A stretch of DNA of 64,000 bases. Origin: Patescibacteria group bacterium. GTDB taxonomy: Bacteria > Patescibacteriota > Microgenomatia > Levybacterales > UBA12049. A model generated the notes under the pieces. That model was not told the DNA's origin, ran no database searches, and saw nothing but the letters and a program-made list of their open reading frames with translations. A program made the translations under genes and the position numbers. Location of the stretch: NCBI GenBank assembly GCA_038063415.1, contig JBBTVD010000006.1, positions 9,948-73,947 on the forward strand, read 5' to 3'. This document shows positions 1 through 64,000 of the stretch, piece by piece. Numbering within the stretch: the first letter of the stretch is position 1; the number at the start of each line of letters is the position of its first letter.

Positions 1-1456
1 AATAAGGGAAATTATTATTAATGATTGTTGAGTAAACTGATTCTAAGTTAGTGAAAACATTTTTCAAGTTATATGTAGCATCTACTTTTGAGAACATGTC
101 CCAAACCCATCCGCCTCCTTTTCCTAGTCTTGAATAATCTCTAGCTTTATAAGGTCTTTTTATTTTTTTATTATCTTGTTTTAATAAATTCAAAAATTCC
201 ACAAACAATCCAAAAGGCATCTTATCATTACCTACCAAAACATTAGTAATTTTCTGATTGTTTTTTAGTTTGATATCTACTTTATCCCTAATCTCATTAC
301 GTTCATCATTTATGATTTCATTAATCCACGTGGGATCTAAATATCGTATCCTTCCGAAATTTATTCTTTGTTTAAAATTATTTCTGTCTTTTTCTACAAG
401 AAAATTAAAAGCTTCTTTTAACCAAAGAGGAAGATAGATATTAAAAGCTCTTTCAATTTCTACAATACTGTATTCATCTCTTTTCTCTAATCCCATTTGA
501 ATATTGAATTCATCTATAAAAGCAAAAATAAATTCTCGTGCTAAAAAATCACTTCCTTTATGACTGAGTAGTTTTTTTTCAACAATTTTTAAAACTTTTG
601 GTTGAATAATTTCTTTTGCGTATTCTGTAGGTCTTTTTTCAATTGGGTTTTCGATTGAATGTCCCGTAAAGCCTAACCCTTCTCTTGTAATTTGATTATG
701 GAGATTATCATCAACTTCTTTTATTTGCACATCATTTGTATCATACCCAATCGGATATAGGGTATATATTACGCTTGTATCTATATACTCGTAATAAGCT
801 AAACCAATCTTCCATGTTTTGGGGTAATATATATTTTTTACAATTTTAAATTCATTATCAATTAAACTATTTAATCGATCTAAGAAAAAATGTGCATTTA
901 TAAAAGATTTTTGAACTTTTCCTAGAGCGGGATTAGAATTTTTCAGAATTGTATCATAAGCTTTTTTTAATTCATCAAAATTTTGATATTTACGGATATG
1001 ATTTCGAGTAAGTATTTCCCATGCATCAATATAATCTATTGTATTTTTATCTAAATATTGTTGCGGATTAAAATTTATGGTTTTAGTATATTTGTTCTTA
1101 CCCAAACTAATTTTTTTTATTGTTTGAGCATCAAAATAGAGCCAATAGATTTTTTCATTTTTGTTATCGACACCCAATAATAAGCATGGGTTTATCTCAC
1201 AGTAAGTAAAGAAAGAAATAGGACAAGCAAATTTTAGTTTATGGTTTATAGGAAGAGTTTTTGCCTGTACAAATAGAGTGCCTACAAAAATATTTTGAAT
1301 GTCTTGCACATCGACATATCCATCGATATTCGGCCACTTATCGATAGAAAAAAGTCTTGGCATAACTCTTTTATGTGATGCCAAAACTTTATTAATCAAA
1401 CCAATAGATTCTGTGTCTGTAAAACTTGTAGAATCATGTGAAGGTACATTTCCCAT
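1..1456 (-). CDS. hypothetical protein; its start is in the window, its C-terminus runs off the left edge
   Basis: Open reading frame on the minus strand begins at an ATG (plus 1454-1456, translation MGNVPSHDST...) and continues past position 1. No recognisable motif. Sits 9 bp downstream of the DUF2779 gene on the same strand, so likely the same operon. Not in the ORF track because no stop lies in the window. Confidence 0.45.
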   Translation of the reverse strand, partial: MGNVPSHDSTSFTDTESIGLINKVLASHKRVMPRLFSIDKWPNIDGYVDVQDIQNIFVGTLFVQAKTLPINHKLKFACPISFFTYCEINPCLLLGVDNKNEKIYWLYFDAQTIKKISLGKNKYTKTINFNPQQYLDKNTIDYIDAWEILTRNHIRKYQNFDELKKAYDTILKNSNPALGKVQKSFINAHFFLDRLNSLIDNEFKIVKNIYYPKTWKIGLAYYEYIDTSVIYTLYPIGYDTNDVQIKEVDDNLHNQITREGLGFTGHSIENPIEKRPTEYAKEIIQPKVLKIVEKKLLSHKGSDFLAREFIFAFIDEFNIQMGLEKRDEYSIVEIERAFNIYLPLWLKEAFNFLVEKDRNNFKQRINFGRIRYLDPTWINEIINDERNEIRDKVDIKLKNNQKITNVLVGNDKMPFGLFVEFLNLLKQDNKKIKRPYKARDYSRLGKGGGWVWDMFSKVDATYNLKNVFTNLESVYSTIINNNFPY

Positions 1457-1465
1457 ATGGATTTT

Positions 1466-2971
1466 CTATGCTAAATTACTTGTCGATATTTCAACTTGCA
1501 GGACTTTAAAAAGCTGTACCATAGCGAGCGTATCAAGCTTACAATACTCGATTAGATCAGTCATAATCTGATTTTTTGTTTCTGCATTTTTTCCATCAAG
1601 TACCGTCTCCATCCAGAGCCGTTGCGCTGATGCTCCTTCCTGGATATTGAGTTCCTTATATGATAATTCCGATACCAGAACAGGCAATACTTTCTTGATT
1701 GATGCACTTCCATAAAAATCTTTATCAACAAACCAACCCTCAGCAAACGGAGTCATGAGATCAATTACTCTGTTATTTAGACTTTGCATAAAGTCCGCAT
1801 ACTCGGGAAACATTACACCAAGTTCTTTATTTCGACTCTTTTCAAATTTTTCGTACCATACAAGAACCGTTCCAGTCTCACCTATATCTTCTTTGAGTCT
1901 TTCGAGAAGAGGAAGGCCTGGATGAGTGTTTTCTGTATGCAGATACTCTTTGTGTTGTATAAGAGCATCAGGGCTTTCAATGATATGAAGTGAATATTGA
2001 AATGGAACTTGTTGATAGGGTCTAATGCCGTCAAAGGATGGAATGACGCTACTGAGTGTTTCGTAATCCAGGAAATAGAGAGGGTACTGGATATTCTTCA
2101 TAAATTCACTGATTTTTGTTTTCTCAATAAGACGCTGATTGGTCTTTGTCGCGTGCACTTGCCGTTTTTGTTTTTCTGAGAGGGCGATATGGTCTGGGAT
2201 GTCTTTAATGTGTGTAATCCCGAGATCTTCAAGCTCACCAACGAGCTGTGGTTTGAGTGTTGCAAGGTGATAAATGCTATGTGGATCAAGATCAGTATAG
2301 AGAGATTTATAAATGGCAAGCCATTCATCAATTGGTCCAAATCGAACAAAGCGAGGTGACATGCCTGGTGGAGTCTCTGATTGGATTGTTCTAATGGCTT
2401 GTTGGATATTTAGTTTTGTTTCATCAATGAGAAGCCTGACCGCCTCTGTGACATCAGTTGTCTTTGTTAGTGCTTTTGTATCAATTGGTCCTTTTCGTAC
2501 ATATTGATTATTAACATGGATGACACCGACATTTCTAATTGTTAACCCTGCGAGCTCAAGCACAACGACTTGAAACGCGAGATCATACTCATGATCTATC
2601 TTAACTGAGGTACTGGATTTTATTTCGTATAAATCAAACACATTGCCTTCAACTCTATCTAATACATCAAAAATACAAGTTATATTATCCGTCCCAACTC
2701 TTCCTTGCAAAATTGTTTTTGTACCATTTTCTATTGCATCAGTCGTTCGTTTTGGCAAAGTTATATATTCTTGATAACCATTAAATCCGAGAAGTGTACT
2801 ATTCGGAAACAATTTTTCGGCATATGTTTCAACCAAATGCCCATTATCAAACATAGCTTGCAATGCTTGATCTACTTCAGGGAGTTTGGCTTTATCATGC
2901 TTCTTAAGCCATAACCATGCAGGTTGTTTAAGAAACATCATATATTCTGATTTAGAAATAATCATTGTCAT
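1466..2971 (-). CDS. DUF2779-family protein with an N-terminal PD-(D/E)xK nuclease-like domain and a C-terminal DEDD-type 3'-5' exonuclease-like domain
   Basis: 501 aa. N-terminal DLYEIK (D..ExK) motif. C-terminal exonuclease-like motifs FLDYET (DxE) and YCKLDTLAM (Yx3D). Size and architecture are typical of DUF2779 proteins. Confidence 0.6.
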   Translation of the reverse strand: MTMIISKSEYMMFLKQPAWLWLKKHDKAKLPEVDQALQAMFDNGHLVETYAEKLFPNSTLLGFNGYQEYITLPKRTTDAIENGTKTILQGRVGTDNITCIFDVLDRVEGNVFDLYEIKSSTSVKIDHEYDLAFQVVVLELAGLTIRNVGVIHVNNQYVRKGPIDTKALTKTTDVTEAVRLLIDETKLNIQQAIRTIQSETPPGMSPRFVRFGPIDEWLAIYKSLYTDLDPHSIYHLATLKPQLVGELEDLGITHIKDIPDHIALSEKQKRQVHATKTNQRLIEKTKISEFMKNIQYPLYFLDYETLSSVIPSFDGIRPYQQVPFQYSLHIIESPDALIQHKEYLHTENTHPGLPLLERLKEDIGETGTVLVWYEKFEKSRNKELGVMFPEYADFMQSLNNRVIDLMTPFAEGWFVDKDFYGSASIKKVLPVLVSELSYKELNIQEGASAQRLWMETVLDGKNAETKNQIMTDLIEYCKLDTLAMVQLFKVLQVEISTSNLA

Positions 2972-3020
2972 TTTATTTTAACCTATATTATTGATGATAC
3001 TTCTATGACATAACTAAAGC

Positions 3021-4907
3021 TTATCGCCAATTATCTGTTAGAATAATCGTCTTATTTTTTGGTTCGTGTTTAAGTGGCTCAATTTTGCCTATATCAATAA
3101 CTACAGGAACATTTGCTAAAAGGCCTGCCAAAATACAAGTTCCTGTTGGTAAAATTGGCAAATACTCAAATGAGACTTTATCTAAATAAGAGATTGTTTG
3201 TTTTACGGCATTAATATCTTCATTGTTAATAAGTCGATGGAGAAAATAGTTATGTAATTGTGAGATAATCGTCGGTGAAATATCCGATGGTCTCTGGCTT
3301 GCAAGAGTAAGGAAGACTCCAAACTTTCGACCCTCTTTAATAATTTCTTCAAAGGTTTCCAGACGATAATCCTTCCATTGCTCACTTTCTCGTTCAGAGT
3401 TCTCTGAGAGAATATTGTGGGCTTCATCAATTATGATATTTAAATATTTTCGATCATCATTTTCTATCTTTTTGTCGTTGTACAATTTCTTGCACAAGAG
3501 TAAAGGAAGAATTTTCCTCATATGCATATTAACATCCTTTAACGACACAATAGTAATATTTTTCCTTCCATCAATTTCTTCAATCGTCCTAATTTCGATA
3601 ACTTTTTTTAGATCATCAATTCTTTTATCTAATCGTTTAATAAGAGGCGAAAGATGTTCCTTGTTAGAAAATCCTCGAATTATGTCATTATAGTATTGAA
3701 TTACAATTTGCAATCTTACTTCGTCTATAGGTGTAACTTGAGTAATATCAATCTGTAGTAGAGTGATTTTACTATCAATAAAATCTGTTCTAAAAGTAGC
3801 TTGATCACTAAAGGTTTTTATTCCGTTTTCTTGATAATAATACTTATTAACTCCGCTATGGAACTTAAGGTGTTCATTATAATCTTCCAAGAGTGTAGTA
3901 ATAGTTGCATTGCCACCTAGGCAGTCTATAAGTTCTTTTAGTAAATTGAAAATTATTGTTTTTTCAACGTTTCTATCACTCTCAGTCGTAGCTTCATATA
4001 TCATTTGTCCAATTAGATTTTTTAACTCAGCTTCTTCTCGTATTTTGGGAGCAAGATAGCTGTTATCTACTGAACGACGTAAAAAGGGCATTTGTGTTTT
4101 TTCGGTTGCTTCTAAAAATACCACCCAAAAATCTGAATCATTAAGGCTCTCTCTTGTAATCGGAAACTTATCTCCTCCAGTTGTGCGTGTGGAAAGCTGA
4201 TAAGTATTCTTATATTTTTTGTCTATAATGACATGATCTCGTCTGTTACCATTTACATATTCGCCATTAAAATCAATTAGAAAAAATTTAGCGTTTCTTT
4301 TGAATTTTCTTTTATCTTTATATTTCAAAAAAAGCTCACGATAAATTTTTGCGAGTGTATATGATTTACCACTACCTGTGTTACCAAAAATGCCGATATG
4401 GCTTGCCATAAGTCCATTAACTCCTACTCGTATCTCTTGACCTTTCTCAAATGATAATGTACCTATGGTTAAAGGATCGTCATTATCTCTTATAAAGTCG
4501 TGCACTTGTTCAAATTCTTTTTTATGAAGTAGAAAACATTCATTGTCGAGCAATGGAAGCTCCTTAATGCCACGTTCAAAATGCTTTCCTTTAAAAAAGC
4601 CCAGTAGGCTGAGACTTAAAACTCTATTAACTTTTTCTTTCTCATTACCATACCCTTGTTTTTTAATAAATTGCTTATCTTCATTTACAAACTCACCTTC
4701 AACCTTACCTATGATTATGGTAAATCCTTTTATGATTTTAATATAGCCGCCAACGGAAATATTTTTTAGAAGTTCGCCTTTATATACAAGATGTGAGGTG
4801 TTCTTTGTTTTATCCACCTTTACTTCTACTGTTCTACCTTTAACTGAGATGACTTTCCCAATTTTGAAAATAGAATCCTCAGATAATTGATCGTTTTTTA
4901 TAGGCAT
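3021..4907 (-). CDS. herA: HerA/FtsK-like ATPase (DUF87), the HerA partner of a SIR2-HerA defence pair
   Basis: 628 aa. Walker A GIFGNTGSGKSY, Walker B IIIDEAHN, sensor TLASQRPSDIS. N-terminal beta-barrel-like region. Starts 5 bp after the upstream SIR2 gene on the same strand. Confidence 0.8.
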   Translation of the reverse strand: MPIKNDQLSEDSIFKIGKVISVKGRTVEVKVDKTKNTSHLVYKGELLKNISVGGYIKIIKGFTIIIGKVEGEFVNEDKQFIKKQGYGNEKEKVNRVLSLSLLGFFKGKHFERGIKELPLLDNECFLLHKKEFEQVHDFIRDNDDPLTIGTLSFEKGQEIRVGVNGLMASHIGIFGNTGSGKSYTLAKIYRELFLKYKDKRKFKRNAKFFLIDFNGEYVNGNRRDHVIIDKKYKNTYQLSTRTTGGDKFPITRESLNDSDFWVVFLEATEKTQMPFLRRSVDNSYLAPKIREEAELKNLIGQMIYEATTESDRNVEKTIIFNLLKELIDCLGGNATITTLLEDYNEHLKFHSGVNKYYYQENGIKTFSDQATFRTDFIDSKITLLQIDITQVTPIDEVRLQIVIQYYNDIIRGFSNKEHLSPLIKRLDKRIDDLKKVIEIRTIEEIDGRKNITIVSLKDVNMHMRKILPLLLCKKLYNDKKIENDDRKYLNIIIDEAHNILSENSERESEQWKDYRLETFEEIIKEGRKFGVFLTLASQRPSDISPTIISQLHNYFLHRLINNEDINAVKQTISYLDKVSFEYLPILPTGTCILAGLLANVPVVIDIGKIEPLKHEPKNKTIILTDNWR

Positions 4908-4912
4908 ATATT

Positions 4913-6094
4913 TTACTCTTCTGCTTCAGGATTGTTGATTTTTTCTTCTGTTACAATATTCTCTACGTTTTCTTCTTCCAGTAAACATCCAAATATATTT
5001 TTATTGATTGTTGGAAAGTCATATTCGAATTTGTCAATTTTTGATCCGTCACCTGTTACTTCTTGTTCCGGGGCAATAATTTCAATATTATTATTTTTAA
5101 TATTATTCTTTCCAAATTTTTCTTCTATACCTATTTTTGCCTTTGAACTATGAGCAATAACATAAATCATAAGAGTAGGATTAGAATTAGCAGCTCTTAA
5201 CGTTATCTCTTTAAGATGCTCGTCTGCAAAGGAAAATCCCATTACAAAAAGAACAGTATTATCTTTTTCAAGTTCATTTGAGTATAAACGCAAGAGTTCA
5301 TAATATGTCTGGTTCATGAGTGTATGCTTGAATTTCTCCTTTGTAGGATTAACAACAATCAGCAGTTTTTCATAGGCTTCCATAAATGCGTCAGTAGAAG
5401 CATCAGTAGTTTTTCCGGTCGCAGCTGTTATTAGTTTTGCTATTGTCGCATCTTCAGGGATATCTATAATATGTGCCGGAGAAATTGTTTTGCTTGAAAC
5501 TTCTTTAACGTGTTTTAACTCACAAGAAAAGATAATATCATTTGGTGTAATTTCCCAAGATAATGATCCATGTAATTTTGAAAGGTTAAATACTGGAAGC
5601 TCTGCTGTATTATCATAATGTAAACTTTTCTTGAAATGCGATTTTTTAAAATTACTGAGGCTAAATTTGGGTTTAAATCGTCCATTAAAACCGTCGTTGT
5701 ATTCAAGATTAAGATCTTCCAAAGCTTTTTCTAAAAAAATATCAATATTTGTAGTAAAAAGGTTTACTTCTTTGCTGAGAAGGGTAACTTTGCGTTTAAG
5801 CAGAATAGAATTTAATATGTTGAGAAAATTACGATAGGTTTCTAGGACCTCTTGTGCAGTAACATCAGATTCAAGTATTTTTGGATTTTTAGAAATTACG
5901 TCATCAAAATATTTTTTATAAAGAGATGCTCGTATAAGTTTTTTTTTGCTAGCGCTCATATTTTGTTTTTCTTCAAGCTCCGTAAGTAATTTCTCAATAT
6001 TTCCGAGCGTTTTGAGATACGGCAAAGATAGACCTGATCCTATGAGAAAGTTTATATTACAATCTTGAATTATATTTTTAATTTTATCGTTCAT
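4913..6094 (-). CDS. SIR2-family (NAD-binding GxGxS) protein, the SIR2 partner of the SIR2-HerA pair
   Basis: 393 aa. N-terminal FLIGSGLS motif (SIR2 GAGxS-type dinucleotide-binding loop). Tightly coupled to the HerA-like gene downstream. Confidence 0.75.
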   Translation of the reverse strand: MNDKIKNIIQDCNINFLIGSGLSLPYLKTLGNIEKLLTELEEKQNMSASKKKLIRASLYKKYFDDVISKNPKILESDVTAQEVLETYRNFLNILNSILLKRKVTLLSKEVNLFTTNIDIFLEKALEDLNLEYNDGFNGRFKPKFSLSNFKKSHFKKSLHYDNTAELPVFNLSKLHGSLSWEITPNDIIFSCELKHVKEVSSKTISPAHIIDIPEDATIAKLITAATGKTTDASTDAFMEAYEKLLIVVNPTKEKFKHTLMNQTYYELLRLYSNELEKDNTVLFVMGFSFADEHLKEITLRAANSNPTLMIYVIAHSSKAKIGIEEKFGKNNIKNNNIEIIAPEQEVTGDGSKIDKFEYDFPTINKNIFGCLLEEENVENIVTEEKINNPEAEE

Positions 6095-6105
6095 AGAGTT
6101 TATAA

Positions 6106-6288
6106 CTATGTGCTCTTTATAAATTTTTCGATATCCTTTTTATGATATCTTCTTACTCTTTTAATCCCAATTTTCATCGCAATAAGAATGCCTTTTTTAT
6201 CCCAAGCTCTGAGTGTATTCGGATGTACTTTTAATATTTTTGCCGTTTCTTTGAGCGTTAATAATTCTTCCATATATAATGCGGTCAT
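6106..6288 (-). CDS. HTH_17 (MerR/excisionase-family) small DNA-binding protein
   Basis: 60 aa, LLTLKETAKILKVHPNTLRAWDKKGIL helix-turn-helix. A paralog lies at 24320-24508. Confidence 0.7.
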   Translation of the reverse strand: MTALYMEELLTLKETAKILKVHPNTLRAWDKKGILIAMKIGIKRVRRYHKKDIEKFIKST

Positions 6289-6401
6289 TCTACATCATTT
6301 TTCATTATATTACAATACATTACATAACAACTGAATACAAAAGACGATGAGAATAAGAATTAAAAATTATGCAGAGAGTAATAATTAATGAGGGTCTGTA
6401 T

Positions 6402-6605
6402 TTAAAAAAGTTCTGGTACCTTTACTTTCAAAGCTCGAGCCAGTTTATCCATCAACTTAATAGATGGTGACTTTCTGCCTTGTTCAATATGCCCCATATG
6501 TGTCCTGCTTATGCGTAACTTTTCGGCTAGTTCTTCTTGCGTATATCCTATTGCCTTTCTTAACTTTTGAATCTTTCTGCCTTGTTTTTCTGGTGTAGTA
6601 GCCAT
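6402..6605 (-). CDS. XRE-family HTH transcriptional regulator
   Basis: 67 aa, IGYTQEELAEKLRISRTHMGHIEQGRKSPS is a classic XRE HTH. A paralog lies at 24005-24217. Confidence 0.75.
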   Translation of the reverse strand: MATTPEKQGRKIQKLRKAIGYTQEELAEKLRISRTHMGHIEQGRKSPSIKLMDKLARALKVKVPELF

Positions 6606-6725
6606 ATGAACATTATCGATAGCTTTGAGTTCTCAATCCACTAGCTTAAAGCGAGCATTTAGCCTCAACTACTACTTGATTTTATCTTTTGTTTCATTTA
6701 TGATCAGGAAGAGCTTCGAAAGGAG

Positions 6726-7175
6726 GTGATTTATATGAAGAAATTCTTAAAATGGGGAGGAATTGCCCTTATTATTATAATCGTGCTTGCTGTTATTGGC
6801 GGTGGTGGTAAATCAAGTAATAGTACAAACTCCACGGGAAATAGTGGACAAGCACAAGAACAACCGAAAACGCCTGAGATGGTTACAGCACAACAAATTG
6901 CTGATGACTTTGATGGCAATCAAGTTACTGCTGAAAAGACATGGAATGGTAAATTTGTACAATTTACAGCTACTGTTTCAAATATAACTGATACAGGGCT
7001 TTCTTTTACTAATGTTGCTTCAAAGCAATTTTCAATGGCACAAATAAGCTGTAAGGTAAAAGATACACAACAGCTATTGTCGCTTAAAAACGGAGAATCA
7101 GTCACAGTCAATGGAGTTATTGGCAAACAAACAATTGGTGTTATCGATATGAGCGACTGTGAAGTTGTAAAGTAA
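6726..7175 (+). CDS. small membrane-anchored secreted protein (OB-fold/BOF-like)
   Basis: 149 aa. N-terminal signal-anchor MKKFLKWGGIALIIIIVLAVIGGGG. Strong RBS aaaggaggtgat 7 nt upstream. The same N-terminus and RBS context recur in the gene at 35077. Confidence 0.6.
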   Translation: MIYMKKFLKWGGIALIIIIVLAVIGGGGKSSNSTNSTGNSGQAQEQPKTPEMVTAQQIADDFDGNQVTAEKTWNGKFVQFTATVSNITDTGLSFTNVASKQFSMAQISCKVKDTQQLLSLKNGESVTVNGVIGKQTIGVIDMSDCEVVK

Positions 7176-7190
7176 GCTCATCTTTCTAAG

Positions 7191-7230
7191 ACATTTCGGG
7201 TTAGAGTGCCTATCCTCCGAAATGTTTTTA
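7191..7230 (+). terminator. rho-independent terminator after the 6726-7175 gene
   Basis: Inverted repeat acatttcgg...ccgaaatgt followed by a T-run. Confidence 0.5.
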
Positions 7231-7569
7231 GTTGTATTCATCTTCTCGATAAGAGAATAGTAAAAAAAGATATTAAGGCACCTGCAATCGGACCACTCAA
7301 AATTATTAATTTACCCTCTGGGGATGACGCATTGTAGAGTCCCACTATATAAGTATAAAAATTAAATATTTGTTCCTTGAAAATAAAAACTAAACTTAGA
7401 AAAGCAAAGAAGAAAATAGTTTTTTTATTTTCGTAAATAAAAACTACGGGACGAAGAATAATGTATTCTAAAAATAATTCAAAAAAATCTTCATGAGTTA
7501 AGCGATTATATCATGCTACATAAAGTGTATTAAAATATTTTTTCATATATATTCTGTCGTATTTTGCGT

Positions 7570-7606
7570 CTGGACTTCGAATGGCTTTAGCGGTATCGTC
7601 TGCCCT
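7570..7606. repeat. CTGGACTTC...CGGTAYC motif, copy 1 of 3, upstream of recombinase A
   Basis: ctggacttcgaatggctttagcggtatcgtctgccc. Related copies at 34781-34815 and 35700-35735. Confidence 0.4.
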
Positions 7607-7753
7607 GATGAAAAAAGAGGAAGACATAGAAAAAGCGCTGCATATTCTTCAGAAATGCGAAAAGTACTTTTATTGGTATCTTTTGAAACACGATAAAATT
7701 TATATCGAACGCTTCTTTATTCACACCAAGAAACTAAAAAGGATGGTGCAAAA

Positions 7754-9055
7754 ATGGAAAACAAAGTAAATAATCCAATTGTTGAATATTGTTTATATGC
7801 AAGAAAATCATCAGAAGATGACGAGCGTCAGGCAATGTCCATTGATTCCCAAATTAAAGAGATGAATGAGATGGCAGTAAAAGAAGGATTGTTTATTAAA
7901 GAAATCCGCAGAGAAAGTCACTCAGCAAAAATGTCAGGACAACGCCCGGTATTTATGAAAATCATAGAGGATCTTCGTTCAGGGCTCTTCTCAGGCATCC
8001 TCACATGGGCACCAGATCGCCTGAGTCGCAACGCAGGAGATTTAGGGATGCTTGTAGATCTTATGGATCAAGAGAGGCTTGTTCATATAAAAACTTTTAC
8101 TCAAGCATTTTCAAATACTCCTTCTGAAAAGTTTTTGCTCATGATTCTTTGCTCACAAGCTAAGCTAGAAAACGACCAGAAAGGCATAAATGTAAAACGA
8201 GGAATTCGTGCAAAATGCCAAATGGGCTGGAGACCAGGACCTCCTCCGATTGGATACTTTAATAGAGCATTTAATGGGATAAAAGATATTGTGATTGATC
8301 CAGAAAGAGCATCTTTTGTTACAGAAATGTTTGAACGGGTCGCAAAAAATGGAGATAGTGGCAGAACGATAAAGCGATGGCTTGATAGAGAAGGGATGAC
8401 AACAAGAGCAGGTAAAGGAGTAACGCTTAGCCAAATTTATATGATGCTAAAAAATCCTTTTTACTATGGAAAGTTTGAGTACCCTATTGGGGGTGGAAAT
8501 TGGTATGAAGGTAAACACACACCACTAGTTAGTAAAGAAACTTTTGATAAAGTGCAAAAACAGTTGATTACTTATCCAAAGTCAGCATGGGGTGGGAAAA
8601 TTATTGCCTTTAAAGGATTGTTTAAATGTGGAAACTGTGGCAGAAATATCGTAGGAGAAGAAAAATGGAGAAAACGGAAATGGGCAGAGCCAGTAAAACA
8701 TGTTTATTATCACTGCGCTCCTATCCTCAATCGTTGTACTGAGCCTTATATTAGTGAGGAAAAGTTGATAAAGCAGATTCTAAGATATATTAATTTTATG
8801 AACATTGCTCATCCAAAACACTTAAAATTAACAGAAACACTTAAATCAAGCATTTCTGCATATATGGCAATACGAGAAGAAGTTTTATATGAACAAGAAA
8901 TTAATCCTAATGATTCACCAATAAATGTAGTCGAATTTGCTGCGTATGTTTTCAGGAGTGGGTCAATAAGTGAAAAACGAGATTTAGTACTTGCGTTAGA
9001 TAGACAGCTTTATATTAAAAATCAATTTATTTCATCTTTAAATGAAAATACATAG
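7754..9055 (+). CDS. large serine recombinase (resolvase-domain integrase)
   Basis: 433 aa. N-terminal resolvase catalytic region YARKSSEDDERQAMSIDSQ with the catalytic Ser context. Later recombinase domain and zinc-ribbon cysteines (CGNCGR...HCAP). Strong paralog at 35728-37062. Confidence 0.85.
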   Translation: MENKVNNPIVEYCLYARKSSEDDERQAMSIDSQIKEMNEMAVKEGLFIKEIRRESHSAKMSGQRPVFMKIIEDLRSGLFSGILTWAPDRLSRNAGDLGMLVDLMDQERLVHIKTFTQAFSNTPSEKFLLMILCSQAKLENDQKGINVKRGIRAKCQMGWRPGPPPIGYFNRAFNGIKDIVIDPERASFVTEMFERVAKNGDSGRTIKRWLDREGMTTRAGKGVTLSQIYMMLKNPFYYGKFEYPIGGGNWYEGKHTPLVSKETFDKVQKQLITYPKSAWGGKIIAFKGLFKCGNCGRNIVGEEKWRKRKWAEPVKHVYYHCAPILNRCTEPYISEEKLIKQILRYINFMNIAHPKHLKLTETLKSSISAYMAIREEVLYEQEINPNDSPINVVEFAAYVFRSGSISEKRDLVLALDRQLYIKNQFISSLNENT

Positions 9056-9056
9056 A

Positions 9057-12000
9057 CTAATCATTATATTGCCTCGTACCTCTGCAATAGGGGAACTTAC
9101 TACATCCATAGAATTTTCCGTATTTGCCATTTCTCAATACCATTTTTGAATTACAGTTAGGACAGTTTTCATGGTCAGATAAATATATAGGTGTCTGAGA
9201 AGAAACACTTTTCTTTTTACATAAATTACAAAATTTACCAATTCCGGTTATAAGAGATTTATCTTCAAACTGATAAGCATCTCTAAATTCTCCACATTTG
9301 GGACATTCTTTCATTTTTCCATTCTGCAAATTTTCAATTGTAGAATGAATATCGTCTAGTAATGGGTTTACTCTATGACGGTTTTTTACTAACTCTTCGA
9401 TTCTTTGATTTAATGTCTCAATTGGAGATTTTCCAATATTAAATCGATTAATTCTAAGGAATTTATATCCATAGCTTTCTAATACTTTTTCTCGATAAAC
9501 ATCTTGATCATTGTAATAATCTTGATAATTGAATTCATTTACGTCTTCATCCTCTTTAAAGTGTTCTTTAAATCCATCGTATTCAATTATTATTTTGTGT
9601 TCTCGCTTTCGTTCATCTATATAAACAAGCAAGAAATCTGTTTTATACGCAGGATGATTATATGATTTATTTAATTGTTTTAAATATTGACCGAGTTCAA
9701 ATTGTGGGAAAAAGTCTATATTGTCTTTATTATTTTTCCAAAACTGAGTTTGATAAAACCAATTCATTACTTCTTTCTCCATAGGGGAGTTCTTATCAGT
9801 CTCACTTACATCTCGTTCTTTTTTGGCTTCTTCCAAAGCAAACTTATAATGCATTAAAGCATTCCCAATAGATCCGCTAAATTCCTCTGGCTTTTTACTT
9901 AATACAAAATGCATGGTTTCTTGAGCACGACTAAAGCCAACATTTAAACGCTGCGCCTTAATCTTTCCGTCTTCTTCAATGTTAATACTATTTAAATCAC
10001 TGATGAAGATATATCCTAATCGATCATCTTGAGGAGTTGCTACCATTGAGTAAAAGATTGTATCTCGCTCTTCTCCTTGGCAGGTATCAAACGTCATGAT
10101 TTTCAATTTCAAATCCTTAAAATAGTAATCTCTTTCAGGTAATTTATTAATTCGATCACTTAATAATTTTTGTTGATCTGTATGTGGAGTTATTATTCCA
10201 ACACTTATTTTCTGATCATCTTTATGCATTTTTTCTAGCTCACTTATTATGTAGTCAATCTCTAACGAATTAGTTGTAGGAATCAAGTCTGTTTTGCCAT
10301 CAGATTCAATAATTTTAAATTTAAGCACATCGCTAATCTTTTTACCTCTTATCTTCATTACCTGAAGACTATCTTGATAGAAATATTTATTTGAATAAGA
10401 AATAATTTCTTTGTATCCTCTAAAATGCTTGATGAGTTGAATATTATAATTACTAATAAATTCAAAAAAGTCCAGTATGGAGGTTTTTATATTAAACTTT
10501 TCAAGCTTAACTAATTTTGCATTTTCTTTGGATATGTGTTTTGTGAACACTGATTTAAGATTATTCAGATACTCGGTATTTGTGTCAGATCGAGCTTGAG
10601 CTGCTTTTACATTACTAAACTGTTTCTTATCACCCAAAATTAGTACCTTTTTAGCTCTCAACAATGCAGGGAATGCTTGAGCAATACTTACCTGAGATGC
10701 TTCATCAATAATTACTAGATCAAAAATATCTGGCTCAAGAGGTATGTATTCAGCATAATCTCTTATTCCAGCTAAAATACAAGGAAATGCTTCTTTTAAT
10801 TTCGAAAATTCATCTTTGGGAAATTTTTGCTTCTTTTTAATTATTTCTCTCAATGTTTTTGCAGTTGCTCTACTATTTTCGTAAAAATCAATTAAACGCC
10901 CATCCATAATATAAGTCATCTGAGTTATCATTAGGTCTTCAATTATCTTTTTTTGATTGGAGTAATCACTAAAAGATATGCCCTTAAATTCTTTGGAAAT
11001 CTTTTGTAGTAAGCTTAAGTAGCGGAGTAACTTTTCAAAATCTAAATCTGTCATTCCTGTTAATTTATTATTATGAAAAGTCTCAAGAGAATTATTTATA
11101 CCAATATTCTGTGCGGACAAAGGATATATCTCTTTGAATAAATTAACACTTGAAAATAGAGCTTCGAGTGTTTCAATTTTTTCTAAATAATTTTCAAATT
11201 GATCGCTTATAATAAAAGTGCTGACAAACTTTATATAATCGAATTTATCTCCTTTTACGCTTAGCAACTGCTTTTGCAATTCGTCTGCGGATTTATAGAT
11301 ACGTACACACTCTTCAAGCAAGCTAATTTTGCTATGGGCATCTTTGATGGTTGATTGAGGAAATGAGATTTGAAAATCTGCATCTAATTTTTTAATTTTA
11401 TCTTTCTTAAATGTGTAGCCTAAAATCCAATTTTTTTCATTTTCATATTTAGTTACATATTCTTCTAATACAACGACATCTTTATCTGAAATTGGACCTA
11501 GTTGCTTTAAATTATTAATATTATCTTTATATATCTCATGCAACTTTAAAAAAATAGTTTTTACTTCTGCAAGGAATATTTTATGCGTCTGTAACTCTTC
11601 TATATTTTTAAGTTTGGAAAAGGAAAAACCGCTCAGTTTAATATATAATTGCTCTTCATCTGTTAAAGAAGAATCTTCAAGTTTGCCTTTAATTTCTAAG
11701 AATATACTTCTCAATTCATCGAGATCAGAAATGCCGTTGTCATTAGACACAATCTCTTCTTTGTCTACAATTGCCTTACTAGTTATAAAAAACTCTTCAA
11801 GATTAAAAAATTCATATATCTCATCGATATTTATATGACTATATGAATAAATTTCTGCTTGCAAATCCTCATTTAGAGAATTTAATCTTTTATCTATATC
11901 ACTTTCGACAGACGCATGATTGCTTTTTACAACTCTGTAATTAGCTTTAATATTCTCAATTGCAGAAGTAGCTAAAATTTGATTATAAGTACTCCCTGTT

Positions 12001-13625
12001 TTACCTAATCTTAAAAGAGGGTTTTGAAAATTCTTATCCAGTCTAACTTTATTTAAGGTCTGAGTAATTTTATCTTCTACAACATCTAATGCTTCTTTTT
12101 TATCTGAAAGGACCAAGATGGATTTATTTTCTAAAATGGCATTAAAAGCAATTGCCGTTATTGTATGACTCTTCCCAGTACCAGGAGGACCCTCAACGGT
12201 AATATAACTACAATCATCTTTTTTTAATGCAGAAAGTAGCTGTAATTGCTCACTATTTAGAGGAATTGGACTTCTCGCTATTAATTTCTCGCTCACCTCT
12301 AAGTTATCCCACTCTTCCTCTACAGCTGGATTAAATGGAGAAGGATCTTTGTATAGGAAGTCATTAATAAGTGAATTAAATTTCTCACCTAATATACTTT
12401 CTTCTTCTGCGCTTAATAACTGAAGAATATCTTCATAGTCATTAACTAACGCCTCATCAGATTTATCAAATAATGAAAAATATATGCTATTCGAAATTCT
12501 TACTGTAAAACTTTTTGCTAATTGTAATTTTGAGTCCTTGGTATCAAGCTTTTCATCCAGGCTAAAGAAGTTAACAAGCTCATCAAATATATCTTGGATA
12601 TTTGTGGCAAAAAGGCTTGGATCATCATTAATATAAATTATTCTTTCTGTAATCAACTTTAAATTGCCTCTTTTTTCCTGCTCTCTATTAAATTCTTGAG
12701 TAATAAACTCCAAGGCTTTTTTATTTATATAAACTTGAGGTTCAAAGTTTATATTTATTGAATCGCTTATCCTCTCCACAGAAAACGGAATGTAAAAAAT
12801 TGGATATTTTATATTGCTATATGTAATATCTCCAAAATACAAATAAAACTCTTGCTTATCGAGTATATTTTGATTCTTCATTAACTCATATACTTCTGAA
12901 AATAAATCGGTGACTTTAAAGGCTTCAAAAAAAGTGGTAATTATTGCTTTTACATCTTTAAGATCAAGAAGAGGCTTCAATTCTTGTTCAACGTTAACCT
13001 TTTCCTTTGCAATTAATAATTGTAGGATTTCAGATATTTTACTTTCAACCTGTTTAGTAAGTATATCCGTTAACTCTACCTCCATCAGATAGATACCATT
13101 CTCGTCAGTTAAATGCAGATTATCTAATGGTTTTTCTATACTTGAGAGAAATGGGAGGACAAAAGTTGTCTTTATCGCTTTAGATACGTTTTCTAAAGTA
13201 TTTGCGAGAGCTTGATCATATTCTTGCTTATTTATAATTGATTCTTCCTGAACTTCTTTGGATATCTTTGTAATAATCTGATTTATATCTTTACTACTAA
13301 TTTTCCCTATCTGAATCTTGATAAGATTAAGTAAGTTTTCTGGAATATTTACTTTATACACTCCTTTAGAAACAGTTTTCAACTGATCTTCACCGAATGA
13401 ATGACGAATAGTATTCCAAATAACATCAACGAATGTAGGATATTTTCCTAGATTCACTCCGACTAAAAGGTTGTCATTATTATGAAGTTTAATTGTTCTC
13501 CGAGGATTTTTATGCTTATGGAAATCTGACTCAAGAAAATCCATAAAGTACTTAGCAACTTCAATGATAAATTCTTTTCCACTACCTTGAAATGAAGCCA
13601 TTTTTTGTTTTACAGAGTCTTCCAT
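9057..13625 (-). CDS. giant SF1 helicase-nuclease: DUF4011-like N-terminus, AAA_11/AAA_12 Upf1/DNA2-like helicase, DUF559/Vsr-like endonuclease domain and a topoisomerase-type zinc ribbon (Hhe-like)
   Basis: 1522 aa. Helicase motifs GPPGTGKSHT, VIIDEASQV, TCQGEERD, RLNVGFSRAQ. C-terminal region EYDGFKEH resembles DUF559/PD-(D/E)xK. Terminal CPKCG...CPNCNSKMVLRNGKYGKFYGCSKFPYC resembles the Topo I C4 zinc ribbon. Confidence 0.75.
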   Translation of the reverse strand: MEDSVKQKMASFQGSGKEFIIEVAKYFMDFLESDFHKHKNPRRTIKLHNNDNLLVGVNLGKYPTFVDVIWNTIRHSFGEDQLKTVSKGVYKVNIPENLLNLIKIQIGKISSKDINQIITKISKEVQEESIINKQEYDQALANTLENVSKAIKTTFVLPFLSSIEKPLDNLHLTDENGIYLMEVELTDILTKQVESKISEILQLLIAKEKVNVEQELKPLLDLKDVKAIITTFFEAFKVTDLFSEVYELMKNQNILDKQEFYLYFGDITYSNIKYPIFYIPFSVERISDSININFEPQVYINKKALEFITQEFNREQEKRGNLKLITERIIYINDDPSLFATNIQDIFDELVNFFSLDEKLDTKDSKLQLAKSFTVRISNSIYFSLFDKSDEALVNDYEDILQLLSAEEESILGEKFNSLINDFLYKDPSPFNPAVEEEWDNLEVSEKLIARSPIPLNSEQLQLLSALKKDDCSYITVEGPPGTGKSHTITAIAFNAILENKSILVLSDKKEALDVVEDKITQTLNKVRLDKNFQNPLLRLGKTGSTYNQILATSAIENIKANYRVVKSNHASVESDIDKRLNSLNEDLQAEIYSYSHINIDEIYEFFNLEEFFITSKAIVDKEEIVSNDNGISDLDELRSIFLEIKGKLEDSSLTDEEQLYIKLSGFSFSKLKNIEELQTHKIFLAEVKTIFLKLHEIYKDNINNLKQLGPISDKDVVVLEEYVTKYENEKNWILGYTFKKDKIKKLDADFQISFPQSTIKDAHSKISLLEECVRIYKSADELQKQLLSVKGDKFDYIKFVSTFIISDQFENYLEKIETLEALFSSVNLFKEIYPLSAQNIGINNSLETFHNNKLTGMTDLDFEKLLRYLSLLQKISKEFKGISFSDYSNQKKIIEDLMITQMTYIMDGRLIDFYENSRATAKTLREIIKKKQKFPKDEFSKLKEAFPCILAGIRDYAEYIPLEPDIFDLVIIDEASQVSIAQAFPALLRAKKVLILGDKKQFSNVKAAQARSDTNTEYLNNLKSVFTKHISKENAKLVKLEKFNIKTSILDFFEFISNYNIQLIKHFRGYKEIISYSNKYFYQDSLQVMKIRGKKISDVLKFKIIESDGKTDLIPTTNSLEIDYIISELEKMHKDDQKISVGIITPHTDQQKLLSDRINKLPERDYYFKDLKLKIMTFDTCQGEERDTIFYSMVATPQDDRLGYIFISDLNSINIEEDGKIKAQRLNVGFSRAQETMHFVLSKKPEEFSGSIGNALMHYKFALEEAKKERDVSETDKNSPMEKEVMNWFYQTQFWKNNKDNIDFFPQFELGQYLKQLNKSYNHPAYKTDFLLVYIDERKREHKIIIEYDGFKEHFKEDEDVNEFNYQDYYNDQDVYREKVLESYGYKFLRINRFNIGKSPIETLNQRIEELVKNRHRVNPLLDDIHSTIENLQNGKMKECPKCGEFRDAYQFEDKSLITGIGKFCNLCKKKSVSSQTPIYLSDHENCPNCNSKMVLRNGKYGKFYGCSKFPYCRGTRQYND

Positions 13626-13788
13626 AAGTTATTACCATTGTCCTTTATATGAACTTAAAATTCAAGGGTATTGAAGCAAAATGCTGCACATCTTGGCTAC
13701 TGAAGAGCAATTATCATCCTAGCTTTATTATAAAAAATCCAGATTCGACTATAAAGGGAATCTAGCCTTATGGTGTTATAATCTAATA

Positions 13789-14775
13789 ATGCATTTTAAT
13801 AAAACAATCTTACTTTTGGGTGCCGGGTTTTCAAAGAATTTTGGTGGACTCCTAGCAAGAGAAATGTGGGCAAAAATATTTAATCATCCTTTATTGGATA
13901 CTGCTGGAGACGTAAAGTTAGCTTTAAGGCATGATTTTAATTTTGAAACTGTCTATTCTGCAATGTATAACTTTACTGAGAATGGGAAAAAAGATCAATT
14001 TAAAGTTTTGGAACAAATTTTACAAGATGTTTATAAAAATATGAACGATATATTACTCAACCCGGCTGCTGATACTGGAGTAAATATTAGTTTGCTACAA
14101 AATAATTTTATAAACAAATTCACGGATGATGGTAGTGGAGGGTTTGGTGCATGTTTTTCATTGAATCAAGATTTATTTTTTGAGAAATTCTTTAATAGAA
14201 ATCCACTAGGTCCAGCATCAATAATTTATGGAACTAACCCTAATACTGTTCATGCAGGCGAACTTAATATAGATAAAAATCTTCCAACTCCAGAACAAAT
14301 GGATGCTTATAAAGCACAATTTCAGGAACGAGGGTTTGGATTTATTAAATTGCATGGTTCATTAAACTGGATTACCGCGGATGGTAATTCCGCCAAAGTC
14401 ATTGGAATAAATAAACCTGAAATCATCTCATCCATCCCTTTACTCAAATGGTATAGAGAATTATTTGCACAAGCTGTTCAACAAGAAAATATTAAATTAG
14501 TTGTTTATGGATACAGCTTTAATGATAAGTATATCAACGATATTATTGTAGATGCCATTCATGGTAAGCCTGATAGAAAAGCAAGTAATGCGAAAATTTA
14601 TATTGTTTCACCAGAGAATCCTAAAGATTTGAAGGAGAGACTTGAAAAGACAGATCATGGCGAAATATGGAATGCTGTAGATGGTTATTTCCCATATCTT
14701 ATGCGTGATTTATTCCCAGCTAATGGACAAACTACTTCTCAGTATAATGAACTTATTACGCGTATTGGATTTTAA
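13789..14775 (+). CDS. stand-alone SIR2-like domain protein
   Basis: 328 aa. N-terminal LLLGAGFSKNFGG (SIR2-type GAGxS loop). Divergent from the helicase-nuclease gene. Confidence 0.65.
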   Translation: MHFNKTILLLGAGFSKNFGGLLAREMWAKIFNHPLLDTAGDVKLALRHDFNFETVYSAMYNFTENGKKDQFKVLEQILQDVYKNMNDILLNPAADTGVNISLLQNNFINKFTDDGSGGFGACFSLNQDLFFEKFFNRNPLGPASIIYGTNPNTVHAGELNIDKNLPTPEQMDAYKAQFQERGFGFIKLHGSLNWITADGNSAKVIGINKPEIISSIPLLKWYRELFAQAVQQENIKLVVYGYSFNDKYINDIIVDAIHGKPDRKASNAKIYIVSPENPKDLKERLEKTDHGEIWNAVDGYFPYLMRDLFPANGQTTSQYNELITRIGF

Positions 14776-14964
14776 TAGCATTGTCTGTTTAAGAGTATTC
14801 ATGAGATAACTATCTCGAATTACAGTCTCATGGTTCTAATCCGTATTGAACGACCTCACGAACATATCCGAACGCTAGCTTCTGTATCCATTCTTTGAGG
14901 GTGTGAATCATGAGGGTACGGTTGCGATACCGCACGTCTTTGCTGAGCGGTCCGGTCTAGAACC
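14776..14964. repeat. att-arm-like segment, paralogous to 37063-37243 and ending in a degenerate copy of the tRNA-Gln 3' end
   Basis: Richer in G+C than the flanks. Shares blocks (acctc.cg.acat..cgaac..tagc; atatccga...ctttgagggt.t; ggtacg) with the sequence between recombinase B and tRNA-Gln. Ends ...cggtccggtctagaacc, similar to ccggacctggattcgaacc of the tRNA. Confidence 0.45.
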
Positions 14965-15118
14965 TTCTTATCCTTATAACGATTGTCTCACATCAAGGCT
15001 AAACGAGACAAATGAGACACTATAAAAAGGGATGTCTCAAATGATAATGATGTAGTTTGATATAGAAGACCACCACATTGGAACTCTCTTCCTGTAAGGA
15101 ATATACTTGAACTAATAT

Positions 15119-15763
15119 ATGGCAAAAAAGACAAAACTAATGAGCATGCGAAAGCTGATCTATTTAGTACTATCTATAGTAATTCTTGGTCTTGGTGCTC
15201 TAGTTTGGTATAAAAACTGGCAAAGCAAGTTTGAAGCTCCTAGACAAAATACTCAATCAATTGGGTTTACTTTTAAGAAAGATACCTCCTTAACGGCAGT
15301 AGTTGGTGATCTTCACTATTACGGATTCATTAAAGATGAAGGTGCGTTTATATACGCATTAGCGCACACAAAAGATAATACTCCAGGCAAAGAGAGTGCT
15401 CTTACTATTGGGAGTAACACCATCAACCGAGAAGCTAGATATAAAATCTCTCAAAGTATGACTGCTTGGCAAATAGCGGACGTACTACTTAACCAAGGTG
15501 AACTTAGTACATGTGACCACGGCTGTCCTGATAGTAACTTTGATCCTGAACTTCTTCCGGGTGGCGATTTGGCACCCACTCTGAAAGAAAAGTACTCTGG
15601 GGTTAAAACCTACGAAGATTGCACCAAGGCGATTGGCCACGATGGCGGGCAACTTTCTTCAGAACAATATGCTCAGAGAACTGGAATTAGGAGATGTGTC
15701 GCTCCTGATGGGCGAGAATTTACTCAAGGGAAAGAAGGTTGGTCAGATGTCCCTACTCCTTAG
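15119..15763 (+). CDS. membrane-anchored hypothetical protein
   Basis: 214 aa with an N-terminal TM helix (LIYLVLSIVILGLGALVWY). Composition is more G+C-rich than neighbouring island genes. No recognisable catalytic motif. Confidence 0.5.
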   Translation: MAKKTKLMSMRKLIYLVLSIVILGLGALVWYKNWQSKFEAPRQNTQSIGFTFKKDTSLTAVVGDLHYYGFIKDEGAFIYALAHTKDNTPGKESALTIGSNTINREARYKISQSMTAWQIADVLLNQGELSTCDHGCPDSNFDPELLPGGDLAPTLKEKYSGVKTYEDCTKAIGHDGGQLSSEQYAQRTGIRRCVAPDGREFTQGKEGWSDVPTP

Positions 15764-16415
15764 GTGGTCGACCCCTTTTTACAGTAACTGTTCCTGGTAT
15801 ATTAGTTTGAGCTAGTTTGTGGCTAATCGCTCCTATATTTACGTCGTACGCCTCCAATCTAGGACTGTAGGACACAACACGAGCAATAGTATCAGGATGA
15901 TTGGAAACTTCTTGGACTGAAAATGCTTTTAAGTCAGTTTTCAAAGCCAATAGGTTATCTGTTACGGCTTGGTGATCAATTTCTAAATCCTTGCCAATAT
16001 GAATAAGAATCCAGTATCCTTCTGGTAACTGGAACTTACCCCCACGCTCACTTAATTTTTCTACCAATGATTTTTTAGGTAAACCAAGTTTGTTTCTACC
16101 ATAAAATGTCATTTCAATAGGAGCTATTTCTTGTGTTTCATCAGAGACTGGTCGCATTAGAAATGCATCAGGCGAATCATCAATATTATTCATTTGTACG
16201 AAGCATGAATGCTCTTGCATTGTATAGAAAGCTAAGCCAAAGATCGCCAAGTCGCGTAGTTCGCGAATCCTTTTATGCTTGCCGTTGTACTCAATCTCAT
16301 CATGACCAATGCCTGTGGCTTGTTTTTGATACTCAAAATAAGCCATATCAGGTCTTAGCCACACCTTATCGTGAGGAATCGTAAATTTTCTCGATGGTTT
16401 CTGCGCGTCTTTCAT
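15753..16415 (-). CDS. hypothetical protein, gene 4 of a four-gene operon
   Basis: 220 aa, no recognisable domain. Overlaps or abuts upstream genes on the same strand. Confidence 0.55.
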   Translation of the reverse strand: MKDAQKPSRKFTIPHDKVWLRPDMAYFEYQKQATGIGHDEIEYNGKHKRIRELRDLAIFGLAFYTMQEHSCFVQMNNIDDSPDAFLMRPVSDETQEIAPIEMTFYGRNKLGLPKKSLVEKLSERGGKFQLPEGYWILIHIGKDLEIDHQAVTDNLLALKTDLKAFSVQEVSNHPDTIARVVSYSPRLEAYDVNIGAISHKLAQTNIPGTVTVKRGRPPKE

Positions 16416-16423
16416 ATATTAAA

Positions 16424-17440
16424 TTAATCTTTGGACTTCTTGATTCCGACCCTCCCGAGTATAACAAAATATAAGTAGAGAACGAGGGTAGTATTTTGGA
16501 AATTACACTCCGCAGGAGCTATTTCACCATGAGCGATTTTATGTCTGAGCTTATATCCCATGGGCTCAAAGAGAACGAACTTAATTTGCCTACAGAAGTC
16601 TTCTCCAAATATTTTTATAAAATCTTCTGAATCAAAATCTCTTTCAGAAAGTACTTTCGTACGTGTGGCTGTATCGACTGTGGTATCTAAGGCGACAGTA
16701 CTAATGCCCAGTTGTTTGGCTATGCTTAATAAAAATGATTCAAACTGTGGAACTAAAATATGAAGAGCAGAAATATAATCCTCCTCATAATATTTTTTAA
16801 TACCAACAAGTACTATCTTAAGTTGATTGGGAGTAAACAATTCTGATTTAGAAAAATAATCAGATATTTCTTCAATGTTCATCATCTCTCCATAAGGGTT
16901 GCCATTTATTAGCATATACATTAATCGATTTAGACACAAAGTAACTATCTGTTTCAAACTTAAATCATACATTTGCATAAACCATGAGTATTCTGCTAAC
17001 GAGCCCCCACGCAAGTTGTGACCTTCGTCTGAAATAGTAGTTAATGTTGCAAACTGATAAGTGATTGGCATTGTTCTCTTAGCCAAAATATCCACATCTT
17101 TAACTTTGGGCATAAAATCAGGGTGCTGGCCAATAATCTTCAGTACTCGGTTTTTATCATCGATCTTGAGAATACCTACAATAAAGTTTTTAAGAGAATT
17201 ACTTTGTTCTTCGGTCAGATCATGTACAAACTCATGTTCTTGAAAATCCTTGCCAGACTCAATAGATTTTTTATTCATTTCCACAACCTTCGCCTTACAA
17301 AGTTTTATGGATACAGAGTCTTCAAGTTTTTTTGCCATTTCAAGCGCTTCCTTATATATAATCGCGGCACTAAAGAAACTTTCTGAATTTTCAGCTGTCT
17401 TTGCCTCCTCAATTTTTTTGTTAAGATCCGTTTTGTTCAT
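16424..17440 (-). CDS. hypothetical protein with a C-terminal HEPN-like (Abi_2-type R-x-x-I-A-H) motif
   Basis: 338 aa. C-terminal LRHKIAHGE fits the Rx4-6H HEPN signature and the Abi_2 (AbiD/AbiF) RxxxAH pattern. 4-bp overlap with the upstream gene. Confidence 0.55.
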   Translation of the reverse strand: MNKTDLNKKIEEAKTAENSESFFSAAIIYKEALEMAKKLEDSVSIKLCKAKVVEMNKKSIESGKDFQEHEFVHDLTEEQSNSLKNFIVGILKIDDKNRVLKIIGQHPDFMPKVKDVDILAKRTMPITYQFATLTTISDEGHNLRGGSLAEYSWFMQMYDLSLKQIVTLCLNRLMYMLINGNPYGEMMNIEEISDYFSKSELFTPNQLKIVLVGIKKYYEEDYISALHILVPQFESFLLSIAKQLGISTVALDTTVDTATRTKVLSERDFDSEDFIKIFGEDFCRQIKFVLFEPMGYKLRHKIAHGEIAPAECNFQNTTLVLYLYFVILGRVGIKKSKD

Positions 17441-18264
17441 TGTGATTTCCCAAAGTTAATCTGTTGCATCCACTCTTTTTGATTATGCGCTGACATAAAT
17501 GATGGATCTTGAGAAACCATAGCAAAAAGTATGGACATAACTGGTTTACTCTCTTTATCGTAAGGGAAAGTTAGTAAACAAATAAATCCCATTGATTCAG
17601 AAGAAATAGAAGAGCGAAGATCATCTGTAGCCTTCTTTAAATCGATACTCAAGTTTGTTTCACTTGAATATGGCATGACTAGAACACAATTAATGCTTGC
17701 GGGTTTTTGAAAGTACTTTTTATATATTTTAAGTCCTTCAGTAAGTTGATAATTAGGATTGCCTTTAACAGAAATCTTTGGGTTGATCATCAAAGATTTT
17801 AATTCTAACGGAATAGATATAGTCTCTTTAGCGGTGTTTTTTGGTAATCCAAGTAAAAAACCGTCCCAGCTACCTTTTCTGAAATGTGCTTTTACACCTA
17901 TTGTCTGATCAGGGAGTTGCCATGATGGAATTAACGTATAGTCAGTGCTATGTTTGCCTAATGTGTATGTCGTCTGGAGCACTCCTACCAAAATAGCTAG
18001 CTCGATTGCTCTCAAATCATTATCAAAGTCGAACTCGTTGAGAAGTTGGATATCCTTAGCTCTTTTCATGAGTACATTTTGCAAATGCTCAGTGTTAGAT
18101 AGCTGTTTGGAATTGCTGAGCAACTCTTGCTCGAAATACTTTTTTATTTGTCTGTAGAGATATTTGACATCATATGCGGCCTGAAAATTTATTGTTCCGT
18201 TGACCGTTTTGGCTAAAATATTTATGACCTTTGGTTTATCATTCTTCAAAACTGGACTTTCCAT
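17437..18264 (-). CDS. hypothetical protein, gene 2 of the operon
   Basis: 275 aa, no recognisable motif. Translationally coupled to the downstream gene. Confidence 0.55.
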   Translation of the reverse strand: MESPVLKNDKPKVINILAKTVNGTINFQAAYDVKYLYRQIKKYFEQELLSNSKQLSNTEHLQNVLMKRAKDIQLLNEFDFDNDLRAIELAILVGVLQTTYTLGKHSTDYTLIPSWQLPDQTIGVKAHFRKGSWDGFLLGLPKNTAKETISIPLELKSLMINPKISVKGNPNYQLTEGLKIYKKYFQKPASINCVLVMPYSSETNLSIDLKKATDDLRSSISSESMGFICLLTFPYDKESKPVMSILFAMVSQDPSFMSAHNQKEWMQQINFGKSQ

Positions 18265-18276
18265 AGTATTCTTGCA

Positions 18277-19953
18277 TTATAGTTCAATAGGTTTGCCATC
18301 TTTACCAACAATTGTTTCTCTAATTTTCTTATCTTTTCTTGGGTATTTCTTCAAAAACTCTTGATTCTCTGAAACCAGATAAATAGTGTAGTAAATCTGT
18401 CCTTTTTCATTCTTCAAGTCGCGACCTTTTAGCAACCCCTCTCTTTTTAATTTACCTCTTGTCGCAGGATGTACCCCAAAGTCTGATTCTATCTGCCAAT
18501 CTTGGAAGTAAATATTATCCTTGTCATATCTATGCTTTAGTGGAGGAATCACTCCTGATTTGATATTATTCCAGCAATTTCTGCACCACAAGCCATTTAG
18601 CGTCCACCAAATGTCTTTTCCATATGCTCCTTCACCACAAATTCCGCAAGAATACGGCCCTTTACCATCATCAAGGAAGAATCCTTCTGGCTCTTTCTCC
18701 AGCCTTCTTTTTCGTGTTGCTTCAATACCATCAAACTCTCCAGACATTTTTGCGAGCTGTACGAGATTATGGTTCGCATACTTAGCTCGCTTTTCTGGAT
18801 CTATTTTTGATTTAGAAGCTTTAACCTCTTTTTTAGCTCCTACCAACTCATGCAGATCTTCTTCTTGTTCGTACGCTTTCAGAGTGCCGGAGAGATATCC
18901 AATGCGGTAGCGTATCCCATCACTCATTAGTCTCCAATTGGTGTCTTCTAATGTGTCTTTCAGGAGCTTCTTGAGAGTTGCTTCACTTATATTAGGATTT
19001 CGTGTTGAATTAGCATCTAGAACATTAAAGGGAATCGTAACAAACCTTCCCATATCTGGTTTATCCAGCGTGAACTTAACATATTTTTCCTTCTCTAGTT
19101 TTTCAGTAAGCAGTTTCTCGACTTCAAGAACAGTTAACCTTTTTAGATTGACTGCCGTTTGGTAGGCTTTGTCATCGTATTTCTGTTTTTCTTCTTCATA
19201 TACCTCATGACCTACTTCCATGGCTTCAAGTGTTTCAACGTGTTCTATTCCATCCTTTTCATTTAAACAAAACTCTTCTCGATACTTCTCAAGAAGCTTT
19301 TTGCCTTCTTCGTCCTTACTCTTTTGCTCTTCCTTCCATTTTTTGTGTTCCTCATCATGTTTACCAAGATCCTCAATTTCAATTTTTGTATAACCACAGG
19401 CTTTGCATTTGTGTTTCCAAGTAATGATTTTGCCTTTTCGAGTAGCTATTATATCTATTTCTTCTTTGCACTTTGGACAAAGATCAGGTTTTGAAACGCG
19501 AATCTCACCATCGTCATATACCCACTGTTGTTTCTCGCAGTTACTGCATTTAAAAAGAAACATCATCCTTATGATTGGGCTGTCGTAAGTAGAGTCGAGA
19601 TGTTTTGTGATATTGAAATGCATCGGAGCATTACAGAGAGGACAGACAATACCTTCGGGAGTTGGAGTGTAATCTTGCTTATCTTGTTTTAACTTATCTT
19701 CTTCCATCCACTTCTGGATAGTTTCTTGCTTCTTCTCATACCTTTTGCCTTTTACAACAAGAAGCATTCGACTGAGCATGAGATTTACATCGTGTAACTT
19801 ATCTTCTTGGGAAATATCTTTTATTTCTTGGCTAGTTAGGCTTTTTTGATAAATATCCTGGAACATTTTTACCGTATCGAGGCATTCTTCAACGGTATGA
19901 AGATCGTAGCGATCTATATAGTGTTGCTCATCTTCCAGGTATTTCATTGGCAA
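18277..19953 (-). CDS. multi-zinc-ribbon hypothetical protein, first gene of the operon
   Basis: 558 aa with at least three CxxC...CxxC pairs (CPLC/CSNC, CPKC/CKAC, CGIC/CRNC) and charged coiled-coil-like linkers. No enzymatic motif recognised. Confidence 0.6.
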   Translation of the reverse strand: MPMKYLEDEQHYIDRYDLHTVEECLDTVKMFQDIYQKSLTSQEIKDISQEDKLHDVNLMLSRMLLVVKGKRYEKKQETIQKWMEEDKLKQDKQDYTPTPEGIVCPLCNAPMHFNITKHLDSTYDSPIIRMMFLFKCSNCEKQQWVYDDGEIRVSKPDLCPKCKEEIDIIATRKGKIITWKHKCKACGYTKIEIEDLGKHDEEHKKWKEEQKSKDEEGKKLLEKYREEFCLNEKDGIEHVETLEAMEVGHEVYEEEKQKYDDKAYQTAVNLKRLTVLEVEKLLTEKLEKEKYVKFTLDKPDMGRFVTIPFNVLDANSTRNPNISEATLKKLLKDTLEDTNWRLMSDGIRYRIGYLSGTLKAYEQEEDLHELVGAKKEVKASKSKIDPEKRAKYANHNLVQLAKMSGEFDGIEATRKRRLEKEPEGFFLDDGKGPYSCGICGEGAYGKDIWWTLNGLWCRNCWNNIKSGVIPPLKHRYDKDNIYFQDWQIESDFGVHPATRGKLKREGLLKGRDLKNEKGQIYYTIYLVSENQEFLKKYPRKDKKIRETIVGKDGKPIEL

Positions 19954-20195
19954 TAAAATCTCCAGAACTTATACACATAATCTAACACAAACGACCCTAT
20001 TTTTTAATGGTATTTCAACACGAATACCTGTTTTTTTAAAACCTTGTCAAGGGGTATTTTCATCAAACAATTCGAAAAAGTGAAATTCAGATTAGCCCAA
20101 TAAATCAAGCTATTCTCTATGTAACCCAGGTTGTCACCTAGCCCCCTCCTTGTCACGGGGGGTCAGCGAAATCGATGGTACATTTAGCTTAATCT

Positions 20196-21536
20196 ATGAA
20201 AAATATATCAATCCAAACAGTCGAAGTACCAATCAATGATTTAATCCCAGCTGATTACAATCCGCGCAAGCATGATGATATAGCAACAGAGCAACTCAAA
20301 CAAAGTATTACACGTTTCGGCCTTGTCGATCCAGTTATTGTCAACTCATCTCCAGATCGTAAGAACATTATTATTGGTGGGCACTTTAGATGGGAAGTAG
20401 CTAAAACACTTGAATATGAGACAGTCCCTGTAGTCTATGTCGATATTCCTGATCTTGAAAAAGAAAAGGAATTAAACCTTCGCCTCAATAAAAATACTGG
20501 TGAGTTTGATTGGGATCTACTCGCTAAATTTGATGAGTCATTTCTGACAGATGTTGGTTTCTCCAGTGGAGAACTTGATGGAATTTTTGATGTCGATGTA
20601 CCAGAAGAGTTTGACCTCGAAAAAGAACTTAAGAAATTAAATATCCAAAATATTAATACCCAAAAAGGTGATATATACGATTTGGACGGTAGCCGTCTTA
20701 TGTGTGGCGACTCAACAATAGAAGAAGACTTTCTAAAACTAATGAGTGGTGAGAAAGCGGACATGTGTATGACCGACCCACCATATATTTTGGACTACCT
20801 TCATGGCAAGAAAAAGCATGGCAAACCAATAACGGGCTTCGGTGCTAAAAGAGATAGAAGATATTTGGAAACAGACTCTCTCCCTCCTGATTTCACTGAA
20901 AAGTGGATGGGCAATATAAACAAGATTCAAAAAGAACATTTCAGCATTATTGTCTACGAAAACTGGAAAAACTTAAGGACTATCTGGGGTGAGATGGAAA
21001 AGTATTGGAAAGTGAAAAACATGATTGTCTGGCATCTGCCAAATAGACATCAGGGATTTTCAGCTAAATATAAATTCTTTTCCAAACATGATATCGCCAT
21101 GGTTGGTGCTTCTCCTGACAAAGATATTCCATTTAATCTCGAGGAGGAAATTGATGGACTCCAAGAAGAATATGAAACGGCTCTCTACGCCATCGCTGGA
21201 AAACCTCACTGGGAAGGCTACCAAAAAGGTAGGAAGAACCAACCAACTGATTTCATCGAATATGTGGCTTCAGACGAAAAACATTCCGGGCAAGGTGTGA
21301 TCTTTGGGACTAAACCAGTCGAGATTCTCATTCCCTATATAAAGATGCTCACAAAACGTGGAGATTTGGTTGTTGAGCCATTCTCGGGCAGTGGTAGCAC
21401 TCTCATTGCCTCGACCAAGATGAAGCGTCGTTGTTTCGGCATGGAAAAGTCTCCAGTATATGCGGAGGTCATCATCAAACGTTGGGAAAAGTTAACAGGC
21501 AAGAAACCCAAAAAAATATATGGACAAAACAATTGA
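20196..21536 (+). CDS. ParB-like nuclease domain fused to a DNA N6-adenine/N4-cytosine methyltransferase
   Basis: 446 aa. ParB N-terminal motifs (NPRKHD..., GGHFRWE). Methyltransferase motif IV DPPY (MTDPPYILDY) precedes motif I FSGSGST (beta-class order). Fusion typical of phages and plasmids. Confidence 0.8.
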   Translation: MKNISIQTVEVPINDLIPADYNPRKHDDIATEQLKQSITRFGLVDPVIVNSSPDRKNIIIGGHFRWEVAKTLEYETVPVVYVDIPDLEKEKELNLRLNKNTGEFDWDLLAKFDESFLTDVGFSSGELDGIFDVDVPEEFDLEKELKKLNIQNINTQKGDIYDLDGSRLMCGDSTIEEDFLKLMSGEKADMCMTDPPYILDYLHGKKKHGKPITGFGAKRDRRYLETDSLPPDFTEKWMGNINKIQKEHFSIIVYENWKNLRTIWGEMEKYWKVKNMIVWHLPNRHQGFSAKYKFFSKHDIAMVGASPDKDIPFNLEEEIDGLQEEYETALYAIAGKPHWEGYQKGRKNQPTDFIEYVASDEKHSGQGVIFGTKPVEILIPYIKMLTKRGDLVVEPFSGSGSTLIASTKMKRRCFGMEKSPVYAEVIIKRWEKLTGKKPKKIYGQNN

Positions 21537-21939
21537 AAAAAGACAGTCAAAAAATAAAGAACAATTGTTGGAGATATTAAAGAAGACTCCGATTGTTCAA
21601 ATCGCTTGCGAAAAAGCTGGAATTGGTCGAGCAACTTATTATCGTTGGAGAAAAGAAGATGCTGGATTTGCTCAGGTGAGCGATCAAGCACTTCTGGATG
21701 GAAACTTGCTTGTAAATGATATGGCAGAGAGCCAAATGATGAGTGCCATTAAAGACAAAAACATGACTGCTATCATATTTTGGCTTAAGCACCATCATCC
21801 TGCCTATGCAACCAAGATAGAAATCATGGCTTCAAATAAAAACCAAGACATAGTTCTTACCGACGAACAAAAAGAACTCTTAAACAAGGCATTAGAAATG
21901 GCGGCACTTATTCCGCCTCAAGAAAAAGATCATGAATGA
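21520..21939 (+). CDS. HTH protein, probably a terminase small subunit-like protein
   Basis: 139 aa. HTH IACEKAGIGRATYYRWRK. Overlaps the upstream gene and immediately precedes the large terminase. Confidence 0.5.
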   Translation: MDKTIEKRQSKNKEQLLEILKKTPIVQIACEKAGIGRATYYRWRKEDAGFAQVSDQALLDGNLLVNDMAESQMMSAIKDKNMTAIIFWLKHHHPAYATKIEIMASNKNQDIVLTDEQKELLNKALEMAALIPPQEKDHE

Positions 21940-23479
21940 ACAACAAAAGATAATTAAACAGATCCAAGAAAGTCCTGATTTTCGAAAAGCATTAACGCAG
22001 GAGAATTTTTATTGGTTCTTCACTACCTACTTTCCTCACTACATCACCTGTCCAACTGCTGATTTCCAAAAGGAAATCTTTAATCTTATCCAAAATGAGG
22101 AATTAGAAAAGATTTCTATTACCGCCTTTCGTGGCTCGGCTAAATCAACAATAGCAACCTTGGCACTACCTATCTGGGCAATGGTTGGTAAGCCAAGCAA
22201 GAAATATACCCTGCTTGTGAGTTTAACTCAGGGATTGGCAAAACAAATCCTTACCAATATAAAACAGGAACTTTCATCAAATGAACTGTTGATACGGGAT
22301 TTTGGACCATTCTCAGAAGTAGCCGATGAATGGCGATCCAATTCACTAGTGATCCCGCATTACAATGCTAGAGTTTCAGCTATATCTCAAAGCGAAAGAA
22401 TCAGAGGACTCAGGCATCGACAATACCGACCCGACCTTATTATCATCGATGATGTTGAGGACTTAGAATCAGTTAAGACGAGAGAAAGCAGAGATAATCT
22501 ATGGAACTGGTTTTCTGGTGAGATAAAGCCAATTGGAGATAGTGGCACTAGAATAATTACTGTAGGCAACCTGTTACATGAGGATTCGCTGATGATGCGA
22601 ATTAAGCAAAATATCCAAACAGGGGGAACGGGTGGTATTTATAAGGAATTTCCATTGTTAGACGATAACGGAAATATTGCTTGGCCTGGAAAGTTTCCAA
22701 CCATGGAACACATTGAAGCCAAAAGAAAAGAGATCGCTGATGAGTCAGCATGGTACCGAGAGTTCTTGTTAAAAATTATTGCTGACGAAGACCGAATTGT
22801 AAAAGGTTCTTGGATAAAATCCTACGACATTCTTCCTAGCTCTGATCGCTACCCAGCCAGACTTGTAGCAATTGGTGTTGACTTAGCTATTTCACTTTTG
22901 GAATGGGCGAACTTCACGGCCTTAGTTCCAGCGTATGTCGTGGGTTACGGTGACAATCTTCAAGTTTACATTTTGCCTTATATCTTAAACAAAAAATTAG
23001 ATTTCCCACAAACAATTCAGGCAATAAAAACACTGACCGAGCAACTTAAAGTAGGTTATAGACCATATCCTGTAGCTTACATAGAAAGTGTTGGCTATCA
23101 AAGTGCCGCAGCGCAACAACTGACAGTAGAACACGTACTTGCTGAGGAAGTGAGAATTCCACATATGGATAAGAGATCAAGACTATCCATAGTGTCTCCC
23201 CTTATTCAACAAGGGAAAGTATTTTTTCCAAGAACAGGTGCAGAAGTATTAATAGGTCAACTTGTAAATTTCGGTGTGGAGAAATACGATGATTTAGCGG
23301 ATGCTTTTACCTTGCTAATGGCAAAAGTCATAGAGTCAGACCGACCATCAAGCAGACGTAAACCGGGCGAAGTGTCTGCAACAGAACCTGATCCTCATCC
23401 TGGATTAACGTGGTCTTTGCAACACATGAATGATTTAGGATTTGATTTTGAACCAATTACACTTGATACGAAATTCTAA
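21932..23479 (+). CDS. terL: phage terminase large subunit
   Basis: 515 aa. Walker A-like AFRGSAKST, Walker B LIIIDDVED, C-terminal RNase-H-like nuclease region. Architecture of Terminase_6-type TerL. Confidence 0.8.
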   Translation: MNEQQKIIKQIQESPDFRKALTQENFYWFFTTYFPHYITCPTADFQKEIFNLIQNEELEKISITAFRGSAKSTIATLALPIWAMVGKPSKKYTLLVSLTQGLAKQILTNIKQELSSNELLIRDFGPFSEVADEWRSNSLVIPHYNARVSAISQSERIRGLRHRQYRPDLIIIDDVEDLESVKTRESRDNLWNWFSGEIKPIGDSGTRIITVGNLLHEDSLMMRIKQNIQTGGTGGIYKEFPLLDDNGNIAWPGKFPTMEHIEAKRKEIADESAWYREFLLKIIADEDRIVKGSWIKSYDILPSSDRYPARLVAIGVDLAISLLEWANFTALVPAYVVGYGDNLQVYILPYILNKKLDFPQTIQAIKTLTEQLKVGYRPYPVAYIESVGYQSAAAQQLTVEHVLAEEVRIPHMDKRSRLSIVSPLIQQGKVFFPRTGAEVLIGQLVNFGVEKYDDLADAFTLLMAKVIESDRPSSRRKPGEVSATEPDPHPGLTWSLQHMNDLGFDFEPITLDTKF

Positions 23480-23480
23480 A

Positions 23481-23894
23481 CTAAATTCCAAGAATCTGTT
23501 TCTTTTTCTGATCAAATTCTTCTTGAGACAAGATACCTTTTTCTTTTAACTCATTTAGTTTAACGAGCTCATCAGCATCGCTTGTCTGATGATTGTTTCC
23601 TGAGAAATGAGCTTGTGCGTCATATATAGCTTTTTGAACCTCTTTCTTTTTGGAAGTTGGTACGGCGTATTTCTTTCCTCCTGTTGTTTCTAAAGTTATT
23701 TTCCATATACCCATCATAGGTAGTTGAACGCTTGCTATCTGATTTATCGGAATACTTTGAGAACCAACTCCTGCCTTGAATTCAACTCTGTTGGGGAAAA
23801 TCTTAATCCAAAAGCCAGCATAGCTTGTTTCGTATAAAGGTTTTTCTCCGGTTTGTTGTTTATTTCCAAATAGTCCCATTTTGTTCACCTCCAA
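23481..23894 (-). CDS. hypothetical protein with a C-terminal SHOCT domain
   Basis: 137 aa. C-terminus ELVKLNELKEKGILSQEEFDQKKKQIL is the SHOCT signature. Confidence 0.6.
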   Translation of the reverse strand: MEVNKMGLFGNKQQTGEKPLYETSYAGFWIKIFPNRVEFKAGVGSQSIPINQIASVQLPMMGIWKITLETTGGKKYAVPTSKKKEVQKAIYDAQAHFSGNNHQTSDADELVKLNELKEKGILSQEEFDQKKKQILGI

Positions 23895-24004
23895 TCATAA
23901 GTTAATTGCTTAGTCCACCTTAGCATAAAATACCCCTGTATTCAAGGCTAAACTCTTAGTGTGGCTAAGTGGAGTAATGGTCAAGCGTTTTAGACAATAT
24001 ATAC

Positions 24005-24217
24005 ATGAGGAAAAACGCAACGCTTCCAAAAGCCATAGGGAAGAAAATCCAGAAGCGAAGAAAACAAATAGGGATTACTCAGGAGGAAGCCGCCGAAAGA
24101 GCAGGTATCAGCCGAGCCTATATGGGGTATATTGAACAAGGTAGACACGCTCCTTCTCTCGAAGTACTCCAAAAAGTAGCAAAAGCCCTCAAATCTTCCA
24201 TGAGTGACTTCGTTTAA
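24005..24217 (+). CDS. XRE-family HTH transcriptional regulator (paralog of 6402-6605)
   Basis: 70 aa, IGITQEEAAERAGISRAYMGYIEQGRHAPS. Confidence 0.75.
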   Translation: MRKNATLPKAIGKKIQKRRKQIGITQEEAAERAGISRAYMGYIEQGRHAPSLEVLQKVAKALKSSMSDFV

Positions 24218-24245
24218 GGAATTTCTCCTGTACTACCTAAATTTC

Positions 24246-24266
24246 GACCTTTTTGAGGTCTTTTTT
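24246..24266 (+). terminator. rho-independent terminator after the XRE gene
   Basis: gacct-ttttg-aggtc hairpin followed by tttttt. Confidence 0.5.
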
Positions 24267-24279
24267 CGTATAAAAATGG

Positions 24280-24308
24280 TTGAAAAAGCCTAGCTAACTC
24301 TATATAAT
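24280..24308 (+). promoter_or_regulatory. sigma70-type promoter (TTGAAA-N17-TATAAT) for the HTH_17/hsd operon
   Basis: ttgaaa at 24280-24285, 17-nt spacer, tataat at 24303-24308. Confidence 0.55.
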
Positions 24309-24319
24309 ATTGTTATCAA

Positions 24320-24508
24320 TTGGTAAGTAATGTTCATATGGAAAAACTACTAACAATCAAAGAGGCAGCTGAGATACTCAATGTCCACGCCAACACCCTA
24401 CGTTTGTGGGATAAAAAAGGCATTCTGGTAGCTGTGAGGATAGGAGAAAAGCGTACTAGACGTTATCGACAGTCAGATTTAGAAAAGTTTATTAGTCACA
24501 AGAAGTAA
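24320..24508 (+). CDS. HTH_17 (MerR/excisionase-family) DNA-binding protein (paralog of 6106-6288)
   Basis: 62 aa, LLTIKEAAEILNVHANTLRLWDKKGIL. True start may be the internal Met (MEKLL). Confidence 0.7.
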   Translation: MVSNVHMEKLLTIKEAAEILNVHANTLRLWDKKGILVAVRIGEKRTRRYRQSDLEKFISHKK

Positions 24509-24517
24509 TAATTAACT

Positions 24518-26032
24518 ATGGCAAAAAATAATAAAACAGAATCATTCGAAAAAACACTCTTTAAAGCTGCTGACAAGCTCAGAAAGAATATGGACGCGGC
24601 TGAATATAAGCATATTGTGCTTGGTTTGATTTTTCTAAAGTTTATCTCTGACTCTTTCGAAGAAATGTATATAAAATTGTCGGAAGGTAAAGGTGACTAT
24701 TCTGGAGCAGATCCCGAAGATGCTGATGAATATCGTGCAGAGAACGTCTTTTTTGTGCCTCAATTAGCTAGGTGGTCATATCTCTACTCTCGGGCAAAGC
24801 AACCTACAATTGGAACTGATATTGACTCAGCGATGGAGGCAATTGAAAAAGAAAATCCCACACTAAAAGGAATTCTTCCAAAAGTTTATGCTCGTCCCAA
24901 TCTTGATAAGACTGCTTTAGGTGGACTTTTGGACTTAATAGGAAATATTGCTCTTGGCGATACGGCTTCGAAGACTAAAGATTTACTCGGAAAAGTCTAT
25001 GAGTACTTCTTGGGTGAATTCGCACTTGCTGAAGGCAAAAAAGGCGGGCAGTTTTATACTCCACGTAGTGTTGTTCAAATCCTAGTAGAAATGCTTGAGC
25101 CATATAAAGGTCGTGTTTTTGATCCATGCTGTGGTAGCGGTGGAATGTTTGTTATGAGTGAAAAATTCGTTCAGTCGCATCAAGGAAAAATTGATGATAT
25201 TTCAATTTATGGTCAAGAAAGCAACCAAACAACTTATCGACTATGTCGAATGAATCTTGCCATTCGTGGCATTGATGGCTCTCAGGTTAAATGGAACAAT
25301 GAGGGATCATTCCTTAATAATGCACACAAAGATCTTAAGGCAGATTTTGTCATTGCTAATCCACCTTTTAATGACAGTGATTGGAGCGGTGAGCTACTTC
25401 AAAATGATGCTAGATGGAAGCATGGCACCCCCCCAGCTGGAAATGCTAACTATGCTTGGATTCAACACTTCTTATATCATCTTAGTCCTACTGGTAAAGC
25501 AGGTTTCGTTTTATCTAAAGGCTCCTTAACTACTAAAACTAGTAACGAAGGTGAAATAAGAAAAAATCTTATTGAATCAGATTTAGTTGACTGCATTGTC
25601 AATCTCCCAGCCAAGCTATTTCTTAACACACAAATTCCAGCTTGTTTGTGGTTTATGAATCGCAATAAAACTCAGAAAAAAGGAGAGATACTTTTTATTG
25701 ATGCTCGTAACCTTGGGCATTTAATTAATAGAAGAACACTGGAGCTATCAAATGAAAATATCCAGCAAATTTCCCAGACATATCATGATTGGAAAAATGG
25801 TAATGACTACGCAGATAAAGCAGGGTTTTGTAAATCTTCAACGATAGAGGATGTCAAAAAATTAGATTATGTTTTAACACCAGGTCGATATGTAGGGCTA
25901 CCTGATGAAGATGAAGAAATCAACTTCGAAGAGAAATTAGGTCAACTACGATCAGCTTTAAATGATCAAATTAACGAAGAGAATATCCTGAATAAAGAAA
26001 TTCTAGATAAACTTACAAAAATTAAGATATGA
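24518..26032 (+). CDS. hsdM: Type I restriction-modification methyltransferase subunit
   Basis: 504 aa. [19 protein letters not shown] (AdoMet motif I), VIANPPFN (motif IV). Confidence 0.9.
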
Positions 26033-27198
26033 ATAGCAATTCTAATAATATTTGGAGAGAATATCGGCTTGAAGAAGTTGTAGAAACTTTTATTGATTAT
26101 CGTGGAAAAACTCCAACTAAAACCGCATTTGGAGTGCCTCTTGTTACTGCAAAAATAATAAAGAATGGACGCTTACTCCAACCAAATGAATTTATAGATG
26201 AGAATTATTACAAAACTTGGATGACACGCGGCTTCCCAGAAAAAAATGACGTCTTATTAACTACAGAGGCTCCGCTTGGTGAAGTAGCATTGTTAAACAA
26301 TCCTAAGGTTGCATTGGGACAGAGGGTAATTACGATTCGTGGAAAAAAAGGATTTTGTGACAGCATATTTTTAAAATACTATTTCCAAAGTCCATTAGGA
26401 CAAAACTCTCTTTTATCTAGAGCGCAAGGTAGTACCGTTGAAGGAATTAAAGCGGCTGAACTTAAAAAGATGAAGATTCTGATGCCAAATTATGAAACCC
26501 AAATTGAATTATCCAGAGTATTATTTGTGCTTGACCAAAAAATTGACGTTCTTCTTGAGCAAAACAAAACTCTTGAGGATCTAGCGGAAACATATTTTCT
26601 TAAATTATTTGAAGCAGTCTCAGGCGAGAATTCTGGAACACTTGGTGACTACATTGATTTAGATCCTAAAGAAAAAATTAATCGCAACGAAGAATATCGT
26701 TTTTTTGATATGAAGACACTTTCCGAAAACTCTATGTCCATTGCAAACGGGCTGTATCGTATCGTAAATTCGGCATCTTCATTTAGAAATCTTGATACTT
26801 TATTAGCCAAAATTACGCCATGTTTAGAAAATGGAAAAACTGGTTTTGTCATGAATTTGGAAGATAATGAAGTTGCAAGAGGCTCAACAGAGTTTATTGT
26901 AATGAGGTCAAAAGGTTTAGTTAGTCCATATTGGATTTATTGTCTTGCCAGAAGCAAGAATTTTAGAGATGAAGCAATACAATCAATGACGGGTACGTCA
27001 GGTAGGCAGAGGGTTCAAACCTCACAGCTAAAAAATATTAAGGTTAGTTTTAATAAGAGAGACATGGAATCATTCAATGAGATGTGTAAAGGATTTTTTA
27101 ATAAGGTTAAAGAAAATTCTTCTCAAGTGCGCACATTGATAACTCTTAGAAACTTATTATTACCTAAACTAATGAGTACAGAGATTAGATTAAATTAA
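26029..27198 (+). CDS. hsdS: Type I R-M specificity subunit
   Basis: 389 aa with two target-recognition-like halves separated by conserved repeats. 4-bp overlap with hsdM. Confidence 0.8.
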
Positions 27199-27204
27199 AT
27201 TAAT

Positions 27205-28050
27205 ATGGCAAATTTAAGTAGCGTTGATAAGGTTAAAATTGAAAGACTTTTCGGAATGGGAAGTGGTTATGTGTTGGATTTTTCTAACCGCTCACTTCAG
27301 GACTTTATTTTAACCTGCTGCAAAAAAGATATTTTTAATGATAGATATAATCAAGGGTCTGGGTCAAAAGCCAATCGGTTAAGAGCTTTTTGGGATGCCG
27401 AATTAGATAGTGTTGTTGGGAAAGTCTTAACTGAAATGTTGGAGTATTGGAGAACACAAAAAGCATATTCTGATACTGGTATTCCTAAGGGGGAAGAGAC
27501 ACTATACAAAGATTGTTTAGTTATCGCACAAAGATTATCTGGTAAGACTACTAAAACAGAAGTCACTGAGGAAGAATTTCTACAAAAAGAATATAAAATT
27601 ATTTCTGTATCTGCATTAAATATAGATGGAAATGTCGGCGATGTAGTTAAACAAAGAATCAAAGAAATTGATATATGTATGAAGGCAAAAGCACCCCTTG
27701 CCTCAATTTTTCTGGCGGGAAGCACCCTAGAAGGAATACTTTTAAGCACCGCTATTAGCAATCCAAAAGTTTTTAACCAGTCCACATCTGCACCTAAAGA
27801 TAAAGAAGGAAAGGTTTTAAAGTTGAATGAATGGAAATTAAGTCAGTTAATTGATGTCGCCTGCGAAATTGGCTATTTGGATTTAGATATTAAAAAATTT
27901 AGCCACTCACTGAGAGATTTTCGTAACTATATTCATCCTTATGAACAAGCTTTAGCTGGATTTAACCCAGATGATGATACTGCTCAGATATGCTGGCAGG
28001 TATTAAAGGCTGCCATATCAGATTTAGGCAAAAAACAAACAACACTATGA
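27205..28050 (+). CDS. hypothetical protein embedded between hsdS and hsdR (possible HEPN-like motif)
   Basis: 281 aa. C-terminal [13 protein letters not shown] loosely fits Rx4-6H(xY). Contains AQRLSGKTT, a possible degenerate P-loop. Position is analogous to prrC-type genes inserted in hsd loci. Stop overlaps the hsdR start (ATGA). Confidence 0.55.
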
Positions 28051-31000
28051 CACAAATATTTGAATCAGATGTAGAAAAATTAACGGTCGACCTATTGATT
28101 AATCAAGGGTTTACTTATCTGTCTCCTGAAGAACAGGAATTAGAGCGGCAGAATCTAAAAGACGTTTTATTAGTAAATCGATTGAAGGTTTCCATAGATC
28201 GTTTAAATCCATCAATTACTGCTGACGCAAAAGCCCAAGCTCTAAAACAAGTTTTAAACCTTCCAACACAAAACCTACTTGAGAACAATGAGGCATTCCA
28301 CCGAATGCTTACAGAAGGCATCGAAGTTGAATATATGAGTAATGAAGGTGTCAGAGGTGAAAAAGTTTGGCTTGTTGATTTTAATGATATTGCCAACAAC
28401 GAACTTATCGTCACCAATCAATTTACTGTTATAGAAAATAACATTAACAAAAGACCAGATGTCATTATCTTTATTAATGGTTTGCCTCTCGTTGTTATCG
28501 AACTTAAAAACCCTACTGACGAAAATGCTACGGTTCAAAAAGCATTTACTCAACTACAAAATTATAAAAATGCAATTCCTTCACTTTTTTACTACAACAG
28601 TATTTTAATTGCGTCCGATGGTCTAGATGCTAAAGTCGGAACTATTTCTTCTGATTATTCTCGTTTTCTTGCTTGGAAATCTAAAGATGGATATAGGGAT
28701 GACAAGACAGTTGTTCCTCAAATAGAAACGCTGATCGATGGAATGTTAGTAAAAAATGTTCTTATTGATTTGATCAAACAATTCATTGTCTTTGAAAAAT
28801 CCAGTCATATCGATAGTAATACCGGGCTAACGACTATTAGTACAATCAAGAAAATAGCTGCTTATCACCAGTACTATGCAGTTAATAAAGCTGTTGAATC
28901 TACAATAAGAGCGTCAGATGACGATAGCTTAGAATCTACTGCTTTATTAGTAAGAGAAAAACCAGAAGAGTATGGTTTATCTTCAACTGTTAAACAGCCT
29001 AAGGGTGATCATAAAGCTGGTGTCGTGTGGCACACGCAAGGTAGTGGAAAATCTCTTTCAATGGTTTTTTATGCTGGAAAAATTGTATTGGCACTTAATA
29101 ATCCCACCGTGGTTGTCATAACAGATCGCAATGACCTAGACGAGCAATTATTTGATACATTTGCCAACTGTAAGCAACTCCTTAGACAAGATCCTGTTAA
29201 GGCTGAAAATCGCGATCACCTTAAAAAATTACTGAAAGTAGCTGGTGGTGGAATTGTATTTACAACAATTCAAAAGTTCTTTCCTGAGGATGGATCATCA
29301 ACTTACGATGAACTTTCAGACCGCAGTAATATTATTGTTATTGCTGATGAAGCCCATCGAAGTCAGTACGGATTCGGAGCCAAAACTACTTATACAGTTG
29401 ATGGCGTAAAAACGGGTTACGGGTTTGCAAAATATCTAAGAGATGCATTGCCATCAGCCTCATTTATTGGCTTTACGGGTACTCCTGTAGAAAAAGAGGA
29501 TGCAAATACCCCAGCAGTCTTCGGAAATTATATAGACGTTTATGATATTGCTAAGGCCGTAGAAGACGGTGCAACAGTTCGTATTTATTACGAATCAAGA
29601 CTTGCTCAGATTCATCTTAAACCAGATGAAAAGGCACAACTAGATGCAGAAGTAGAAGCTATCACAGAAGGTGAAGAAAGTACTGCTAAAGAAAAGGCAA
29701 AAGCAAAATGGGCTCAGCTGGAAGCTGTAGTTGGACACAGAGACAGGCTTGGAGTAATTGCTTCTGACATTGTTGACCACTTCGAGAAGCGACAGGAAGT
29801 CTTTGAAGGCAAGGCAATGATTGTTGCTATGAGTCGGCGAATTGCTGTTGAGCTCTTTGAAGAAATTGTTAAATTACGACCAGACTGGTTTGACAAAGAT
29901 CTTAGAAAAGGTGCCGTTAAAGTTGTAATGACATCCACCTCTTCCGATCCAGAGAGTTGGCAAATTCACAACACCACTAAACAAAACCGTAAGGATCTTG
30001 GAGAACGATTTAAAAATCCTATCGATCCATTAAAACTCGTTATAGTGCGTGATATGTGGCTCACTGGTTTTGACGCGCCATGTCTTAACACGATGTACGT
30101 TGATAAGCCAATGCAGGGACATAACCTTATGCAAGCGATTGCTCGTGTAAACAGAGTATTTAAAGATAAACCAGGTGGATTAATTGTTGATTACATTGGT
30201 ATTGCTTCTGATCTAAAGAATGCTTTAGCGACATATACCGCAAGCGGTGGTGAAGGCACGCCAACTTTAGATCAAGAAGAGGCTGTTGCGGCGATGCTTG
30301 AAAAATTTGAAATCGTTGAACAAATGTTTGATCAATACGACTTTGAACCTTACTTTACCGCTGATACTCATAAAAAATTGACCATTATCCTCGAGAGCCA
30401 AGAATATATTCTTGGACTTGAAGATGGCAAGAACCGTTTTACCAAGCAGGTAGATCTCCTATCTAAGGCTTTTGCGCTATCAGTTCCCCATCCAAAAGCA
30501 ATGGAGATAAAAGATGAAGTTGGATTTTTTCAAGCAATTAAAGCCAGACTTGTAAAGTTTGAGCCAACTTGTAGTGGAAAGTCAGATGCTGAAATTGAAA
30601 CTGCAATAAGACAGATTGTTGATAAGGCCGTGGTCTCTGATGGAATTGTTGATATATTCGATGCGGCCGGTATCAAGAAACCAGATATTTCAATTCTTTC
30701 TGATGACTTCTTAGCTGAAATTCAGGGCATGGAACGAAAAAACTTGGCAATGGAGCTTTTGAAAAAGATTCTCAATGACGAAATCAGATCACGAGTTAGA
30801 AAGAATTTCATTCAGAGCAAAAAGATGTCTGAAATGCTTGAGAATGCTATTAGAAAATATCAAAACAATTTATTAACTACAGCACAGGTTATAGAGGAGC
30901 TGATTAAACTTGCTAAAGATATTCGAGAGGGAGACAAGCGAGGTGCATCATATGGTCTAACGGATGATGAACTAGCTTTTTATGACGCTTTGGCAATTAA

Positions 31001-31238
31001 CCAAAGTGCAATGGAGGTTCTTGGTGATGCTCAACTTAGGGATTTATCAAGAGTACTTGTGCAGAGAGTTAAATCAAACACTTCAATTGATTGGACTATC
31101 AAAGAAAGTGTACAAGCCAAGTTAAGAGTGATTGTTCGTCGCACTTTACGACAATTTGGTTATCCACCAGATGCCCAATTACTTGCGACCGAAAATGTGT
31201 TGAAACAGGCTGAGCTGTTGGCCGATGATTGGAAATAA
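28047..31238 (+). CDS. hsdR: Type I restriction enzyme R subunit
   Basis: Start taken at the Met of [12 protein letters not shown]. Walker [13 protein letters not shown] box [10 protein letters not shown], helicase C-terminal motifs. Confidence 0.9.
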
Positions 31239-31247
31239 CAAAAATTT

Positions 31248-34010
31248 ATGAATGATGAAAAAATACTCATTAAACAATTCTTTCAAAATTTCCTTGTAAA
31301 AGAAAAGGGTAAAGACAATATTAGTAATGAATATGTTGCCTTCTTAAAAATTCTGTGGAACGGTCTCGATGATTTAATATCTAAAAATAAAATTGCTCGA
31401 AAGATTTACATATTAGAACATATTGAAAAATATCTTATTGAAGATACTTTTCGAACTCAAATAGATTTAAGCGAACTGCCAATTGCCAGTGAACTTGCTG
31501 CATCTCAAGATACAAACACACCTGAGATCACACTTAAAGATATTGATCTAGTCAACTTCCGAGGTTTTAGAGCTAATACTAATGGGAGCGGAAGAAAAAT
31601 TAGATTTCACGAAAAAGTGACTTTAATTTTTGCTCCAAATGGTGGAGGAAAAACTAGTCTATGTGAAAGTATTGAATGGGCACTTACCGGCGACACTTAC
31701 GAACATACAAAAAGAAAAACAGATTCAACACTTAATTATTTTCAAAATCGAAGTAATGCAGATCCGACATATCAAAACACTAAGCTTTCGTTTTTAAACA
31801 ATCAACCTACTGTTCCCAATTTAATTTTTGATCGATGTCTTCTAGAAAAAAATCGAATAGACAAATTTGCGAAACTTGCAATGCAGCCTAATAAAGATCT
31901 GCAAGAAATTCTTGGGGAGTTGTTTGGATTTTCTGATGTTGTAGATTTTTTTAAAGAGTTTGGCCAAGATCTTTCACCCACAGATAACGAAAAAGGTCGC
32001 CCAGGAAGAGAAAACTGGCAGACATGGTTAGAGTGGAGCAATAAAAAAAGTGAACTAGAAAAAATATTAGACGAATCAAAAAAAGAAGAGAAAAAAGCTA
32101 GTGAGGATTTGGAGAAACTCACAGGAGAAAAGAGTTTTGATGACAAAAAAGTTGAGATTGAAGAAAAAGGGAAAGAACTCCGCATCAAGCTTGAGAGCCT
32201 TGAGAAAAATTCTAGCAAGCAATTTTCTACAAAATCTTTTCAAGACAAGATAACTTTACATAAAGATAAAATCGAGCAGTGGAAAAAACTTGATAAGGAT
32301 ATATCTGATAATGCTAAGGATCTTGATTTTGAAAGCCTTTTCCAAGCAGCTAATAATATTTTCAAAAATAATTACAGTGATAATAAATGTCCGCTTTGCG
32401 ATACTCCTATTGAACAGAAACCAGAGAATCCCAATCATGTTTGTGTAGTTACTAGTCCTCAACTAAAGACAGAACAAGAATTGAAGAAACTTAAAAAGCT
32501 AACCGATTGGAAAGTTGAAAGGAATAAACTTGAAATAGATTTAAAAGGTACTTGCTTTAGAGAAATAAGGGACGATTGGCAAAAGATACAACATAATTTA
32601 ATAGATGAAAATTGGAAAGACATCGCGGGCGAAACTGAAAAACCATTAATTCCAGATGTCAATCTTATTGAGATTGAATCTAAGCTTGATGGGAATACAA
32701 ACTCATTTATTGACGCATATGAACTTATATTAGGTAAGGATTTCACTGCATTGGCTGAGTTAGAGGGAAAAGTAACATCTTACAAAAATTTGAAGGATGA
32801 GTTATTGAAAGATAAGCCACAGAAAGAAATTGAGATTCAAAATCTACGTGATGAATTTGCCAAACTACAGGAACAAAAAAATATACTTTCTGCAAAACAG
32901 CAAATCACAAAAAGTAGCGATGAAAGATTGAAAAAGATCCTAAATCAATCCAGCAATTCAGATTTATTTAAAAAGATGTTGGACGTTTATCCAGATTTTT
33001 ATAATGATCTGCAAAATTTTCAATCTGGTTCGATCTTATCTGAAGGTGCTGATATTGATGACTATGTAACGGGCTTTTACCGAGCTTTGAACTTACATGA
33101 TAACGTTGGCGAGATAATAAAAGAAATTAAATTCCCCAAAGGACTTCAAGAAGATTTTTGTTTAATATTTGAAAGCAATAATACCTGTAATGCCCTAGAT
33201 ATCCTCAGCGAAGGGCACTTAAAGACTCTTGGTCTTGCTGCTCTACTTGCCAGAGCAGCTAAGTACAATACGTCCCTGCTTGTCTTTGATGATGCTATCA
33301 ACGCTATCGATTCTGACCATAGAGATAACATTGCTTGTTTATTATCAGGAAGTTTCTCTGACGAAGAAGGAGTTAGTTCATTTGGAGAAAAGTGGGATCA
33401 AATAAAACAATATATAAAAGTATGCCAATTTGTAATAACGTCCCATGACCGCTTCTTTGATGAAAAAATCGCCAATCTATTTTCTAAGGACGAACAATTA
33501 AGATATGTTTTATATTGTGGAGCTGAAGGAGTTGATTTTTGTGAAAAAGGTAATCCAGCCAACTTTGAAGCTAAAGTCGAAGGCTTTTTAAACCCAGATA
33601 CTCAGGATGTTCGCTCAGCAATATTTTATTGTCGTATCTGGTTAGAAGAAATACTTATGGACATCGCAGCAAATTTTAAAAAGCCAAGTAATGGTAAACA
33701 AATCGATTTTTCCAATACTATTGATAAAAAGTCTCGCAAATTAAAAAATCCTGAATTGGCAACTGTAATTCGTAGCTTGGTTTCAAATTTGAAAGTAAAT
33801 GAGGCTTCAGATGATGAAAAAATAACAGCTGGCATTTTAGACCAGATTTATCAAGAAAAGGAAGGAAAGTATATTTGGTTTTTCGAGATCTTGAATCAAG
33901 AAAGTCATTATCGTCGACTTGATCACGTAGATATCTCTAATGCTCCAACAAGTAATGAAGTTCAAGCAATCTTTAATAAGATTCAAGAGATACAAACTCT
34001 CAATACTTAA
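31248..34010 (+). CDS. Rad50/SbcC/SMC-like ABC ATPase with a central CxxC zinc-hook-like motif
   Basis: 920 aa. N-terminal Walker A FAPNGGGKTSLCESIEWAL (RecF/SMC type). Central KCPLCDTPIE inside a predicted coiled-coil. C-terminal signature LSEGHLKTLGLAALLA and Walker B/D-loop LLVFDDAINAIDSDH. Confidence 0.75.
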   Translation: MNDEKILIKQFFQNFLVKEKGKDNISNEYVAFLKILWNGLDDLISKNKIARKIYILEHIEKYLIEDTFRTQIDLSELPIASELAASQDTNTPEITLKDIDLVNFRGFRANTNGSGRKIRFHEKVTLIFAPNGGGKTSLCESIEWALTGDTYEHTKRKTDSTLNYFQNRSNADPTYQNTKLSFLNNQPTVPNLIFDRCLLEKNRIDKFAKLAMQPNKDLQEILGELFGFSDVVDFFKEFGQDLSPTDNEKGRPGRENWQTWLEWSNKKSELEKILDESKKEEKKASEDLEKLTGEKSFDDKKVEIEEKGKELRIKLESLEKNSSKQFSTKSFQDKITLHKDKIEQWKKLDKDISDNAKDLDFESLFQAANNIFKNNYSDNKCPLCDTPIEQKPENPNHVCVVTSPQLKTEQELKKLKKLTDWKVERNKLEIDLKGTCFREIRDDWQKIQHNLIDENWKDIAGETEKPLIPDVNLIEIESKLDGNTNSFIDAYELILGKDFTALAELEGKVTSYKNLKDELLKDKPQKEIEIQNLRDEFAKLQEQKNILSAKQQITKSSDERLKKILNQSSNSDLFKKMLDVYPDFYNDLQNFQSGSILSEGADIDDYVTGFYRALNLHDNVGEIIKEIKFPKGLQEDFCLIFESNNTCNALDILSEGHLKTLGLAALLARAAKYNTSLLVFDDAINAIDSDHRDNIACLLSGSFSDEEGVSSFGEKWDQIKQYIKVCQFVITSHDRFFDEKIANLFSKDEQLRYVLYCGAEGVDFCEKGNPANFEAKVEGFLNPDTQDVRSAIFYCRIWLEEILMDIAANFKKPSNGKQIDFSNTIDKKSRKLKNPELATVIRSLVSNLKVNEASDDEKITAGILDQIYQEKEGKYIWFFEILNQESHYRRLDHVDISNAPTSNEVQAIFNKIQEIQTLNT

Positions 34011-34012
34011 TC

Positions 34013-34768
34013 ATGTCCAAATACTACAATCCAAATCGCACAAGAAATCTATATAACGCAAACTCTTCAGAATTATTTCGTTTAAGTCGTTCTAAGATTG
34101 ATCTTTTCTTAAATTGTCCTCGTTGTTTTTACCTTGATCGTCGATTAGGAGTGGGTCAACCACCTGGATATCCATTTTCTCTCAATTCTGCTGTAGATAA
34201 GCTTCTAAAGAAAGAATTTGATACATACAGAGCCAATAAGACGTCACATCCATTAATGAAAACGTACGGTATCGATGCCGTTCCACTTGCTCATGAAAAA
34301 ATCGATGAATGGAGAGATTCATTGCGGGCAGGTATAACTTTCAAAATTAATGATGAAAATGTTGTCATAACTGGTGGCGTAGACGACGTGTGGGTAACTC
34401 CAGAAGGTGAATTCATCATTGTGGACTACAAAGCGACTTCTAAAGACGCTGAGGTAACGCTCGATGCAGACTGGCAAATCGGTTACAAACGGCAGATGGA
34501 GATATATCAGTGGTTATTCCGTCAAAACGGCTTTAAGGTTTCTCCTGTAGGTTACTTTGTGTATTGTAATGGCGATACCGACCCAGCGGCATTCGACGGG
34601 AAACTGGAGTTTGATATAAAAGTAATTCCTTATGAAGGCAATACCGATTGGGTTGAACGAACGATTTTAGATGCAATCAAATGCCTCAAGGCAGATGAAA
34701 TGCCTGATCCAGGCGAAGATTGCGATTTTTGCAAGTACCGTCAGGCCGTACGACAATTTGAGAAATAA
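34013..34768 (+). CDS. Cas4/RecB-like PD-(D/E)xK nuclease with cysteine pairs compatible with an Fe-S cluster
   Basis: 251 aa. GGVDDVW...EGEFIIVDYK (D/ExK), QMEIYQW (QxxxY motif), N-terminal CPRC and C-terminal CDFC. Starts 3 bp after the SMC-like gene. Confidence 0.75.
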   Translation: MSKYYNPNRTRNLYNANSSELFRLSRSKIDLFLNCPRCFYLDRRLGVGQPPGYPFSLNSAVDKLLKKEFDTYRANKTSHPLMKTYGIDAVPLAHEKIDEWRDSLRAGITFKINDENVVITGGVDDVWVTPEGEFIIVDYKATSKDAEVTLDADWQIGYKRQMEIYQWLFRQNGFKVSPVGYFVYCNGDTDPAAFDGKLEFDIKVIPYEGNTDWVERTILDAIKCLKADEMPDPGEDCDFCKYRQAVRQFEK

Positions 34769-34780
34769 CTCATTCTAAAC

Positions 34781-34815
34781 CTGGACTTCCTCGCTTTTTC
34801 CCGATACCTTGTGCT
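34781..34815. repeat. CTGGACTTC...CCGATACCTTG motif, copy 2 of 3
   Basis: ctggacttcctcgctttttcccgataccttgtgct. Closely related to the copy at 35700-35735. Confidence 0.4.
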
Positions 34816-35076
34816 GGGATGGATAGCAAAAATCAAAAAGACAAGGTACTCGTACTTCTCCGAAGGTCAGAAAAATACTTCTACAAGTATCTCCTCACGC
34901 ATGATTCTGTGTATTATTGATCGATTTTTCTCCGTAACTAAGAAATTAAGGAGATTAATAGAGAAATTTGAGCATAAATGAGATGTTGAGTGTCACTTAG
35001 CATTTACGCATGAAAACTGATATAATCTTGCTAAGCTAGACTAAGCATTTAGCCTGAAAAAGGAGGTGATATACAT

Positions 35077-35625
35077 ATGAAGAAATTACTTAAATGGGTA
35101 GGAATAGGATTTATCATCCTTATAGTAATCGGAGTTATTGGCAGTATGGGAAGTGACAGTAAAAAAGTAGGATCAACTACTGATACTACTCAAACTTCAA
35201 ATACAAAAGAGCAACCAACTCAGGAAACGTACAAAGTTGGTGATAAAGTCCAAATGTCAGATATTATCCTTACTGTAAATAAAGTAGAAACAGCCCAAGG
35301 AGGTCAGTACACAAAGCCATCTGAAGGTAATCAGTGGATTGATGTAAACATGACTCTTGAGAATACAGGATCAAGTCAGCAGTACATTACAACAATGGGT
35401 CAGATGTTCGTCATAGATGGCGAAAATAATCAGTACCAAGTTGCAGTAACTGGAAAAAGACTAGAAAATGCTGGTTCTTTAGGAATGGATGGTGCATTAA
35501 TTGCAAAAGCCAAGAAAACTGACTGGGTAGGATTTGAAGTACCAAAGACTGCAAAAGGTCTCAAGCTTCAGTACAACGCAAGTTTTTATAGTAATAAGAA
35601 AATATTGGTCGATCTTGGAATGTAA
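35077..35625 (+). CDS. DUF4352-like membrane-anchored secreted protein
   Basis: 182 aa. Signal-anchor MKKLLKWVGIGFIILIVIGVIG. DUF4352-type beta-rich domain (GDKVQM...NQWIDVNMTLENTG...FVIDGENNQY). RBS aaaaaggaggtgat. Paralogous context to 6726-7175. Confidence 0.7.
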   Translation: MKKLLKWVGIGFIILIVIGVIGSMGSDSKKVGSTTDTTQTSNTKEQPTQETYKVGDKVQMSDIILTVNKVETAQGGQYTKPSEGNQWIDVNMTLENTGSSQQYITTMGQMFVIDGENNQYQVAVTGKRLENAGSLGMDGALIAKAKKTDWVGFEVPKTAKGLKLQYNASFYSNKKILVDLGM

Positions 35626-35649
35626 TTATTACTATCTAAAGACGAAAAG

Positions 35650-35676
35650 TGCCTGAATAACATCGGGCATTTTTTG
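35650..35676 (+). terminator. rho-independent terminator
   Basis: tgcctga-ataaca-tcgggca stem (one G-U pair) followed by tttttt. Confidence 0.55.
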
Positions 35677-35699
35677 TGATGTTTTATAGTATTTTGAAG

Positions 35700-35735
35700 C
35701 TGGACTTCTCGAGAGGTTCCCGGTACCTTGACCAC
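35700..35735. repeat. CTGGACTTC...CCGGTACCTTG motif, copy 3 of 3, immediately upstream of or overlapping the recombinase B start
   Basis: ctggacttctcgagaggttcccggtaccttgacc. Confidence 0.4.
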
Positions 35736-37062
35736 TGAAATGGCTAAGATACCCGCCCCCGCAAACCAAATAATGCCTCCAATATTAAGCGTGGAATATT
35801 GCTTATACGCAAGAAAATCAAGCGAGGATGATGAACGCCAAGCCATGTCGATTGACTCTCAGATTAAAGAAATGACCGATCTTGCATCTAGAGAAGGCTT
35901 CTTCATCAAAGAAATTCGGCGAGAAAGCCATTCAGCCAAAGAATCAGGACAACGACCAGTTTTTAAGAAACTTCTGGAAGATATTCGAGATGGAATGTTT
36001 ACTGGCATTCTTTCATGGGCTCCTGATCGACTCAGTCGAAATGCTGGGGATTTGGGAATGGTTGTCGATCTTATGGACCAAGGCAAACTACAGCAAATTA
36101 AGACCTTCTCGCAAAGCTTCTCGAACAATCCTAATGAAAAGTTTTTACTCATGATCCTCTGCTCTCAGGCGAAACTGGAGAATGATCAAAAAGGAATCAA
36201 TGTAAAAAGAGGTATTCGAGCCAAATGTGAAATGGGCTGGCGACCAGGGATGCCTCCCATCGGCTATTACAATAGAGCTTTTGCAGGTGTTAAAGATATT
36301 GTGATAGATCCGGACAGAGGGCACATTGTTGCTGAGATGTTTGAACGAGTAGCAAGAGATGGAGATAGTGGTAGGACACTGAAGAAATGGCTCGATACTT
36401 GCCTCACCACAAGAACAGGTAAACAAGTTACATTAAGCCAGATTTATCTCATGCTGAAAAATCCATTCTATTATGGAGAATTTGAATACCCAATTGGTGG
36501 TGGCAATTGGTACAAAGGTGCATACAAACCACTAATTACTCGAGATATATTTGATCAAGTACAAAAACAATTAATTGTTCCTAAGAAATCAAAATGGGGA
36601 GGCAAAACATTTACTTTCAAAGAATTGTTTAAATGTGCAAGCTGTAGGTCATTGGTTATTGGTGAGGATAGATATAGAAAACGAAAGTATAACGAGCCAC
36701 GCTATCATATTTACTATCATTGTACGAGGCAAAAGAAATATGGCTGTCCTGAACCATATATCACTGAAGAAAAACTAATAAAACAGATTCTTCGTTACAT
36801 CAATTTCATGTATATGGCACATCCTCAGCTTTTCGAGTTAAATAACTTTTTGAAATATAGTATGGGCGAGTACAAGAAAATGAGAGATGAAATTCTGTGG
36901 GCACAAGATATTAATCCAGATAACAAACCAATCAACCTTATGGATTATGCCAACTACGCATTTCGCAACGGGACAATGCAGGAAAAGAGAGAAATAACCA
37001 ATGTATTAAAGAGACAACTGTATATTCATAACGAAACAGTTACTTCATTACCTCTTATCTAA
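35728..37062 (+). CDS. large serine recombinase (paralog of 7754-9055)
   Basis: 444 aa. N-terminal VEYCLYARKSSEDDERQAMSIDSQIKEM is nearly identical to recombinase A and the two align along their full length. The true start is possibly the in-frame ATG at 35773 (MPPILSVEY...), which aligns with recombinase A's N-terminus and avoids the upstream repeat motif. Confidence 0.85.
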   Translation: MTTEMAKIPAPANQIMPPILSVEYCLYARKSSEDDERQAMSIDSQIKEMTDLASREGFFIKEIRRESHSAKESGQRPVFKKLLEDIRDGMFTGILSWAPDRLSRNAGDLGMVVDLMDQGKLQQIKTFSQSFSNNPNEKFLLMILCSQAKLENDQKGINVKRGIRAKCEMGWRPGMPPIGYYNRAFAGVKDIVIDPDRGHIVAEMFERVARDGDSGRTLKKWLDTCLTTRTGKQVTLSQIYLMLKNPFYYGEFEYPIGGGNWYKGAYKPLITRDIFDQVQKQLIVPKKSKWGGKTFTFKELFKCASCRSLVIGEDRYRKRKYNEPRYHIYYHCTRQKKYGCPEPYITEEKLIKQILRYINFMYMAHPQLFELNNFLKYSMGEYKKMRDEILWAQDINPDNKPINLMDYANYAFRNGTMQEKREITNVLKRQLYIHNETVTSLPLI

Positions 37063-37243
37063 TCAAGAGTAAATCTTCCGTTCAAATCCGATTACTCTGG
37101 TTACCTCGGACATCATCGAACCGTAGCTACAATATCCGAGCTTTGAGGGTATTTTTGCGGTACGAATGTTTTGAACAAAAATGAGGCGTTTAGCAAGCCA
37201 GTTCGGGCTTTTTAGAGAGTACGGTCACTCTCGGTTCTTATAT
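37063..37243. repeat. att-arm-like segment between recombinase B and tRNA-Gln (paralog of 14776-14964)
   Basis: G+C-richer than surroundings. Conserved blocks shared with 14776-14964. Confidence 0.45.
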
Positions 37244-37317
37244 TGGCTGCCGGACCTGGATTCGAACCAAGATGAAAGGATTCAGAGTCCTCTATCCTAC
37301 CATTAGATGATCCGGCA
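37244..37317 (-). tRNA. tRNA-Gln (anticodon CUG), 74 nt with encoded CCA
   Basis: Minus-strand sequence TGCCGGATCATCTAATGGTAGGATAGAGGACTCTGAATCCTTTCATCTTGGTTCGAATCCAGGTCCGGCAGCCA. 7-bp acceptor stem with U1:A72 (as in E. coli tRNA-Gln), anticodon arm GAGGA-CUCUGAA-UCCUU, T-arm CTTGG-TTCGAAT-CCAGG, discriminator G, CCA. Confidence 0.85.
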
Positions 37318-37543
37318 GTGAAGCTATTTTACTAAAATTCCACTCAAAAAGCCAATTGCTCTTTAATGGTCTAATTACTCTAGATCAAACTTGTTATTCT
37401 AGACTTTGAGCCGACTGAGATTTTGAGGCTGTTCCTGTTGATTATTTTGCACCAGCTTTCGAAGATATACTGACCTATCTCGAACATATAGAAAAATAGC
37501 TTGCAAAATGGTCGAGATACTGTACAATAAGATCCACTAACCT

Positions 37544-40303
37544 ATGTCACTTGGTAATATCGTTCTTCTTGGTTTTGTCGTCCTCTTCTTCTTCACGTCC
37601 TTTTTTAATAATGGCATTATGCTCCTTACTGACTGGTGGTGGTTTCAAGAGGTTGGCTATACTGACGTCTTTACCAAACCGGTTATCACCCAATTTGCTC
37701 TCGGAATTGCCGTTGGATTATTCACTTTTCTTTTTCTGTCAGGTAACTTCTGGGTAGCAAGCAAAGCACGGATTCCTTGGATCGTCTTTTTGCCACAGCA
37801 ACTCCTTGGAAGATATATCACGCTCACTGGTGCTGCTGTGAAGAAGACAACCTATGTCATCAGCCTTCTCTTAGCATTTTTTATCGGGCTTATCTCCTCT
37901 GTTTTTTGGCAAGAAGTCCTTCTGTTTATGCACCAGACACCTTTCGGGCAGACAGATCCTATTTTTGCCCATGATATCTCCTTTTATCTTTTTACCCTCC
38001 CTATTTTAGGTATTGGACTGCAACTTGTGTGGTTTATTTTGCTCCTGACGATCCTTGGCTGTGGCATTATCTACGCCCTTCGAGGAAGTTTTGGCTGGCT
38101 CAATTTTCTAGCAAAGAAACAAGCAAAAGCTGAGGTAGCCGAAAAGAACACCCAACGCAATGCACGGATACATATGGCAGTACTTTTTGCGCTTTTCCTC
38201 GCAACGATTGCAGCACAAACCTATTTGGGGATGTATGATCTGCTGACTCGAGATAATGGCGCAGTATTTGGTGCGGCATTTACGGATGTAACACTGCTTA
38301 TTCCCTTCCACAAAATACTTGCCGCTCTTCTTGCTGTTTGTGCTCTTGCAACCCTCCTCTATGGAGCAATAAATAGCCGAAAACCCCTCTTTGTAACTGC
38401 TGGTCTGACAGCAATTATTGGAGTAGCTATGATTGTCATGCCACCGCTCTATCATCAATTTATCGTCGCTCCAAATGAACTGGTCAAAGAAACGCCATTT
38501 ATCAAACACAATATTACCGCGACCAGAGAAGCATTTGGACTACAAGAGATAGCTGCACGAGAGCTTTCTGGAGATAAGCCTTTGACGGCTGAAGATATCG
38601 CGGATAATGATCTGACGATCAAAAACGTCCGACTGTGGGATCGTGGACCGCTACTTTCTACCTTCTCGCAGATTCAGGAAATACGAACGTACTACGAATT
38701 TACTGCCGTTGATAACGATCGTTATGTAATCGACGGGCAACTCAGGCAAATTATGCTTTCACCTCGAGAGCTGTCTTCAGCCAATCTGCCAAATAAGAAC
38801 TGGATCAATGAACACCTTATCTTTACCCATGGCTATGGGACAGCTGCAGGGCCGGTTAATCAGGTAACCGAGGAGGGACTTCCAGTATTATTTGTGAAGA
38901 ACTTGCCCCCAGTCGCTGAGAAAAAAGAATTGGCAATTACCCGTCCTGAAATCTACTACGGAGAACTTGCCAACGATCATATTTTTGTCAAAACCAAAGC
39001 CAAAGAATTTGATTATCCTAAAGGTGATGAAAATGTCTCGACAGTTTATGCAGGAGAAGGTGGTGTTCCAATTGATTCATTCGTCAAAAAAAGTGCATTT
39101 GCTCTGCGGTTTAACTCACTCAAAATGCTCCTCTCTGAAGATATCACGGGCGAAAGTCGGGTTATGTATTACCGTACGATTAAAGAACGTATGGAGAAAT
39201 CAGCGCCCTTCCTGACCTTTGATAAAGATCCATACAGCGTGATTGTCGATGGCAAGATTTATTGGATTGCTGATGCCTATACGATAAGTAGGAACTATCC
39301 CTATGCAAAAGCAATGATGCTCAATGGACAGGACATTAACTACATCCGCAACTCCGTCAAAGTAGTGATTGATGCTTATAATGGAACAATAACCTATTAT
39401 CAGGTCGACCAGAATGATCCTATCATAAACGCTTATGCACAAGTTTTCCCTGGAATGTTTCGACCCATCAATGAGATGCCGACAGCACTCTTCGCACATA
39501 TCCGTTATCCTGAGGATATCTTTACCCTCCAAACGAACATTTATAGTACCTATCATATGGGCGATCCTGAAATCTTTTATAACAAAGAAGACCAATGGGA
39601 CATCCCGGCTATTGCCGTAGAAGGAGAAGCTACAACCACAGACATCCCACCGATGGCTCCACGTCATATGATTATGAAGCTTCCAGGACAGGAACGTGAA
39701 GAATATATCCTGATGCTTCCTTTTATCCCACGAGGCAAGGACAATATGGCTGCCTGGATGGTCGCTCGAAATGACCAAGAGAATTATGGTAAATTACAGA
39801 TTTATCAATTCCCCAAGCAAAAGCTGATCTACGGACCAAAACAAATTATGGCACGTATTAATCAAGATGCTGAGATTGCAAGGCAAATATCGCTTTGGGA
39901 TCAGCGTGGATCACAAGTAATCCAAGGGCCGCTCCTTGTCATCCCAATTGAGGAATCATTGCTGTACGTCAGACCGTTATATCTAAAGGCAGAATCCGGT
40001 AAAATTCCAGAACTGAAAAGAGTTATTGTGGCCTATGAAAATAAAATTGCTATGGAGCCAACGCTTGAAGCAGGACTTGGGAAGATCTTTGGCACAGATA
40101 CCACTCAAGAAGCAGAAACAACAATGCAACAAAAGCCTACGGATAAAGTTGCCGAGGCACAGGCACCAACTGCGGTGACACAAGATCAACAGATTATCCA
40201 GGCGAATCAAGCATATGATGCTGCTATGCAAGCCCTCCGAGATGGCAATTGGACACTGTTTGGCGAGGAGATCCAGAAGGTAGGAGAAATACTAAAGAAG
40301 TAA
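37544..40303 (+). CDS. UPF0182-family large integral membrane protein
   Basis: 919 aa. Multiple N-terminal TM helices followed by a large extracytoplasmic domain. N-terminal sequence (LLTDWWWFQEVGY...) and size typical of UPF0182. Confidence 0.8.
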   Translation: MSLGNIVLLGFVVLFFFTSFFNNGIMLLTDWWWFQEVGYTDVFTKPVITQFALGIAVGLFTFLFLSGNFWVASKARIPWIVFLPQQLLGRYITLTGAAVKKTTYVISLLLAFFIGLISSVFWQEVLLFMHQTPFGQTDPIFAHDISFYLFTLPILGIGLQLVWFILLLTILGCGIIYALRGSFGWLNFLAKKQAKAEVAEKNTQRNARIHMAVLFALFLATIAAQTYLGMYDLLTRDNGAVFGAAFTDVTLLIPFHKILAALLAVCALATLLYGAINSRKPLFVTAGLTAIIGVAMIVMPPLYHQFIVAPNELVKETPFIKHNITATREAFGLQEIAARELSGDKPLTAEDIADNDLTIKNVRLWDRGPLLSTFSQIQEIRTYYEFTAVDNDRYVIDGQLRQIMLSPRELSSANLPNKNWINEHLIFTHGYGTAAGPVNQVTEEGLPVLFVKNLPPVAEKKELAITRPEIYYGELANDHIFVKTKAKEFDYPKGDENVSTVYAGEGGVPIDSFVKKSAFALRFNSLKMLLSEDITGESRVMYYRTIKERMEKSAPFLTFDKDPYSVIVDGKIYWIADAYTISRNYPYAKAMMLNGQDINYIRNSVKVVIDAYNGTITYYQVDQNDPIINAYAQVFPGMFRPINEMPTALFAHIRYPEDIFTLQTNIYSTYHMGDPEIFYNKEDQWDIPAIAVEGEATTTDIPPMAPRHMIMKLPGQEREEYILMLPFIPRGKDNMAAWMVARNDQENYGKLQIYQFPKQKLIYGPKQIMARINQDAEIARQISLWDQRGSQVIQGPLLVIPIEESLLYVRPLYLKAESGKIPELKRVIVAYENKIAMEPTLEAGLGKIFGTDTTQEAETTMQQKPTDKVAEAQAPTAVTQDQQIIQANQAYDAAMQALRDGNWTLFGEEIQKVGEILKK

Positions 40304-40817
40304 TAATCCTTATACTCGGACAAAAGATTTTCTACGAGGCTGAGGCTGTGCAGGAACCTGAAGTGAATCCCGTCGACCCCTCCTTTGTCTCATTGCATCA
40401 AAGATGAGGTGTTGTGCAGCGCGAGCATTTCGTCTTTCAGAGCCATTGGTATTGCGATCAGAGGTACGTACCGCTAATGCTGCCAAGATGATCCCTTGAT
40501 CAGCATCAGGCAATTCCAATAATCTTTCTACTCCTTGGCTCATCTGCCCGGAATTGATAGTCACAGACCTATCATTTCCATCTAATTTTTACTGATCTCA
40601 CATCCTCGACAATAACACCCGGTTTAGCTAGCTCACCGAGACGATGCTGTAAGGAATTAAGTTCGTCCAATACAGGTGGTGGTGTAGATGTCTTAAATTC
40701 TACTGGTTCAACTTCTCCTCCAAGCATAGGATGTTATCTTATACCCAAAATAACTGGGCTTCATTGACTTTGCTGTCAAATTTTATGGTTGAATTAATAA
40801 TCGAAGATCTGAAGTAA

Positions 40818-41765
40818 TTATTTCTTTTTGGGTGCTGGCTGAAGAGCTGCTTCAACATCTTTCATTTCAATCTTTGACTTATAGAAGAAGTATCCCACCG
40901 TCCCAAAGGTAATTACTGGAGAGAGCCAATGTGGGATATGGAAACCAAAACTATCAAGAATCATAATTGCTCCAAGGAAAAGAATTGAGTACATTGCACC
41001 GTTCTTAAGGAATCTGTATTGCTTGATCCGTTCAATATTGCTGACTGTCAGATGTCGAAGCACCAACGCACCAATACCATTTCCGATAAGAATAAGAGGT
41101 ACAAAGAAAGTGAAAGCAAAAGCACCAATGACTCCGTCAATCGAGAAGGTTGAATCAAGTACTTCAAGATAGGCAATTTTACTGATATCTGACATCCCTC
41201 CACTCAGAAGCTTTTTCTCCTGTGCTTCAGCAAACTGACGAAAGCCGTGAATGATAAAGAATGCTGTTGAACCAATGACTGCCGCAAAACCTAACATTGG
41301 GTCAATTTGCATGCCGTTCCACACAATTACTGTCAAAAGTATCGAAACGATAGCAAAGAACCATGCTCCTTGTGTCTGGAAAAATCGCTCACCTTTAAGG
41401 CCAAAATTCTTGGGTTCAAGAAATAGCCAATGGAAGAAAAGAAAAATGAGAAAAACTCCTCCGCCAAGAAGTAAATAGGGTGACGTCTTTTCAATTGCTT
41501 CAACGACTTGTGGGTCGTTCGTAAATGCCGCCGTAAGCACTCCCATAGCACCAATACCGGGATTGGCAATAAAGACAATAAGAAAAGGAAGCAGTCCACG
41601 GACAACAAAAACAGCAAAGAGAAACCCCCAAAGAAGGAACCATCGTTGGGCTTTTTTGCTCATACCGGAAAGTACTTCAGCGTTAATAATCGCGTTATCA
41701 ATACTGGTAATAATTTCAAAGAGTGCTAGTCCAAAAACAGTAAGAATAAGAAAAATAATTTCCAT
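40818..41765 (-). CDS. TerC/Alx-like integral membrane protein (DUF475-like)
   Basis: 315 aa, 7+ TM helices. Conserved SIDNA motif in TM1 and a second DxxF(S)IDG repeat, as in TerC-family proteins. Confidence 0.55.
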   Translation of the reverse strand: MEIIFLILTVFGLALFEIITSIDNAIINAEVLSGMSKKAQRWFLLWGFLFAVFVVRGLLPFLIVFIANPGIGAMGVLTAAFTNDPQVVEAIEKTSPYLLLGGGVFLIFLFFHWLFLEPKNFGLKGERFFQTQGAWFFAIVSILLTVIVWNGMQIDPMLGFAAVIGSTAFFIIHGFRQFAEAQEKKLLSGGMSDISKIAYLEVLDSTFSIDGVIGAFAFTFFVPLILIGNGIGALVLRHLTVSNIERIKQYRFLKNGAMYSILFLGAIMILDSFGFHIPHWLSPVITFGTVGYFFYKSKIEMKDVEAALQPAPKKK

Positions 41766-41832
41766 AATAGCTTTATTTTAGCAGAATTTTAGCTGAGAAG
41801 GAAGCTGGTTATTTGTCATCCTGAGTGTTTTT

Positions 41833-42210
41833 TTAAATATTCCAATGGAAATAACGAAGGAGATAGGGCGTAAAGACCAAAATTCCGATAATAATAGAAC
41901 CAATGGCTGTCACAAGTACCATACCAGAGGAAACATCTTTGGCAATTTTTGCTTCCATTCGATGCTCTTTGGTAATCAGATCGACCATTTTTTCAATGGC
42001 AGAATTAATCATCTCAGCTGCGATAACAAGCAAAATAGTAAGACCCAAAATACCCATCTCAAACGGAGAAATATCAAAAATAATACTCGCAATAACCACA
42101 CAGAGAGCAGCAATAAAATGCACAACCAAGTTTTGGTCATTATTGAGCGCGTAATTAATACCTTCAAGCGCAAATTTAAATGATTTGACAAAACGTTTGA
42201 TATCAATCAT
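41833..42210 (-). CDS. dgkA: diacylglycerol kinase (prokaryotic DgkA type)
   Basis: Start placed at the internal Met (MIDIKRFVKSFKFALEGINYAL), giving ~125 aa. Hallmark EMINSAIEKMVDLI and three TM helices. The longer 187-aa ORF has a non-homologous N-terminal extension. Confidence 0.8.
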   Translation of the reverse strand: MIDIKRFVKSFKFALEGINYALNNDQNLVVHFIAALCVVIASIIFDISPFEMGILGLTILLVIAAEMINSAIEKMVDLITKEHRMEAKIAKDVSSGMVLVTAIGSIIIGILVFTPYLLRYFHWNI

Positions 42211-42790
42211 AGATATGTTGCGAAAAAATATAGAGTAGTAATGATAACAGACTTCCAAAAATTCCGCCAACAATAAGTTCTGGCACTGTATGACGCTTAA
42301 TGCGTACTCTCGCCCATCCAACAACAGGGATAAGGCCAAGTAAGACAACAGATATTCTCCGTTGGGAAAGGATAATTGGCGTGATGAGCCCAACAAGCGT
42401 TGCCATATGCATACTGGCCTTAATACGAGTATTGATTAGTCCAACAACAACAAGCCCCCCGAGCATGCCTATACTGACAATGACTAAAATTGTGGGACCA
42501 TGGAAGAAAAAAATACCTCCTACATAGAGAACGAGTAAAAGCATGCTAATCGTAAAGAGCAATGGACGCTGCTTGCGATTGGAGACATCAAAATTGTTAA
42601 ATTTTTTCTTCTTCACTCCATAGTAGAGAATGGCAAGCATAACAAGAAGAAAAAGCGATGAGTATCCTGTCCAGAAAAGTGCTATCGAAAGATCTGAGGG
42701 TACACGATAAATAAGAAAAAAAGGCATGAGGACGAGCAAAATAAGTGGATTAAAAATAAATGAAATGATACGAGCAAGTTTGTCCGTCAC
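42203..42790 (-). CDS. PAP2-family membrane phosphatase-like protein
   Basis: 195 aa, 6 TM helices. Degenerate PAP2 motifs (..RKQRP.., KASMHMA ~ PSGH, ARVRIKRHTVPE ~ SRxxxxxHxxxD). Confidence 0.55.
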   Translation of the reverse strand: MTDKLARIISFIFNPLILLVLMPFFLIYRVPSDLSIALFWTGYSSLFLLVMLAILYYGVKKKKFNNFDVSNRKQRPLLFTISMLLLVLYVGGIFFFHGPTILVIVSIGMLGGLVVVGLINTRIKASMHMATLVGLITPIILSQRRISVVLLGLIPVVGWARVRIKRHTVPELIVGGIFGSLLSLLLYIFSQHIYD

Positions 42791-44178
42791 AGTGTAATAA
42801 GTTGCTGCAACCGTGCAAGTGTCTTCTCTTTCCCCAGAAGGGTTATTGTCTCTGGCAAGGGCAACCCTTTTGGCTTACCAGTCAAAAGAACATACAGCAC
42901 GGGCATGCGTACTTTATATTGTAGCAAAATTTCCTTCATTACTGTAAAGAGGGTAGTTGCTTCCCAAGCATCTAATTTCTCAAAAGCTTTTTGTAAATCC
43001 TGTGCTATTTGCTTTTCTTGTTCTGTTACTGATTCTGGAATAGAGGGGGCAACAAATACTTCAGTGAGCGTATCAAAATCTTTGAGCGTCTCCATGCGAG
43101 TCTTTAGCAGAGGGAGTAATCCTGCAAATAGCGTATCAGAAAATTCCTGGGCTCGCTTGGAAAAAGCTACTATGCGAGTCTTTAACTCCTCTTCACTCAG
43201 GTTTTGAATATACTGCTGATTCATCCACGTAAGCTTTACCAGGTCAAAAATGGGTCCAACGGGTTTGATATCTTTCAAATCAAACAAACGCACAAATTCC
43301 TCAAGTGAAAAAATTTCTTTTTCTTCTGGATGACTCCAGCCAAGAAGTGCCAGATAATTAAGCATAGCTTCTGGAAGAAATCCTTGCTCTAGATACCATG
43401 ATGCCCATACAGGGTTTTTACGCTTTGAAAGCTTTGATTTGTCAGGATTACGGAGAATTGGCATATGAGCAAAAATAGGCTGCTCCCAACCAAAAGCTTC
43501 GTAGAGAATAATATGTTTAGGCGTTGAGGATATCCATTCTTCAGCACGGATAATATGCGTTATTTCCATGAGATGATCATCAACCACCACGCCCAGATGA
43601 TAGGTTGGATAGCCATCTGATTTAAGCAGCACCTGATCATCAACTTCATTTGAATTTACGATAATCTGTCCACGAATGAGATCTTTAAACCAAAGTTTTT
43701 TATCGGGGAGAACGTTTAAACGAACCACATAAGACTCCCCCTTTTCAATACGCTCTTTGGCATTTGTTCCATGTGTTAGACAATATTTATCATAACGGGG
43801 TGTCTTTTTTTCTTTCTGCTGCTGTGCACGTACTTCATCAAGGCGTTCTTTTGTACAAAAACAATAATAAGCAGCACCTTTTTCGATAAGTTCCTCTGCA
43901 TATTTTTTGTAGAGAGGTAATCTTTCTGACTGTCGATAAGGAGCAAAAGGTCCACCAATGTCTGGTCCTTCATCATAATCTAAACCAAAAGCCTTTATCG
44001 AAGAAAGAATTTTTTCTTCAGCACCTTCCTGAAAACGAGTTCTATCAGTATCTTCAATACGAATAATAAATTTCCCATTGTTTTTTCTCGCCTGAGCCCA
44101 GTTCATAAGAGCCGTATAAAGATTGCCGACATGTATATCTTGCCCTGTTGGACTTGGGGGAATACGTGTTCTAACCAT
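42787..44178 (-). CDS. gltX: glutamate--tRNA ligase
   Basis: 463 aa. Class I HIGH variant PSPTGQDIHVGN and KLSKRK (KMSKS) motif. Confidence 0.9.
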   Translation of the reverse strand: MVRTRIPPSPTGQDIHVGNLYTALMNWAQARKNNGKFIIRIEDTDRTRFQEGAEEKILSSIKAFGLDYDEGPDIGGPFAPYRQSERLPLYKKYAEELIEKGAAYYCFCTKERLDEVRAQQQKEKKTPRYDKYCLTHGTNAKERIEKGESYVVRLNVLPDKKLWFKDLIRGQIIVNSNEVDDQVLLKSDGYPTYHLGVVVDDHLMEITHIIRAEEWISSTPKHIILYEAFGWEQPIFAHMPILRNPDKSKLSKRKNPVWASWYLEQGFLPEAMLNYLALLGWSHPEEKEIFSLEEFVRLFDLKDIKPVGPIFDLVKLTWMNQQYIQNLSEEELKTRIVAFSKRAQEFSDTLFAGLLPLLKTRMETLKDFDTLTEVFVAPSIPESVTEQEKQIAQDLQKAFEKLDAWEATTLFTVMKEILLQYKVRMPVLYVLLTGKPKGLPLPETITLLGKEKTLARLQQLITL

Positions 44179-44238
44179 ACCTGCATTGTACCATATCTTG
44201 CATTGTGCTTGGTCTTTTGCGTATACTCAAAGGAGCCT

Positions 44239-45396
44239 ATGACGCTCCACGAAACAGTTGAAATATCCAAAAAAGTAAGTATTGGTGCAGGTTTTGCCAT
44301 TGTTGTCATCGGTGTGCTTGTTCTGTTATTTCGAGGTGGCGTAGCAATCAAAGAGATTCTTTTTCCCCGCAAGATTCAACCTCCGACTTTTGCGTATGAT
44401 GTGCTTCCTCCTCTTGCCTTCCCACCAAACGTAAAAGAAGGAAATTTCACCTATACCCTCAACACGATTGATGGAGAGTTTCCTGTCTTCCCTGATAGAC
44501 TCAATGTCTTTCCTATCGTGCAGAACGAACCAAACTTTCTGAACCTCGACAAAGCAAAGCAGAAAGCTGCTGCTCTTGGATTTGTGAATAGATTGGGAAC
44601 GGTACTCCCGGAAACCCCACTTGGAGGTGTTGATTATCAATGGGCAGAACAAGGCGGTCTCAGTAGAGTATTTACCATAGATATTGTTAATTTTGACTTT
44701 GATCTTACATCAAGATTTCTCTCTTCACTCACGGTGCTAGCGGCACAAGATATTTCAAATCAGCAAAGCGCCATTACGAGTACCACAGAATTTCTTGGAC
44801 TTATTACACTCTTTCCTGACGATATTGATCTAACAAAGACATCGACACCTGACCCTATTGAAAATTATGTCACCTATCCAGAACTGTTTGATATTCAAAA
44901 CGGACAACTTGTCCCGGCAACAAGTCTCTCACGTACCAAAGTTATCCGGGTAAATTTATATCAGAAAAATATAGAGTATGAGCTTATCACAGGTAAAAGT
45001 GATAATGCTAATGTTATGGAAAAAGTTGAACAAAAACTTCCGATACTCTATCCAAATCCTCCTTATTCAACGATGAGTTTCTGGGTTGCTTCTGGAGATA
45101 GTAATCCTCAAGTAATGGAGTCACAATTTGTTTACCAGGAAGTTACTCGTGAACCAGAGGTAGAAGCATCGTATGCTATTAAAACACCTCAGGAAGCATT
45201 TGAAGAACTCAAACAAGGAAAAGGCTATATTGCTTCTTACAAAGGTGATGATGGTGAAATACTTATCAACAATATTTTCCTTGCATATTATATGGGAGAA
45301 GATAGACAGCAATATCTTATGCCGATTATTGTTTTTGAAGGAGATAATGGCTTTTTTGCCTACATCTCAGCCGTCAGAAATGACTGGATCCAATAG
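44239..45396 (+). CDS. hypothetical membrane-anchored protein
   Basis: Start taken at MTLHETVEISKK, with RBS aggagc and an N-terminal TM helix GAGFAIVVIGVLVLLF. The upstream part of the ORF-track ORF overlaps gltX antisense and is rejected. Confidence 0.55.
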   Translation: MTLHETVEISKKVSIGAGFAIVVIGVLVLLFRGGVAIKEILFPRKIQPPTFAYDVLPPLAFPPNVKEGNFTYTLNTIDGEFPVFPDRLNVFPIVQNEPNFLNLDKAKQKAAALGFVNRLGTVLPETPLGGVDYQWAEQGGLSRVFTIDIVNFDFDLTSRFLSSLTVLAAQDISNQQSAITSTTEFLGLITLFPDDIDLTKTSTPDPIENYVTYPELFDIQNGQLVPATSLSRTKVIRVNLYQKNIEYELITGKSDNANVMEKVEQKLPILYPNPPYSTMSFWVASGDSNPQVMESQFVYQEVTREPEVEASYAIKTPQEAFEELKQGKGYIASYKGDDGEILINNIFLAYYMGEDRQQYLMPIIVFEGDNGFFAYISAVRNDWIQ

Positions 45397-46539
45397 CTAC
45401 TGAACCACTTGAGGTGGTGAAGAGACCACGTCTACATATTGCACTTGCTTCTCAATAAACGTTAACAGTGCCTGGGTATCAACAAATCGCTGTTCGCTAT
45501 GCATCACAACGACGATATATCGATGGCCTTTGATGGTCGCTGCGGTAAGGAGTACTTCTCCTGCACCCTCGGTCGTGCCTGTTTTAATCCCAGTCACCCC
45601 ATTAATCCCCAGCAATTGATTAAGATTATTTAAAGGATATGCTTGAGTTTCGGAAATGTTTGTAATCGTCTTTGCCTTGCTTGACGTTACCTGGACAAAT
45701 GTTTTGTTTCCAATTGCATAAGCTCCCAGTCGAGCAAGATCAACTACGGTTGTATAATCCCCATCATCCTCAAGGCCTGCCGGATCAGCAAAATGTGTGT
45801 CGGAGAGATGCAAACTAATGGCTTTTTCATTCATCTTTGCAACAAAGGCTGTGACTCCACCTGGATAATTATCAGCAATTGCAACGGCTGCATCATTGGC
45901 AGAAGGAAGCATCATTGCGTAGAGGAGATCAAGAAAAGTAAACTGTTCTCCGAACGTAAGACCTAATCCACTTCCCTCGACGGTGGGCGTCTTAATCGTG
46001 AGTACCGCATCAAGTGGATAATAATCAAGCGCTGTCAGTGCTGTCATGACTTTGGTCGTTGAAGCCATAGAAAACCGTACGTTGGGATTTTTGGAAAAGA
46101 GAATAACCTGTGAATCTGCATCAGTAATAATTGCTGCTTTGGCTGAAAGCTCAGGAGTAAAAATCGCGTTAACTAAAGGATACGGATACATTTTGACAAG
46201 TGATTCTTCAGATCGGATTTTTTGCTCTTGTAACTGCTGGTGTGTCTGACGATTTACTCCCAAAAGAATGACCAATACGACAAAGAGGACTAAAGGGATC
46301 AAAGCCAAAAAGAAATCTCCACTGGATCTACTTGCACGCTTAGCAAAAGAGAACGGAGGAGTTTCAGGTTGTTTTTTTATGATGGAACGAGTTGGCGCTT
46401 CTTGAGGACGAGCGAGTTGTTTAGCTTTTCTAAACTTTCTTATTTTCTTCTTTGGTTGTTTTGCTTTTTGCTGCAATGACTGAGAATCGTTCATCAACAC
46501 GCTCCATATCTCTTGGGAAGAGTGACGCTTCCCGCACAT
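45397..46539 (-). CDS. dacA: serine-type D-Ala-D-Ala carboxypeptidase (PBP5/6-like, peptidase S11)
   Basis: SxxK ASTTK, SxN SAND, KTG KTGTTE motifs. Lys-rich N-terminal tail and TM anchor. Start uncertain (Met at 46539 or 46494) and overlaps the 3' end of aspS. Confidence 0.75.
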   Translation of the reverse strand: MCGKRHSSQEIWSVLMNDSQSLQQKAKQPKKKIRKFRKAKQLARPQEAPTRSIIKKQPETPPFSFAKRASRSSGDFFLALIPLVLFVVLVILLGVNRQTHQQLQEQKIRSEESLVKMYPYPLVNAIFTPELSAKAAIITDADSQVILFSKNPNVRFSMASTTKVMTALTALDYYPLDAVLTIKTPTVEGSGLGLTFGEQFTFLDLLYAMMLPSANDAAVAIADNYPGGVTAFVAKMNEKAISLHLSDTHFADPAGLEDDGDYTTVVDLARLGAYAIGNKTFVQVTSSKAKTITNISETQAYPLNNLNQLLGINGVTGIKTGTTEGAGEVLLTAATIKGHRYIVVVMHSEQRFVDTQALLTFIEKQVQYVDVVSSPPQVVQ

Positions 46540-47854
46540 TGGATAACTCCAATAATTTCATTGTAATTCTTTCGAGACCAAATGAAAAGCCTCCCTCTGG
46601 TGGCATACCGTATTTAAAGGCCTGAAGATACATGCCAAAGTTATCAGGATCAATACCTCTTTCATCCATTGCCGTCAGCAATTGCTGATAGTCATTAATA
46701 CGTCGACTCCCACTGAGGATTTCTGTTCCTTTAAAAAGCAAATCATAACTCAGACTATACTCTGGATCTTTTGGATCAGGATAGGTATAAAAAGCGCGCT
46801 TTTTGGTCGGATAGTGTGTAATAGTTACAAAATCTGATTTGTGTTCTTCTTTAGCCCAGAGACAAATTTCTTTTTCATCTTCAGGATTGAGATCCTGCTC
46901 TTTTGATAAATCTCGACCAGTTCTCTTGGTAATAATTGCTTGAGCTTCTCGAAGCGTTAATCGTGGAACCTGTGTTGGAATAAGTGGCTTTTGAATACCA
47001 AAGTCTGCAAGGATGTCTGCATGCTTTTCTGAGACATGTTTCATAATACTCGTCCCAACGAGTTCTACTGCATCAAGAAGTTCTTCAAAAGAATTAATAA
47101 ATGCCATTTCAATATCAATCATCGTTACCTCAGCAAGATGTCGAGACGTTACCGAAGGTTCAGCCCGATATGCTTTGGTAATAACAGAAACACGCTCAAA
47201 AACTCCAACCATCATCTGTTTGTATAGTTGTGGACTCTGAATCATAAACGCCGGATGCCCATAATAATCAACTTTGAAGACATCAGCTCCACCTTCTGTT
47301 GCTCCAGCCGCAATTGTTGGGACAAAGATTTCAGTACAATCAAGCTCTTTTGCTGCATTACGAAAACCTTCAGCAACTGCTGCTTGTACCAAAAATATCT
47401 TACGGACTTTATCATGTCGAAGAGTCAAGGATCGGTAATCAAGGAGTGTCGGAAGTTCAAGATGTAGTTCTTCTCCCCCCATATCAAAAGGCAAGGTTTC
47501 GGCTTCAGCAAGGATTTCAAGTTGTGTTGCTTCAAGCTCGACCGTCCCACTGGCAATTTTTGCATTAACAAGTCTCTCGGGACGAGCATTGATTTTACCT
47601 TTGATCGAGACGACAAATTCAGGACGAAGCGTCTGGGCAATCTTATGTGCCTCTTCTGAAACTCGTGGATTAAAAACGATTTGGAGAAGTCCTGACCGAT
47701 CACGAAGGTCGATAAAAAGGAGTTTCCCATGATCACGTCTGGCATGCACCCACCCCTGAACGAGCACTTCCTGGTCAATATGCTGAGGTGTTTCGGCTGT
47801 CAGTATTCTTTGCTTCATACGTTGTATCATACCCCACTTAGCCTCAATTCGCAA
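46430..47854 (-). CDS. aspS: aspartate--tRNA ligase, type 2 (archaeal-like, no GAD insertion), possibly non-discriminating
   Basis: 474 aa. N-terminal OB fold GWVHARRDHGKLLFIDLRDRSGLLQIV. Class II motifs (FRAEPSVTSRHLAEVTM, GGFSFGLERI) and LFPRD near the C-terminus favour AspRS over AsnRS. Has a ~20-aa C-terminal extension. Confidence 0.75.
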   Translation of the reverse strand: MRIEAKWGMIQRMKQRILTAETPQHIDQEVLVQGWVHARRDHGKLLFIDLRDRSGLLQIVFNPRVSEEAHKIAQTLRPEFVVSIKGKINARPERLVNAKIASGTVELEATQLEILAEAETLPFDMGGEELHLELPTLLDYRSLTLRHDKVRKIFLVQAAVAEGFRNAAKELDCTEIFVPTIAAGATEGGADVFKVDYYGHPAFMIQSPQLYKQMMVGVFERVSVITKAYRAEPSVTSRHLAEVTMIDIEMAFINSFEELLDAVELVGTSIMKHVSEKHADILADFGIQKPLIPTQVPRLTLREAQAIITKRTGRDLSKEQDLNPEDEKEICLWAKEEHKSDFVTITHYPTKKRAFYTYPDPKDPEYSLSYDLLFKGTEILSGSRRINDYQQLLTAMDERGIDPDNFGMYLQAFKYGMPPEGGFSFGLERITMKLLELSNVREASLFPRDMERVDERFSVIAAKSKTTKEENKKV

Positions 47855-49661
47855 GAGGACCTTTAATATCTTTCACCTTCAATTGGATCTTTGTCCGACC
47901 ATTCCACGTGTTTTCATCAAGTGAGTATGCTACATCAATCGTGTCACCAATTTTTAAGACACCCGCCATTTCCCCCATCTTAAAAGCAATTGCTTCAAAT
48001 GATTGTCCTTCTTGAGAAAGAACGAGCTTCAAATGATTTCCTTCTTTTCCGAGTACCCGCATCTCTTCAATCATGACTCCCCTGGTTGCAAAGACAGGTT
48101 CTGGGTTTCCCATGCCAAAAGGAGAAAGTTTCTGTAGCTTTTTGTAAAGACCTTTGGTTATCTCAAAAAAGGGCAACTCACAATCAATCTTGAGCACTCG
48201 GAAAAGTATCTCTTCGGTGAGTAAACCATCGGCTGATGTTTCAAGTGTTTCTTGTAAAAGGGTTAGCTTTTCGGTTTCAACAGAAAATCCCGCCGCCATA
48301 GGGTGCCCTCCAAGAGTGAGAAACATCTGCTCATATTGTCGGAGAAACTCGATGATATTGAATCCATGCACCGAACGAACCGAAGCTTTACTCTGTTTTT
48401 CTCTTTTGGAGATGACAATTGCTGGACGATAAAATTCTTCGACTAACCTCCCGGCAATAAGGCCAATAACTCCCTCTTGATAGCTATCATGTGAAACAAT
48501 AAGAAGTTTTTTCACTTCCGCTCCTTGTTCTCTTACTATTGCAACAGCATGTTCTGTGGAATCTTTCATGAGTGTTTGTCGTTCTCTATTAATAAGTTCA
48601 ATCTTGGCAGCAAGTTCGAGAGCTCGTTTTTTGTCTTTGGTACAGAGCAGTCGCAGGCTATCCATCCCACTTTGCAGCCTTCCAGCAGCATTCAGTCGAG
48701 GAGCAATCATATAACCGACATGATAGGTGGCAATCTCTTCCTTCTCGATTTTTGCTTGTTGAAAAAGAGCAATGAGGCCAGGCCGTTTGGTTTGTGATAG
48801 TTTGGAAAGGCCATGAGCGACAATCGCTCGGTTTGCACCAGTCAGTGGCACCAGATCGGCAATCGTCCCAAGAGTAGCAAGTTCAAGATGATTATCCTGA
48901 TTTTCCGTCATTCTGGCAAGCGAACTCCGATTAAATCGGGGGAAGTCGCGTCCAGAATCGATTCTGGAGTCCTCGCCTTTGCTCGTCCCCAGAATGACTG
49001 TTTCATTTTTTTCATTTTTAGTTTTTAGTTCCTGCGCTAGCAGGTAAGCTACCCCCGCTCCACAGAGTTTTGTGGTATGGACAATTGCCAAAGCATCAGG
49101 ATTTTTTTCTCCCGCGGCATGGTGGTCGGTAATAATGATCTCAATCCCCTGCTCGTTGGCAAACCTAACGGCTCTGTTTGCAACGATCCCATTATCAACG
49201 GTAATAATTAGTGCAATTGTTCCGAGTTCTTTTTGTAAATTCTCAATACCGATTTGCGACAATCCATATCCTTCTTCAATACGATGAGGAATATAAGGAG
49301 CTACTTTTGCTCCCATTGCGTATAATGTCTCCCAAAGAATGGCTGTCCCAGTAATGCCATCAACATCATAATCACCATAGACAACCATTTGCTCTTTGTT
49401 CTCAATTGCTTTTTGTAACCTTTTAAGCGTCTTTTTTAGATGCACTGCGTTTATCCCTACGCTTTGAGGAGTTACATCAGCTAGTTTTGGATTTAGAAAA
49501 ACTTCCCGATCTTTTTTTGTCGTTATATCTCGATTGGCAAGCAGCACATCTATCAAATCATCAACACTAAATCCCAGCTCTTTTTTCTTAAGTTTGCTAA
49601 TTATTTTCCACTGTTTCATACTATTTTTTAACTCCTTCGGCAAGCCATTCATAGATTGCAT
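47844..49661 (-). CDS. recJ: single-stranded-DNA-specific exonuclease RecJ
   Basis: 605 aa. DHH motifs VVYGDYDVDGITGTAIL and IITDHH, plus DHHA1 region. Contains an in-frame palindromic insert (see 48907-48998). Confidence 0.9.
   Translation of the reverse strand: MQSMNGLPKELKNSMKQWKIISKLKKKELGFSVDDLIDVLLANRDITTKKDREVFLNPKLADVTPQSVGINAVHLKKTLKRLQKAIENKEQMVVYGDYDVDGITGTAILWETLYAMGAKVAPYIPHRIEEGYGLSQIGIENLQKELGTIALIITVDNGIVANRAVRFANEQGIEIIITDHHAAGEKNPDALAIVHTTKLCGAGVAYLLAQELKTKNEKNETVILGTSKGEDSRIDSGRDFPRFNRSSLARMTENQDNHLELATLGTIADLVPLTGANRAIVAHGLSKLSQTKRPGLIALFQQAKIEKEEIATYHVGYMIAPRLNAAGRLQSGMDSLRLLCTKDKKRALELAAKIELINRERQTLMKDSTEHAVAIVREQGAEVKKLLIVSHDSYQEGVIGLIAGRLVEEFYRPAIVISKREKQSKASVRSVHGFNIIEFLRQYEQMFLTLGGHPMAAGFSVETEKLTLLQETLETSADGLLTEEILFRVLKIDCELPFFEITKGLYKKLQKLSPFGMGNPEPVFATRGVMIEEMRVLGKEGNHLKLVLSQEGQSFEAIAFKMGEMAGVLKIGDTIDVAYSLDENTWNGRTKIQLKVKDIKGPLAN
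48907..48998. repeat. in-frame palindromic repeat element copy (in recJ), 92 bp
   Basis: gtcattctgg ... tccagaatcgattctgga ... ccagaatgac. Terminal inverted repeats GTCATTCTGG/CCAGAATGAC and a central perfect palindrome CCAGAATCGATTCTGG. Encodes ...GEDSRIDSGRDFPRFNRSSLARMTE in RecJ. Has an extra ~31-bp internal segment relative to the other copies. Confidence 0.7.
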
Positions 49662-50364
49662 GCATAAGAGGCCACTGTTCCTTATTCATCAAAAGATGAT
49701 CGCCACCGGGGACGCCAACTAATTCTTTTCTTCCTTGTAACCTATTGAAGAAACTAAGCGATTGGATAGGTTTTACATCAGTATCTGCTTCTCCATACAC
49801 AACAAGTGTTGGAACCGAAATACCTTTACCTCGGAAATGTGTTAACCAATAAGAGATCTCACTCCAAGACTCGGGATGTGTTAACAGATACATACCAATC
49901 GCTAAAGACTGATTCCCATACATCTTTCTTGGATTAAAACTAAAAAAACCATTAATCGTTATTATCTTAGCTACCTTTTTATAGGTATTAGCTGCGATGG
50001 CAACGCTAATCCCTCCGAAACTTAATCCATATAAAATAATTTCGTCGTAGTCTTGAGAGAAATGATCAATAACCTTTCCGATATCTGAAACCCGCTGCTT
50101 CAAACTGACACGCTTTTTCCCTTCACTTTCACCATAGCCAGTAAAATCAAACGGAAAGACAGAAACGCCTATGCTATGATATGTTTCAAAAACATCAGTA
50201 ACACCCGGGAAGCCAAGTACTGGTTCAACTCCGTGACAAATAATGACGATTGTTTTTGAAGTATTTTTGTAGAGATAGCCTACCAGTTTCTCTTTTTTAT
50301 CATTAAGGATTATTACTCTCTCAGGCTTCATCTGATATACTATACCAGACATGCCAGAAGGCAA
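49621..50364 (-). CDS. alpha/beta-fold hydrolase
   Basis: 247 aa. GxSxG nucleophile elbow GLSFGG and HGV oxyanion-region motif. Start may be an internal Met because the longest ORF overlaps the divergent cca start. Confidence 0.7.
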   Translation of the reverse strand: MPSGMSGIVYQMKPERVIILNDKKEKLVGYLYKNTSKTIVIICHGVEPVLGFPGVTDVFETYHSIGVSVFPFDFTGYGESEGKKRVSLKQRVSDIGKVIDHFSQDYDEIILYGLSFGGISVAIAANTYKKVAKIITINGFFSFNPRKMYGNQSLAIGMYLLTHPESWSEISYWLTHFRGKGISVPTLVVYGEADTDVKPIQSLSFFNRLQGRKELVGVPGGDHLLMNKEQWPLMHAIYEWLAEGVKK

Positions 50365-51790
50365 ACAAGCTATGGAACAAAAGATCCCAAAGCATATTCT
50401 CGAACTTGAAAAAACATTTACGACAGCCGGCTTTACTATTTATTTTGTCGGAGGATGTGTACGGGATATGCTGGCACAGCGTCCAATAAAAGATTGGGAT
50501 TTGACAACCAATGCAACTCCTGAGCAAATGCTTGGGCTTTTTCCTGACGCCTTTTATGATAATCAATTTGGTACGGTTGGTATCCCTCTCAAAGATATCC
50601 CAGAAAGTGAACACCCAGAAGTTGTTGAAGTAACAACCTTCCGTACCGAAAAAGGCTATACAGATCGGCGCCATCCAGAGAAGGTTGAATGGGGAAAGAC
50701 CATTGAAGAAGACCTTTCCCGTCGTGACTTCACAATCAATGCGATGGCCCTACCTATTCGTCATTCTGGGGAGGAACAAAGTGACGACTCCAGAATCGAT
50801 CCTGGACAAGCCAGAATGACAGACATTATAGATCCCTATCATGGACAGGAGGATTTAAAAAATAAAGTAATTCGTGCCGTTGGTGATCCAAATTTGAGAT
50901 TTAAGGAAGATGCACTTCGACTCATGCGAGCAATTCGCTTTGCTGCACAATTAGGCTTTATCATTGAACCACAGACATTACAAGCAGTGAGTACCGATGC
51001 CCCACTTCTCTCTGAAATATCACAAGAAAGAGTACGTGATGAATTACTCAAAATTCTGGGGAGCGACTATCCCTATGAAGGAATTATGATGCTCAAAAAC
51101 ACAAGCCTTCTTCAATTTATTCTGCCGGAACTTATTGAAGGAGTTAGTATTTCTCAGAAGCGTCCAGGACGACATCATACCGAAGACGTCTTTACGCACA
51201 ACGTACTTTCTTTAAAATATTGTCCGGCAACAGATCCTGTTGTACGGTTTGCGACACTTATTCACGATGTTGGTAAACCTCGCGTCGCTGCGCAAGATGA
51301 GAATGGTTTAATCATTTTTTATAACCATGAAGTTGCCGGTGCACGAATGGCTTACAATATTGCACAACGGTTACGGCTGTCCAAAAAACAACGGGAGAAG
51401 ATAACCAAATTAATCAGATGGCATATGTTCACGGTTGATGAACATATCACAGATAGTGCAGTCAGACGGTTTATCAGACGAATTGGTGTCGAGAATGTCA
51501 AAGATATGATGGATCTACGAGTTGGAGACCGACTTGGTGGCGGGACGCAAACGGCAGAAAGTTGGCGATTGAAATTATTTAAAAAACGCCTTGAAGAACA
51601 GCTTGCTCCAGCTCCTTTCTCTATAAACAATCTAGCGATTGACGGCAATGATATCATGAAAGAATTACAAATGAAACCAGGCAAAGAGGTTGGTGAACTA
51701 TTACAAAAACTCTTTGCAGAAGTTGATGAAGATATGGAGAAAAATACGAGAGAATATTTACTCAAGAGAGTTAAGGAATTAATAGCTTAA
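50351..51790 (+). CDS. cca: CCA-adding tRNA nucleotidyltransferase with a C-terminal HD domain
   Basis: 479 aa. Pol-beta-like head YFVGGCVRDML...DWDLTT. HD-domain region (HD..KP). Contains an in-frame palindromic insert (50760-50820). Start may be the downstream Met (MEQKIPK). Confidence 0.85.
   Translation: MPEGKQAMEQKIPKHILELEKTFTTAGFTIYFVGGCVRDMLAQRPIKDWDLTTNATPEQMLGLFPDAFYDNQFGTVGIPLKDIPESEHPEVVEVTTFRTEKGYTDRRHPEKVEWGKTIEEDLSRRDFTINAMALPIRHSGEEQSDDSRIDPGQARMTDIIDPYHGQEDLKNKVIRAVGDPNLRFKEDALRLMRAIRFAAQLGFIIEPQTLQAVSTDAPLLSEISQERVRDELLKILGSDYPYEGIMMLKNTSLLQFILPELIEGVSISQKRPGRHHTEDVFTHNVLSLKYCPATDPVVRFATLIHDVGKPRVAAQDENGLIIFYNHEVAGARMAYNIAQRLRLSKKQREKITKLIRWHMFTVDEHITDSAVRRFIRRIGVENVKDMMDLRVGDRLGGGTQTAESWRLKLFKKRLEEQLAPAPFSINNLAIDGNDIMKELQMKPGKEVGELLQKLFAEVDEDMEKNTREYLLKRVKELIA
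50760..50820. repeat. in-frame palindromic repeat element copy (in cca), 61 bp
   Basis: gtcattctggggaggaacaaagtgacgactccagaatcgatcctggacaagccagaatgac, encoding RHSGEEQSDDSRIDPGQARMTD. Confidence 0.7.
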
Positions 51791-51804
51791 ACGGTAAGTA
51801 ACAC

Positions 51805-52092
51805 TTACTTCTCTTTCTTTCCAACAGCTCCATGCCCTGCATGGAAAAGACCGATGAGAAGTAGCCCTAAAGCAAATGATATAAATGAAATCATCGGATA
51901 CTGGCTCCAATCTACTCGTGTGAACAAAACTGCTGAAAGAATAAAACAAAACCATCCAGAAAGAAGATTTGGAATAGGACCATTACCAAAAGCCATAGGA
52001 TAGGATTCTTTTGTAATACCTTTTACAAAATGGGGTATAGCATTTCCCCCCAATAATCCAGAAAAAAAGCTTAAAAGAATTGCCGCGAACAT
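51805..52092 (-). CDS. small hydrophobic membrane protein (hypothetical)
   Basis: 95 aa, three predicted TM segments. No known motif. Confidence 0.45.
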   Translation of the reverse strand: MFAAILLSFFSGLLGGNAIPHFVKGITKESYPMAFGNGPIPNLLSGWFCFILSAVLFTRVDWSQYPMISFISFALGLLLIGLFHAGHGAVGKKEK

Positions 52093-52164
52093 AATTCTAT
52101 TATAACATTGTTTTCTATCTACTACAAACTAGTATCCTAAAACAAAAAATGATATCATACAACT

Positions 52165-52614
52165 ATGCTCAAAGAACAACTCAGAGAAGAACTCAAACAG
52201 GCAATGTTTGCAAAAGATGAAACCAAGAAGTCAGTACTTCGGATGCTGATATCTGCTATTGGCTACTTTGAAATCGAAAAGGGTGGTGCAGGATATGAAG
52301 CAACAGAACAAGATGTTATGGATGTTATAGGGAAACAAGCAAAACAACGACGTGACTCTATTGAGCAATTTACCACAGCCGGAAGAACAGAATTGGTTGA
52401 AAATGAGACAAAAGAACTTGCAATACTACAATCTTATCTCCCCCAGCAAATGGGTGAAGAAGAAATCAAAACATTAGTAAAAGAAGCAATTGCCGCGACA
52501 GGTGCCACCACTTCAGCTGATATGGGTAAAGTAATGGGAGCACTTATGCCAAAAACAAAAGGCAAAGCAGATGGAGCGCTCGTTAGTAAAATTGTCCGCG
52601 AATCACTCGCTTAA
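52165..52614 (+). CDS. GatB/YqeY-domain protein
   Basis: 149 aa. N-terminal LKEQLREELKQAMFAKDETKKSVLRML and overall YqeY-like pattern. Confidence 0.8.
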   Translation: MLKEQLREELKQAMFAKDETKKSVLRMLISAIGYFEIEKGGAGYEATEQDVMDVIGKQAKQRRDSIEQFTTAGRTELVENETKELAILQSYLPQQMGEEEIKTLVKEAIAATGATTSADMGKVMGALMPKTKGKADGALVSKIVRESLA

Positions 52615-52626
52615 CCTCTTTGTCGC

Positions 52627-52655
52627 TTGACAGAAGCATTTGTTTTTCCTATAAA
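52627..52655 (+). promoter_or_regulatory. candidate sigma70 promoter TTGACA-N17-TATAAA upstream of the purF leader
   Basis: ttgaca 52627-52632, tataaa 52650-52655. Confidence 0.4.
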
Positions 52656-52719
52656 TAAAGAATAAAAGATGAGACTTCTACAAAAAAAGAAATCATTAAA
52701 ATAACTCAAGGGAAATGAC

Positions 52720-52743
52720 GCCGCTTAAAAGCGGCTTTTTTTT
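52720..52743 (+). terminator. intrinsic terminator/attenuator hairpin 12 nt before the purF-purN start
   Basis: gccgc-ttaaaa-gcggc followed by tttttttt. Confidence 0.65.
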
Positions 52744-52757
52744 ATTCTCTTAATGAT

Positions 52758-54884
52758 ATGGTTCAAAGAAAACTAAAAGAAAAATGTGGCATTATCGGCG
52801 TGTATACGGCAAGTCAACACGCTTCCTCCTATGCCAAACAAGGATTGGCTGCATTGCAGCATCGGGGGCAAGAAAGTGCCGGGATGAGTATTCTTACTCC
52901 ACAAAAAAAGATCAAAACCTATACCGGCATGGGAATCATTCCGCATGTTTTAACAAATAGTGTCCTTAAAAAATTAGGGGAGAATGCTATGGCGATTGGA
53001 CATAACAGATACGCAACTTCTGGACATGGCGCATTAGGTAACGCTCATCCTATTGAAATTAAAAATAAAAAATATCAGGTTAGTATTGGACATAATGGTA
53101 ATATTCCAGAGCTTTCATCTATTCGGAAAAAACTAGGTGAGAAAAAAAGAACAATAAGCGATACGACACTTATGGCACGGCTGCTTATGCAGGAACGTCC
53201 TCAATTTACTTCATGGGAAGGAACTCTCATCAATACGCTTCCAGAATTTAAAGGGGCATATAATCTTGTTTTTTTGACAAACGATGGTTCACTCTTTGGT
53301 ATCCGTGATCCTTATGGCATACGACCCCTTTGTCTTGGGAAACTACCTGATGGTTGGGTCGTAGCTTCTGAATCGGTAGCACTTGACGCAATTGGCGCTC
53401 ACTTTGTTCGAGACATACATCCCGGAGAAATTATAAAAATAACACTCGATGGCAAAATCGAATCATACTTTTTTGGAGAACCCAAAAGGCAACAATTTTG
53501 TCTTTTTGAATTTATTTATTTTGCTCGACCGGATAGTTTTATTAATGGCAAAAGGGTTCGTACCACCCGAGAAGCAGCCGGAAAACTTCTTGGAAAAAGA
53601 CTTAAACAAAAAGATATCCGACCCGATGTCGTAGTACCAACTTTTGACTCAGGATATCCAGCCGCAAAAGGGGTAGCAGAAGAGCTTGGACTTCCGATAG
53701 TTGATGCAATCACGACAAGTCATTATATTGGGAGGACATTTATCCAACCAGGACAAGAAAATAGAGTTGCGGCTGTTAAGGGAAAACATAATATCGTCCC
53801 TGATGATATTATCGGCAAACATGTCGTCATTGTTGATGATTCCGCAGTACGATTAACAACGAGTACTGTTCTTGCACGAGAGTTTAAACAAGCAGGAGCA
53901 AAAAAAGTAACGATGGCATTTGCTAGCCCCCCAGTTATTGAACAATGTGATTTGGGCATTGATATGCGCAGTAAAAAATATCTTCCTGCCTCCCAATTTG
54001 AGAATCAACCATTTGAAGAAATTGAAAGGCAAGTTGCATCACTGATTAACGCGCATGATGTAGTATACCTACCAATTGAAGAAACAATTAAGGCAATTGG
54101 TGGTACGACAAAAGACTTTTATCACTACCCATTTGGCGGACCTCACCCTCTACGTTCAAACCAGGAAGCATTTGCAAAAAAAAGAGAAACGAAACAAGGC
54201 AAACCAAAAATCTTTGTTTTTATTTCCGGATCAGGAACAAATTTACAAGTAATTATTGATATGATTAACGAGAAAAAAATTAATGCCGAGATTGTCGCAG
54301 TTCTTTCAAATAAAGAGGATGCTTATGGACTCACCCGAGCAAAACAACACCATATTCCAACGATAATTCTTCCTTACTCAGAAAAACTAAACGATGCGAA
54401 AGCTCGACAAAGCTATGAAAAAAAGCTTATACAACAGGTGCAACTCTATAATCCTGATATTATTTTACTTTCTGGATGGACATTTATTCTGGGTGATACA
54501 TTTTTGCAAGCAATGCAAAAAACAGGTGTTCCTATCATTAACCATCACCCTGCACTTCTTTCGCAACATGCAGAAAGAGTAGTACAAACATCACGAGGAG
54601 CTATTCCAGTGATTCGCGGCCCGCATGGATTTAAAGACGCTTACGAAAAAAATCTACCGGTCTCAGGAATTACCGTCCATCAAGTATTACCAGGTAATAG
54701 CGTTGACATGGGACCAATTATTACCAAAGCAGAAGTACGAAGAAAAACAAATGATACTCCTGAAACGTTCGAAAAAAGGATCCGAGAAATGGAATATGTA
54801 TTACTTCCAACTGCTATAAAAAGAATTTTGCATGTAACCAATCACCATAATATTGATATTAGTAAAGGAGACTTTCCCTGGTAG
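52758..54884 (+). CDS. purF: fused amidophosphoribosyltransferase (PurF) + phosphoribosylglycinamide formyltransferase (PurN)
   Basis: 708 aa. N-terminal Ntn-glutaminase Cys after a short propeptide (KEKCGIIGVY). PRTase region. C-terminal PurN formyltransferase region (KIFVFISGSGTNLQVIID..., INHHPALL). Confidence 0.9.
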   Translation: MVQRKLKEKCGIIGVYTASQHASSYAKQGLAALQHRGQESAGMSILTPQKKIKTYTGMGIIPHVLTNSVLKKLGENAMAIGHNRYATSGHGALGNAHPIEIKNKKYQVSIGHNGNIPELSSIRKKLGEKKRTISDTTLMARLLMQERPQFTSWEGTLINTLPEFKGAYNLVFLTNDGSLFGIRDPYGIRPLCLGKLPDGWVVASESVALDAIGAHFVRDIHPGEIIKITLDGKIESYFFGEPKRQQFCLFEFIYFARPDSFINGKRVRTTREAAGKLLGKRLKQKDIRPDVVVPTFDSGYPAAKGVAEELGLPIVDAITTSHYIGRTFIQPGQENRVAAVKGKHNIVPDDIIGKHVVIVDDSAVRLTTSTVLAREFKQAGAKKVTMAFASPPVIEQCDLGIDMRSKKYLPASQFENQPFEEIERQVASLINAHDVVYLPIEETIKAIGGTTKDFYHYPFGGPHPLRSNQEAFAKKRETKQGKPKIFVFISGSGTNLQVIIDMINEKKINAEIVAVLSNKEDAYGLTRAKQHHIPTIILPYSEKLNDAKARQSYEKKLIQQVQLYNPDIILLSGWTFILGDTFLQAMQKTGVPIINHHPALLSQHAERVVQTSRGAIPVIRGPHGFKDAYEKNLPVSGITVHQVLPGNSVDMGPIITKAEVRRKTNDTPETFEKRIREMEYVLLPTAIKRILHVTNHHNIDISKGDFPW

Positions 54885-55022
54885 CAACGAACTATTTTAA
54901 TTTTTAGAAAGCGAGGAATATATTTTTTCGCAGTGATCAATAGTGATAATGTGGTTGAAGAATCTATCTTAAACTTTTTCGCGTGGATCACAAGAAAAAA
55001 TTTCATTCCGAGCAAATAACAT
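54885..55022 (+). promoter_or_regulatory. conserved ~115-nt leader upstream of purD-purS-purL (paralog of 59364-59505); candidate cis-regulatory element
   Basis: Shared blocks TAGAAAGYGAGGAA, TTTTTCGCAGTGATC, TTTTCGCGTGGATCACAAGAAAAA, TTTCRTTCCGARC. GTGATC/GATCAC could pair. One compensatory change in a small hairpin (TCA-ATAG-TGA vs TCG-ATAG-CGA). Confidence 0.5.
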
Positions 55023-58000
55023 ATGAAAAAAAAGAATAACATTTTGATTATTGGTTCAGGGGCACGAGAACATGCCTTGGGATGGAAATTTAAACAATCA
55101 CCAAGAATTGATAAGATATATTTTGCTCCAGGAACTGCTGGGACAGAACTTATTGGAAAAACTACCAATATAGCATTTTCTGATATTCCTTCACTAATTA
55201 CCTTTGCAAAAGAAAATGCGATAGATCTTACGGTCGCTGGACCTGATGATGCACTTGCAGCAGGAGTCGTAAATAGCTTTCAAGACAATGGGCTTAACAT
55301 TTTTGGACCAACCAAAGAAGCTGCTCAAATAGAATCGTCAAAAGCTTTTGCAAAAAAAATAATGCAAGAAGAAAACATACCAACTGCAACCTATCAAACA
55401 TTTACTTCATTTACCAAAGCAAAAAACTACCTGCAGAAGCAATCGCTCCCTATTGTTATCAAAGCCAGCGGACTTGCCCTTGGGAAAGGCGTGATCATCG
55501 CGCAAACAAAAGAAGCAGCAGAAAAAACACTTGAAGATATCCTCATTAAAAAGGTCTTTGGTGATGCGGGGAAAGAGGTCATTATTGAAGAGTTTTTGAT
55601 CGGTCCAGAAATTTCTATTCATGCATTTTCTGACGGAGAAAATGTGTCACTCTTCCCGGCAGCACGCGATCACAAGCCAATTTTTGAAGGTAATCATGGG
55701 CCAAACACAGGAGGCATGGGAACAATCGCTCCTCTTCCAGAAATAACGGACGAACAACTTGAAGAAATTAAAAAAACAATTGTCTTACCAATTATCCAAG
55801 GGCTGAAGAAACGTGGTATGCCTTTTGTGGGATGCCTTTATCCAGGATTAATCTTGACAAAAGAAGGCCCAAAAGTATTGGAGTTTAATGCTCGATTTGG
55901 CGACCCCGAAATGGAGTCCTATATGAGACTTCTTGAGACAGATATCCTTGATATCCTCATTGCTTGTACCGAAGGCAAATTAAATAAACAGAGAATTATT
56001 TGGTCGATTCAAGCTGCTTGCTGTATTGTCTTAGCTTCTGCGGGCTATCCTGTAACTTCCCATAAAGGTGATGTTATCAAAGGGTTAGAAAAAGTGGGAA
56101 AACAAAAAGATATTGTTGTCTTTCATTTTGCGACAAAAAAAGTACAGGGGGTAATGAGGACAAATGGTGGCCGAGTCCTTGGCGTTACCGCAGTTGGCAA
56201 AAACCTTGATGAGGCAGTTGATAAGGCCTATGCAGCCATTGGAAAAGATGGTATCCATTTTGCTGGGATGCAATATAGAAAAGATATTGGACGGATAAAA
56301 AAGAGTAAGATTATTGAGAGTGATGCAGGAGCGAAGCAATCTCTTCCAGAAAAGATAACAAGACTTGAGGTTTTTTCAAAAATCCCTGATACTCGGGCTG
56401 TTGTCAAAAAGAAAAAATTACAAGGGGTGAATGAAAAAATTAAAAAGGTGTCTCTTGCTGATGTGTATACCATAGATAAAGGCTTTTCAGAAAATGAGTT
56501 ACAAAGAATCGCAGAAACACTTTCTAATCCAACGACACAAAGCTATACTTTTTCACCAAACCAATCATTCAAAAAAAAGTCTTTTACGTGGGCTATTGAA
56601 ATAGGCTTCCTCCCTGGTGTTACCGATAATATTGCAACAACTGCAAAAGAAACAATTGCTGATTTACTCGATAAGCCATTTAATGAAGGAGAAAATATTC
56701 ATACATCTCAGCTTATTTTCCTTGAGGGAGATATAAACAAAAAAGAAGCAGAAGAAATTGCTACGATGCTGTATAACCCGCTAATTCAGAGAATGCATCT
56801 TAAAAGCTTTAAAGAGTATCAAAAAGATAATGGGATGGATATTATCGTTCCAAAAGTAAAACTTGAAAAAGAACCAGAGATAAGAGAAGTTAACCTTAGC
56901 GTCTCAGATGAAGAGCTTACCGTTATTGGGAAAAAAGGTATTGCAAACTCTGATGCAATCGGAGCAAGACGAGGACCACTAGCACTTGATCTTGTGTATA
57001 TGAAAATTATTCAAAAATATTTTAAAAAGCTTAAAAGAAACCCAACGGATATTGAACTTGAGTCCATTGCACAGACATGGTCGGAGCATTGTAAACATAC
57101 TATTTTTGCTGATCCTATTGACGAGATCAAAGAAGGATTATTTAAAAGGTATATCAAACAAGCTACTGAGGAAATTCGTAAGAAAAAAGGGAAACGTGAC
57201 TTTTGTGTCTCTGTCTTTACCGATAATTCAGGGGGCATCGCTTTTGATAACGAATATTTGATAACACATAAAGTAGAAACCCACAATAGTCCATCAGCAC
57301 TTGATCCTTTTGGGGGAGCAATTACAGGGATTGTGGGAGTCAATCGTGACGCGCTTGGTTTTGGTCTTGGAGCAAAACCCGTTGCAAATATGTACGGCTA
57401 TTGTCTTGCTGATCCACGAAAAGATATCCCTCTTTATAAAGGTAAAAATCAAACACAAAAAATGCTCTCATCCAGGCGGATTATGGATGGAGTTATTGAT
57501 GGCGTAAATGCTGGAGGTAACCAATCAGGGATTCCAACACCCCAAGGATTTATGTATTTTGATGAACGGTACCGCGGTAAGCCACTTGTTTTTGTCGGTA
57601 CCGTAGGTCTCATCCCACGTAAAATTCAAGGGAAGCTTTCGCATGTAAAAGAAGCACAACCCGGAGATTATATTGTCATGATTGGAGGAAGGGTCGGCAA
57701 AGATGGTATCCATGGCGCAACCTTTTCATCAGAAGCACTCGATAGTGGAAGTCCTGCAAGTGCGGTACAAATTGGTGACCCGATCACCCAGAAAAAACTC
57801 AGTGATGCCCTTGTCAAAGAAGCCCGAGACCAACTGCTCTATACAAGTATTACCGATAATGGCGCAGGAGGACTCTCTTGTTCTGTCTCTGAAATGGCCA
57901 AAGAATCAGGTGGTTGTCTGGTGGAGTTAGAAAAAATACCCCTGAAATATCCAGGACTTGATCCTTGGGAAATATGGATCTCCGAATCACAAGAGCGAAT

Positions 58001-59363
58001 GACCCTTGCCCTCCCTCCACAAAACTGGCAGATGTTTTCTGATCTGATGCAACGACGTGGCGTTGAAGCAACAGTCATTGGAACTTTCACAAAAAGCGGC
58101 AAATGTATTGTCACCTATCATGATAAAACTATCATGGATCTTGATCTTGCATTTTTACATGATGGGTTACCACAAAGACCCATGACAACAAGGAAACCCA
58201 AAAATGTCATTCTGGAGCGAAATGACAATGAAGCGATAGGATCTGTATCGAGAGATCCTATCAGTCGCTCTAGCTCCTTCCAGGATGACGGCAATAAAAT
58301 ATTGTTAAATATGCTCTCAAGACTCAATATCACCAGTTACGAATTTATTTCACAACAATATGATTCTATTGTTCAAGGAAGTGCAGTTCTTGGACCATTA
58401 CAAGGAAGAGGGAGAGTGAATGCCGATACAAGTGTTTTGAGACCAGTACTGACCTCACAAAAAGGTGTTATTCTTTCACAAGCATTATATCCTGCGTATA
58501 GTGACATTGATCCGTATGCAATGGCTGCAAGTACTATTGATACTGCTATTAGGAATGCTGTAGCAGCTGGAGCAAATCCTGATCAGCTAGCACTTCTTGA
58601 TAACTTCTGTTGGTGTAGCCCAGACGACCCAGAAAGACTTTGGCAACTAAAAGAGGCAGTAAAAGCCTGTTATGACTATGCCCTCGCCTATCAAACCCCA
58701 TTTGTTTCTGGTAAAGATAGTATGTTTAACAACTTCAATGGCTTTGATAAAAAAGGAAAGCTAATTAAAATAGCAATTCCACCAACGCTCCTTATATCTA
58801 CCTTTGGTGTAGTTGATGATATAACAAAAGTGGTATCCCTTGATAGCAAAAAAACAGGCGATCTTCTCTATATTTTAGGAGAGACATATGAAGAGCTCGG
58901 AGGATCAGAGTATTTTGCTTTACAGAATGCACAATCGCTGACTGTCCCACAGGTAAATGCGATAATTAATAGTAAACTTTACAAAACTCTTTATCAGGCA
59001 ATTCAAAAAAATCTTATTGCTTCCAGTACCAGTATTGGCAGAGGAGGACTTGCTGTCGCTGCGGCAAAAAAAGCTCTAGGAGGAATGCTTGGGCTAACGA
59101 TTGACTTACAAAAAATTCCTGGACAGCACACTCGAGATGATTTCGCACTGTACTCCGAAAGCCAAGGAAGAATTCTGATTACTGTTGCCAGGGAAAATAA
59201 AAACGCTTTTGAAGAAATAATACGAGGAAATACTTTTGCCAATATTGGTAAAATCACCAAAGATCCAGCAATAGAAATCACAGGTCTAAACGGAAAATCG
59301 ATTATAGAGATGTCACTCAAAAAAGCGCTCAAAGTATATAAGCAAACATTTAAAGATTACTAA
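55023..59363 (+). CDS. purL: fused phosphoribosylamine--glycine ligase (PurD) + PurS-like domains + FGAM synthase large subunit (PurL)
   Basis: 1446 aa. N-terminal PurD (ILIIGSGAREHALGWK, ATP-grasp). Middle PurS-like repeats. C-terminal small-type PurL (TWSEHCKHTIF, AIR-synthase-related domains). Confidence 0.9.
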   Translation: MKKKNNILIIGSGAREHALGWKFKQSPRIDKIYFAPGTAGTELIGKTTNIAFSDIPSLITFAKENAIDLTVAGPDDALAAGVVNSFQDNGLNIFGPTKEAAQIESSKAFAKKIMQEENIPTATYQTFTSFTKAKNYLQKQSLPIVIKASGLALGKGVIIAQTKEAAEKTLEDILIKKVFGDAGKEVIIEEFLIGPEISIHAFSDGENVSLFPAARDHKPIFEGNHGPNTGGMGTIAPLPEITDEQLEEIKKTIVLPIIQGLKKRGMPFVGCLYPGLILTKEGPKVLEFNARFGDPEMESYMRLLETDILDILIACTEGKLNKQRIIWSIQAACCIVLASAGYPVTSHKGDVIKGLEKVGKQKDIVVFHFATKKVQGVMRTNGGRVLGVTAVGKNLDEAVDKAYAAIGKDGIHFAGMQYRKDIGRIKKSKIIESDAGAKQSLPEKITRLEVFSKIPDTRAVVKKKKLQGVNEKIKKVSLADVYTIDKGFSENELQRIAETLSNPTTQSYTFSPNQSFKKKSFTWAIEIGFLPGVTDNIATTAKETIADLLDKPFNEGENIHTSQLIFLEGDINKKEAEEIATMLYNPLIQRMHLKSFKEYQKDNGMDIIVPKVKLEKEPEIREVNLSVSDEELTVIGKKGIANSDAIGARRGPLALDLVYMKIIQKYFKKLKRNPTDIELESIAQTWSEHCKHTIFADPIDEIKEGLFKRYIKQATEEIRKKKGKRDFCVSVFTDNSGGIAFDNEYLITHKVETHNSPSALDPFGGAITGIVGVNRDALGFGLGAKPVANMYGYCLADPRKDIPLYKGKNQTQKMLSSRRIMDGVIDGVNAGGNQSGIPTPQGFMYFDERYRGKPLVFVGTVGLIPRKIQGKLSHVKEAQPGDYIVMIGGRVGKDGIHGATFSSEALDSGSPASAVQIGDPITQKKLSDALVKEARDQLLYTSITDNGAGGLSCSVSEMAKESGGCLVELEKIPLKYPGLDPWEIWISESQERMTLALPPQNWQMFSDLMQRRGVEATVIGTFTKSGKCIVTYHDKTIMDLDLAFLHDGLPQRPMTTRKPKNVILERNDNEAIGSVSRDPISRSSSFQDDGNKILLNMLSRLNITSYEFISQQYDSIVQGSAVLGPLQGRGRVNADTSVLRPVLTSQKGVILSQALYPAYSDIDPYAMAASTIDTAIRNAVAAGANPDQLALLDNFCWCSPDDPERLWQLKEAVKACYDYALAYQTPFVSGKDSMFNNFNGFDKKGKLIKIAIPPTLLISTFGVVDDITKVVSLDSKKTGDLLYILGETYEELGGSEYFALQNAQSLTVPQVNAIINSKLYKTLYQAIQKNLIASSTSIGRGGLAVAAAKKALGGMLGLTIDLQKIPGQHTRDDFALYSESQGRILITVARENKNAFEEIIRGNTFANIGKITKDPAIEITGLNGKSIIEMSLKKALKVYKQTFKDY

Positions 59364-59505
59364 TATAAAAATGCTTGCATTATAGAAAGTGAGGAACAAA
59401 TTTTTCGCAGTGATCGATAGCGACGAAGAGTTGGAAAGAAATTATCTTTAACCATTTTCGCGTGGATCACAAGAAAAATTTCGTTCCGAACGATAATAAA
59501 TTTTT
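59364..59505 (+). promoter_or_regulatory. conserved leader upstream of purQ (paralog of 54885-55022); contains the palindrome CGTTCCGAACG
   Basis: Same conserved blocks as 54885-55022. cgttccgaacg is PurBox-like (CCGAAC). Confidence 0.5.
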
Positions 59506-60306
59506 ATGACAAAACCAAAAGCACTTATTTTTTCAGGATACGGACTGAACTGTGAAGAAGAAACCAAATATGGTTTTGAACTCGCTGGAGCAACAGCAGA
59601 TATCATCCATATCAACGATCTGATTGCGAACAAGAAACTACTTAACAACTATCAAATACTTGCTTTTGGTGGAGGATTTTCTTATGGAGATGATACAGGG
59701 GCTGGGAATGCCTTTGCCAATAAAACGCGTAATCACCTGTGGGAGACACTGAGTAATTTTATAGACAAGGATCATCTAGCTATTGGCATTTGTAACGGTT
59801 TTCAAATTATTGCAAATCTAGGACTTCTTCCAGCAATCAAAAATCAGTATGGAAAGAGACAAGCAGCCCTTGTCAATAATGAGTCGGCTCGCTATACGGT
59901 ACGATTTGTTGATCTCAAAGTTACCAATAAAACGCCTTGGCTTACGGGGATAAAAACGCTTTCGTTACCAGTTGCTCACGGTGAAGGCAAATTCTATACA
60001 ACAAAAGAAAACTTGATACTACTTAAAAAATATAAACAGATTGCCCTTACCTACTTCTCTGGAGAAGCCTGTGCATACCAAAACTATCCAGCAAATCCGA
60101 ATGGCTCACTTGCAGATATTGCCGGCATTACTGATCAAACAGGGAAAATTTTGGGATTGATGCCACATCCAGAACGAGCTCTCTTTTTTACCCAAATGCC
60201 AAACTGGCCACTACGAAAAGAAGAACTACTAAGGAAGAAAAAAGAATTGCCAATACAAGGATCTGGATTACAATTATTCAAAAATGCTGTACAATACTTT
60301 GGTTAG
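59506..60306 (+). CDS. purQ: FGAM synthase glutamine amidotransferase subunit
   Basis: 266 aa. GGFSYGD, GICNGFQ (catalytic Cys), AHGEG, MPHPER. Confidence 0.9.
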   Translation: MTKPKALIFSGYGLNCEEETKYGFELAGATADIIHINDLIANKKLLNNYQILAFGGGFSYGDDTGAGNAFANKTRNHLWETLSNFIDKDHLAIGICNGFQIIANLGLLPAIKNQYGKRQAALVNNESARYTVRFVDLKVTNKTPWLTGIKTLSLPVAHGEGKFYTTKENLILLKKYKQIALTYFSGEACAYQNYPANPNGSLADIAGITDQTGKILGLMPHPERALFFTQMPNWPLRKEELLRKKKELPIQGSGLQLFKNAVQYFG

Positions 60307-60312
60307 TCACTT

Positions 60313-61863
60313 ATGAAAAAATTTGCACTCATCAGCGTCTCAGATAAAACAGGTATTATAACTTTTGCAAAAGCATTAGTAGATTTAGGATATACGATCA
60401 TTTCAACTGGGGGAACAGCAAAAACTCTTGCGCAAAAAAATATCCCCCATACCCCAATTCAGGAAGTTACTGGTAACCCTGAAAGCTTTGATGGTCGAAT
60501 GAAAACCATTAGTTTTCAAATTGAATCAGGCATTTTATTTGATCGAACAAATCCCAACCATGTTGAAGAAGCAAAAAAACTGAAGATTAAACCAATAGAT
60601 ATCGTGGTATGCAATCTGTACCCTTTTGAAGAAACTATTAAGAAACAAAACGTTACCATGGATGAAGCAATTGAAAATATTGATGTAGGAGGTCCCACAA
60701 TGGTCAGGTCGGCAGCCAAGAACTATAAAAATGTCTTGGTCGTTGTCGAACCAAACGATTATAACCTGGTAATAAAAACCCTCAAAAATAAATCGACAGA
60801 AGAAACATTTCGGAGAGAACTTGCAGCAAAAGCATTTGGACACCTCTCCTTTTATGACGCGCAAATTGCTCAGTATCTACAGCTGGAAACCTTCCCCAAT
60901 GAAATTGTTCTGCCAGGAAGAAAATTACTCAATCTCCGGTACGGCGAAAATCCTCATCAGCAGGGAGCTGTTTATACGAGACCAAGTGTTACGACTCCAT
61001 TTAATGAGTTGACTAAACACTGGGGGAGAGATTTGTCACTTATTAACATCACCGATATTAATGCCGGACTTACCTCAGTACGGCTTTTTGGTGAACCAGC
61101 AGCAGCAGTAATCAAACACAATAGTCCCTCAGGGCTTGCTCTTGGAGAGACGATTGACGAAGCACTTACACAAGCAATTGTGGCAGATCCCGAATCAGCT
61201 TTTGGAGGTATTATTGTGCTCAATAAACCACTTGATTTGGCAACCGCAAAAATTGTCGGAGGATTTAAAGATGAACGACGAGGCAACATTGATATTATCG
61301 CGGCGCCAATCATTAAGAAGAATGCATTGGCTTTTTTGCAGAAGGTCAGAAAGACCATGGGGATTTATACCTTTGGTGAGATACCACGGGAAGAAGACCC
61401 TTGGAATCTTAAATGGATTGATGGCGGCTTTGTTCTCCAAACAGCAGATGTAGGTATCGCAGATTCATTTGGTAAATGGGAAATAGTGACCAAGAAAAAG
61501 CCAACAAAAAAACAACTGCTCCAGATGCAGATTGGTTGGAAATTTGTCAGTAGAATTCGTTCAAATACGATTCTGATTATGGATAAAAATCTGCCGATGA
61601 CCCGAGGCATTGGCTCAGGACAAACCTCTCGAATTCGCTCTACCAAAATTGCGCTTGAGCAAGCAGGAACAAAAACAAAAAGTGGCATTCTTGTGAGCGA
61701 TAGCTTCTTCCCCTTTCCTGATAGTGTTGAATTAGCCGCTAAACATGGTATTACCGCAATTGTCCAGCAAGGTGGTTCTATTAATGATACACTCTCAATT
61801 GAAGCAGCCGACAAAGCAGGCATTGCAATGGTCTTTACCCATCGTAGGGCGTTCTGGCACTAA
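60313..61863 (+). CDS. purH: bifunctional AICAR transformylase / IMP cyclohydrolase
   Basis: 516 aa. N-terminal MGS-like domain (ALISVSDKTGI...ISTGGTAKTL) and C-terminal AICARFT domain. Confidence 0.9.
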   Translation: MKKFALISVSDKTGIITFAKALVDLGYTIISTGGTAKTLAQKNIPHTPIQEVTGNPESFDGRMKTISFQIESGILFDRTNPNHVEEAKKLKIKPIDIVVCNLYPFEETIKKQNVTMDEAIENIDVGGPTMVRSAAKNYKNVLVVVEPNDYNLVIKTLKNKSTEETFRRELAAKAFGHLSFYDAQIAQYLQLETFPNEIVLPGRKLLNLRYGENPHQQGAVYTRPSVTTPFNELTKHWGRDLSLINITDINAGLTSVRLFGEPAAAVIKHNSPSGLALGETIDEALTQAIVADPESAFGGIIVLNKPLDLATAKIVGGFKDERRGNIDIIAAPIIKKNALAFLQKVRKTMGIYTFGEIPREEDPWNLKWIDGGFVLQTADVGIADSFGKWEIVTKKKPTKKQLLQMQIGWKFVSRIRSNTILIMDKNLPMTRGIGSGQTSRIRSTKIALEQAGTKTKSGILVSDSFFPFPDSVELAAKHGITAIVQQGGSINDTLSIEAADKAGIAMVFTHRRAFWH

Positions 61864-61867
61864 AATT

Positions 61868-62506
61868 ATGGATAAAAATATATGTACTATTTATATAGTC
61901 AGACATGGTGAGTCTGAAGCAAACCTTGCAGACGTGCGTGGAGCTGATACCAAATTAACCAAAACCGGCAAAAAACAAGTACAAGAATTTGCACAAAAAC
62001 ATAAGCATATTCATTTTGATGCCATTTTTTCATCTCCCCTAATTAGAGCGCAAGAAACAGCAACGATTATTGCTGAAGAAAGGAAACTCGAGATTCTCAC
62101 AAAAGAAGCCCTACGGGAAAGATTCTCAGGAGAGCTTGATGGAAAAAAGTATGAAGAGATAAAAGAAGAACTAACGAAGTATAATACTCAAAGAAAAGAA
62201 CTTCCCTATGAACAAGCAAAATCACTTGCTCCTGCACAAGGATACGAGAGTGACGAAATGATTATGTCACGTTTCATTACCGCGCTTAGAGAAATTGGTG
62301 TTGCCTATCCTGGCAAAAGAGTACTTGTTGCAGGTCACTGGGGGCTTATGCGTACCTTTCTTGTCCATACAGGATACAAGACTTTTAAAGAGCTTATTGG
62401 GTATAAATTTAACAACCTCGCATCGATTATTATTCAAACAGATGGCGTAGATTTTTTTATTATGGAAGTAAATGGACTCGAAAAGAATCCTAAGTACATG
62501 GTATGA
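61868..62506 (+). CDS. histidine phosphatase family (phosphoglycerate-mutase-like) protein
   Basis: Start at MDKNICTIYIVRHGESEANL (RHG motif). The upstream part of the longer ORF overlaps purH and is rejected. Confidence 0.7.
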   Translation: MDKNICTIYIVRHGESEANLADVRGADTKLTKTGKKQVQEFAQKHKHIHFDAIFSSPLIRAQETATIIAEERKLEILTKEALRERFSGELDGKKYEEIKEELTKYNTQRKELPYEQAKSLAPAQGYESDEMIMSRFITALREIGVAYPGKRVLVAGHWGLMRTFLVHTGYKTFKELIGYKFNNLASIIIQTDGVDFFIMEVNGLEKNPKYMV

Positions 62507-63954
62507 GCAATCTTTTTTCATCTTATCAATCAACATTTTCCTGGCGATATGGTTCAAAACCCATGCGAGAAATTTTTAGTGAAGAAAATAAATATAAACT
62601 TTGGAGAAAAATTTGGGTTGCACTCGCAATGGCACAATATGATGCAGGACTTATTACCAAAAAAGAACTCACTGATCTGAAGAATAACCAGGAGAATATT
62701 GACATCAATCAAATTCTTGAACATGAAAAAAAGACACGACATGACGTTGTTGCAGCGATTAAAGAATTTGCGGCAAAAGCAACAGATGGTGGTGGCAAGA
62801 TTCACCTCGGGGCAACCAGCATGGATATTGTCGATAATACTGATGCGATCAGGACACAACAGGCATTACACATCGTTGAGGAGAAAATTCTAGCAATTCT
62901 TGCAATCCTTACCGAAAAAATTGAACAATATGCGGATCATGTCTGCATGGGATATACCCATCTCCAACCAGCAGAACCAACAACAGTCGGGTATCGATTA
63001 AGTGTGTATGCTCAAGATCTGTTGACAGATTATCACTTCCTGCAATTTGTTAAAAAAGAAATCAAAGCAAAAGGGATGAAAGGAGCCGTCGGAACGGCAG
63101 CAAGCTATACGGCAGTACTCGATCGTCATTCTGGGGAGCAGAGCGACTCCAGAATCGATTCTGGTCAAGCCAGAATGACAGCCATGGAAATGGAACAAAA
63201 CGTTATGAACCAATTGGGTATTGAACCCGCAATTATTAGCACACAAGTTTCTCCTCGAAAATATGATTATTTAGTACTGACACTGCTTGCCAGTATCTCC
63301 TCAACGTTTGCTAAGTTTGCCGGAGATTTGCGATTACTCCAGTCACCTAGCATTGGGGAATGGGCCGAGCCATTTGGCAAAAATCAAGTTGGCTCAAGTG
63401 CTATGCCTTTTAAACGAAATCCTATCAATGCTGAAAAAATTTGTTCACTTGCTCGTTATGTGGCAGCACTACCTACGGTTGCACTTGAAAATGCTACCCT
63501 TTCATATCTCGAGCGAACACTTGATGATTCAGCCAATAAACGAATTGTCATGCCAGAGGCATTCCTTGCAACAGACGAGATATTACAAGTTGGAGAAAAA
63601 CTGCTTTCGGGTCTGGTCATTAATGAAAAGAAAATTGCTTTTAACCTTGCCCAATATGCTCCTTTTGCAGCAACAGAAGCAATCCTTATGGAAAGCGTCA
63701 AACAAGGGGCAAGCCGTCAAGACATGCATGAAACACTTCGGGATATTTCTATGAAAGCATGGGGAGAGGTGCAAGAAGGCAAACCAAATCCTATGGAAAA
63801 ACTTTTAAGGGAAAATCAATCCATTCTGAAATATCTTTCGAAAGAACACATTATTTCACTGATTGAAGTAAAGCATCATATTGGTAATGCTCCAGAACGA
63901 GCAAAAAAATTAGTAAGGAATATTGAAAAATTAAAAAAAGGAAGTAAACTATAA
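62503..63954 (+). CDS. purB: adenylosuccinate lyase
   Basis: 483 aa. Fumarate-lyase signature GSSAMPFKRNP. Contains an in-frame palindromic insert (63125-63179). Confidence 0.9.
   Translation: MSNLFSSYQSTFSWRYGSKPMREIFSEENKYKLWRKIWVALAMAQYDAGLITKKELTDLKNNQENIDINQILEHEKKTRHDVVAAIKEFAAKATDGGGKIHLGATSMDIVDNTDAIRTQQALHIVEEKILAILAILTEKIEQYADHVCMGYTHLQPAEPTTVGYRLSVYAQDLLTDYHFLQFVKKEIKAKGMKGAVGTAASYTAVLDRHSGEQSDSRIDSGQARMTAMEMEQNVMNQLGIEPAIISTQVSPRKYDYLVLTLLASISSTFAKFAGDLRLLQSPSIGEWAEPFGKNQVGSSAMPFKRNPINAEKICSLARYVAALPTVALENATLSYLERTLDDSANKRIVMPEAFLATDEILQVGEKLLSGLVINEKKIAFNLAQYAPFAATEAILMESVKQGASRQDMHETLRDISMKAWGEVQEGKPNPMEKLLRENQSILKYLSKEHIISLIEVKHHIGNAPERAKKLVRNIEKLKKGSKL
63125..63179. repeat. 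in-frame palindromic repeat element copy (in purB), 55 bp
   Basis: gtcattctggggagcagagcgactccagaatcgattctggtcaagccagaatgac, encoding RHSGEQSDSRIDSGQARMTA. Confidence 0.7.
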
Positions 63955-63958
63955 AATT

Positions 63959-64000
63959 ATGAAACCTCTTATTAGTATTATTCTAGGTTCTGACTCTGAC
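63959..64000 (+). CDS. purE: N5-carboxyaminoimidazole ribonucleotide mutase, N-terminal fragment (runs off the window)
   Basis: MKPLISIILGSDSD is the characteristic PurE N-terminus. Starts 5 nt after the purB stop. Confidence 0.6.
   Translation, partial: MKPLISIILGSDSD

Follow-up and report, generated by a model that had tools for sequence, protein, structure and literature searches.

The window analyzed here, the whole 64-kb stretch of DNA from a groundwater CPR bacterium, contains two related mobile elements arranged in tandem at the 3' end of a tRNA-Gln gene. From their gene content, each has a large serine recombinase (LSR) that would mobilise it, and each is loaded with anti-phage genes. 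Element B spans 14946-37249 (22.3 kb). Element A, on the + strand, occupies 1-14945 but is only partially covered; it is larger than 18 kb, and its left end lies outside both the window and the 95-kb source contig. A preliminary description of this DNA had bounded the array at position 1; element A in fact runs at least 3.2 kb past the window to the start of the contig, and no second arm or P'-type left end (P' being the arm far from the recombinase) was found between the contig start (window position -3220) and 14816. The G+C content is 0.29-0.35 at 1-14 kb, 0.33-0.40 at 14-37 kb and 0.38-0.44 further right; the lower G+C earlier assigned to the entire island, relative to the genes on its right, is clear for 1-14 kb and only marginal for 14-37 kb.

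Element A carries a SIR2-HerA type defence cluster on the - strand (1466-6094), in which the genes of the HerA ATPase (3021-4907; Pfam, PADLOC 4e-175) and SIR2 (4913-6094; Pfam, PADLOC 2.9e-63) are adjacent and a DUF2779/Cas4-like nuclease (1466-2971; Pfam) is also found. Two small HTH regulators (MerR/HTH_17-like and XRE/HTH_3-like in precomputed Pfam matches) follow on the same strand at 6106-6605. The + strand encodes a secreted OB-fold (tRNA_anti-like) protein (6735-7175), which has its leader in common with the DUF4352 gene of element B, and a conserved 62-aa ORF read from the sequence (7581-7769), which overlaps the start of LSR-A (7754-9055, +, 433 aa). A 64-aa homolog of this ORF occurs in other loci (L011/L031), and the ORF is a candidate regulator or directionality factor, the kind of protein that serine integrases require for excision. 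Between LSR-A and the arm of element A lies a cargo slot with genes on mixed strands (9057-14775), where domain matches identify two genes: one on the - strand (9057-13625) for a 1522-aa SF1 helicase that has a topoisomerase zinc ribbon, the other on the + strand (13789-14775) for a SIR2_2 protein. The same slot measures 0 to 7.9 kb in relatives and contains SIR2 in L089 and DUF2779 in L165; no homolog of the helicase was found downstream of related LSRs. Diverged ParB-methylase-like and TerS-like genes of element A are located just left of the window. No TerL was detected in element A, and there is slight degeneration in its arm, at the hairpin and the CCA position (TTTGCTG); this element may be immobile now.

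Element B begins with five genes (15119-19953) to which comparisons with Pfam, PHROGs and PADLOC assigned no function, one of them similar to DUF4209/PDC-S39. These are followed on the + strand by a backbone of ParB-N6/N4 methyltransferase, small terminase and large terminase (20196-23479; Pfam; TerL, PHROGs phrog_38, 9.5e-77). This trio, or part of it, is present in about 45 of 80 genome loci, upstream of the LSR where it could be placed. The two islands, first taken as plain defence islands, are instead phage-derived, with a ParB-methylase/TerS/TerL backbone. No phage structural-protein family was found in 15119-19953 or elsewhere in the scanned sequence, only TerS and TerL, in element B; by gene content, the elements would not be complete temperate prophages, which carry portal, capsid and tail genes. 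A SHOCT-domain gene (23481-23894, - strand; Pfam) and an XRE-type HTH gene (24005-24217, + strand; Pfam) precede the cargo insert of element B (24218-34801, + strand), which contains an HTH gene, a type I restriction-modification system, an AAA_23/SMC-like ATPase (31248) and a PD-(D/E)XK nuclease (34013). The type I system is complete, with HsdM (24518), HsdS (26029) and HsdR (27990) together (Pfam PF02384 4e-113, PF01420, PF04313/PF18766/PF11867). The segment 24218-34801 is missing between equivalent flanks in three other loci (L011, L031, L010). Next on the + strand are a truncated copy of the small ORF (34819-34920), a secreted DUF4352 protein gene (35077-35625) and LSR-B (35740-37062, 440 aa).

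LSR-A was recognized by its Pfam domains and its homology to LSR-B, and LSR-B by its Pfam domains and a fold match. The two enzymes are both full-length and 68% identical across 430 aa (E=0), and the Resolvase, Recombinase and Zn_ribbon_recom domains are present in each: the N-terminal catalytic domain PF00239 (E 8e-20 in LSR-A, 4e-18 in LSR-B), PF07508 and PF13408. The serine-nucleophile motif YARKSSEDDERQ is unchanged across 30 homologs. In a Foldseek search with a predicted model, LSR-B matched the SPbeta (E 6e-16), Bxb1, PhiC31 and LI CTD integrases over its full length; ahead of the last strands, this model shows with confidence a helical hairpin (369-388 / 400-420), which is in the right position for the coiled coil that controls directionality from within the zinc-ribbon domain, though short for it. 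For LSR-B, the ATG at 35740 is the more likely start than the TTG at 35728, because the resulting 440-aa product is the form present in public assemblies. The earlier view of two related recombinase genes holds with this shift of the start. So does the statement that a small secreted-protein gene with a common RBS and N-terminus stands ahead of each: the two genes share 5'UTR, RBS and signal peptide (6733-6803 against 35075-35145, 73% identical), while their mature domains, PF12869 in A and PF11611 in B, are unrelated.

The two co-oriented modules with equal gene order (leader-bearing secreted protein, small ORF, LSR, arm) could also have been produced by duplication within one ancestral island, followed by divergence in place. 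The relationships of the recombinases make this extremely unlikely. LSR-B is 96-98% identical to LSRs from at least eight other host contexts and the closest relatives of LSR-A (L104, 83%; L021, 80%; both with A-type arms) are similarly found elsewhere, whereas the two are 68% identical to each other, so that each LSR is nearer to LSRs of other genomes than to its neighbour in the window. Moreover, the sequence right of the internal junction is a typical element left end known from other genomes. Among the relatives of LSR-A retrieved in a metagenome scan, none exceeded 83% identity; hence a solo element A with the helicase/SIR2 cargo was not found.

The tRNA-Gln(CTG) gene is located at 37244-37317 on the - strand (Rfam, 55.9 bits) and constitutes the B' half of the attachment site, host-derived save for its last few bases. 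The recombinase-proximal arm (P) of element B, of the B-type, extends over 37063-37249 on the + strand with the core TTGGCTG at 37243-37249, and gives the tRNA its discriminator base and CCA. The P arm of element A, of the A-type, extends over 14816-14945 on the + strand and ends in the core TTGCTG. An nhmmer profile built from the arms behind such LSR genes in 22 other genomes has exactly two matches in the 64-kb window at E<=10, one at 37078-37251 (E 3e-40) and the other at 14833-14945 (E 5e-7), each on the + strand. The preliminary description had placed a diverged paralog of the right-hand arm at 14776-14964 and called for a formal alignment of the two segments. The paralog is real, but by the profile it is shorter, about 14816-14945, and the alignment is significant: the local score is 32, against a maximum of 28 in 2000 dinucleotide shuffles (16.5 +/- 2.2) and a best score of 24 among 1460 other island windows. 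The similarity of the arms is weak yet above chance. Compared directly by BLAST in the pooled loci database, arms A and B gave no match at E 1e-3 or better, and so the homology was demonstrated through shuffles and profile. The Rfam scan of 1-40000 found the tRNA alone; the arms therefore belong to no known RNA family. A single element whose internal segment resembles an arm by chance or through a regulatory feature, such as a shared terminator, would agree with the low direct identity of the arms (~65%) and with the hairpins in both. The probability of this explanation is close to nil, as there are exactly two profile matches, the shuffle and within-island controls rule out chance, and homologous junctions are known in other genomes.

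Both arm types occur elsewhere. The B-type arm is 84-96% identical in L033, L011, L031 and L010. Arms homologous to the A-type directly adjoin tRNA-Gln in L021, L022, L032 and L109, and the A-type arm is carried by relatives of LSR-A (L104, 83%; L021, 80%; L022, 72%); thus, the arm type tracks the LSR type.

At 14944-14945 lies the core TG, invariant in junctions and attR sites, which we infer to be the crossover dinucleotide or its immediate neighbourhood. By comparison with other loci, this position is an internal junction, with the arm of A leftward and the left arm of B rightward. The P' arm and left end of element B (14946-15050, + strand) consists of AGCGGTCC, then GGTCTAGAACC, then GAGACAAATGAGACA..TATAAAA..TGTCTCA repeats. 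The string GGTCTAGAACC (14954-14964) matches the tRNA sequence GGATTCGAACC, in the T-arm, at 8 of 11 positions, at equal spacing from the core. Taken alone, this string is uninformative (7 matches at <=2 mismatches versus 8.7 expected). Left arms resembling the T-arm are, however, found behind differing or non-arm flanks in eight loci (L033, L013, L025, L029, L104, L130, L149, L160), that of L033 being near-identical to the one in the window. Homologous B-like left ends occur in L033, L013, L023, L025, L029, L104, L130 and L149. The left-end sequence stands behind a host terminator in L029, beside a tRNA-Ser flank in L056, and behind other arms in L033, L013, L104, L130 and L149. By these contexts, GGTCTAGAACC is a conserved, element-borne mimic of the T-arm and part of the P' arm of B.

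Under the classical logic of tRNA islands, with a crossover within the tRNA and a new 3' end supplied by the element, 14946-14964 would be a displaced and decayed tRNA fragment. The tRNA-like string with its equal spacing is what this explanation predicts, and the right-hand sequences of L025 and L178 are even more tRNA-like. It is nevertheless very unlikely. The motif GGTCTRGAAC is conserved among elements targeting Gln, Ser and Trp and moves with the left-end sequence of the element; the identity common to both ends is a core of only 6-7 nt (TTGGCTG/TTGCTG for Gln, TGGCGGA for Ser), with no long direct repeats; and no tyrosine integrase (PF00589) was found in the 25 ORFs scanned or in the called genes with precomputed Pfam matches. 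B-type arms whose LSRs are 96-98% identical to LSR-B are conserved up to TATATTGGCTG and then continue into six different, self-paired tRNA-Gln acceptor stems. One arm type beside six host acceptor stems places the crossover in the core TG (37248-37249), at the very end of the tRNA gene on its 3' side, and stems that are host-specific and self-complementary imply a tRNA that is host-derived rather than element-borne. Of the earlier statement that the arm paralog ends in a tRNA-like sequence, the 8/11 likeness remains, but 14946-14964 lies outside the arm of A and is no decayed, displaced or regenerated tRNA end. Likewise, the idea that the second element entered an att site regenerated by the first is not sustained: the adjoining tRNA is wholly host-derived, and nothing needs regeneration.

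Serine integrases are regarded as targeting protein-coding genes. A family survey covered 143 LSR copies from 174 loci picked by protein homology only. An opposite-strand tRNA lies within 500 nt of the LSR stop in 48 of 143 copies, whereas a tRNA lies within 500 nt upstream in only 1 of 143; of the 99 first downstream tRNAs, 98 are on the opposite strand. Among relatives at least 55% identical, the tRNA is Gln (55/59) or Asn (4/59), and more distant clades are found at Ser, Glu, Trp, Lys, Arg and Asp tRNAs. This recombinase family proves to target tRNA ends, which is unusual for the enzyme class. The clade comprises at least 8000 sequence clusters. A scan of IMG/VR returned 8 fragments, 3 of them with an opposite-strand tRNA downstream of the LSR gene; none of the fragments was a circular, free genome combining structural genes with an uninterrupted P-P' site.

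Stacks also recur in the family. On contig CAYOTA010000001 (L013/L016), an LSR, its arm and a P' junction are followed 25 kb on by a second LSR and then tRNA-Gln; L104 has two junctions and L178 three arms. The idea that stacking is only heterotypic was abandoned, since the core-proximal arms in L013 and L016 are near-identical. For the present host, exact look-ups of the window proteins led only to Hainich assemblies with the same arrangement and to no variant with an empty or single-island site, and no excision-circle junction was found in the look-ups of window proteins and assemblies; support for stacking is drawn from the element family in other hosts.

The core of the preliminary reading, two related serine-recombinase elements in series at one tRNA-Gln with an internal att arm, is thereby borne out. 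The best explanation, given with considerable confidence, is that two phage-derived integrative elements are stacked head to tail where the tRNA-Gln(CTG) gene ends (3'), separately acquired and belonging to an LSR family that uses the tRNA end. Its anatomy, the family-wide tRNA association, the boundary position and the independent acquisition form the established part. Elements A and B, acquired independently, would have become stacked at the one gene as follows. Each keeps its own intact LSR and its own P arm, and the extreme 3' end of the tRNA gene would serve as the conserved half of the chromosomal site for the family. Strand exchange would take place at or beside the TG encoding acceptor positions 71-72, so that the tRNA body remains that of the host and the element replaces just the discriminator, CCA and trailer, while the far arm would bear the T-arm mimic. 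As the tRNA half-site stays intact after every insertion, the next element could enter between the resident P arm and the tRNA. The result would be the P(A)-TG-P'(B) junction inside the array (14816-15050), and the element adjoining the tRNA would be the newest. Cargo, mainly anti-phage, would build up in two slots, one before the small-ORF/LSR module and the other between the LSR and the P arm. In this scheme, we infer which dinucleotide is the exact crossover, which element arrived first, and that the LSR catalyses stacking on an occupied site.

Insertion beside a resident element requires that a P-TG-tRNA site, formally an attR, be used as a target, and that the enzyme either disregard the non-tRNA half-site or be less selective; the stacks appear to imply such use of occupied sites. 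No occupied site is needed if A and B first fused as a circular co-integrate (P(A)-P'(B), P(B)-P'(A)) and the composite integrated once through P(B)-P'(A), a route that reproduces the observed order exactly, with an intact attP-like junction inside. This route is nonetheless improbable. It requires attP x attP recombination, which is likewise non-canonical (PMC3783163), and the triple stacks and LSR-less remnants of other loci (L104, L178, L022, L010) look like stepwise accretion and decay. Joining by homologous recombination is also unlikely, because the arms of A and B are so little alike.

Stepwise stacking has parallels in known systems. As with CcrA/CcrB cassettes, LSR-mobilised elements enter a conserved housekeeping gene at its 3' end, do not inactivate it, and form tandem stacks with internal att sites and defence cargo. 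Unlike those cassettes, the present, putatively mobile elements target the end of a tRNA gene instead of a protein gene, have one LSR per element instead of a CcrA/CcrB pair, and have a phage-derived backbone (ParB-methylase, TerS, TerL) and CPR/Patescibacteria hosts. As with the tRNA/tmRNA island arrays of tyrosine integrases (Islander/TIGER; PMC4383910, PMC7192596), islands lie in series at one tRNA, the integrase gene is tRNA-proximal and the target gene is still functional. In contrast to these, the enzyme here is a serine recombinase, long direct repeats are absent, strand exchange falls on the last bases of the gene and not in its anticodon or T loop, and neither an element-borne tRNA 3' copy nor a displaced native fragment of the Islander type was found. 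The use of t(m)RNA genes by serine integrases was previously unreported when it was found in only 14 of 297 such elements (PMC7192596).

The domain architecture and fold equal those of the serine integrases of temperate phages (A118/LI, TP901-1, SPbeta SprA, Bxb1, PhiC31), at an identity below 20-25%, and the int gene similarly lies beside attP with a short core. Canonical LSRs recombine attP x attB only, and in the LI integrase the half-site motif is shifted 5 bp between attP and attB (PMC3783163). A similar 5-bp shift is seen in a subset of P' arms: the motif has the +5, attP-type spacing in 6 of 23 other P' arms, and in the window P' arm the T-arm-like motif has attB-type spacing (offset 8), which does not fit the textbook half-site model. 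In a reconstructed attP, inverted-repeat symmetry is clear in L056 (AAAGTTCCA..27 nt..TGGAACTTT) but is not a general feature. Compared with the protein-coding or intergenic targets and strict attP x attB reaction of the phage enzymes, the elements here would use a tRNA T-arm and acceptor end as half-site and stack frequently.

A tentative proposal, somewhat less probable than its opposite, is that a CPR-wide LSR clade reads the universal tRNA T-arm and acceptor end as one sufficient half-site, with little regard for the other half. If true, it would account for the hopping of the family among Gln, Asn, Ser, Glu, Trp, Lys, Arg and Asp tRNAs, for occupied sites staying targets and hence the pile-up, and for the mimicry of the T-arm by element left arms. 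Internal P-TG-P' junctions would then be live, modules could be shuffled or excised singly, and the strict attP x attB rule would be relaxed in a natural LSR family. More broadly, a large and coherent LSR clade systematically located at tRNA 3' ends would make tRNA genes a class of target accessible to serine recombinases as well, would be a natural case for the evolution of half-site recognition (T-arm mimicry, 0 versus +5 spacing), and would supply integrases whose target pre-exists in genetically intractable CPR bacteria. The locus also shows how much genomes of ~1 Mb can gather at a single site, here over 40 kb of defence genes.

Two stacked mobile elements are present in the window, beside tRNA-Gln(CTG) at 37244-37317. 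This tRNA, the only one called by ARAGORN in the window (Rfam 55.9 bits), lies on the minus strand with its 3' end toward the left. Two large serine recombinase (LSR) genes identified by ORF and Pfam analysis, LSR-A (7754-9055) and LSR-B (35728/35740-37062), are located to its left in the same orientation. Their description as close paralogs is borne out by 68% identity across 430 residues and by the presence of all three LSR domains (Resolvase, Recombinase and Zn_ribbon_recom; Pfam) in each. LSR-B, modelled with AlphaFold (mean pLDDT 73.5), gave full-length Foldseek matches to the SPbeta, Bxb1, PhiC31 and LI integrases (E down to 6e-16); a PDB sequence search with the LSRs returned distant matches alone (TP901-1, SPbeta YokA). 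Every close relative of either LSR comes from a CPR/Patescibacteria assembly (Daviesbacteria, Woesebacteria, Levyibacteriota and others). The exact window proteins were found on the 95-kb Hainich groundwater metagenome contig Hain_H14_02um_R2_15, whose position 3221 is window position 1. In other genomes, identity reaches 98% to LSR-B and 83% to LSR-A, but A and B share only 68%; the greater closeness of either LSR to those of other genomes than to its neighbour argues against in-place duplication of one recombinase module.

The segments 37063-37243 and 14776-14964, proposed in the preliminary description to be paralogous, were aligned formally. They share 65% column identity, with a 44-nt ungapped block at 73%, and their paralogy appears weak at face value, yet significant. 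The local alignment score of 32 exceeds all shuffles (16.5 +/- 2.2, maximum 28, n=2000) and the best score, 24, among 1460 other windows of the island. Moreover, a profile that left the window out and used, from 22 other genomes, the 170 nt before the tRNA or the junction gave just two matches at E<=10 in the 64-kb window, 37078-37251 (E 3e-40) and 14833-14945 (E 5e-7), both on the plus strand.

LSR loci were gathered by protein homology alone (reference genomes, 80; IMG/VR, 8; metagenomes, 80), with a few more added through exact-protein look-ups, and tRNAs were counted for the 143 LSR copies that are followed by 500 nt or more of sequence. An opposite-strand tRNA begins within 500 nt past the stop codon in 48 of the 143, and a tRNA of any orientation lies within 500 nt upstream in only 1. 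Of 99 first downstream tRNAs, 98 are encoded on the strand opposite the LSR. At 55% or higher identity to A or B, this is tRNA-Gln for 55 copies and tRNA-Asn for 4; members of the more distant clades (Saccharibacteria, Berkelbacteria, Peregrinibacteria and others) are located at tRNAs for Ser, Glu, Trp, Lys, Arg and Asp. The wider result is a CPR-wide LSR clade that targets tRNA 3' ends, stacking defence-laden, phage-derived elements akin both to SCC-type LSR cassettes and to tyrosine-integrase tRNA islands. Such a location is unusual for the serine recombinase class; in a 2026 survey, coding sequences were still the preferred targets of S-int proviruses (PMC13626063). No description of this tRNA-end CPR family was found in the literature searched.

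LSR-B has relatives of 96-98% identity in at least 8 other contexts, and their downstream arms are 84-96% identical to 37063-37249 up to TATATTGGCTG. The tRNA-Gln bases directly past TATATTGGCTG vary by host: CCGGAC in the window, CCCAGC in loci L011 and L184, CCCGAC in L031, CGGAGC in L010, CGGGAC in L189 and GGAGAC in L186. The L186 contig stops short of a callable intact tRNA; for the other five variants ARAGORN calls an intact tRNA with anticodon CTG or TTG, so the 3' strand pairs with the 5' strand of its own host. Because these bases differ by host and pair with host 5' strands, the acceptor stem is host DNA. The element boundary falls inside TTGGCTG, a string that covers, in reverse complement, CCA, the discriminator G and positions 72-71. 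The discriminator comes from the arm (P arm, 3' of the LSR gene), as does the CCA in the B type; arms of other types have CTTGCTG as their end and supply no CCA. TG stands directly before the divergence point across attR sites and junctions, and is probably the crossover or its immediate neighbour.

The junction between the elements lies in 14816-15050. Left of its TG (14944-14945) is an A-type arm, a type with a GC-rich hairpin that shows compensatory changes and is followed by CGTCTTGGCTG. Arms of this type adjoin tRNA-Gln directly in L021, L022, L032 and L109, and lie downstream of the LSRs nearest LSR-A (L104 83%, L021 80%, L022 72%). Right of TG, AGCGGTCC GGTCTAGAACC TTCTTATCCTTATAACGATTGTCTCAC ... 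GAGACAAATGAGACACTATAAAAAGGGATGTCTCA is homologous to element left ends (P' arms) in other genomes, where it follows a B-type arm (L033, 93% over 87 nt), other arms (L013, L104, L130, L149, L160) or a host terminator hairpin (L029). The small Saccharibacteria element of L056 has TGGCGGA ACACTCG GGTCTGGAAC at its left end, and its right end adjoins tRNA-Ser at TGGCGGA GAGAGTG GGATTCGAACC. The P' arm thus opens with the terminal 6-7 nt of the target tRNA, followed by GGTCTRGAAC, a mimic of the tRNA T-arm sequence GGATTCGAACC. Among 23 P' arms, the best T-arm 11-mer match is at offset 7-9 in 15, most commonly at 8, which equals the tRNA spacing, and at offset 13 in 6; matches of at least 8/11 occur in 8 of the 23, compared with 1.4% of random sequences. 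The +5 shift of some P' arms is the same as that of the LI integrase zinc-ribbon motif from attB base pairs 11-19 to attP 16-24 (PMC3783163); the window P' arm has its T-arm-like motif at the unshifted spacing. The tRNA likeness noted earlier at the end of 14776-14964 therefore holds, but not its reading as a displaced or regenerated tRNA end: left-end homologues in other genomes and T-arm mimicry identify it as an element-borne half-site belonging to element B.

Two further features of the arms were observed. Operator-like left-end repeats, GAGACAAATGAGACA .. TATAAAA .. TGTCTCA (window 15005-15045), are conserved in L013, L023, L029, L033, L050, L052, L056 and L074, in elements ranging from those of Microgenomates to those of Saccharibacteria and Peregrinibacteria. 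The hexamer ACGGTC lies ~25 nt left of the core in P arms (37209-37214 in P arm B) and ~8 nt right of it in most P' arms (L033 11517-11522), in direct and not inverted orientation, contrary to the prediction for a symmetric LSR site. In the window the exact hexamer is found in the P arm of B only, and the P' arm has CCGGTC (14952-14957).

Element B (14946-37249, 22.3 kb) contains, in order, the P' arm; five unassigned genes (one DUF4209/PDC-S39-like); and a ParB-N6/N4 methyltransferase with small and large terminases (the latter phrog_38, E 9.5e-77). Next come genes for a SHOCT-domain protein and an XRE-type regulator, then an insert of 10.6 kb (24218-34801) that encodes a type I R-M system together with an SMC-like ATPase and a PD-(D/E)XK nuclease. 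The element closes with a truncated small ORF, the gene for a secreted DUF4352 protein, LSR-B and finally the P arm. The insert is cargo; in L011, L031 and L010 the small-ORF region begins within ~40-60 nt after the XRE gene. Of the 80 genome loci, ~45 have the methylase-terminase trio, whole or in part; where its position could be assigned, it lies upstream of the LSR and often ends within 100-300 nt of it. No portal, capsid or tail families were detected in the elements; by present evidence they are therefore not complete prophages, and possibly represent a phage remnant or are satellite-like. Loci with LSRs 97-98% identical to LSR-B (L184-L187, L189-L191) carry quite different cargo: P-type ATPases for heavy metals alongside thioredoxin/DsbD genes, an MmeI-type R-M enzyme and, between LSR and arm, a sigma-70 factor.

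Element A ends at 14945 and continues left past the window, so the array is larger than the ~37 kb from position 1 first proposed. The 3.2 kb between contig start and window contain a TerS-like gene (33% to that of B) and a methylase-like gene (22%), and no TerL. Element A carries among its cargo a SIR2-HerA pair accompanied by a DUF2779 nuclease (PADLOC HerA 4e-175), and genes for an SF1 helicase of 1522 aa and for a SIR2_2 protein lie in the slot between LSR-A and its arm. In relatives the length of this slot ranges from 0 to 7.9 kb, and it may contain a SIR2 homolog (L089), a DUF2779 homolog (L165) or a sigma factor (L189); the 5.7 kb here thus fits the family pattern. The helicase has a C-terminal topoisomerase zinc ribbon and PADLOC PDC-S37/MkoA-like matches. 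It is paired with the divergently placed SIR2_2 gene (together 9057-14775), possibly as a two-gene defence system; no homolog of the pair was found in related LSR loci.

Stacks recur elsewhere. CAYOTA010000001 carries an LSR, arm and P' junction (L013), with a second LSR and tRNA-Gln 25 kb on (L016); in L104, an LSR-A-like element of ~10.8 kb has a junction on either side. Three arms in series are found in L178, and two each in L022, L025 and L135. All 73 arm matches across loci are co-oriented with the LSR: 46 adjoin a tRNA, ~20 are internal junctions, and the rest are cut by contig ends. Decay within arrays is suggested by L010 (12395-12560), where an arm joins, exactly at its core, the final ~60 nt of an LSR gene, apparently by deletion with an end-point at the recombination core; a second arm and tRNA-Gln follow. 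In L013 (11672-12958), a second serine-recombinase-like gene, 42-48% identical to A/B, occupies the left end of the following element, as opposed to the usual right-end position.

Serial insertion would be the simplest account of the stack. Each insertion would leave the tRNA half of the chromosomal site untouched, and therefore a further element could insert beside the tRNA, between it and the resident arm. In canonical terms this would be attP x attR-like recombination, which well-studied LSRs do not perform (PMC3783163). These LSRs may be nearly indifferent to the non-tRNA half-site, which fits the absence of a conserved host flank. Alternatively, their selectivity may be relaxed, as shown for the Ccr recombinases that move tandem SCC cassettes (PMC11470126), or the stack may have arrived as a pre-formed co-integrate. 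For this host, neither an empty site nor a single-island variant or a circular junction was found. Two ERZ1292660 contigs, one ending at 37300 and one beginning at 37246, share a 55-nt stretch within the tRNA, and a Logan unitig breaks off 34 nt beyond the junction core (14980); these breaks are compatible with population or strain heterogeneity, and also with repeats shared between genomes. The tandem-element reading of the preliminary description is essentially correct, except in its att anatomy and extent.

Upstream of the recombinases, the two small secreted proteins begin with MKKFLKWGGIALIIII and MKKLLKWVGIGFIILI, and the common leader claimed for their genes is evident (6733-6803 vs 35075-35145, 73% identity). 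The mature domains are unrelated, PF12869 tRNA_anti-like and PF11611 DUF4352. The shared segments, 6690-6803 and 35030-35145, join one 5'UTR, RBS and signal peptide to a tRNA_anti-like OB fold or a DUF4352 domain, as if modules had been exchanged behind a conserved leader. A small ORF of ~62-64 aa (...EKYFYxYLLxHDKxYIxRFF...), a candidate directionality factor or regulator, is conserved upstream of the recombinase module (7581-7769; L011 9086-9279). It overlaps the LSR-A start codon in element A and is cut down to 33 aa in element B (34819-34920). A ~35-nt motif, CTGGACTTC-N11-CCGGTACCTTG, which may be a promoter, operator or secondary recombination site, occurs three times in the window (7570-7605, 34780-34815, 35700-35735), with the small ORF or an LSR gene downstream of every copy; the one at 34780 sits at the downstream boundary of the 10.6-kb insert.

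Follow-up and report, generated by a model that had tools for sequence, protein, structure and literature searches.

A two-gene SIR2-HerA cassette and its neighbours in a defence island of a Patescibacteria genome

Described systems and the locus under study

The described systems closest to the locus reported here are the SIR2-HerA systems, for which the following references were used: (i) Nezha and the E. coli types I-III; (ii) SaSir2-HerA (8YHO/8YHX); and (iii) the Paenibacillus PsSIR2-HerA (8WLD). The mechanism of the solved systems has been described in three studies (PMC11514289, PMC11472057, PMC13434337), and the Asn/His dyad of SaSir2 is known to be N226/H287 (PMC11514289). The present locus shares with these references (i) two adjacent and co-oriented genes, SIR2 being the first and carrying the Asn/His dyad; (ii) a HerA with an N-terminal barrel region plus Walker A and Walker B motifs; and (iii) the condition of a mobile pair located in defence islands, with matches to the PADLOC models and to the solved complexes. 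It differs from them in its host, a member of the Patescibacteria (CPR), and in a sequence kinship that is distant to all the solved systems.

A second comparison concerns two HerA-nuclease partnerships, the archaeal HerA-NurA and the defence system DUF4297-HerA. In both of them a nuclease gene follows HerA, as is the case here with a DUF2779 gene and, in two related loci (L020 and L021), with a solo Cas4-like gene. Nevertheless, the nuclease of both partnerships is conserved, obligate and found in place of SIR2, while in the locus under study the conserved partner is SIR2 and a downstream nuclease, of two different kinds, appears in approximately 4 of 55 loci, a frequency above the pure-chance expectation.

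Defence hotspots bordered by conserved genes are known from Pseudomonas (the core defence hotspots) and from E. coli (the immigration control region). Patescibacteria have tiny genomes and are usually called poor in immune systems beyond restriction-modification (R-M). The stretch of DNA analysed here, 64,000 nucleotides of a Patescibacteria genome (hereafter, the window), contains a full SIR2-HerA cassette inside a mobile, multi-system defence island, 37 kb or more in size, with a tRNA-Gln at its end (Table 1). The pair is an ordinary two-gene SIR2-HerA cassette and, as such, a new case of an already known system. We consider it highly probable that positions 3021-6094 hold a complete, canonical and mobile two-gene SIR2-HerA system, and that the DUF2779 gene and the gene next to it (gene 4) are independent of that system.

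Table 1. Features of the SIR2-HerA locus and its surroundings, with positions in the window.
Feature	Position	Strand	Length	Matches and remarks
Gene 4, uncharacterised protein	1..1456	-	485 aa inside the window; 608 aa full length in the source contig	ATG at 1456; leaves the window at its left edge; outside the SIR2-HerA system
DUF2779 dual nuclease (predicted)	1466..2971	-	501 aa	Pfam PF11074 4.8e-41; neighbour, outside the SIR2-HerA system
HerA-family ATPase, SIR2 partner	3021..4907	-	628 aa	PADLOC and Pfam
SIR2-family NADase, predicted effector of SIR2-HerA	4913..6094	-	393 aa	PADLOC and Pfam
HTH_17/MerR/excisionase-like DNA-binding protein	6106..6288	-	60 aa	Pfam HTH_17 2.1e-12; NCBIfam excisionase domain 4.5e-5
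XRE-family HTH protein	6402..6605	-	67 aa	Pfam HTH_3 2.2e-15; upstream of HTH_17
Large serine recombinase	7754..9055	+		Pfam Resolvase, Recombinase, Zn_ribbon_recom

The SIR2 and HerA genes

The original prediction had proposed a SIR2-HerA architecture made of a SIR2 protein with a GSGLS motif and, 5 bp further on, a HerA-like ATPase with Walker A and Walker B motifs. Both genes were confirmed with the proposed lengths, on the minus strand and with a gap of 5 bp between the SIR2 stop and the HerA start. In SIR2, the GSGLS motif occupies aa 19-23, and the protein carries both a Rossmann GxG motif and the Asn/His dyad, its catalytic residues being assigned by motif to N116 (TTNID) and H175 (KLHGS). 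HerA is a HerA-family ASCE ATPase with Walker A (GNTGSGKS, aa 175-182) and Walker B (IIIDEAH, aa 491-497). Relative to the 68 homologues found adjoining HerA, the residues N116, D118 and H175 of SIR2 are invariant (68/68), as are G19 and G21.

A PADLOC run, which had been suggested as a check, yielded strong matches for both proteins: SIR2 with the SIR2 model PDLC04080 (2.9e-63), and HerA with the HerA model PDLC04097 (4e-175), the latter over its full length (profile positions 5-611 of 618). The Pfam matches were SIR2_2 (3.8e-11) and DUF87 (1.3e-16), respectively, and the domain calls for the window genes are far above chance. With regard to the solved complexes, HerA is nearest to SaHerA (8yho_A, 3.5e-33), followed by the Nezha HerA (8j4u_M, 8e-21), and SIR2 matches EcSir2 at about 1e-12 (8j4u_A, 1.4e-12, in an alignment that spans the TTN(Y/I)D and LHGS motifs) and a second SIR2-HerA chain at 3.5e-12 (8yhx_G). 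Both proteins fall below the NCBIfam equivalog cut-offs: SIR2 reached 83 bits vs the 500 of SIR2_antiphage, and HerA 124 and 117 bits vs the 800 and 850 of HerA_antiphage. In consequence, the pair is of the SIR2-HerA kind but belongs to a different clade from the characterised ones.

HerA also gives weak matches to models of archaeal repair HerA, CedB/CedD and FtsK, as would be expected if the pair were a HerA-based DNA-repair or translocation module (HerA-NurA-like or FtsK-like) with SIR2 as a deacetylase or regulator. However, the best matches by far are those to the defence-specific PADLOC models and to the solved antiphage SIR2-HerA complexes, no NurA, Mre11 or Rad50 gene lies nearby, and the cassette is mobile and placed amid R-M and other defence genes, all of which makes a repair module extremely improbable.

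The S. aureus, Paenibacillus and E. coli (Nezha) systems suggest, by homology, that HerA hexamers dock on a SIR2 ring, an assembly that, together with the HerA-dependent activation of the NADase, we infer from PMC11514289 and PMC11472057. Phage infection would activate the complex; SIR2 would then hydrolyse NAD+ through Asn116/His175, HerA ATPase and DNA-nicking activity would accompany this hydrolysis and, finally, the growth of the infected cell would stop (abortive infection).

Gene content of SIR2-HerA loci in other genomes

The HerA comparison set comprised 83 homologous loci, 54 of them with enough sequence downstream of HerA. Wherever the sequence leaves room for it, HerA is almost always immediately preceded by SIR2, so that adjacency, co-orientation and pairing are kept across genomes. 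The cassette proteins are 80-85% identical to copies elsewhere, one of which is labelled Acidiferrobacterales (82%). At the nucleotide level, blastn revealed 68-74% homology to six independent loci (L129, L133, L020, L131, L021 and L056), and the boundaries of this homology are the SIR2 ATG at one end and the HerA stop at the other. The gene after HerA differs in size and strand among loci and, where HerA is most similar (80-85% identity), it can be (i) a 141-aa unknown; (ii) a 199-aa unknown; (iii) an opposite-strand 79-aa ORF; or (iv) a 250-aa solo Cas4-like gene. On this comparison, the unit shared across genomes is exactly two genes, SIR2 and HerA.

The nuclease placed immediately after HerA in L020 and L021, both close relatives, is a Cas4-family protein different from DUF2779. 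It was considered as a possible conserved third gene of the closest clade and rejected, being absent from L129, L131 and L133.

The original prediction had further raised the possibility of an extended variant, in which the DUF2779 gene and a further gene 9 bp after it, running off the window, would belong to the system. Such a four-gene operon would act jointly, with NAD+ depletion and HerA DNA unwinding feeding the DUF2779 and DREN-type nucleases. The four genes are indeed co-oriented on the minus strand, separated by 5, 49 and 9 bp, and HerA ATPases do partner nucleases, as in HerA-NurA (cited in PMC11472057). Moreover, a second independent locus (L064) repeats the order SIR2-HerA-DUF2779, with 4 bp of overlap between the DUF2779 gene and the end of HerA; its proteins are 50% (HerA), 38% (SIR2) and 35% (DUF2779) identical to those of the window. 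A longer contig from the same lineage (L122) stops inside HerA.

Nevertheless, DUF2779 directly follows HerA in only 1 of the 54 informative loci and, among the 748 ORFs flanking the HerA loci, DUF2779 was found once and gene 4 not at all; in viral contigs, the search returned distant HerA relatives only, none of them with DUF2779. In the opposite direction, neither SIR2, HerA nor gene-4 homologues were present among 214 ORFs flanking 12 independent DUF2779 orthologues (8-10 kb), the closest orthologues being all without SIR2-HerA. The DNA homology to the six closest SIR2-HerA relatives is confined to the two genes, and GC3 is unlike between the four (0.19, 0.30, 0.25 and 0.22). The proposed check of synteny between DUF2779 and SIR2-HerA thus gave no conserved linkage, and the extended variant was not borne out: judging by gene order, the four-gene reading is already largely refuted, and we regard it as very improbable. 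DUF2779 and gene 4 are best taken as separate neighbours rather than as extra parts of SIR2-HerA. Given the second case in L064, a facultative link of DUF2779 with SIR2-HerA is possible.

As for transcription, the 49-bp gap between HerA and DUF2779 contains neither a canonical terminator nor a convincing promoter, but only an AU-rich hairpin (z = -2.4) that is imperfect and lacks a U-tract; the counts of the promoter and terminator scan were no better than those of shuffles. The upstream regions of five aligned DUF2779 orthologues exhibited no conservation before the ATG and no common motif indicative of a shared promoter. Due to the co-orientation, the short gaps and the lack of a canonical terminator, co-transcription is plausible, and the four genes may lie on one read-through transcript. 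In compact genomes, close gene spacing says little about whether a gene belongs to a system.

The DUF2779 gene and gene 4

The PD-(D/E)xK and DEDD-like motifs that had been attributed to the DUF2779 protein, 49 bp after HerA, are well founded. The protein has the PF11074 domain, and its residues D100, E114, K116, D300, E302, D402, Y474 and D478, which include the Cas4-like triad and the DEDD(y) residues, are invariant in 35 sequences, down to 30% identity. Its AF2 model (pLDDT 88) was matched by Foldseek to Cas4 (4r5q/8d3l) and DnaQ (8h2f/8h18) with probability 1.0. Consequently, a dual nuclease is predicted, with (i) an N-terminal Cas4-like PD-(D/E)xK domain; and (ii) a C-terminal DnaQ/DEDDy exonuclease domain. 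The MMSYN1_0389/UU173-family DUF2779 proteins of Mollicutes have the same Cas4-like plus DEDDy architecture and catalytic residues (PMC13621843), but MMSYN1_0389 is larger than the window protein, whose NCBIfam match to the UU173 family is weak (75 vs 225 bits).

There are more than 7200 DUF2779 homologues, 57-89% identical across Patescibacteria, and the GC3 of the gene (0.30) is core-gene-like vs the 0.22-0.25 of SIR2 and HerA. Its neighbours change from locus to locus. Orthologues at 81-89% identity have, upstream, an MmeI-type R-M, an AAA_13 gene, or a Type ISP R-M plus a PLD nuclease and, downstream, nSTAND or T4SS genes. In Saccharibacteria, a Type I or MmeI R-M, or a reverse transcriptase, lies upstream, with a conserved ParB-methylase/terminase module on the far side. 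DUF2779 is also found on plasmids of four other phyla. A recurrent HerA and DUF2779 pair on those plasmids was considered and discarded: the ATP-binding proteins directly upstream are NACHT/STAND, AAA+, GHKL and AAA_13 proteins, which resemble neither HerA nor one another. In other genomes, DUF2779 usually has an unrelated gene closely upstream, or even overlapping it, on the same strand; hence, spacing is no evidence for shared function.

From these loci, DUF2779 can be described as resident and conserved, with defence cargo that varies around it; this uncharacterised protein is repeatedly located at the edge of such cargo. The arrangement resembles the defence hotspots mentioned above in that related genomes have different defence systems next to one conserved gene and in that, here, a recombinase and a tRNA occur at the island edge. 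In the literature searched, no earlier description of a defence hotspot for DUF2779, or in CPR genomes, was found. The two-gene cassette would have landed directly upstream of the resident DUF2779 gene, whose different defence cargo per genome would make the arrangement hotspot-like, and gene 4 would be another, independent cargo.

A different explanation is that DUF2779 acts as a facultative, general helper nuclease which processes DNA ends from whichever DNA-targeting system lies upstream, such as R-M enzymes or a HerA nickase, in which case it would be functionally meaningful that the gene follows SIR2-HerA both in this window and in L064. The gene is placed immediately downstream, often with overlap, of MmeI-type, Type I and Type ISP R-M, reverse transcriptase, AAA_13, NACHT/STAND, GHKL and AAA+ genes (in CPR genomes and on the plasmids of the four other phyla); the folds of its Cas4-like and DnaQ-like domains suggest a 5'-3' plus 3'-5' exonuclease pair; and Sir2-HerA complexes nick or degrade DNA (PMC13434337, PMC11472057). 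However, the surroundings of a Nomurabacteria orthologue are housekeeping genes (PheST and GyrB) and include no nearby defence gene, and the Mycoplasma homologue MMSYN1_0389 is quasi-essential in the minimal cell (PMC13621843), both of which point to a housekeeping role in DNA metabolism. Besides, unrelated genes commonly co-locate in defence islands, the sampled loci are phylogenetically non-independent, and plasmids are defence-rich anyway. We regard a helper of this type as rather unlikely.

Returning to gene 4, its ATG is located 9 bp after DUF2779 and the gene does run off the window, as had been predicted. The window protein has no significant match in Pfam, NCBIfam, PADLOC or PHROGs, and many of its 168 homologues are annotated PF14280. 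Structure prediction alone recognises a DREN head: with an AF2 model of pLDDT 84.7, the top 11 Foldseek matches are DREN chains of SPARDA (9qcc/9jt2), with probability 1.0 over approximately 150 columns. This nuclease head (aa ~30-180) has a DREN-type PD-(D/E)xK fold with the D...QxK motif, D45 and Q64 being invariant and K66 nearly invariant; no structural or sequence match was obtained for the remaining, C-terminal ~430 aa. Gene 4 thus shares the DREN/DUF4365 fold and D...QxK of the SPARDA DREN-APAZ effector in its N-terminal ~150 aa, to which the fold match is limited, but lacks the APAZ domain. Furthermore, SPARDA has an adjacent short Argonaute, whereas gene 4 is solitary, and no Argonaute-like gene accompanies it in the flank of the source contig, nor its homologues in their loci; it is not a member of SPARDA.

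Homologues of gene 4 are solitary in four other contexts (L005, L114, L115 and L117), its relatives adjoin other restriction systems and, in the loci of other genomes compared, it was never near SIR2, HerA or DUF2779, contrary to its proposed inclusion in the system. The family is new, has a DREN-type nuclease head and behaves like a stand-alone defence gene; gene 4, whose nuclease head is of the DREN/DUF4365 type, probably represents a single-gene defence candidate of its own. A bolder proposal, to which we give a low probability, would make DUF2779 an unrecognised cross-phyla resident of defence islands and gene 4 a new DREN-effector immune protein. In such a proposal, DUF2779 could (i) mark a conserved hotspot where defence cargo integrates in Patescibacteria; or (ii) be a generic end-processing helper of the DNA-targeting system upstream, SIR2-HerA among others.

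Upstream neighbours and mobility

The cassette sits among R-M and other defence genes of the island. Its 80-85% identical copies elsewhere, together with this island setting, indicate that bacteria of this type do draw on a common mobile defence-gene pool. Within positions 1-9300 of the window, the search for att-like direct or inverted repeats that might bound a recombinase-borne element returned short AT-rich chance matches only, and yielded neither att sites nor element ends; an Rfam scan returned the tRNA only.

The horizontal mobility of the two-gene cassette would probably have involved delivery with the neighbouring serine recombinase. This gene lies 1.6 kb from SIR2, and the close SIR2-HerA relatives L131 and L133 also adjoin serine recombinases, approximately 35% identical to that of the window. 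It is likely the mobility gene of a small element that brought in SIR2-HerA.

Two small HTH genes (HTH_17 and XRE), missing from the original prediction, are located just upstream of SIR2 on the same strand. The HTH_17 gene is 11 bp upstream of SIR2, and tblastn found its protein in 1 of the 83 HerA loci, where it is non-adjacent. According to these data, and to the DNA homology that stops at the SIR2 ATG, the HTH_17 protein is not conserved with SIR2-HerA elsewhere; it is possibly a local regulator or, else, an excisionase-type factor that belongs to the cassette-bearing element.

The SIR2-HerA pair and its relatives

All four ORFs of the original prediction, namely SIR2, HerA, DUF2779 and gene 4 (the fourth same-strand ORF, which runs off the left edge of the window), are present with the expected sizes and gaps, and two small upstream genes, HTH_17 and XRE, have to be added to that list. 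In the source contig, gene 4 is the last member of the same-strand run, and the genes beyond it (L001, the flank outside the window) are convergent.

Features of the SIR2-HerA region and the surrounding island (window positions)
Feature	Position	Strand	Remarks
Gene 4	ATG at 1456, off window edge	minus	485 aa visible; 9 bp from DUF2779
DUF2779	1466-2971	minus	501 aa; 49 bp from HerA
HerA	3021-4907	minus	628 aa; 5 bp from SIR2
SIR2	4913-6094	minus	393 aa
HTH_17 small gene	6106-6288	minus	11 bp upstream of SIR2
XRE small HTH gene	6402-6605	minus	upstream of SIR2
Serine recombinase	7754-9055
SF1 helicase	9057-13625	minus	1522 aa; PADLOC PDC-S37 4e-43; Mokosh-like
Second, different SIR2-domain protein	13789-14775	plus	328 aa; divergent to SF1 helicase
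DUF4209 protein	16424-17440	minus	partial PADLOC PDC-S39 (candidate system) matches; two PHROGs of unknown function
ParB-domain DNA methylase	20196-21536	plus	first gene of TerS/TerL module
Methylase, small and large terminase (TerS/TerL) module	20196-23479	plus
Complete Type I R-M	24518-31238	plus	HsdM, HsdS, 281-aa ORF, HsdR
AAA_23/LmuB-like ATPase	31248-34010	plus	920 aa
Cas4-like PD-(D/E)xK protein	34013-34768	plus	251 aa; 2 bp after ATPase
Second large serine recombinase	35728-37317 region		adjoins tRNA-Gln
tRNA-Gln	37244-37317		island to its left, reaching past window edge
Core housekeeping genes	from 37544

The predicted family assignments of SIR2, HerA and DUF2779 are unambiguous. In PADLOC, HerA (4e-175) is covered along the whole profile and SIR2 scores 2.9e-63, while their Pfam matches are DUF87 and SIR2_2, respectively. 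Both proteins match solved antiphage complexes: (i) SIR2 aligns with 8j4u_A (1.4e-12) and also 8yhx_G, the TTN(I/Y)D and LHGS motifs lying inside the alignment; and (ii) HerA, with its Walker motifs at aa 175 (A) and aa 491 (B), aligns with SaHerA 8yho_A (3.5e-33) and 8j4u_M (8e-21). Furthermore, N116, D118 and H175 are invariant in the SIR2 proteins adjoining HerA homologues (68/68), and N116 and H175 correspond to the Asn/His dyad that is catalytic in SaSir2 (PMC11514289). These matches bear out the claim of a SIR2-HerA defence pair: the identification is right, and the pair is a genuine case of a known system, in an unusual host. Since both scores fall far under the NCBIfam equivalog cut-offs, the pair forms a clade of its own within the SIR2-HerA kind. 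Going by the literature, a SIR2 ring would assemble with a HerA hexamer, a trigger would switch on the NADase, and HerA would act as ATPase/nickase (PMC11514289, PMC11472057, PMC13434337).

Many metagenomes contain HerA relatives of 66-85% identity; a MAG labelled Acidiferrobacterales is among the sources. Throughout 83 HerA loci (80 metagenomic and 3 viral contigs), SIR2 lies directly upstream of HerA in essentially every locus with room for it. On the other side, where 1.5 kb or more lies beyond HerA (54 loci), the next gene differs from locus to locus in its size, strand and family. Among the closest relatives, L129 (HerA 85%) has a 141-aa unknown there, L131 (82%) a 79-aa ORF on the opposite strand, L133 (81%) a 199-aa unknown, and L020 and L021 (83% and 80%) a solo Cas4-like nuclease of 250 aa. 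DUF2779 follows HerA in one of these 54 loci (L064) and gene 4 in none, and the 748 flanking ORFs of the HerA loci contain a single DUF2779 and no gene 4. In blastn, the window and the closest loci share single blocks (68-74% nucleotide identity) confined to the stretch from the SIR2 ATG to the HerA stop codon. At the sequence level, conservation thus covers SIR2 and HerA and no further gene, and the proposed extension with DUF2779 and gene 4 is not supported.

In the window, as in L131 and L133, a serine recombinase is close to the pair, which suggests that SIR2-HerA is carried on small integrative elements; no att repeats were found in the window around the pair. HsdR-like proteins of ~1000-1075 aa directly adjoin SIR2-HerA in at least eight other loci, that of L047 being 56% identical to the window HsdR.

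DUF2779 and its neighbours

The exception, L064 (GC 34%; 795-7146), carries AbiEi-AbiEii, SIR2-HerA and DUF2779 in one co-oriented array, with an overlap of 4 bp between DUF2779 and the HerA stop. It is the only other case of this gene order found and, at 38% (SIR2), 50% (HerA) and 35% (DUF2779) identity to the window, an independent second occurrence. L122, a longer contig related to it, breaks off within HerA. Counting the Cas4-like gene of L020 and L021 as well, a Cas4-family nuclease comes after HerA in about four of 55 loci, which is above pure chance. Defence-island clustering accounts for that frequency equally well, and a conserved component would be far more frequent. A role of DUF2779 as a facultative accessory is an improbable rival reading.

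Seen from DUF2779, the linkage is absent: within 8-10 kb of the gene, none of 12 independent loci (52-89% identity) has a SIR2, HerA or gene-4 homologue. The family has more than 7200 homologues, with 57-89% identity across Patescibacteria. The gene adjoins (i) MmeI-type R-M (L008, L009, L012, L017/L019); (ii) AAA_13 (L009); (iii) Type ISP R-M, PIF1 and a PLD nuclease, with an nSTAND NTPase downstream (L010); (iv) Type I R-M (L013, L015, L016); (v) a reverse transcriptase (L018); and (vi) PheST, GyrB and tRNA synthetases in Nomurabacteria (L119-L121). T4SS-like genes lie farther out in L009-L012. On plasmids of Campylobacterota, Betaproteobacteria, Cyanobacteria and Negativicutes, different defence-type proteins precede it (NACHT/STAND; AAA_13 with WYL and DUF6602; AAA+; GHKL with DEAD helicase and PLD), HerA not being among them. 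DUF2779 is a conserved gene whose neighbours change from locus to locus. Its GC3 (0.30) is similar to the values of core genes (0.26-0.40), whereas SIR2 (0.22), HerA (0.25) and gene 4 (0.19) are lower. Because DUF2779 overlaps or abuts unrelated upstream genes in several loci, the 49-bp gap after HerA carries no functional information. An imperfect AU-rich hairpin at 2972-3040 (minus; -16.1 kcal/mol, z = -2.4) spans the HerA stop codon and this gap; lacking a U-tract, it is not a canonical terminator.

The PD-(D/E)xK and DEDD reading of DUF2779 (Pfam 4.8e-41; the N-terminus also a weak Cas4 match) holds: by sequence and fold, it is a predicted dual nuclease, one part Cas4-like and the other DnaQ-like, whose catalytic residues are all conserved, in agreement with PMC3985635 and PMC13621843. 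The Mycoplasma homologue is reported to be quasi-essential (PMC13621843).

The closest orthologues (L008-L012) adjoin a T4SS-like cluster (TrbC, T4SS pilin, PrgI, TraC-like, VirB4-like). L008 has a coupling protein and a Replic_Relax relaxase there too, pointing to an ICE-like backbone in this lineage. Although labelled "uncultured Gammaproteobacteria", L012 and L013 carry CPR-type (Patescibacteria) genes; the label may reflect mis-binning. In Aliarcobacter plasmids L123 and L124, SbcC/SbcD-like genes are found a few genes upstream of DUF2779. The cargo between them differs, being NACHT/STAND and DUF4145 in one plasmid and WYL, AAA_13 and DUF6602 in the other; outside CPR, this is a second arrangement that resembles a hotspot.

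The gene-4 family

Of chief remaining interest are the DUF2779 hotspot/helper question and this family. Full-length gene 4 (608 aa) is 100% identical to a hypothetical protein of a groundwater Patescibacteria MAG and has 168 homologues, many with PF14280 (DUF4365). The only match of its AF2 model (pLDDT 84.7) is the DREN nuclease domain of SPARDA effectors (PMC10810196), over the first ~150 residues; the remaining ~430 match nothing. D45 and Q64 are invariant and K66 nearly so (at least 90%) among homologues. These are solitary, often with opposite-strand flanking genes; they adjoin Type III R-M in L115 and L117, lie near a serine recombinase in L005 and occur on a viral contig in L114. For gene 4, the best reading is a candidate defence protein, independent and single-gene.

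The surrounding island

Genomic islands in which defence genes, mainly R-M, are enriched are known from Patescibacteria (PMC12455944). Right of 37.5 kb there are core genes (aminoacyl-tRNA synthetases, RecJ, CCA-adding enzyme, purine synthesis), and the recombinase/tRNA-Gln region is the likely right boundary of the island, which would span at least 37 kb. Within it, the SF1 helicase has a C-terminal topoisomerase-type zinc ribbon and partial MkoA/MkoC, ProA and Hhe matches, and could form another defence pair with the second SIR2-domain protein. No family was assigned to the neighbours of the DUF4209 gene (15119-18264), nor were other recognisable phage structural genes found near the methylase/TerS/TerL module. 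In three Saccharibacteria loci (L015, L017, L019), a ParB-methylase 69-72% identical to that of the window lies ~8 kb from DUF2779 with variable cargo between, in the same relative arrangement. Immediately outside the left edge of the window (L001 13314-14674) there is a second, weaker copy of the pair from this module. Homologues of the 251-aa Cas4-like protein, at 57% identity, occupy the position next to HerA, on its downstream side, in the two close SIR2-HerA loci L020 and L021.

Follow-up and report, generated by a model that had tools for sequence, protein, structure and literature searches.

RptR of enteropathogenic E. coli is encoded by the first open reading frame (ORF) of a type I restriction-modification (RM) island and represses its own expression through direct repeats laid over the -10 box; the protein and its site are conserved across many genomes, also in front of modules other than RM (PMC12255303). 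It is a 79-aa, four-helix dimer of Gammaproteobacteria with a TAGCTA palindrome core. The C proteins of RM systems (for example C.BclI, 2B5A) are small autoregulating helix-turn-helix (HTH) proteins too, in their case XRE-type dimers co-transcribed with the nuclease gene, which time RM expression after transfer. In the methylation-based defense operon MADS, the listed first component is MAD1 (NF047737), an HTH protein of ~49 aa. A further point of comparison is BldC, a chromosomal developmental regulator of Streptomyces with many targets, which is a small stand-alone MerR-like winged HTH (wHTH) protein with no dimerization or effector domain; its cooperative multimers line up head to tail on direct repeats of 9 bp (PMC5859096). 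Finally, Xis-type excisionases (Pukovnik Xis, 4J2N; P2 Cox; RdfS) share the fold class of the HTH_17 proteins described here, reside on integrative elements and oligomerize on direct repeats, some of them also repressing promoters; their partners are tyrosine recombinases and their sites are att arms.

CPR/Patescibacteria have tiny genomes and an episymbiont life. We analyzed a stretch of 64,000 nucleotides of Patescibacteria DNA (the 64-kb window) in which an XRE gene and an HTH_17 gene stand in the same order before two defense operons, SIR2-HerA on the minus strand (copy A) and a type I RM system on the plus strand (copy B), as an earlier note on this DNA had correctly described (Table 1). 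That note also took the two copies for paralogs, which they are: the XRE proteins are 54% identical (E 5e-24) and the HTH_17 proteins 63% identical (E 1e-27) by sequence comparison. Its description of the pair as duplicated is misleading. The nearest HTH_17 relatives in other genomes reach 79-81% identity, above the A-versus-B value; XRE-B is 100% identical to the XRE protein of locus L013, and the closest relatives of XRE-A (L111, L112, L114, L115) are ~70% identical to it. Since either copy resembles homologues from other genomes more than it resembles the other copy, the pairs point to two diverged islands and not to a recent duplication. Both indeed lie within two diverged large-serine-recombinase islands adjoining tRNA-Gln, the recombinases of which share 71.6% DNA identity. 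On the sequence evidence we favor, with modest confidence, the reading that each pair would consist of two independent regulatory modules lying side by side, a self-repressing HTH_17 that leads the defense cassette and an XRE repressor that belongs to the island.

Table 1. Regulators, cassettes and island modules of the 64-kb window, with positions counted from its first letter
Feature	Position	Strand	Basis or remarks
Cassette A cargo: SIR2 (4913-6094), HerA (3021-4907), DUF2779/Cas4-like protein (1466-2971)	1466..6094	minus	Pfam, PADLOC
HerA	4907..3021	minus	PADLOC 4e-175
SIR2	6094..4913	minus	PADLOC 2.9e-63
HTH_17-A gene, 55 aa, first gene of SIR2-HerA cassette	6106..6273	minus	Probable ATG start 6273; gap to SIR2 11 nt
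HTH_17-A, longest ORF	6288..6106	minus	Pfam HTH_17 47.5 bits
HTH_17-A promoter region, three tandem 10-bp units TGTTATGTAA, TGTATTGTAA, TATAATGAAA (6329-6300)	6300..6340	minus	Read from sequence
XRE-A, 67 aa, HTH_3	6605..6402	minus	ORF list; Pfam HTH_3 56.8 bits
XRE-A putative promoter/operator: AGGCTAAATGCTCGCTTTAAGCTAGTGG (6665-6638), -10-like GATAAT (6617-6612) 6 nt before ATG	6612..6665	minus	Conserved block
Island 1 integration module: tRNA_anti-like lipoprotein (6726-7175), large serine recombinase (7754-9055)	6726..9055	plus	Pfam Resolvase, Recombinase, Zn_ribbon_recom
Island backbone: ParB-N6 methylase, small terminase, large terminase	20196..23479	plus	Pfam, PHROGs
XRE-B putative promoter/operator region: TGCTTAG-N6-TTAGCA (23907-25), AGGCTAAActcTTAGtgtgGCTAAGTGG (23945-72), -10-like GACAAT (23993-98)	23907..23998	plus	Conserved block
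XRE-B, 70 aa, HTH_3	24005..24217	plus	Pfam HTH_3 59.7 bits
Terminator-like hairpin GACCTTTTTGAGGTC (24246-24260) and T-run	24246..24266	plus	Parts XRE-B unit from HTH_17 cassette
HTH_17-B promoter and predicted operator	24280..24330	plus	-35 TTGAAA 24280-85; -10 TATAAT 24303-08
HTH_17-B, longest ORF, TTG start 24320	24320..24508	plus	Pfam HTH_17 48.4 bits
HTH_17-B gene, 56 aa, first gene of type I RM cassette	24338..24508	plus	Probable ATG start 24338; gap to hsdM 9 nt
hsdM	24518..26032	plus	Pfam; HsdS and HsdR likewise Pfam-confirmed
Cassette B cargo: hsdM, hsdS, unknown 281-aa ORF, hsdR, SMC-like AAA_23 ATPase, PD-(D/E)XK/Cas4-like nuclease	24518..34768	plus	Pfam, PADLOC
Relic XRE-type operator AGGCTAAATGCTTAGTCTAGCTTAGCAAG, divergent from DUF4352-recombinase, no XRE ORF behind it	35027..35055	minus	Sequence
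Island 2 integration module: DUF4352 lipoprotein and large serine recombinase	35077..37062	plus	Pfam; synteny with L038
tRNA-Gln beside island 2 module	37244-37317	minus	

The HTH_17 genes probably start at ATG codons inside the longest ORFs, since most homologues are 55-57 aa long and the upstream TTG of L007 is out of frame with the ATG. The entire chain of 55-56 aa is a wHTH domain, without coiled coil or effector domain. Both copies pass the Pfam model (PF12728, cut-off 27 bits; scores in Table 1), copy B also passes the excisionase-family domain TIGR01764 (36.1 bits against a cut-off of 28.8) with copy A just under it (24.1), and PHROG "excisionase" families are matched as well. An AF2 model (pLDDT 91) has the topology H-H-beta-beta-H of a MerR-like wHTH, and its best fold matches in the PDB are the BldC-DNA complexes 6AMA/6AMK (TM 0.82, 32% identity), followed among the top matches by HiNmlR and Pukovnik Xis (4J2N, TM 0.76); BldC is also the best match in the PDB by sequence, from a profile search with HTH_17. 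By its predicted fold, HTH_17 is a BldC/Xis-like DNA-binding winged helix. Scores of 28.3 and 27.1 bits against the BldC model NF033787 (cut-off 77) place it outside the curated BldC subfamily and, unlike BldC, it is the first gene of mobile defense cassettes. MAD1 is likewise distinct: copy A reaches 24.1 bits where the cut-off is 80, copy B is not matched at all, and the systems downstream of HTH_17 in the window (SIR2-HerA and type I RM) are not MADS. Homology to RptR was considered and rejected, as 9R2Z is absent among the matches listed for both proteins in the PDB sequence search and in the fold search, and the HTH_17 operator is of the TGKTA type. TAGCTA occurs just once, within the spacer of the B promoter (24290-95). 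We agree with the earlier note that the regulators are neither BrxR/WYL nor CapH-CapP: both are bare HTH domains, Pfam finds no WYL domain in either, and there is no Pfam peptidase family among the annotated genes of both islands. A literature search on HTH_17 with RM, on Patescibacteria serine recombinases with RM and on excisionase-type defense regulators returned no description of the family.

The promoter of HTH_17-B, TTGAAA-17-TATAAT (24280-24308), agrees with the consensus at 11 of 12 positions in a promoter scan, and both it and the preceding terminator lie where the earlier note had put them. Two direct repeats, TGTTA (24311-15) and TGGTA (24321-25), are spaced 10 bp apart; they begin 2 bp past the -10 box and therefore cover the predicted transcription start. 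This strict pair (TG[GT]TA-N5-TG[GT]TA) has one occurrence in the window, at the B promoter, and across loci it is ~300-fold enriched upstream of HTH_17 relative to the remainder of the same loci. The consensus of 55 unique loci reads TTGaaa-N17-TGTATnnT-An-TGkTAtCAAw-TGkTArGTAA, with units at -10, 0 and +10; 24 of 84 HTH_17 upstream regions lack a match at three or fewer substitutions. In two subgroups (L081, L080, L076 and L063; L086, L091, L083 and L078), a repeat unit lies within the -35/-10 spacer, which marks it as a DNA element and not a 5'-UTR signal. The operator variant tracks a residue of the recognition helix, NTLR-Q-WD occurring with CAAATGTTA and NTLR-L-WD with CAATTGGTA, a correlation that is confounded by phylogeny. 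An additional operator-like site at 56071, with three mismatches and in a host region, was judged to be due to chance.

Copy A does not contain the canonical motif. Its three tandem units overlap the TATAAT box at 6309-6304 and can be taken for a divergent version of the family operator, a tandem-repeat reading made after viewing the site; the corresponding relaxed three-unit pattern, itself defined from that site, occurs within the window at the A promoter only. TTGTAA-17-TAGAAT (6315-6287) offers an alternative A promoter. The phased direct repeats recall the short direct repeats bound by BldC, with a unit of 10 bp (TGKTA...) at the HTH_17 loci versus 9 bp (AATTNNNNC) for BldC. From the position of the repeats, we infer that HTH_17 would repress its own operon. 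By analogy, such a leader would be the counterpart of RptR, also a small first-gene self-repressor of a defense island with repeats at the -10 box, or of the C proteins, but from a different family.

All 89 HTH_17 protein homologues and 80 genome loci come from Patescibacteria-type MAGs, and at ~80 Patescibacteria loci the gene abuts the next one, which usually begins within 0-3 nt. Across 72 loci taken from different genomes of Patescibacteria, this next gene is RM- or defense-related in ~57 (~80%) and spans no fewer than 12 types of system: Type III mod methylase (20), DrmD-like SNF2 helicase (8), RhuM (7), HsdM (6), HsdR-like protein (4), KilA-N (3), MmeI (2) and single cases of DrmE, EcoRI methylase, C5 methylase, AAA_13 and others. 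Non-defense cargo (adh_short, HAD, cation efflux) follows some HTH_17 genes, and in some related islands the cargo operon begins with Fic-RadC and has no HTH_17. DUF2779, the last gene of cassette A, also closes the HTH_17-led cassettes of L026, L027 and L029. Close homologues of SIR2-HerA (71-80% identical) were found in three other contexts with neither HTH_17 nor the XRE of the window, which indicates that the regulator belongs to the island slot and not to the defense system. The earlier note's idea of a reusable control element in front of unrelated defense systems is supported for HTH_17, with its varied cargo and conserved promoter/operator, and lacks support for the XRE + HTH_17 pair: of 81 HTH_17 genes, just 5 have an XRE homologue as their immediate upstream neighbor in the same orientation (window A and B, L013, L023, L036). 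The HTH_17 gene of L036 is cut by the contig end.

The XRE gene keeps other company. HTH_17 follows just 6 of the 37 close XRE homologues (the window's two among them), and the steady neighbors of these homologues are terL, terS, the ParB-methylase and the large serine recombinase. The XRE-B promoter/operator block is kept upstream of ~30 XRE homologues irrespective of the gene that follows, and that of XRE-A recurs before the XRE homologues of L023, L109, L111, L112 and L115. In copy B, the -10-like box 6 nt before the ATG suggests a leaderless mRNA. XRE promoters carry conserved palindromes of the GCTAA-N-TTAGC type, which are not found in front of RM genes. XRE-A and the lipoprotein-recombinase operon of island 1 are divergent transcription units, an arrangement that L105 reproduces (recombinase, lipoprotein, then divergent XRE) without any cassette. 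These putative palindromic operators and the steady neighbors mark XRE as a probable backbone repressor of the island; as judged from this context, it belongs to the control of the mobile element itself and not to that of defense. The similarity of XRE to C.BclI (E 9e-7) is of the kind shared by XRE proteins in general. Unlike the C proteins it is not linked to RM: the RM-adjacent gene is HTH_17, and XRE-B is followed by the terminator-like hairpin and a separate promoter. The earlier note had named, as grounds against its proposal, that the pairs might be prophage-type remnants absent before homologous defense operons; this describes XRE, a cI-like island gene, and applies by half to SIR2-HerA.

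Comparison of the islands suggests how the two genes come to be neighbors. The backbone of ParB-methylase, terS and terL recurs with XRE and recombinase in many loci. Over the stretch that starts with terS and closes with HTH_17, L013 shares 85% identity with the window, and the two are homologous again at the PDDEXK gene; between these points, the cargo of L013 consists of a DrmD-like SNF2 helicase, the M and R genes of a Type III system, and a UvrD-like helicase. The island 2 module is homologous to and syntenic with L038, where XRE directly precedes the module, and homology between L038 and the window stops at the XRE-B stop codon (24217). In L038, L060, L095 and L104, DUF4352/recombinase or the end of the contig comes after XRE, and the cassette led by HTH_17 is divergent from the ParB-methylase. 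Judging by this synteny, the island family has two cassette slots, one on the 3' side of XRE and one divergent from the ParB-methylase. A search for att sites or tRNA-Gln repeats bounding the islands yielded nothing beyond chance 11-16-mers. A phage origin was rejected, with only 9 relatives in 2.9 million IMG/VR contigs and, among PHROGs, terminase subunits and no portal or capsid in the island.

Under the reading that we favor, the HTH_17 cassette would be transcribed from its own near-consensus sigma-70 promoter carrying two or three TGKTA units at 10-bp spacing, which HTH_17 would bind head to tail as BldC does, shutting down its own operon. A cassette entering a naive cell would then go through a burst of expression before settling at a buffered low level of potentially toxic enzymes. 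XRE would be the island's cI-like repressor, acting on its own gene via motifs of the GCTAA-N-TTAGC type together with AGGCTAAA...GCTAAGTGG; its control would probably extend to the lipoprotein-recombinase operon that lies divergent or downstream. HTH_17 would lie beside XRE because the 3' side of XRE is one slot for HTH_17-led cassettes.

The two genes could instead form an obligate two-regulator cassette that jointly controls the defense operon, for example with XRE as repressor and HTH_17 as second-tier controller. Besides its two occurrences in the window, the order is found in L013, L023, L036, L101 and L110, and copy A has no predicted terminator between the genes, which would permit read-through from XRE. 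A sequence like an XRE half-site, AGCTAAC at 24292, lies in the spacer of the HTH_17 promoter in B and L013, so that XRE may have some input there; no consistent XRE operator was found in HTH_17 promoters, and those of window A, L023 and L036 lack the motif. We consider joint control very unlikely, as ~94% of HTH_17 loci have no XRE, few XRE homologues are followed by HTH_17, the homology of L038 breaks exactly where the XRE reading frame stops, both genes come with a conserved promoter/operator of their own, and an XRE-type operator sits before the recombinase module instead. It is also highly improbable that the conserved sequence upstream of HTH_17 is a strong promoter and translation leader kept by descent, with HTH_17 acting elsewhere or having no role in the cassette. 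The motif does overlap the -10 box, GGTAGGTAA within it, located 8-12 nt ahead of the ATG in one subgroup (Microgenomates), might also serve there as a weak ribosome-binding site, and non-coding similarity may persist among relatives without selection. However, the motif is kept across loci with unrelated flanks whose HTH_17 proteins are only 55-80% identical, in two subgroups a unit is shifted into the spacer between -35 and -10, which is not transcribed, and neither the 10-bp phasing of TGKTA nor the residue/base covariation would be expected of a leader alone.

A role of HTH_17 mainly as the excisionase or directionality factor of the island serine recombinase, perhaps bifunctional like P2 Cox and with the defense genes riding downstream, strikes us as doubtful. 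It would fit the TIGR01764 and PHROG matches and the resemblance to Pukovnik Xis, and it would account for non-defense cargo being headed by HTH_17 on such islands. Among the 56 loci whose upstream flank measures 8 kb or more, 36 have a large serine recombinase upstream in divergent orientation, usually 1-7.5 kb away; in L039 and L044 it immediately adjoins HTH_17. Operator-like repeats (TGGTAAGTAATGGTAAGT) are present in the recombinase promoter of L086 and L091, with similar ones in L078, L041 and L050-52. Yet both recombinase promoters of the window lack such repeats, and 12 of 39 loci with at least 8 kb on both flanks have no recombinase within reach. The conserved motif is at the promoter of HTH_17 itself and not at an identifiable att site, and the tight 0-3 nt coupling is to the cargo gene and not to the recombinase; both features set HTH_17 apart from the Xis-type excisionases, as does the large serine recombinase of its islands. 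Directionality factors of large serine integrases, moreover, usually contact the integrase and not DNA. Quite unlikely, in our estimate, is a broader scheme in which HTH_17 is a bifunctional Cox/Xis-like switch of an undescribed family of capsid-less CPR islands that resemble phage satellites and carry a terminase and a serine recombinase. It would repress the cargo operon and control the expression or direction of the recombinase, and the HTH_17 gene with its operator on the 5' side and the Cas4-like nuclease gene on the 3' side would serve as homology arms for swapping defense cassettes between two fixed slots. Were this true, the islands would work much like integrons in the exchange of immunity genes.

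Returning to the self-repressing cassette leader, a protein of ~55 aa with a promoter/operator of ~50 bp heads at least a dozen kinds of RM and defense operons in several CPR lineages. If the prediction holds, HTH_17 would be a simple genomic marker downstream of which new defense cargo can be sought, and a third, structurally distinct first-gene repressor, BldC-like and acting on direct repeats, would stand beside the C proteins and RptR. It would also bring to light a family of modular islands that trade defense cassettes between fixed slots. Large proteins among the best 150 matches of an exhaustive profile search with HTH_17 include no fusion to RM enzymes; those that contain the domain are PAS/GAF/histidine-kinase sensors, a class-I methyltransferase and a tail-fiber-like protein. 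The profile search also recovered natural proteins with 2-8 tandem copies of the HTH_17 domain.

Both regulator pairs are present exactly as the earlier note had described them, an XRE gene followed by an HTH_17 gene in front of a defense operon, and a terminator and promoter scan of the window also recovered the hairpin and the TTGAAA-17-TATAAT promoter. Pfam scores for HTH_3 (the XREs) and HTH_17 far exceed the cut-offs. Because HTH_17 homologs mostly measure 55-57 aa, and because in the homologous locus L007 the upstream TTG is not in frame with the ATG start, the true starts are most likely ATG 24338 (HTH_17-B) and ATG 6273 (HTH_17-A). The pair had been called duplicated: the genes are indeed paralogs in the same order (XREs, 54% identity, E 5e-24; HTH_17 proteins, 63%, E 1e-27), but each copy is nearer to homologs of other genomes than to its own paralog in the window, which speaks against a recent duplication. 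SIR2 of the pair A operon is 100% identical to a protein from a "Patescibacteria group bacterium" MAG.

Positions of the two regulator pairs, their operons and the surrounding island genes in the window
Feature	Position	Strand	Basis or remark
XRE-A	6605..6402	minus	ORF; Pfam HTH_3
HTH_17-A	6288..6106 (longest ORF)	minus	ORF; Pfam HTH_17
SIR2	6094..4913	minus	PADLOC
HerA	4907..3021	minus	PADLOC
DUF2779	2971..1466	minus	after HerA
Large serine recombinase 1	7754-9055		follows pair A region
ParB-N6 methylase, small terminase, large terminase	20196-23479		between the two recombinases
XRE-B	24005..24217	plus	ORF; Pfam HTH_3
Hairpin + T-run	24246-24260		terminator/promoter scan
TTGAAA-17-TATAAT promoter	24280-24308		11/12 positions
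HTH_17-B	24320..24508 (longest ORF)	plus	ORF; Pfam HTH_17
hsdM	24518..26032	plus	first gene after HTH_17-B
hsdS, ORF without assigned function, hsdR, AAA_23 ATPase, PD-(D/E)XK nuclease	to 34768	plus	rest of B operon
Large serine recombinase 2	35728-37062		follows pair B region; adjoins tRNA-Gln

The gene pairs are not part of a plain chromosomal defense island. A small lipoprotein gene precedes each serine recombinase, and the recombinases share 71.6% DNA identity; given such common features, and regulators nearer to homologs of other genomes, the window contains two diverged islands of a single family rather than a recent duplication. The two islands lie in tandem beside tRNA-Gln (1-37320), with a backbone of ParB-N6 methylase, terS, terL, XRE, lipoprotein and recombinase that also occurs in many other Patescibacteria loci (L013, L023, L036, L038, L040, L060, L068, L082, L090, L095, L101, L103, L104 and L110). 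Portal and capsid genes had no match among the island genes, and the family looks like a satellite-like element with defense cargo. More candidate defense genes, without an HTH_17 leader, occupy 9057-19953. They encode an SF1 helicase of 1522 aa whose C-terminus carries a topoisomerase-type zinc ribbon, another SIR2_2 protein (13789-14775) and a DUF4209 protein; several further ORFs match no family, among them that of a 558-aa protein (18277-19953) conserved in L023 and L038.

HTH_17 is a recurrent leader of many unrelated defense operons. A protein search returned 89 close relatives (55-93% identity; named sources all CPR-type) and a genome scan 80 loci in different Patescibacteria genomes, where the next gene almost always abuts HTH_17 (typical gap 0-3 nt). 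When the downstream genes (n = 72) were classed by Pfam, PADLOC and clustering, the most frequent was a Type III mod methylase (20), followed by a DrmD-like SNF2 helicase (8), RhuM (7), HsdM (6), HsdR-like (4), KilA-N (3), MmeI (2), and Bro-N, DrmE, EcoRI methylase, Eco57I-type methylase, C5 methylase, AAA_13 and GHKL ATPase (1 each). Non-defense genes were adh_short (3), a HAD hydrolase, a cation-efflux protein and a DUF4190 protein (1 each); ten ORFs, mostly small, had no assignment. Two metagenome look-ups by exact protein showed the same arrangement: in one, Bro-N and a Type ISP enzyme come after HTH_17, in the other MmeI, a DEAD helicase and T5orf172.

These cassettes use at least two alternative slots, one being the 3' side of XRE, which accounts for the apparent XRE-HTH_17 pair. 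L013 matches the window at 85% identity from terS to the last HTH_17 codon (21557-24510); beyond that codon its cargo differs, with a DrmD-like helicase, Type III M and R genes and a UvrD-like helicase, until identity returns at the PD-(D/E)XK gene, 34013. In L038 and L104, DUF4352 and/or the recombinase come directly after XRE; the cassette lies on the other side, divergent from the ParB-methylase, in L038, L060, L095 and L104; and L105 has the island-1 layout (recombinase, lipoprotein, divergent XRE) without a cassette. HTH_17-led cassettes repeatedly end with the gene of a PD-(D/E)XK/Cas4-like nuclease or a Cas4-like DUF2779 protein (window 34013-34768 and 1466-2971; L016, L033, L084, L026/27/29, L183), which marks the 3' point where homology returns after cargo swaps and may be a defense component or a cassette "tail".

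Non-coding DNA 5' of HTH_17 is conserved across the surveyed genomes. Aligned on the motif, 55 unique loci give the consensus TTGaaa (-35), a 17-bp spacer, TGTATnnT containing the -10 hexamer, then An-TGkTAtCAAw-TGkTArGTAA. Its most informative positions make up TGKTA units repeated once per helical turn (-10, 0 and +10), of which the first overlaps the -10 box and the others span the predicted start site. Upstream of HTH_17, the strict pair TG[GT]TA-N5-TG[GT]TA reaches ~300-fold its density in the rest of the same loci; the 64-kb window has a single such pair, at 24311. The operator variant tracks the recognition-helix residue after NTLR (Q with CAAATGTTA, L with CAATTGGTA), a correspondence that fits direct readout, though both variants also follow clades. 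The canonical motif is absent from the HTH_17-A promoter, where three tandem 10-bp units, TGTTATGTAA, TGTATTGTAA and TATAATGAAA (6329-6300), lie over the TATAAT box, a weaker pattern read post hoc.

The AF2 model of HTH_17 is a minimal winged HTH (pLDDT 91) whose predicted structure is closest to BldC and Xis: in the PDB it best matches the BldC-DNA complexes 6AMA and 6AMK (TM 0.82, 32% identity) and, after these, sensor-less MerR proteins and Xis of mycobacteriophage Pukovnik; a sequence-profile search also places BldC first. BldC forms head-to-tail multimers on 9-bp direct repeats (PMC5859096). NCBIfam matches to BldC, HspR and MAD1 of the MADS defense system were all sub-threshold; copy B passes the threshold of the excisionase family TIGR01764. 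An exhaustive profile search (669 representatives, E ≤ 1e-10) found tandem-domain proteins with 2-8 HTH_17 copies (P0090-P0094 and others; one of 623 aa has 8), which fits arrays bound on direct repeats. Large fusions among the best matches carry HTH_17 N-terminal to PAS/GAF/histidine-kinase sensors; none joins it to a defense enzyme. Membership tests rejected HTH_17 as an RptR, C-protein, BrxR/WYL, CapH-CapP, curated BldC or MAD1 member, bearing out the earlier view that it is neither BrxR/WYL nor CapH-CapP.

From the observed anatomy, conservation and modeled fold, we infer that HTH_17 is a repressor of the cassette that binds the phased TGKTA repeats in the promoter of its own gene, so that arrival in a new cell would bring a burst and then buffered expression, while XRE would independently control the island backbone; we lean toward this model with modest confidence. 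Its main rival, that HTH_17 is, or doubles as, an excisionase or directionality factor, seems unlikely. In 36/56 loci a divergent serine recombinase lies upstream, and the recombinase promoter of some Saccharibacteria islands contains an operator-like tandem repeat, TGGTAAGTAATGGTAAGT (L086 6900-6950, L091 3735-3785; also L078, L041, L050-L052), a hint that HTH_17 may also regulate integration or excision there; yet a recombinase is missing from the vicinity in 12/39 loci, and it is to cargo that HTH_17 shows conserved coupling. We give little credence to the conserved upstream DNA being promoter plus leader only: in two subgroups a unit, ATTGGTA(A/G)GTG, sits in the untranscribed -35/-10 spacer, which points to a site acting at the DNA level and not to a 5'-UTR signal. 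Repression by HTH_17 would be closest in function to RptR and C proteins; RptR, encoded by the first gene of a Type I R-M island, is a repressor whose direct-repeat binding sites overlie the -10 box (PMC12255303). Our literature search found no description of the HTH_17 family or these islands in CPR bacteria, and on sequence analysis HTH_17 cassettes may offer CPR immunity a coherent regulatory and modular principle, one that can be tested and has clear conceptual precedents.

The joint two-regulator cassette proposed earlier is also quite improbable. Paralogous pairs precede both window operons, and the idea of a reusable control element before unrelated defense systems is borne out for HTH_17 by the 72-locus survey, but not for the pair: an XRE homolog lies directly upstream on the same strand only at window A, window B, L013, L023 and L036, HTH_17 follows close XRE homologs in just 6/37 cases (the window's two included), and homologous SIR2-HerA operons elsewhere have neither regulator. 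Scanned from the XRE side in metagenomes, close homologs consistently adjoin terL, terS, ParB-methylase and serine recombinase. About 30 XRE genes share an upstream block (TGCTAAC-N-TTAGCA, AGGCTAAA...GCTAAGTGG, and a GA(C/T)AAT box 6 nt before the ATG), kept irrespective of the gene that follows. In the window it precedes XRE-A and XRE-B and survives as a relic at 35055-35027 (minus; AGGCTAAATGCTTAGTCTAGCTTAGCAAG), where it diverges from the DUF4352-recombinase operon and leads into no XRE ORF, which suggests that XRE-B may act in trans on the integration module; in island 1, XRE-A and the lipoprotein-recombinase operon are transcribed divergently from a common intergenic region, which is the XRE-A operator region. 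Because of this block, the backbone neighbors and the operator positions at recombinase operons, we read XRE as a putative cI-like repressor of the island that probably also governs the integration module.

A Parcubacteria island (L186; JAKJDT010000003.1, 1-14000) has a backbone of the same type (ParB, Dam-type methylase, terS-like and terL-like genes) and a divergent cargo operon, without HTH_17, that begins with Fic-RadC and continues with Type III R-M, SIR2-HerA and PDDEXK; its promoter region contains an imperfect direct repeat of ~55 bp. Since both window XREs have the -10-like GA(C/T)AAT exactly 6 nt before the ATG (6612-6617; 23993-23998) and no Shine-Dalgarno, their mRNAs are probably leaderless. 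The island regulator, SIR2 and hsdM genes inspected likewise lack the strong AGGAGG sites of the neighboring lipoprotein and SHOCT genes. Between the lipoprotein gene and recombinase 1, the inverted repeat CTAAGacatttcgggTTAG (7186-7204) has half-sites resembling the XRE operator half-site and may be either a further XRE site or a coincidence.
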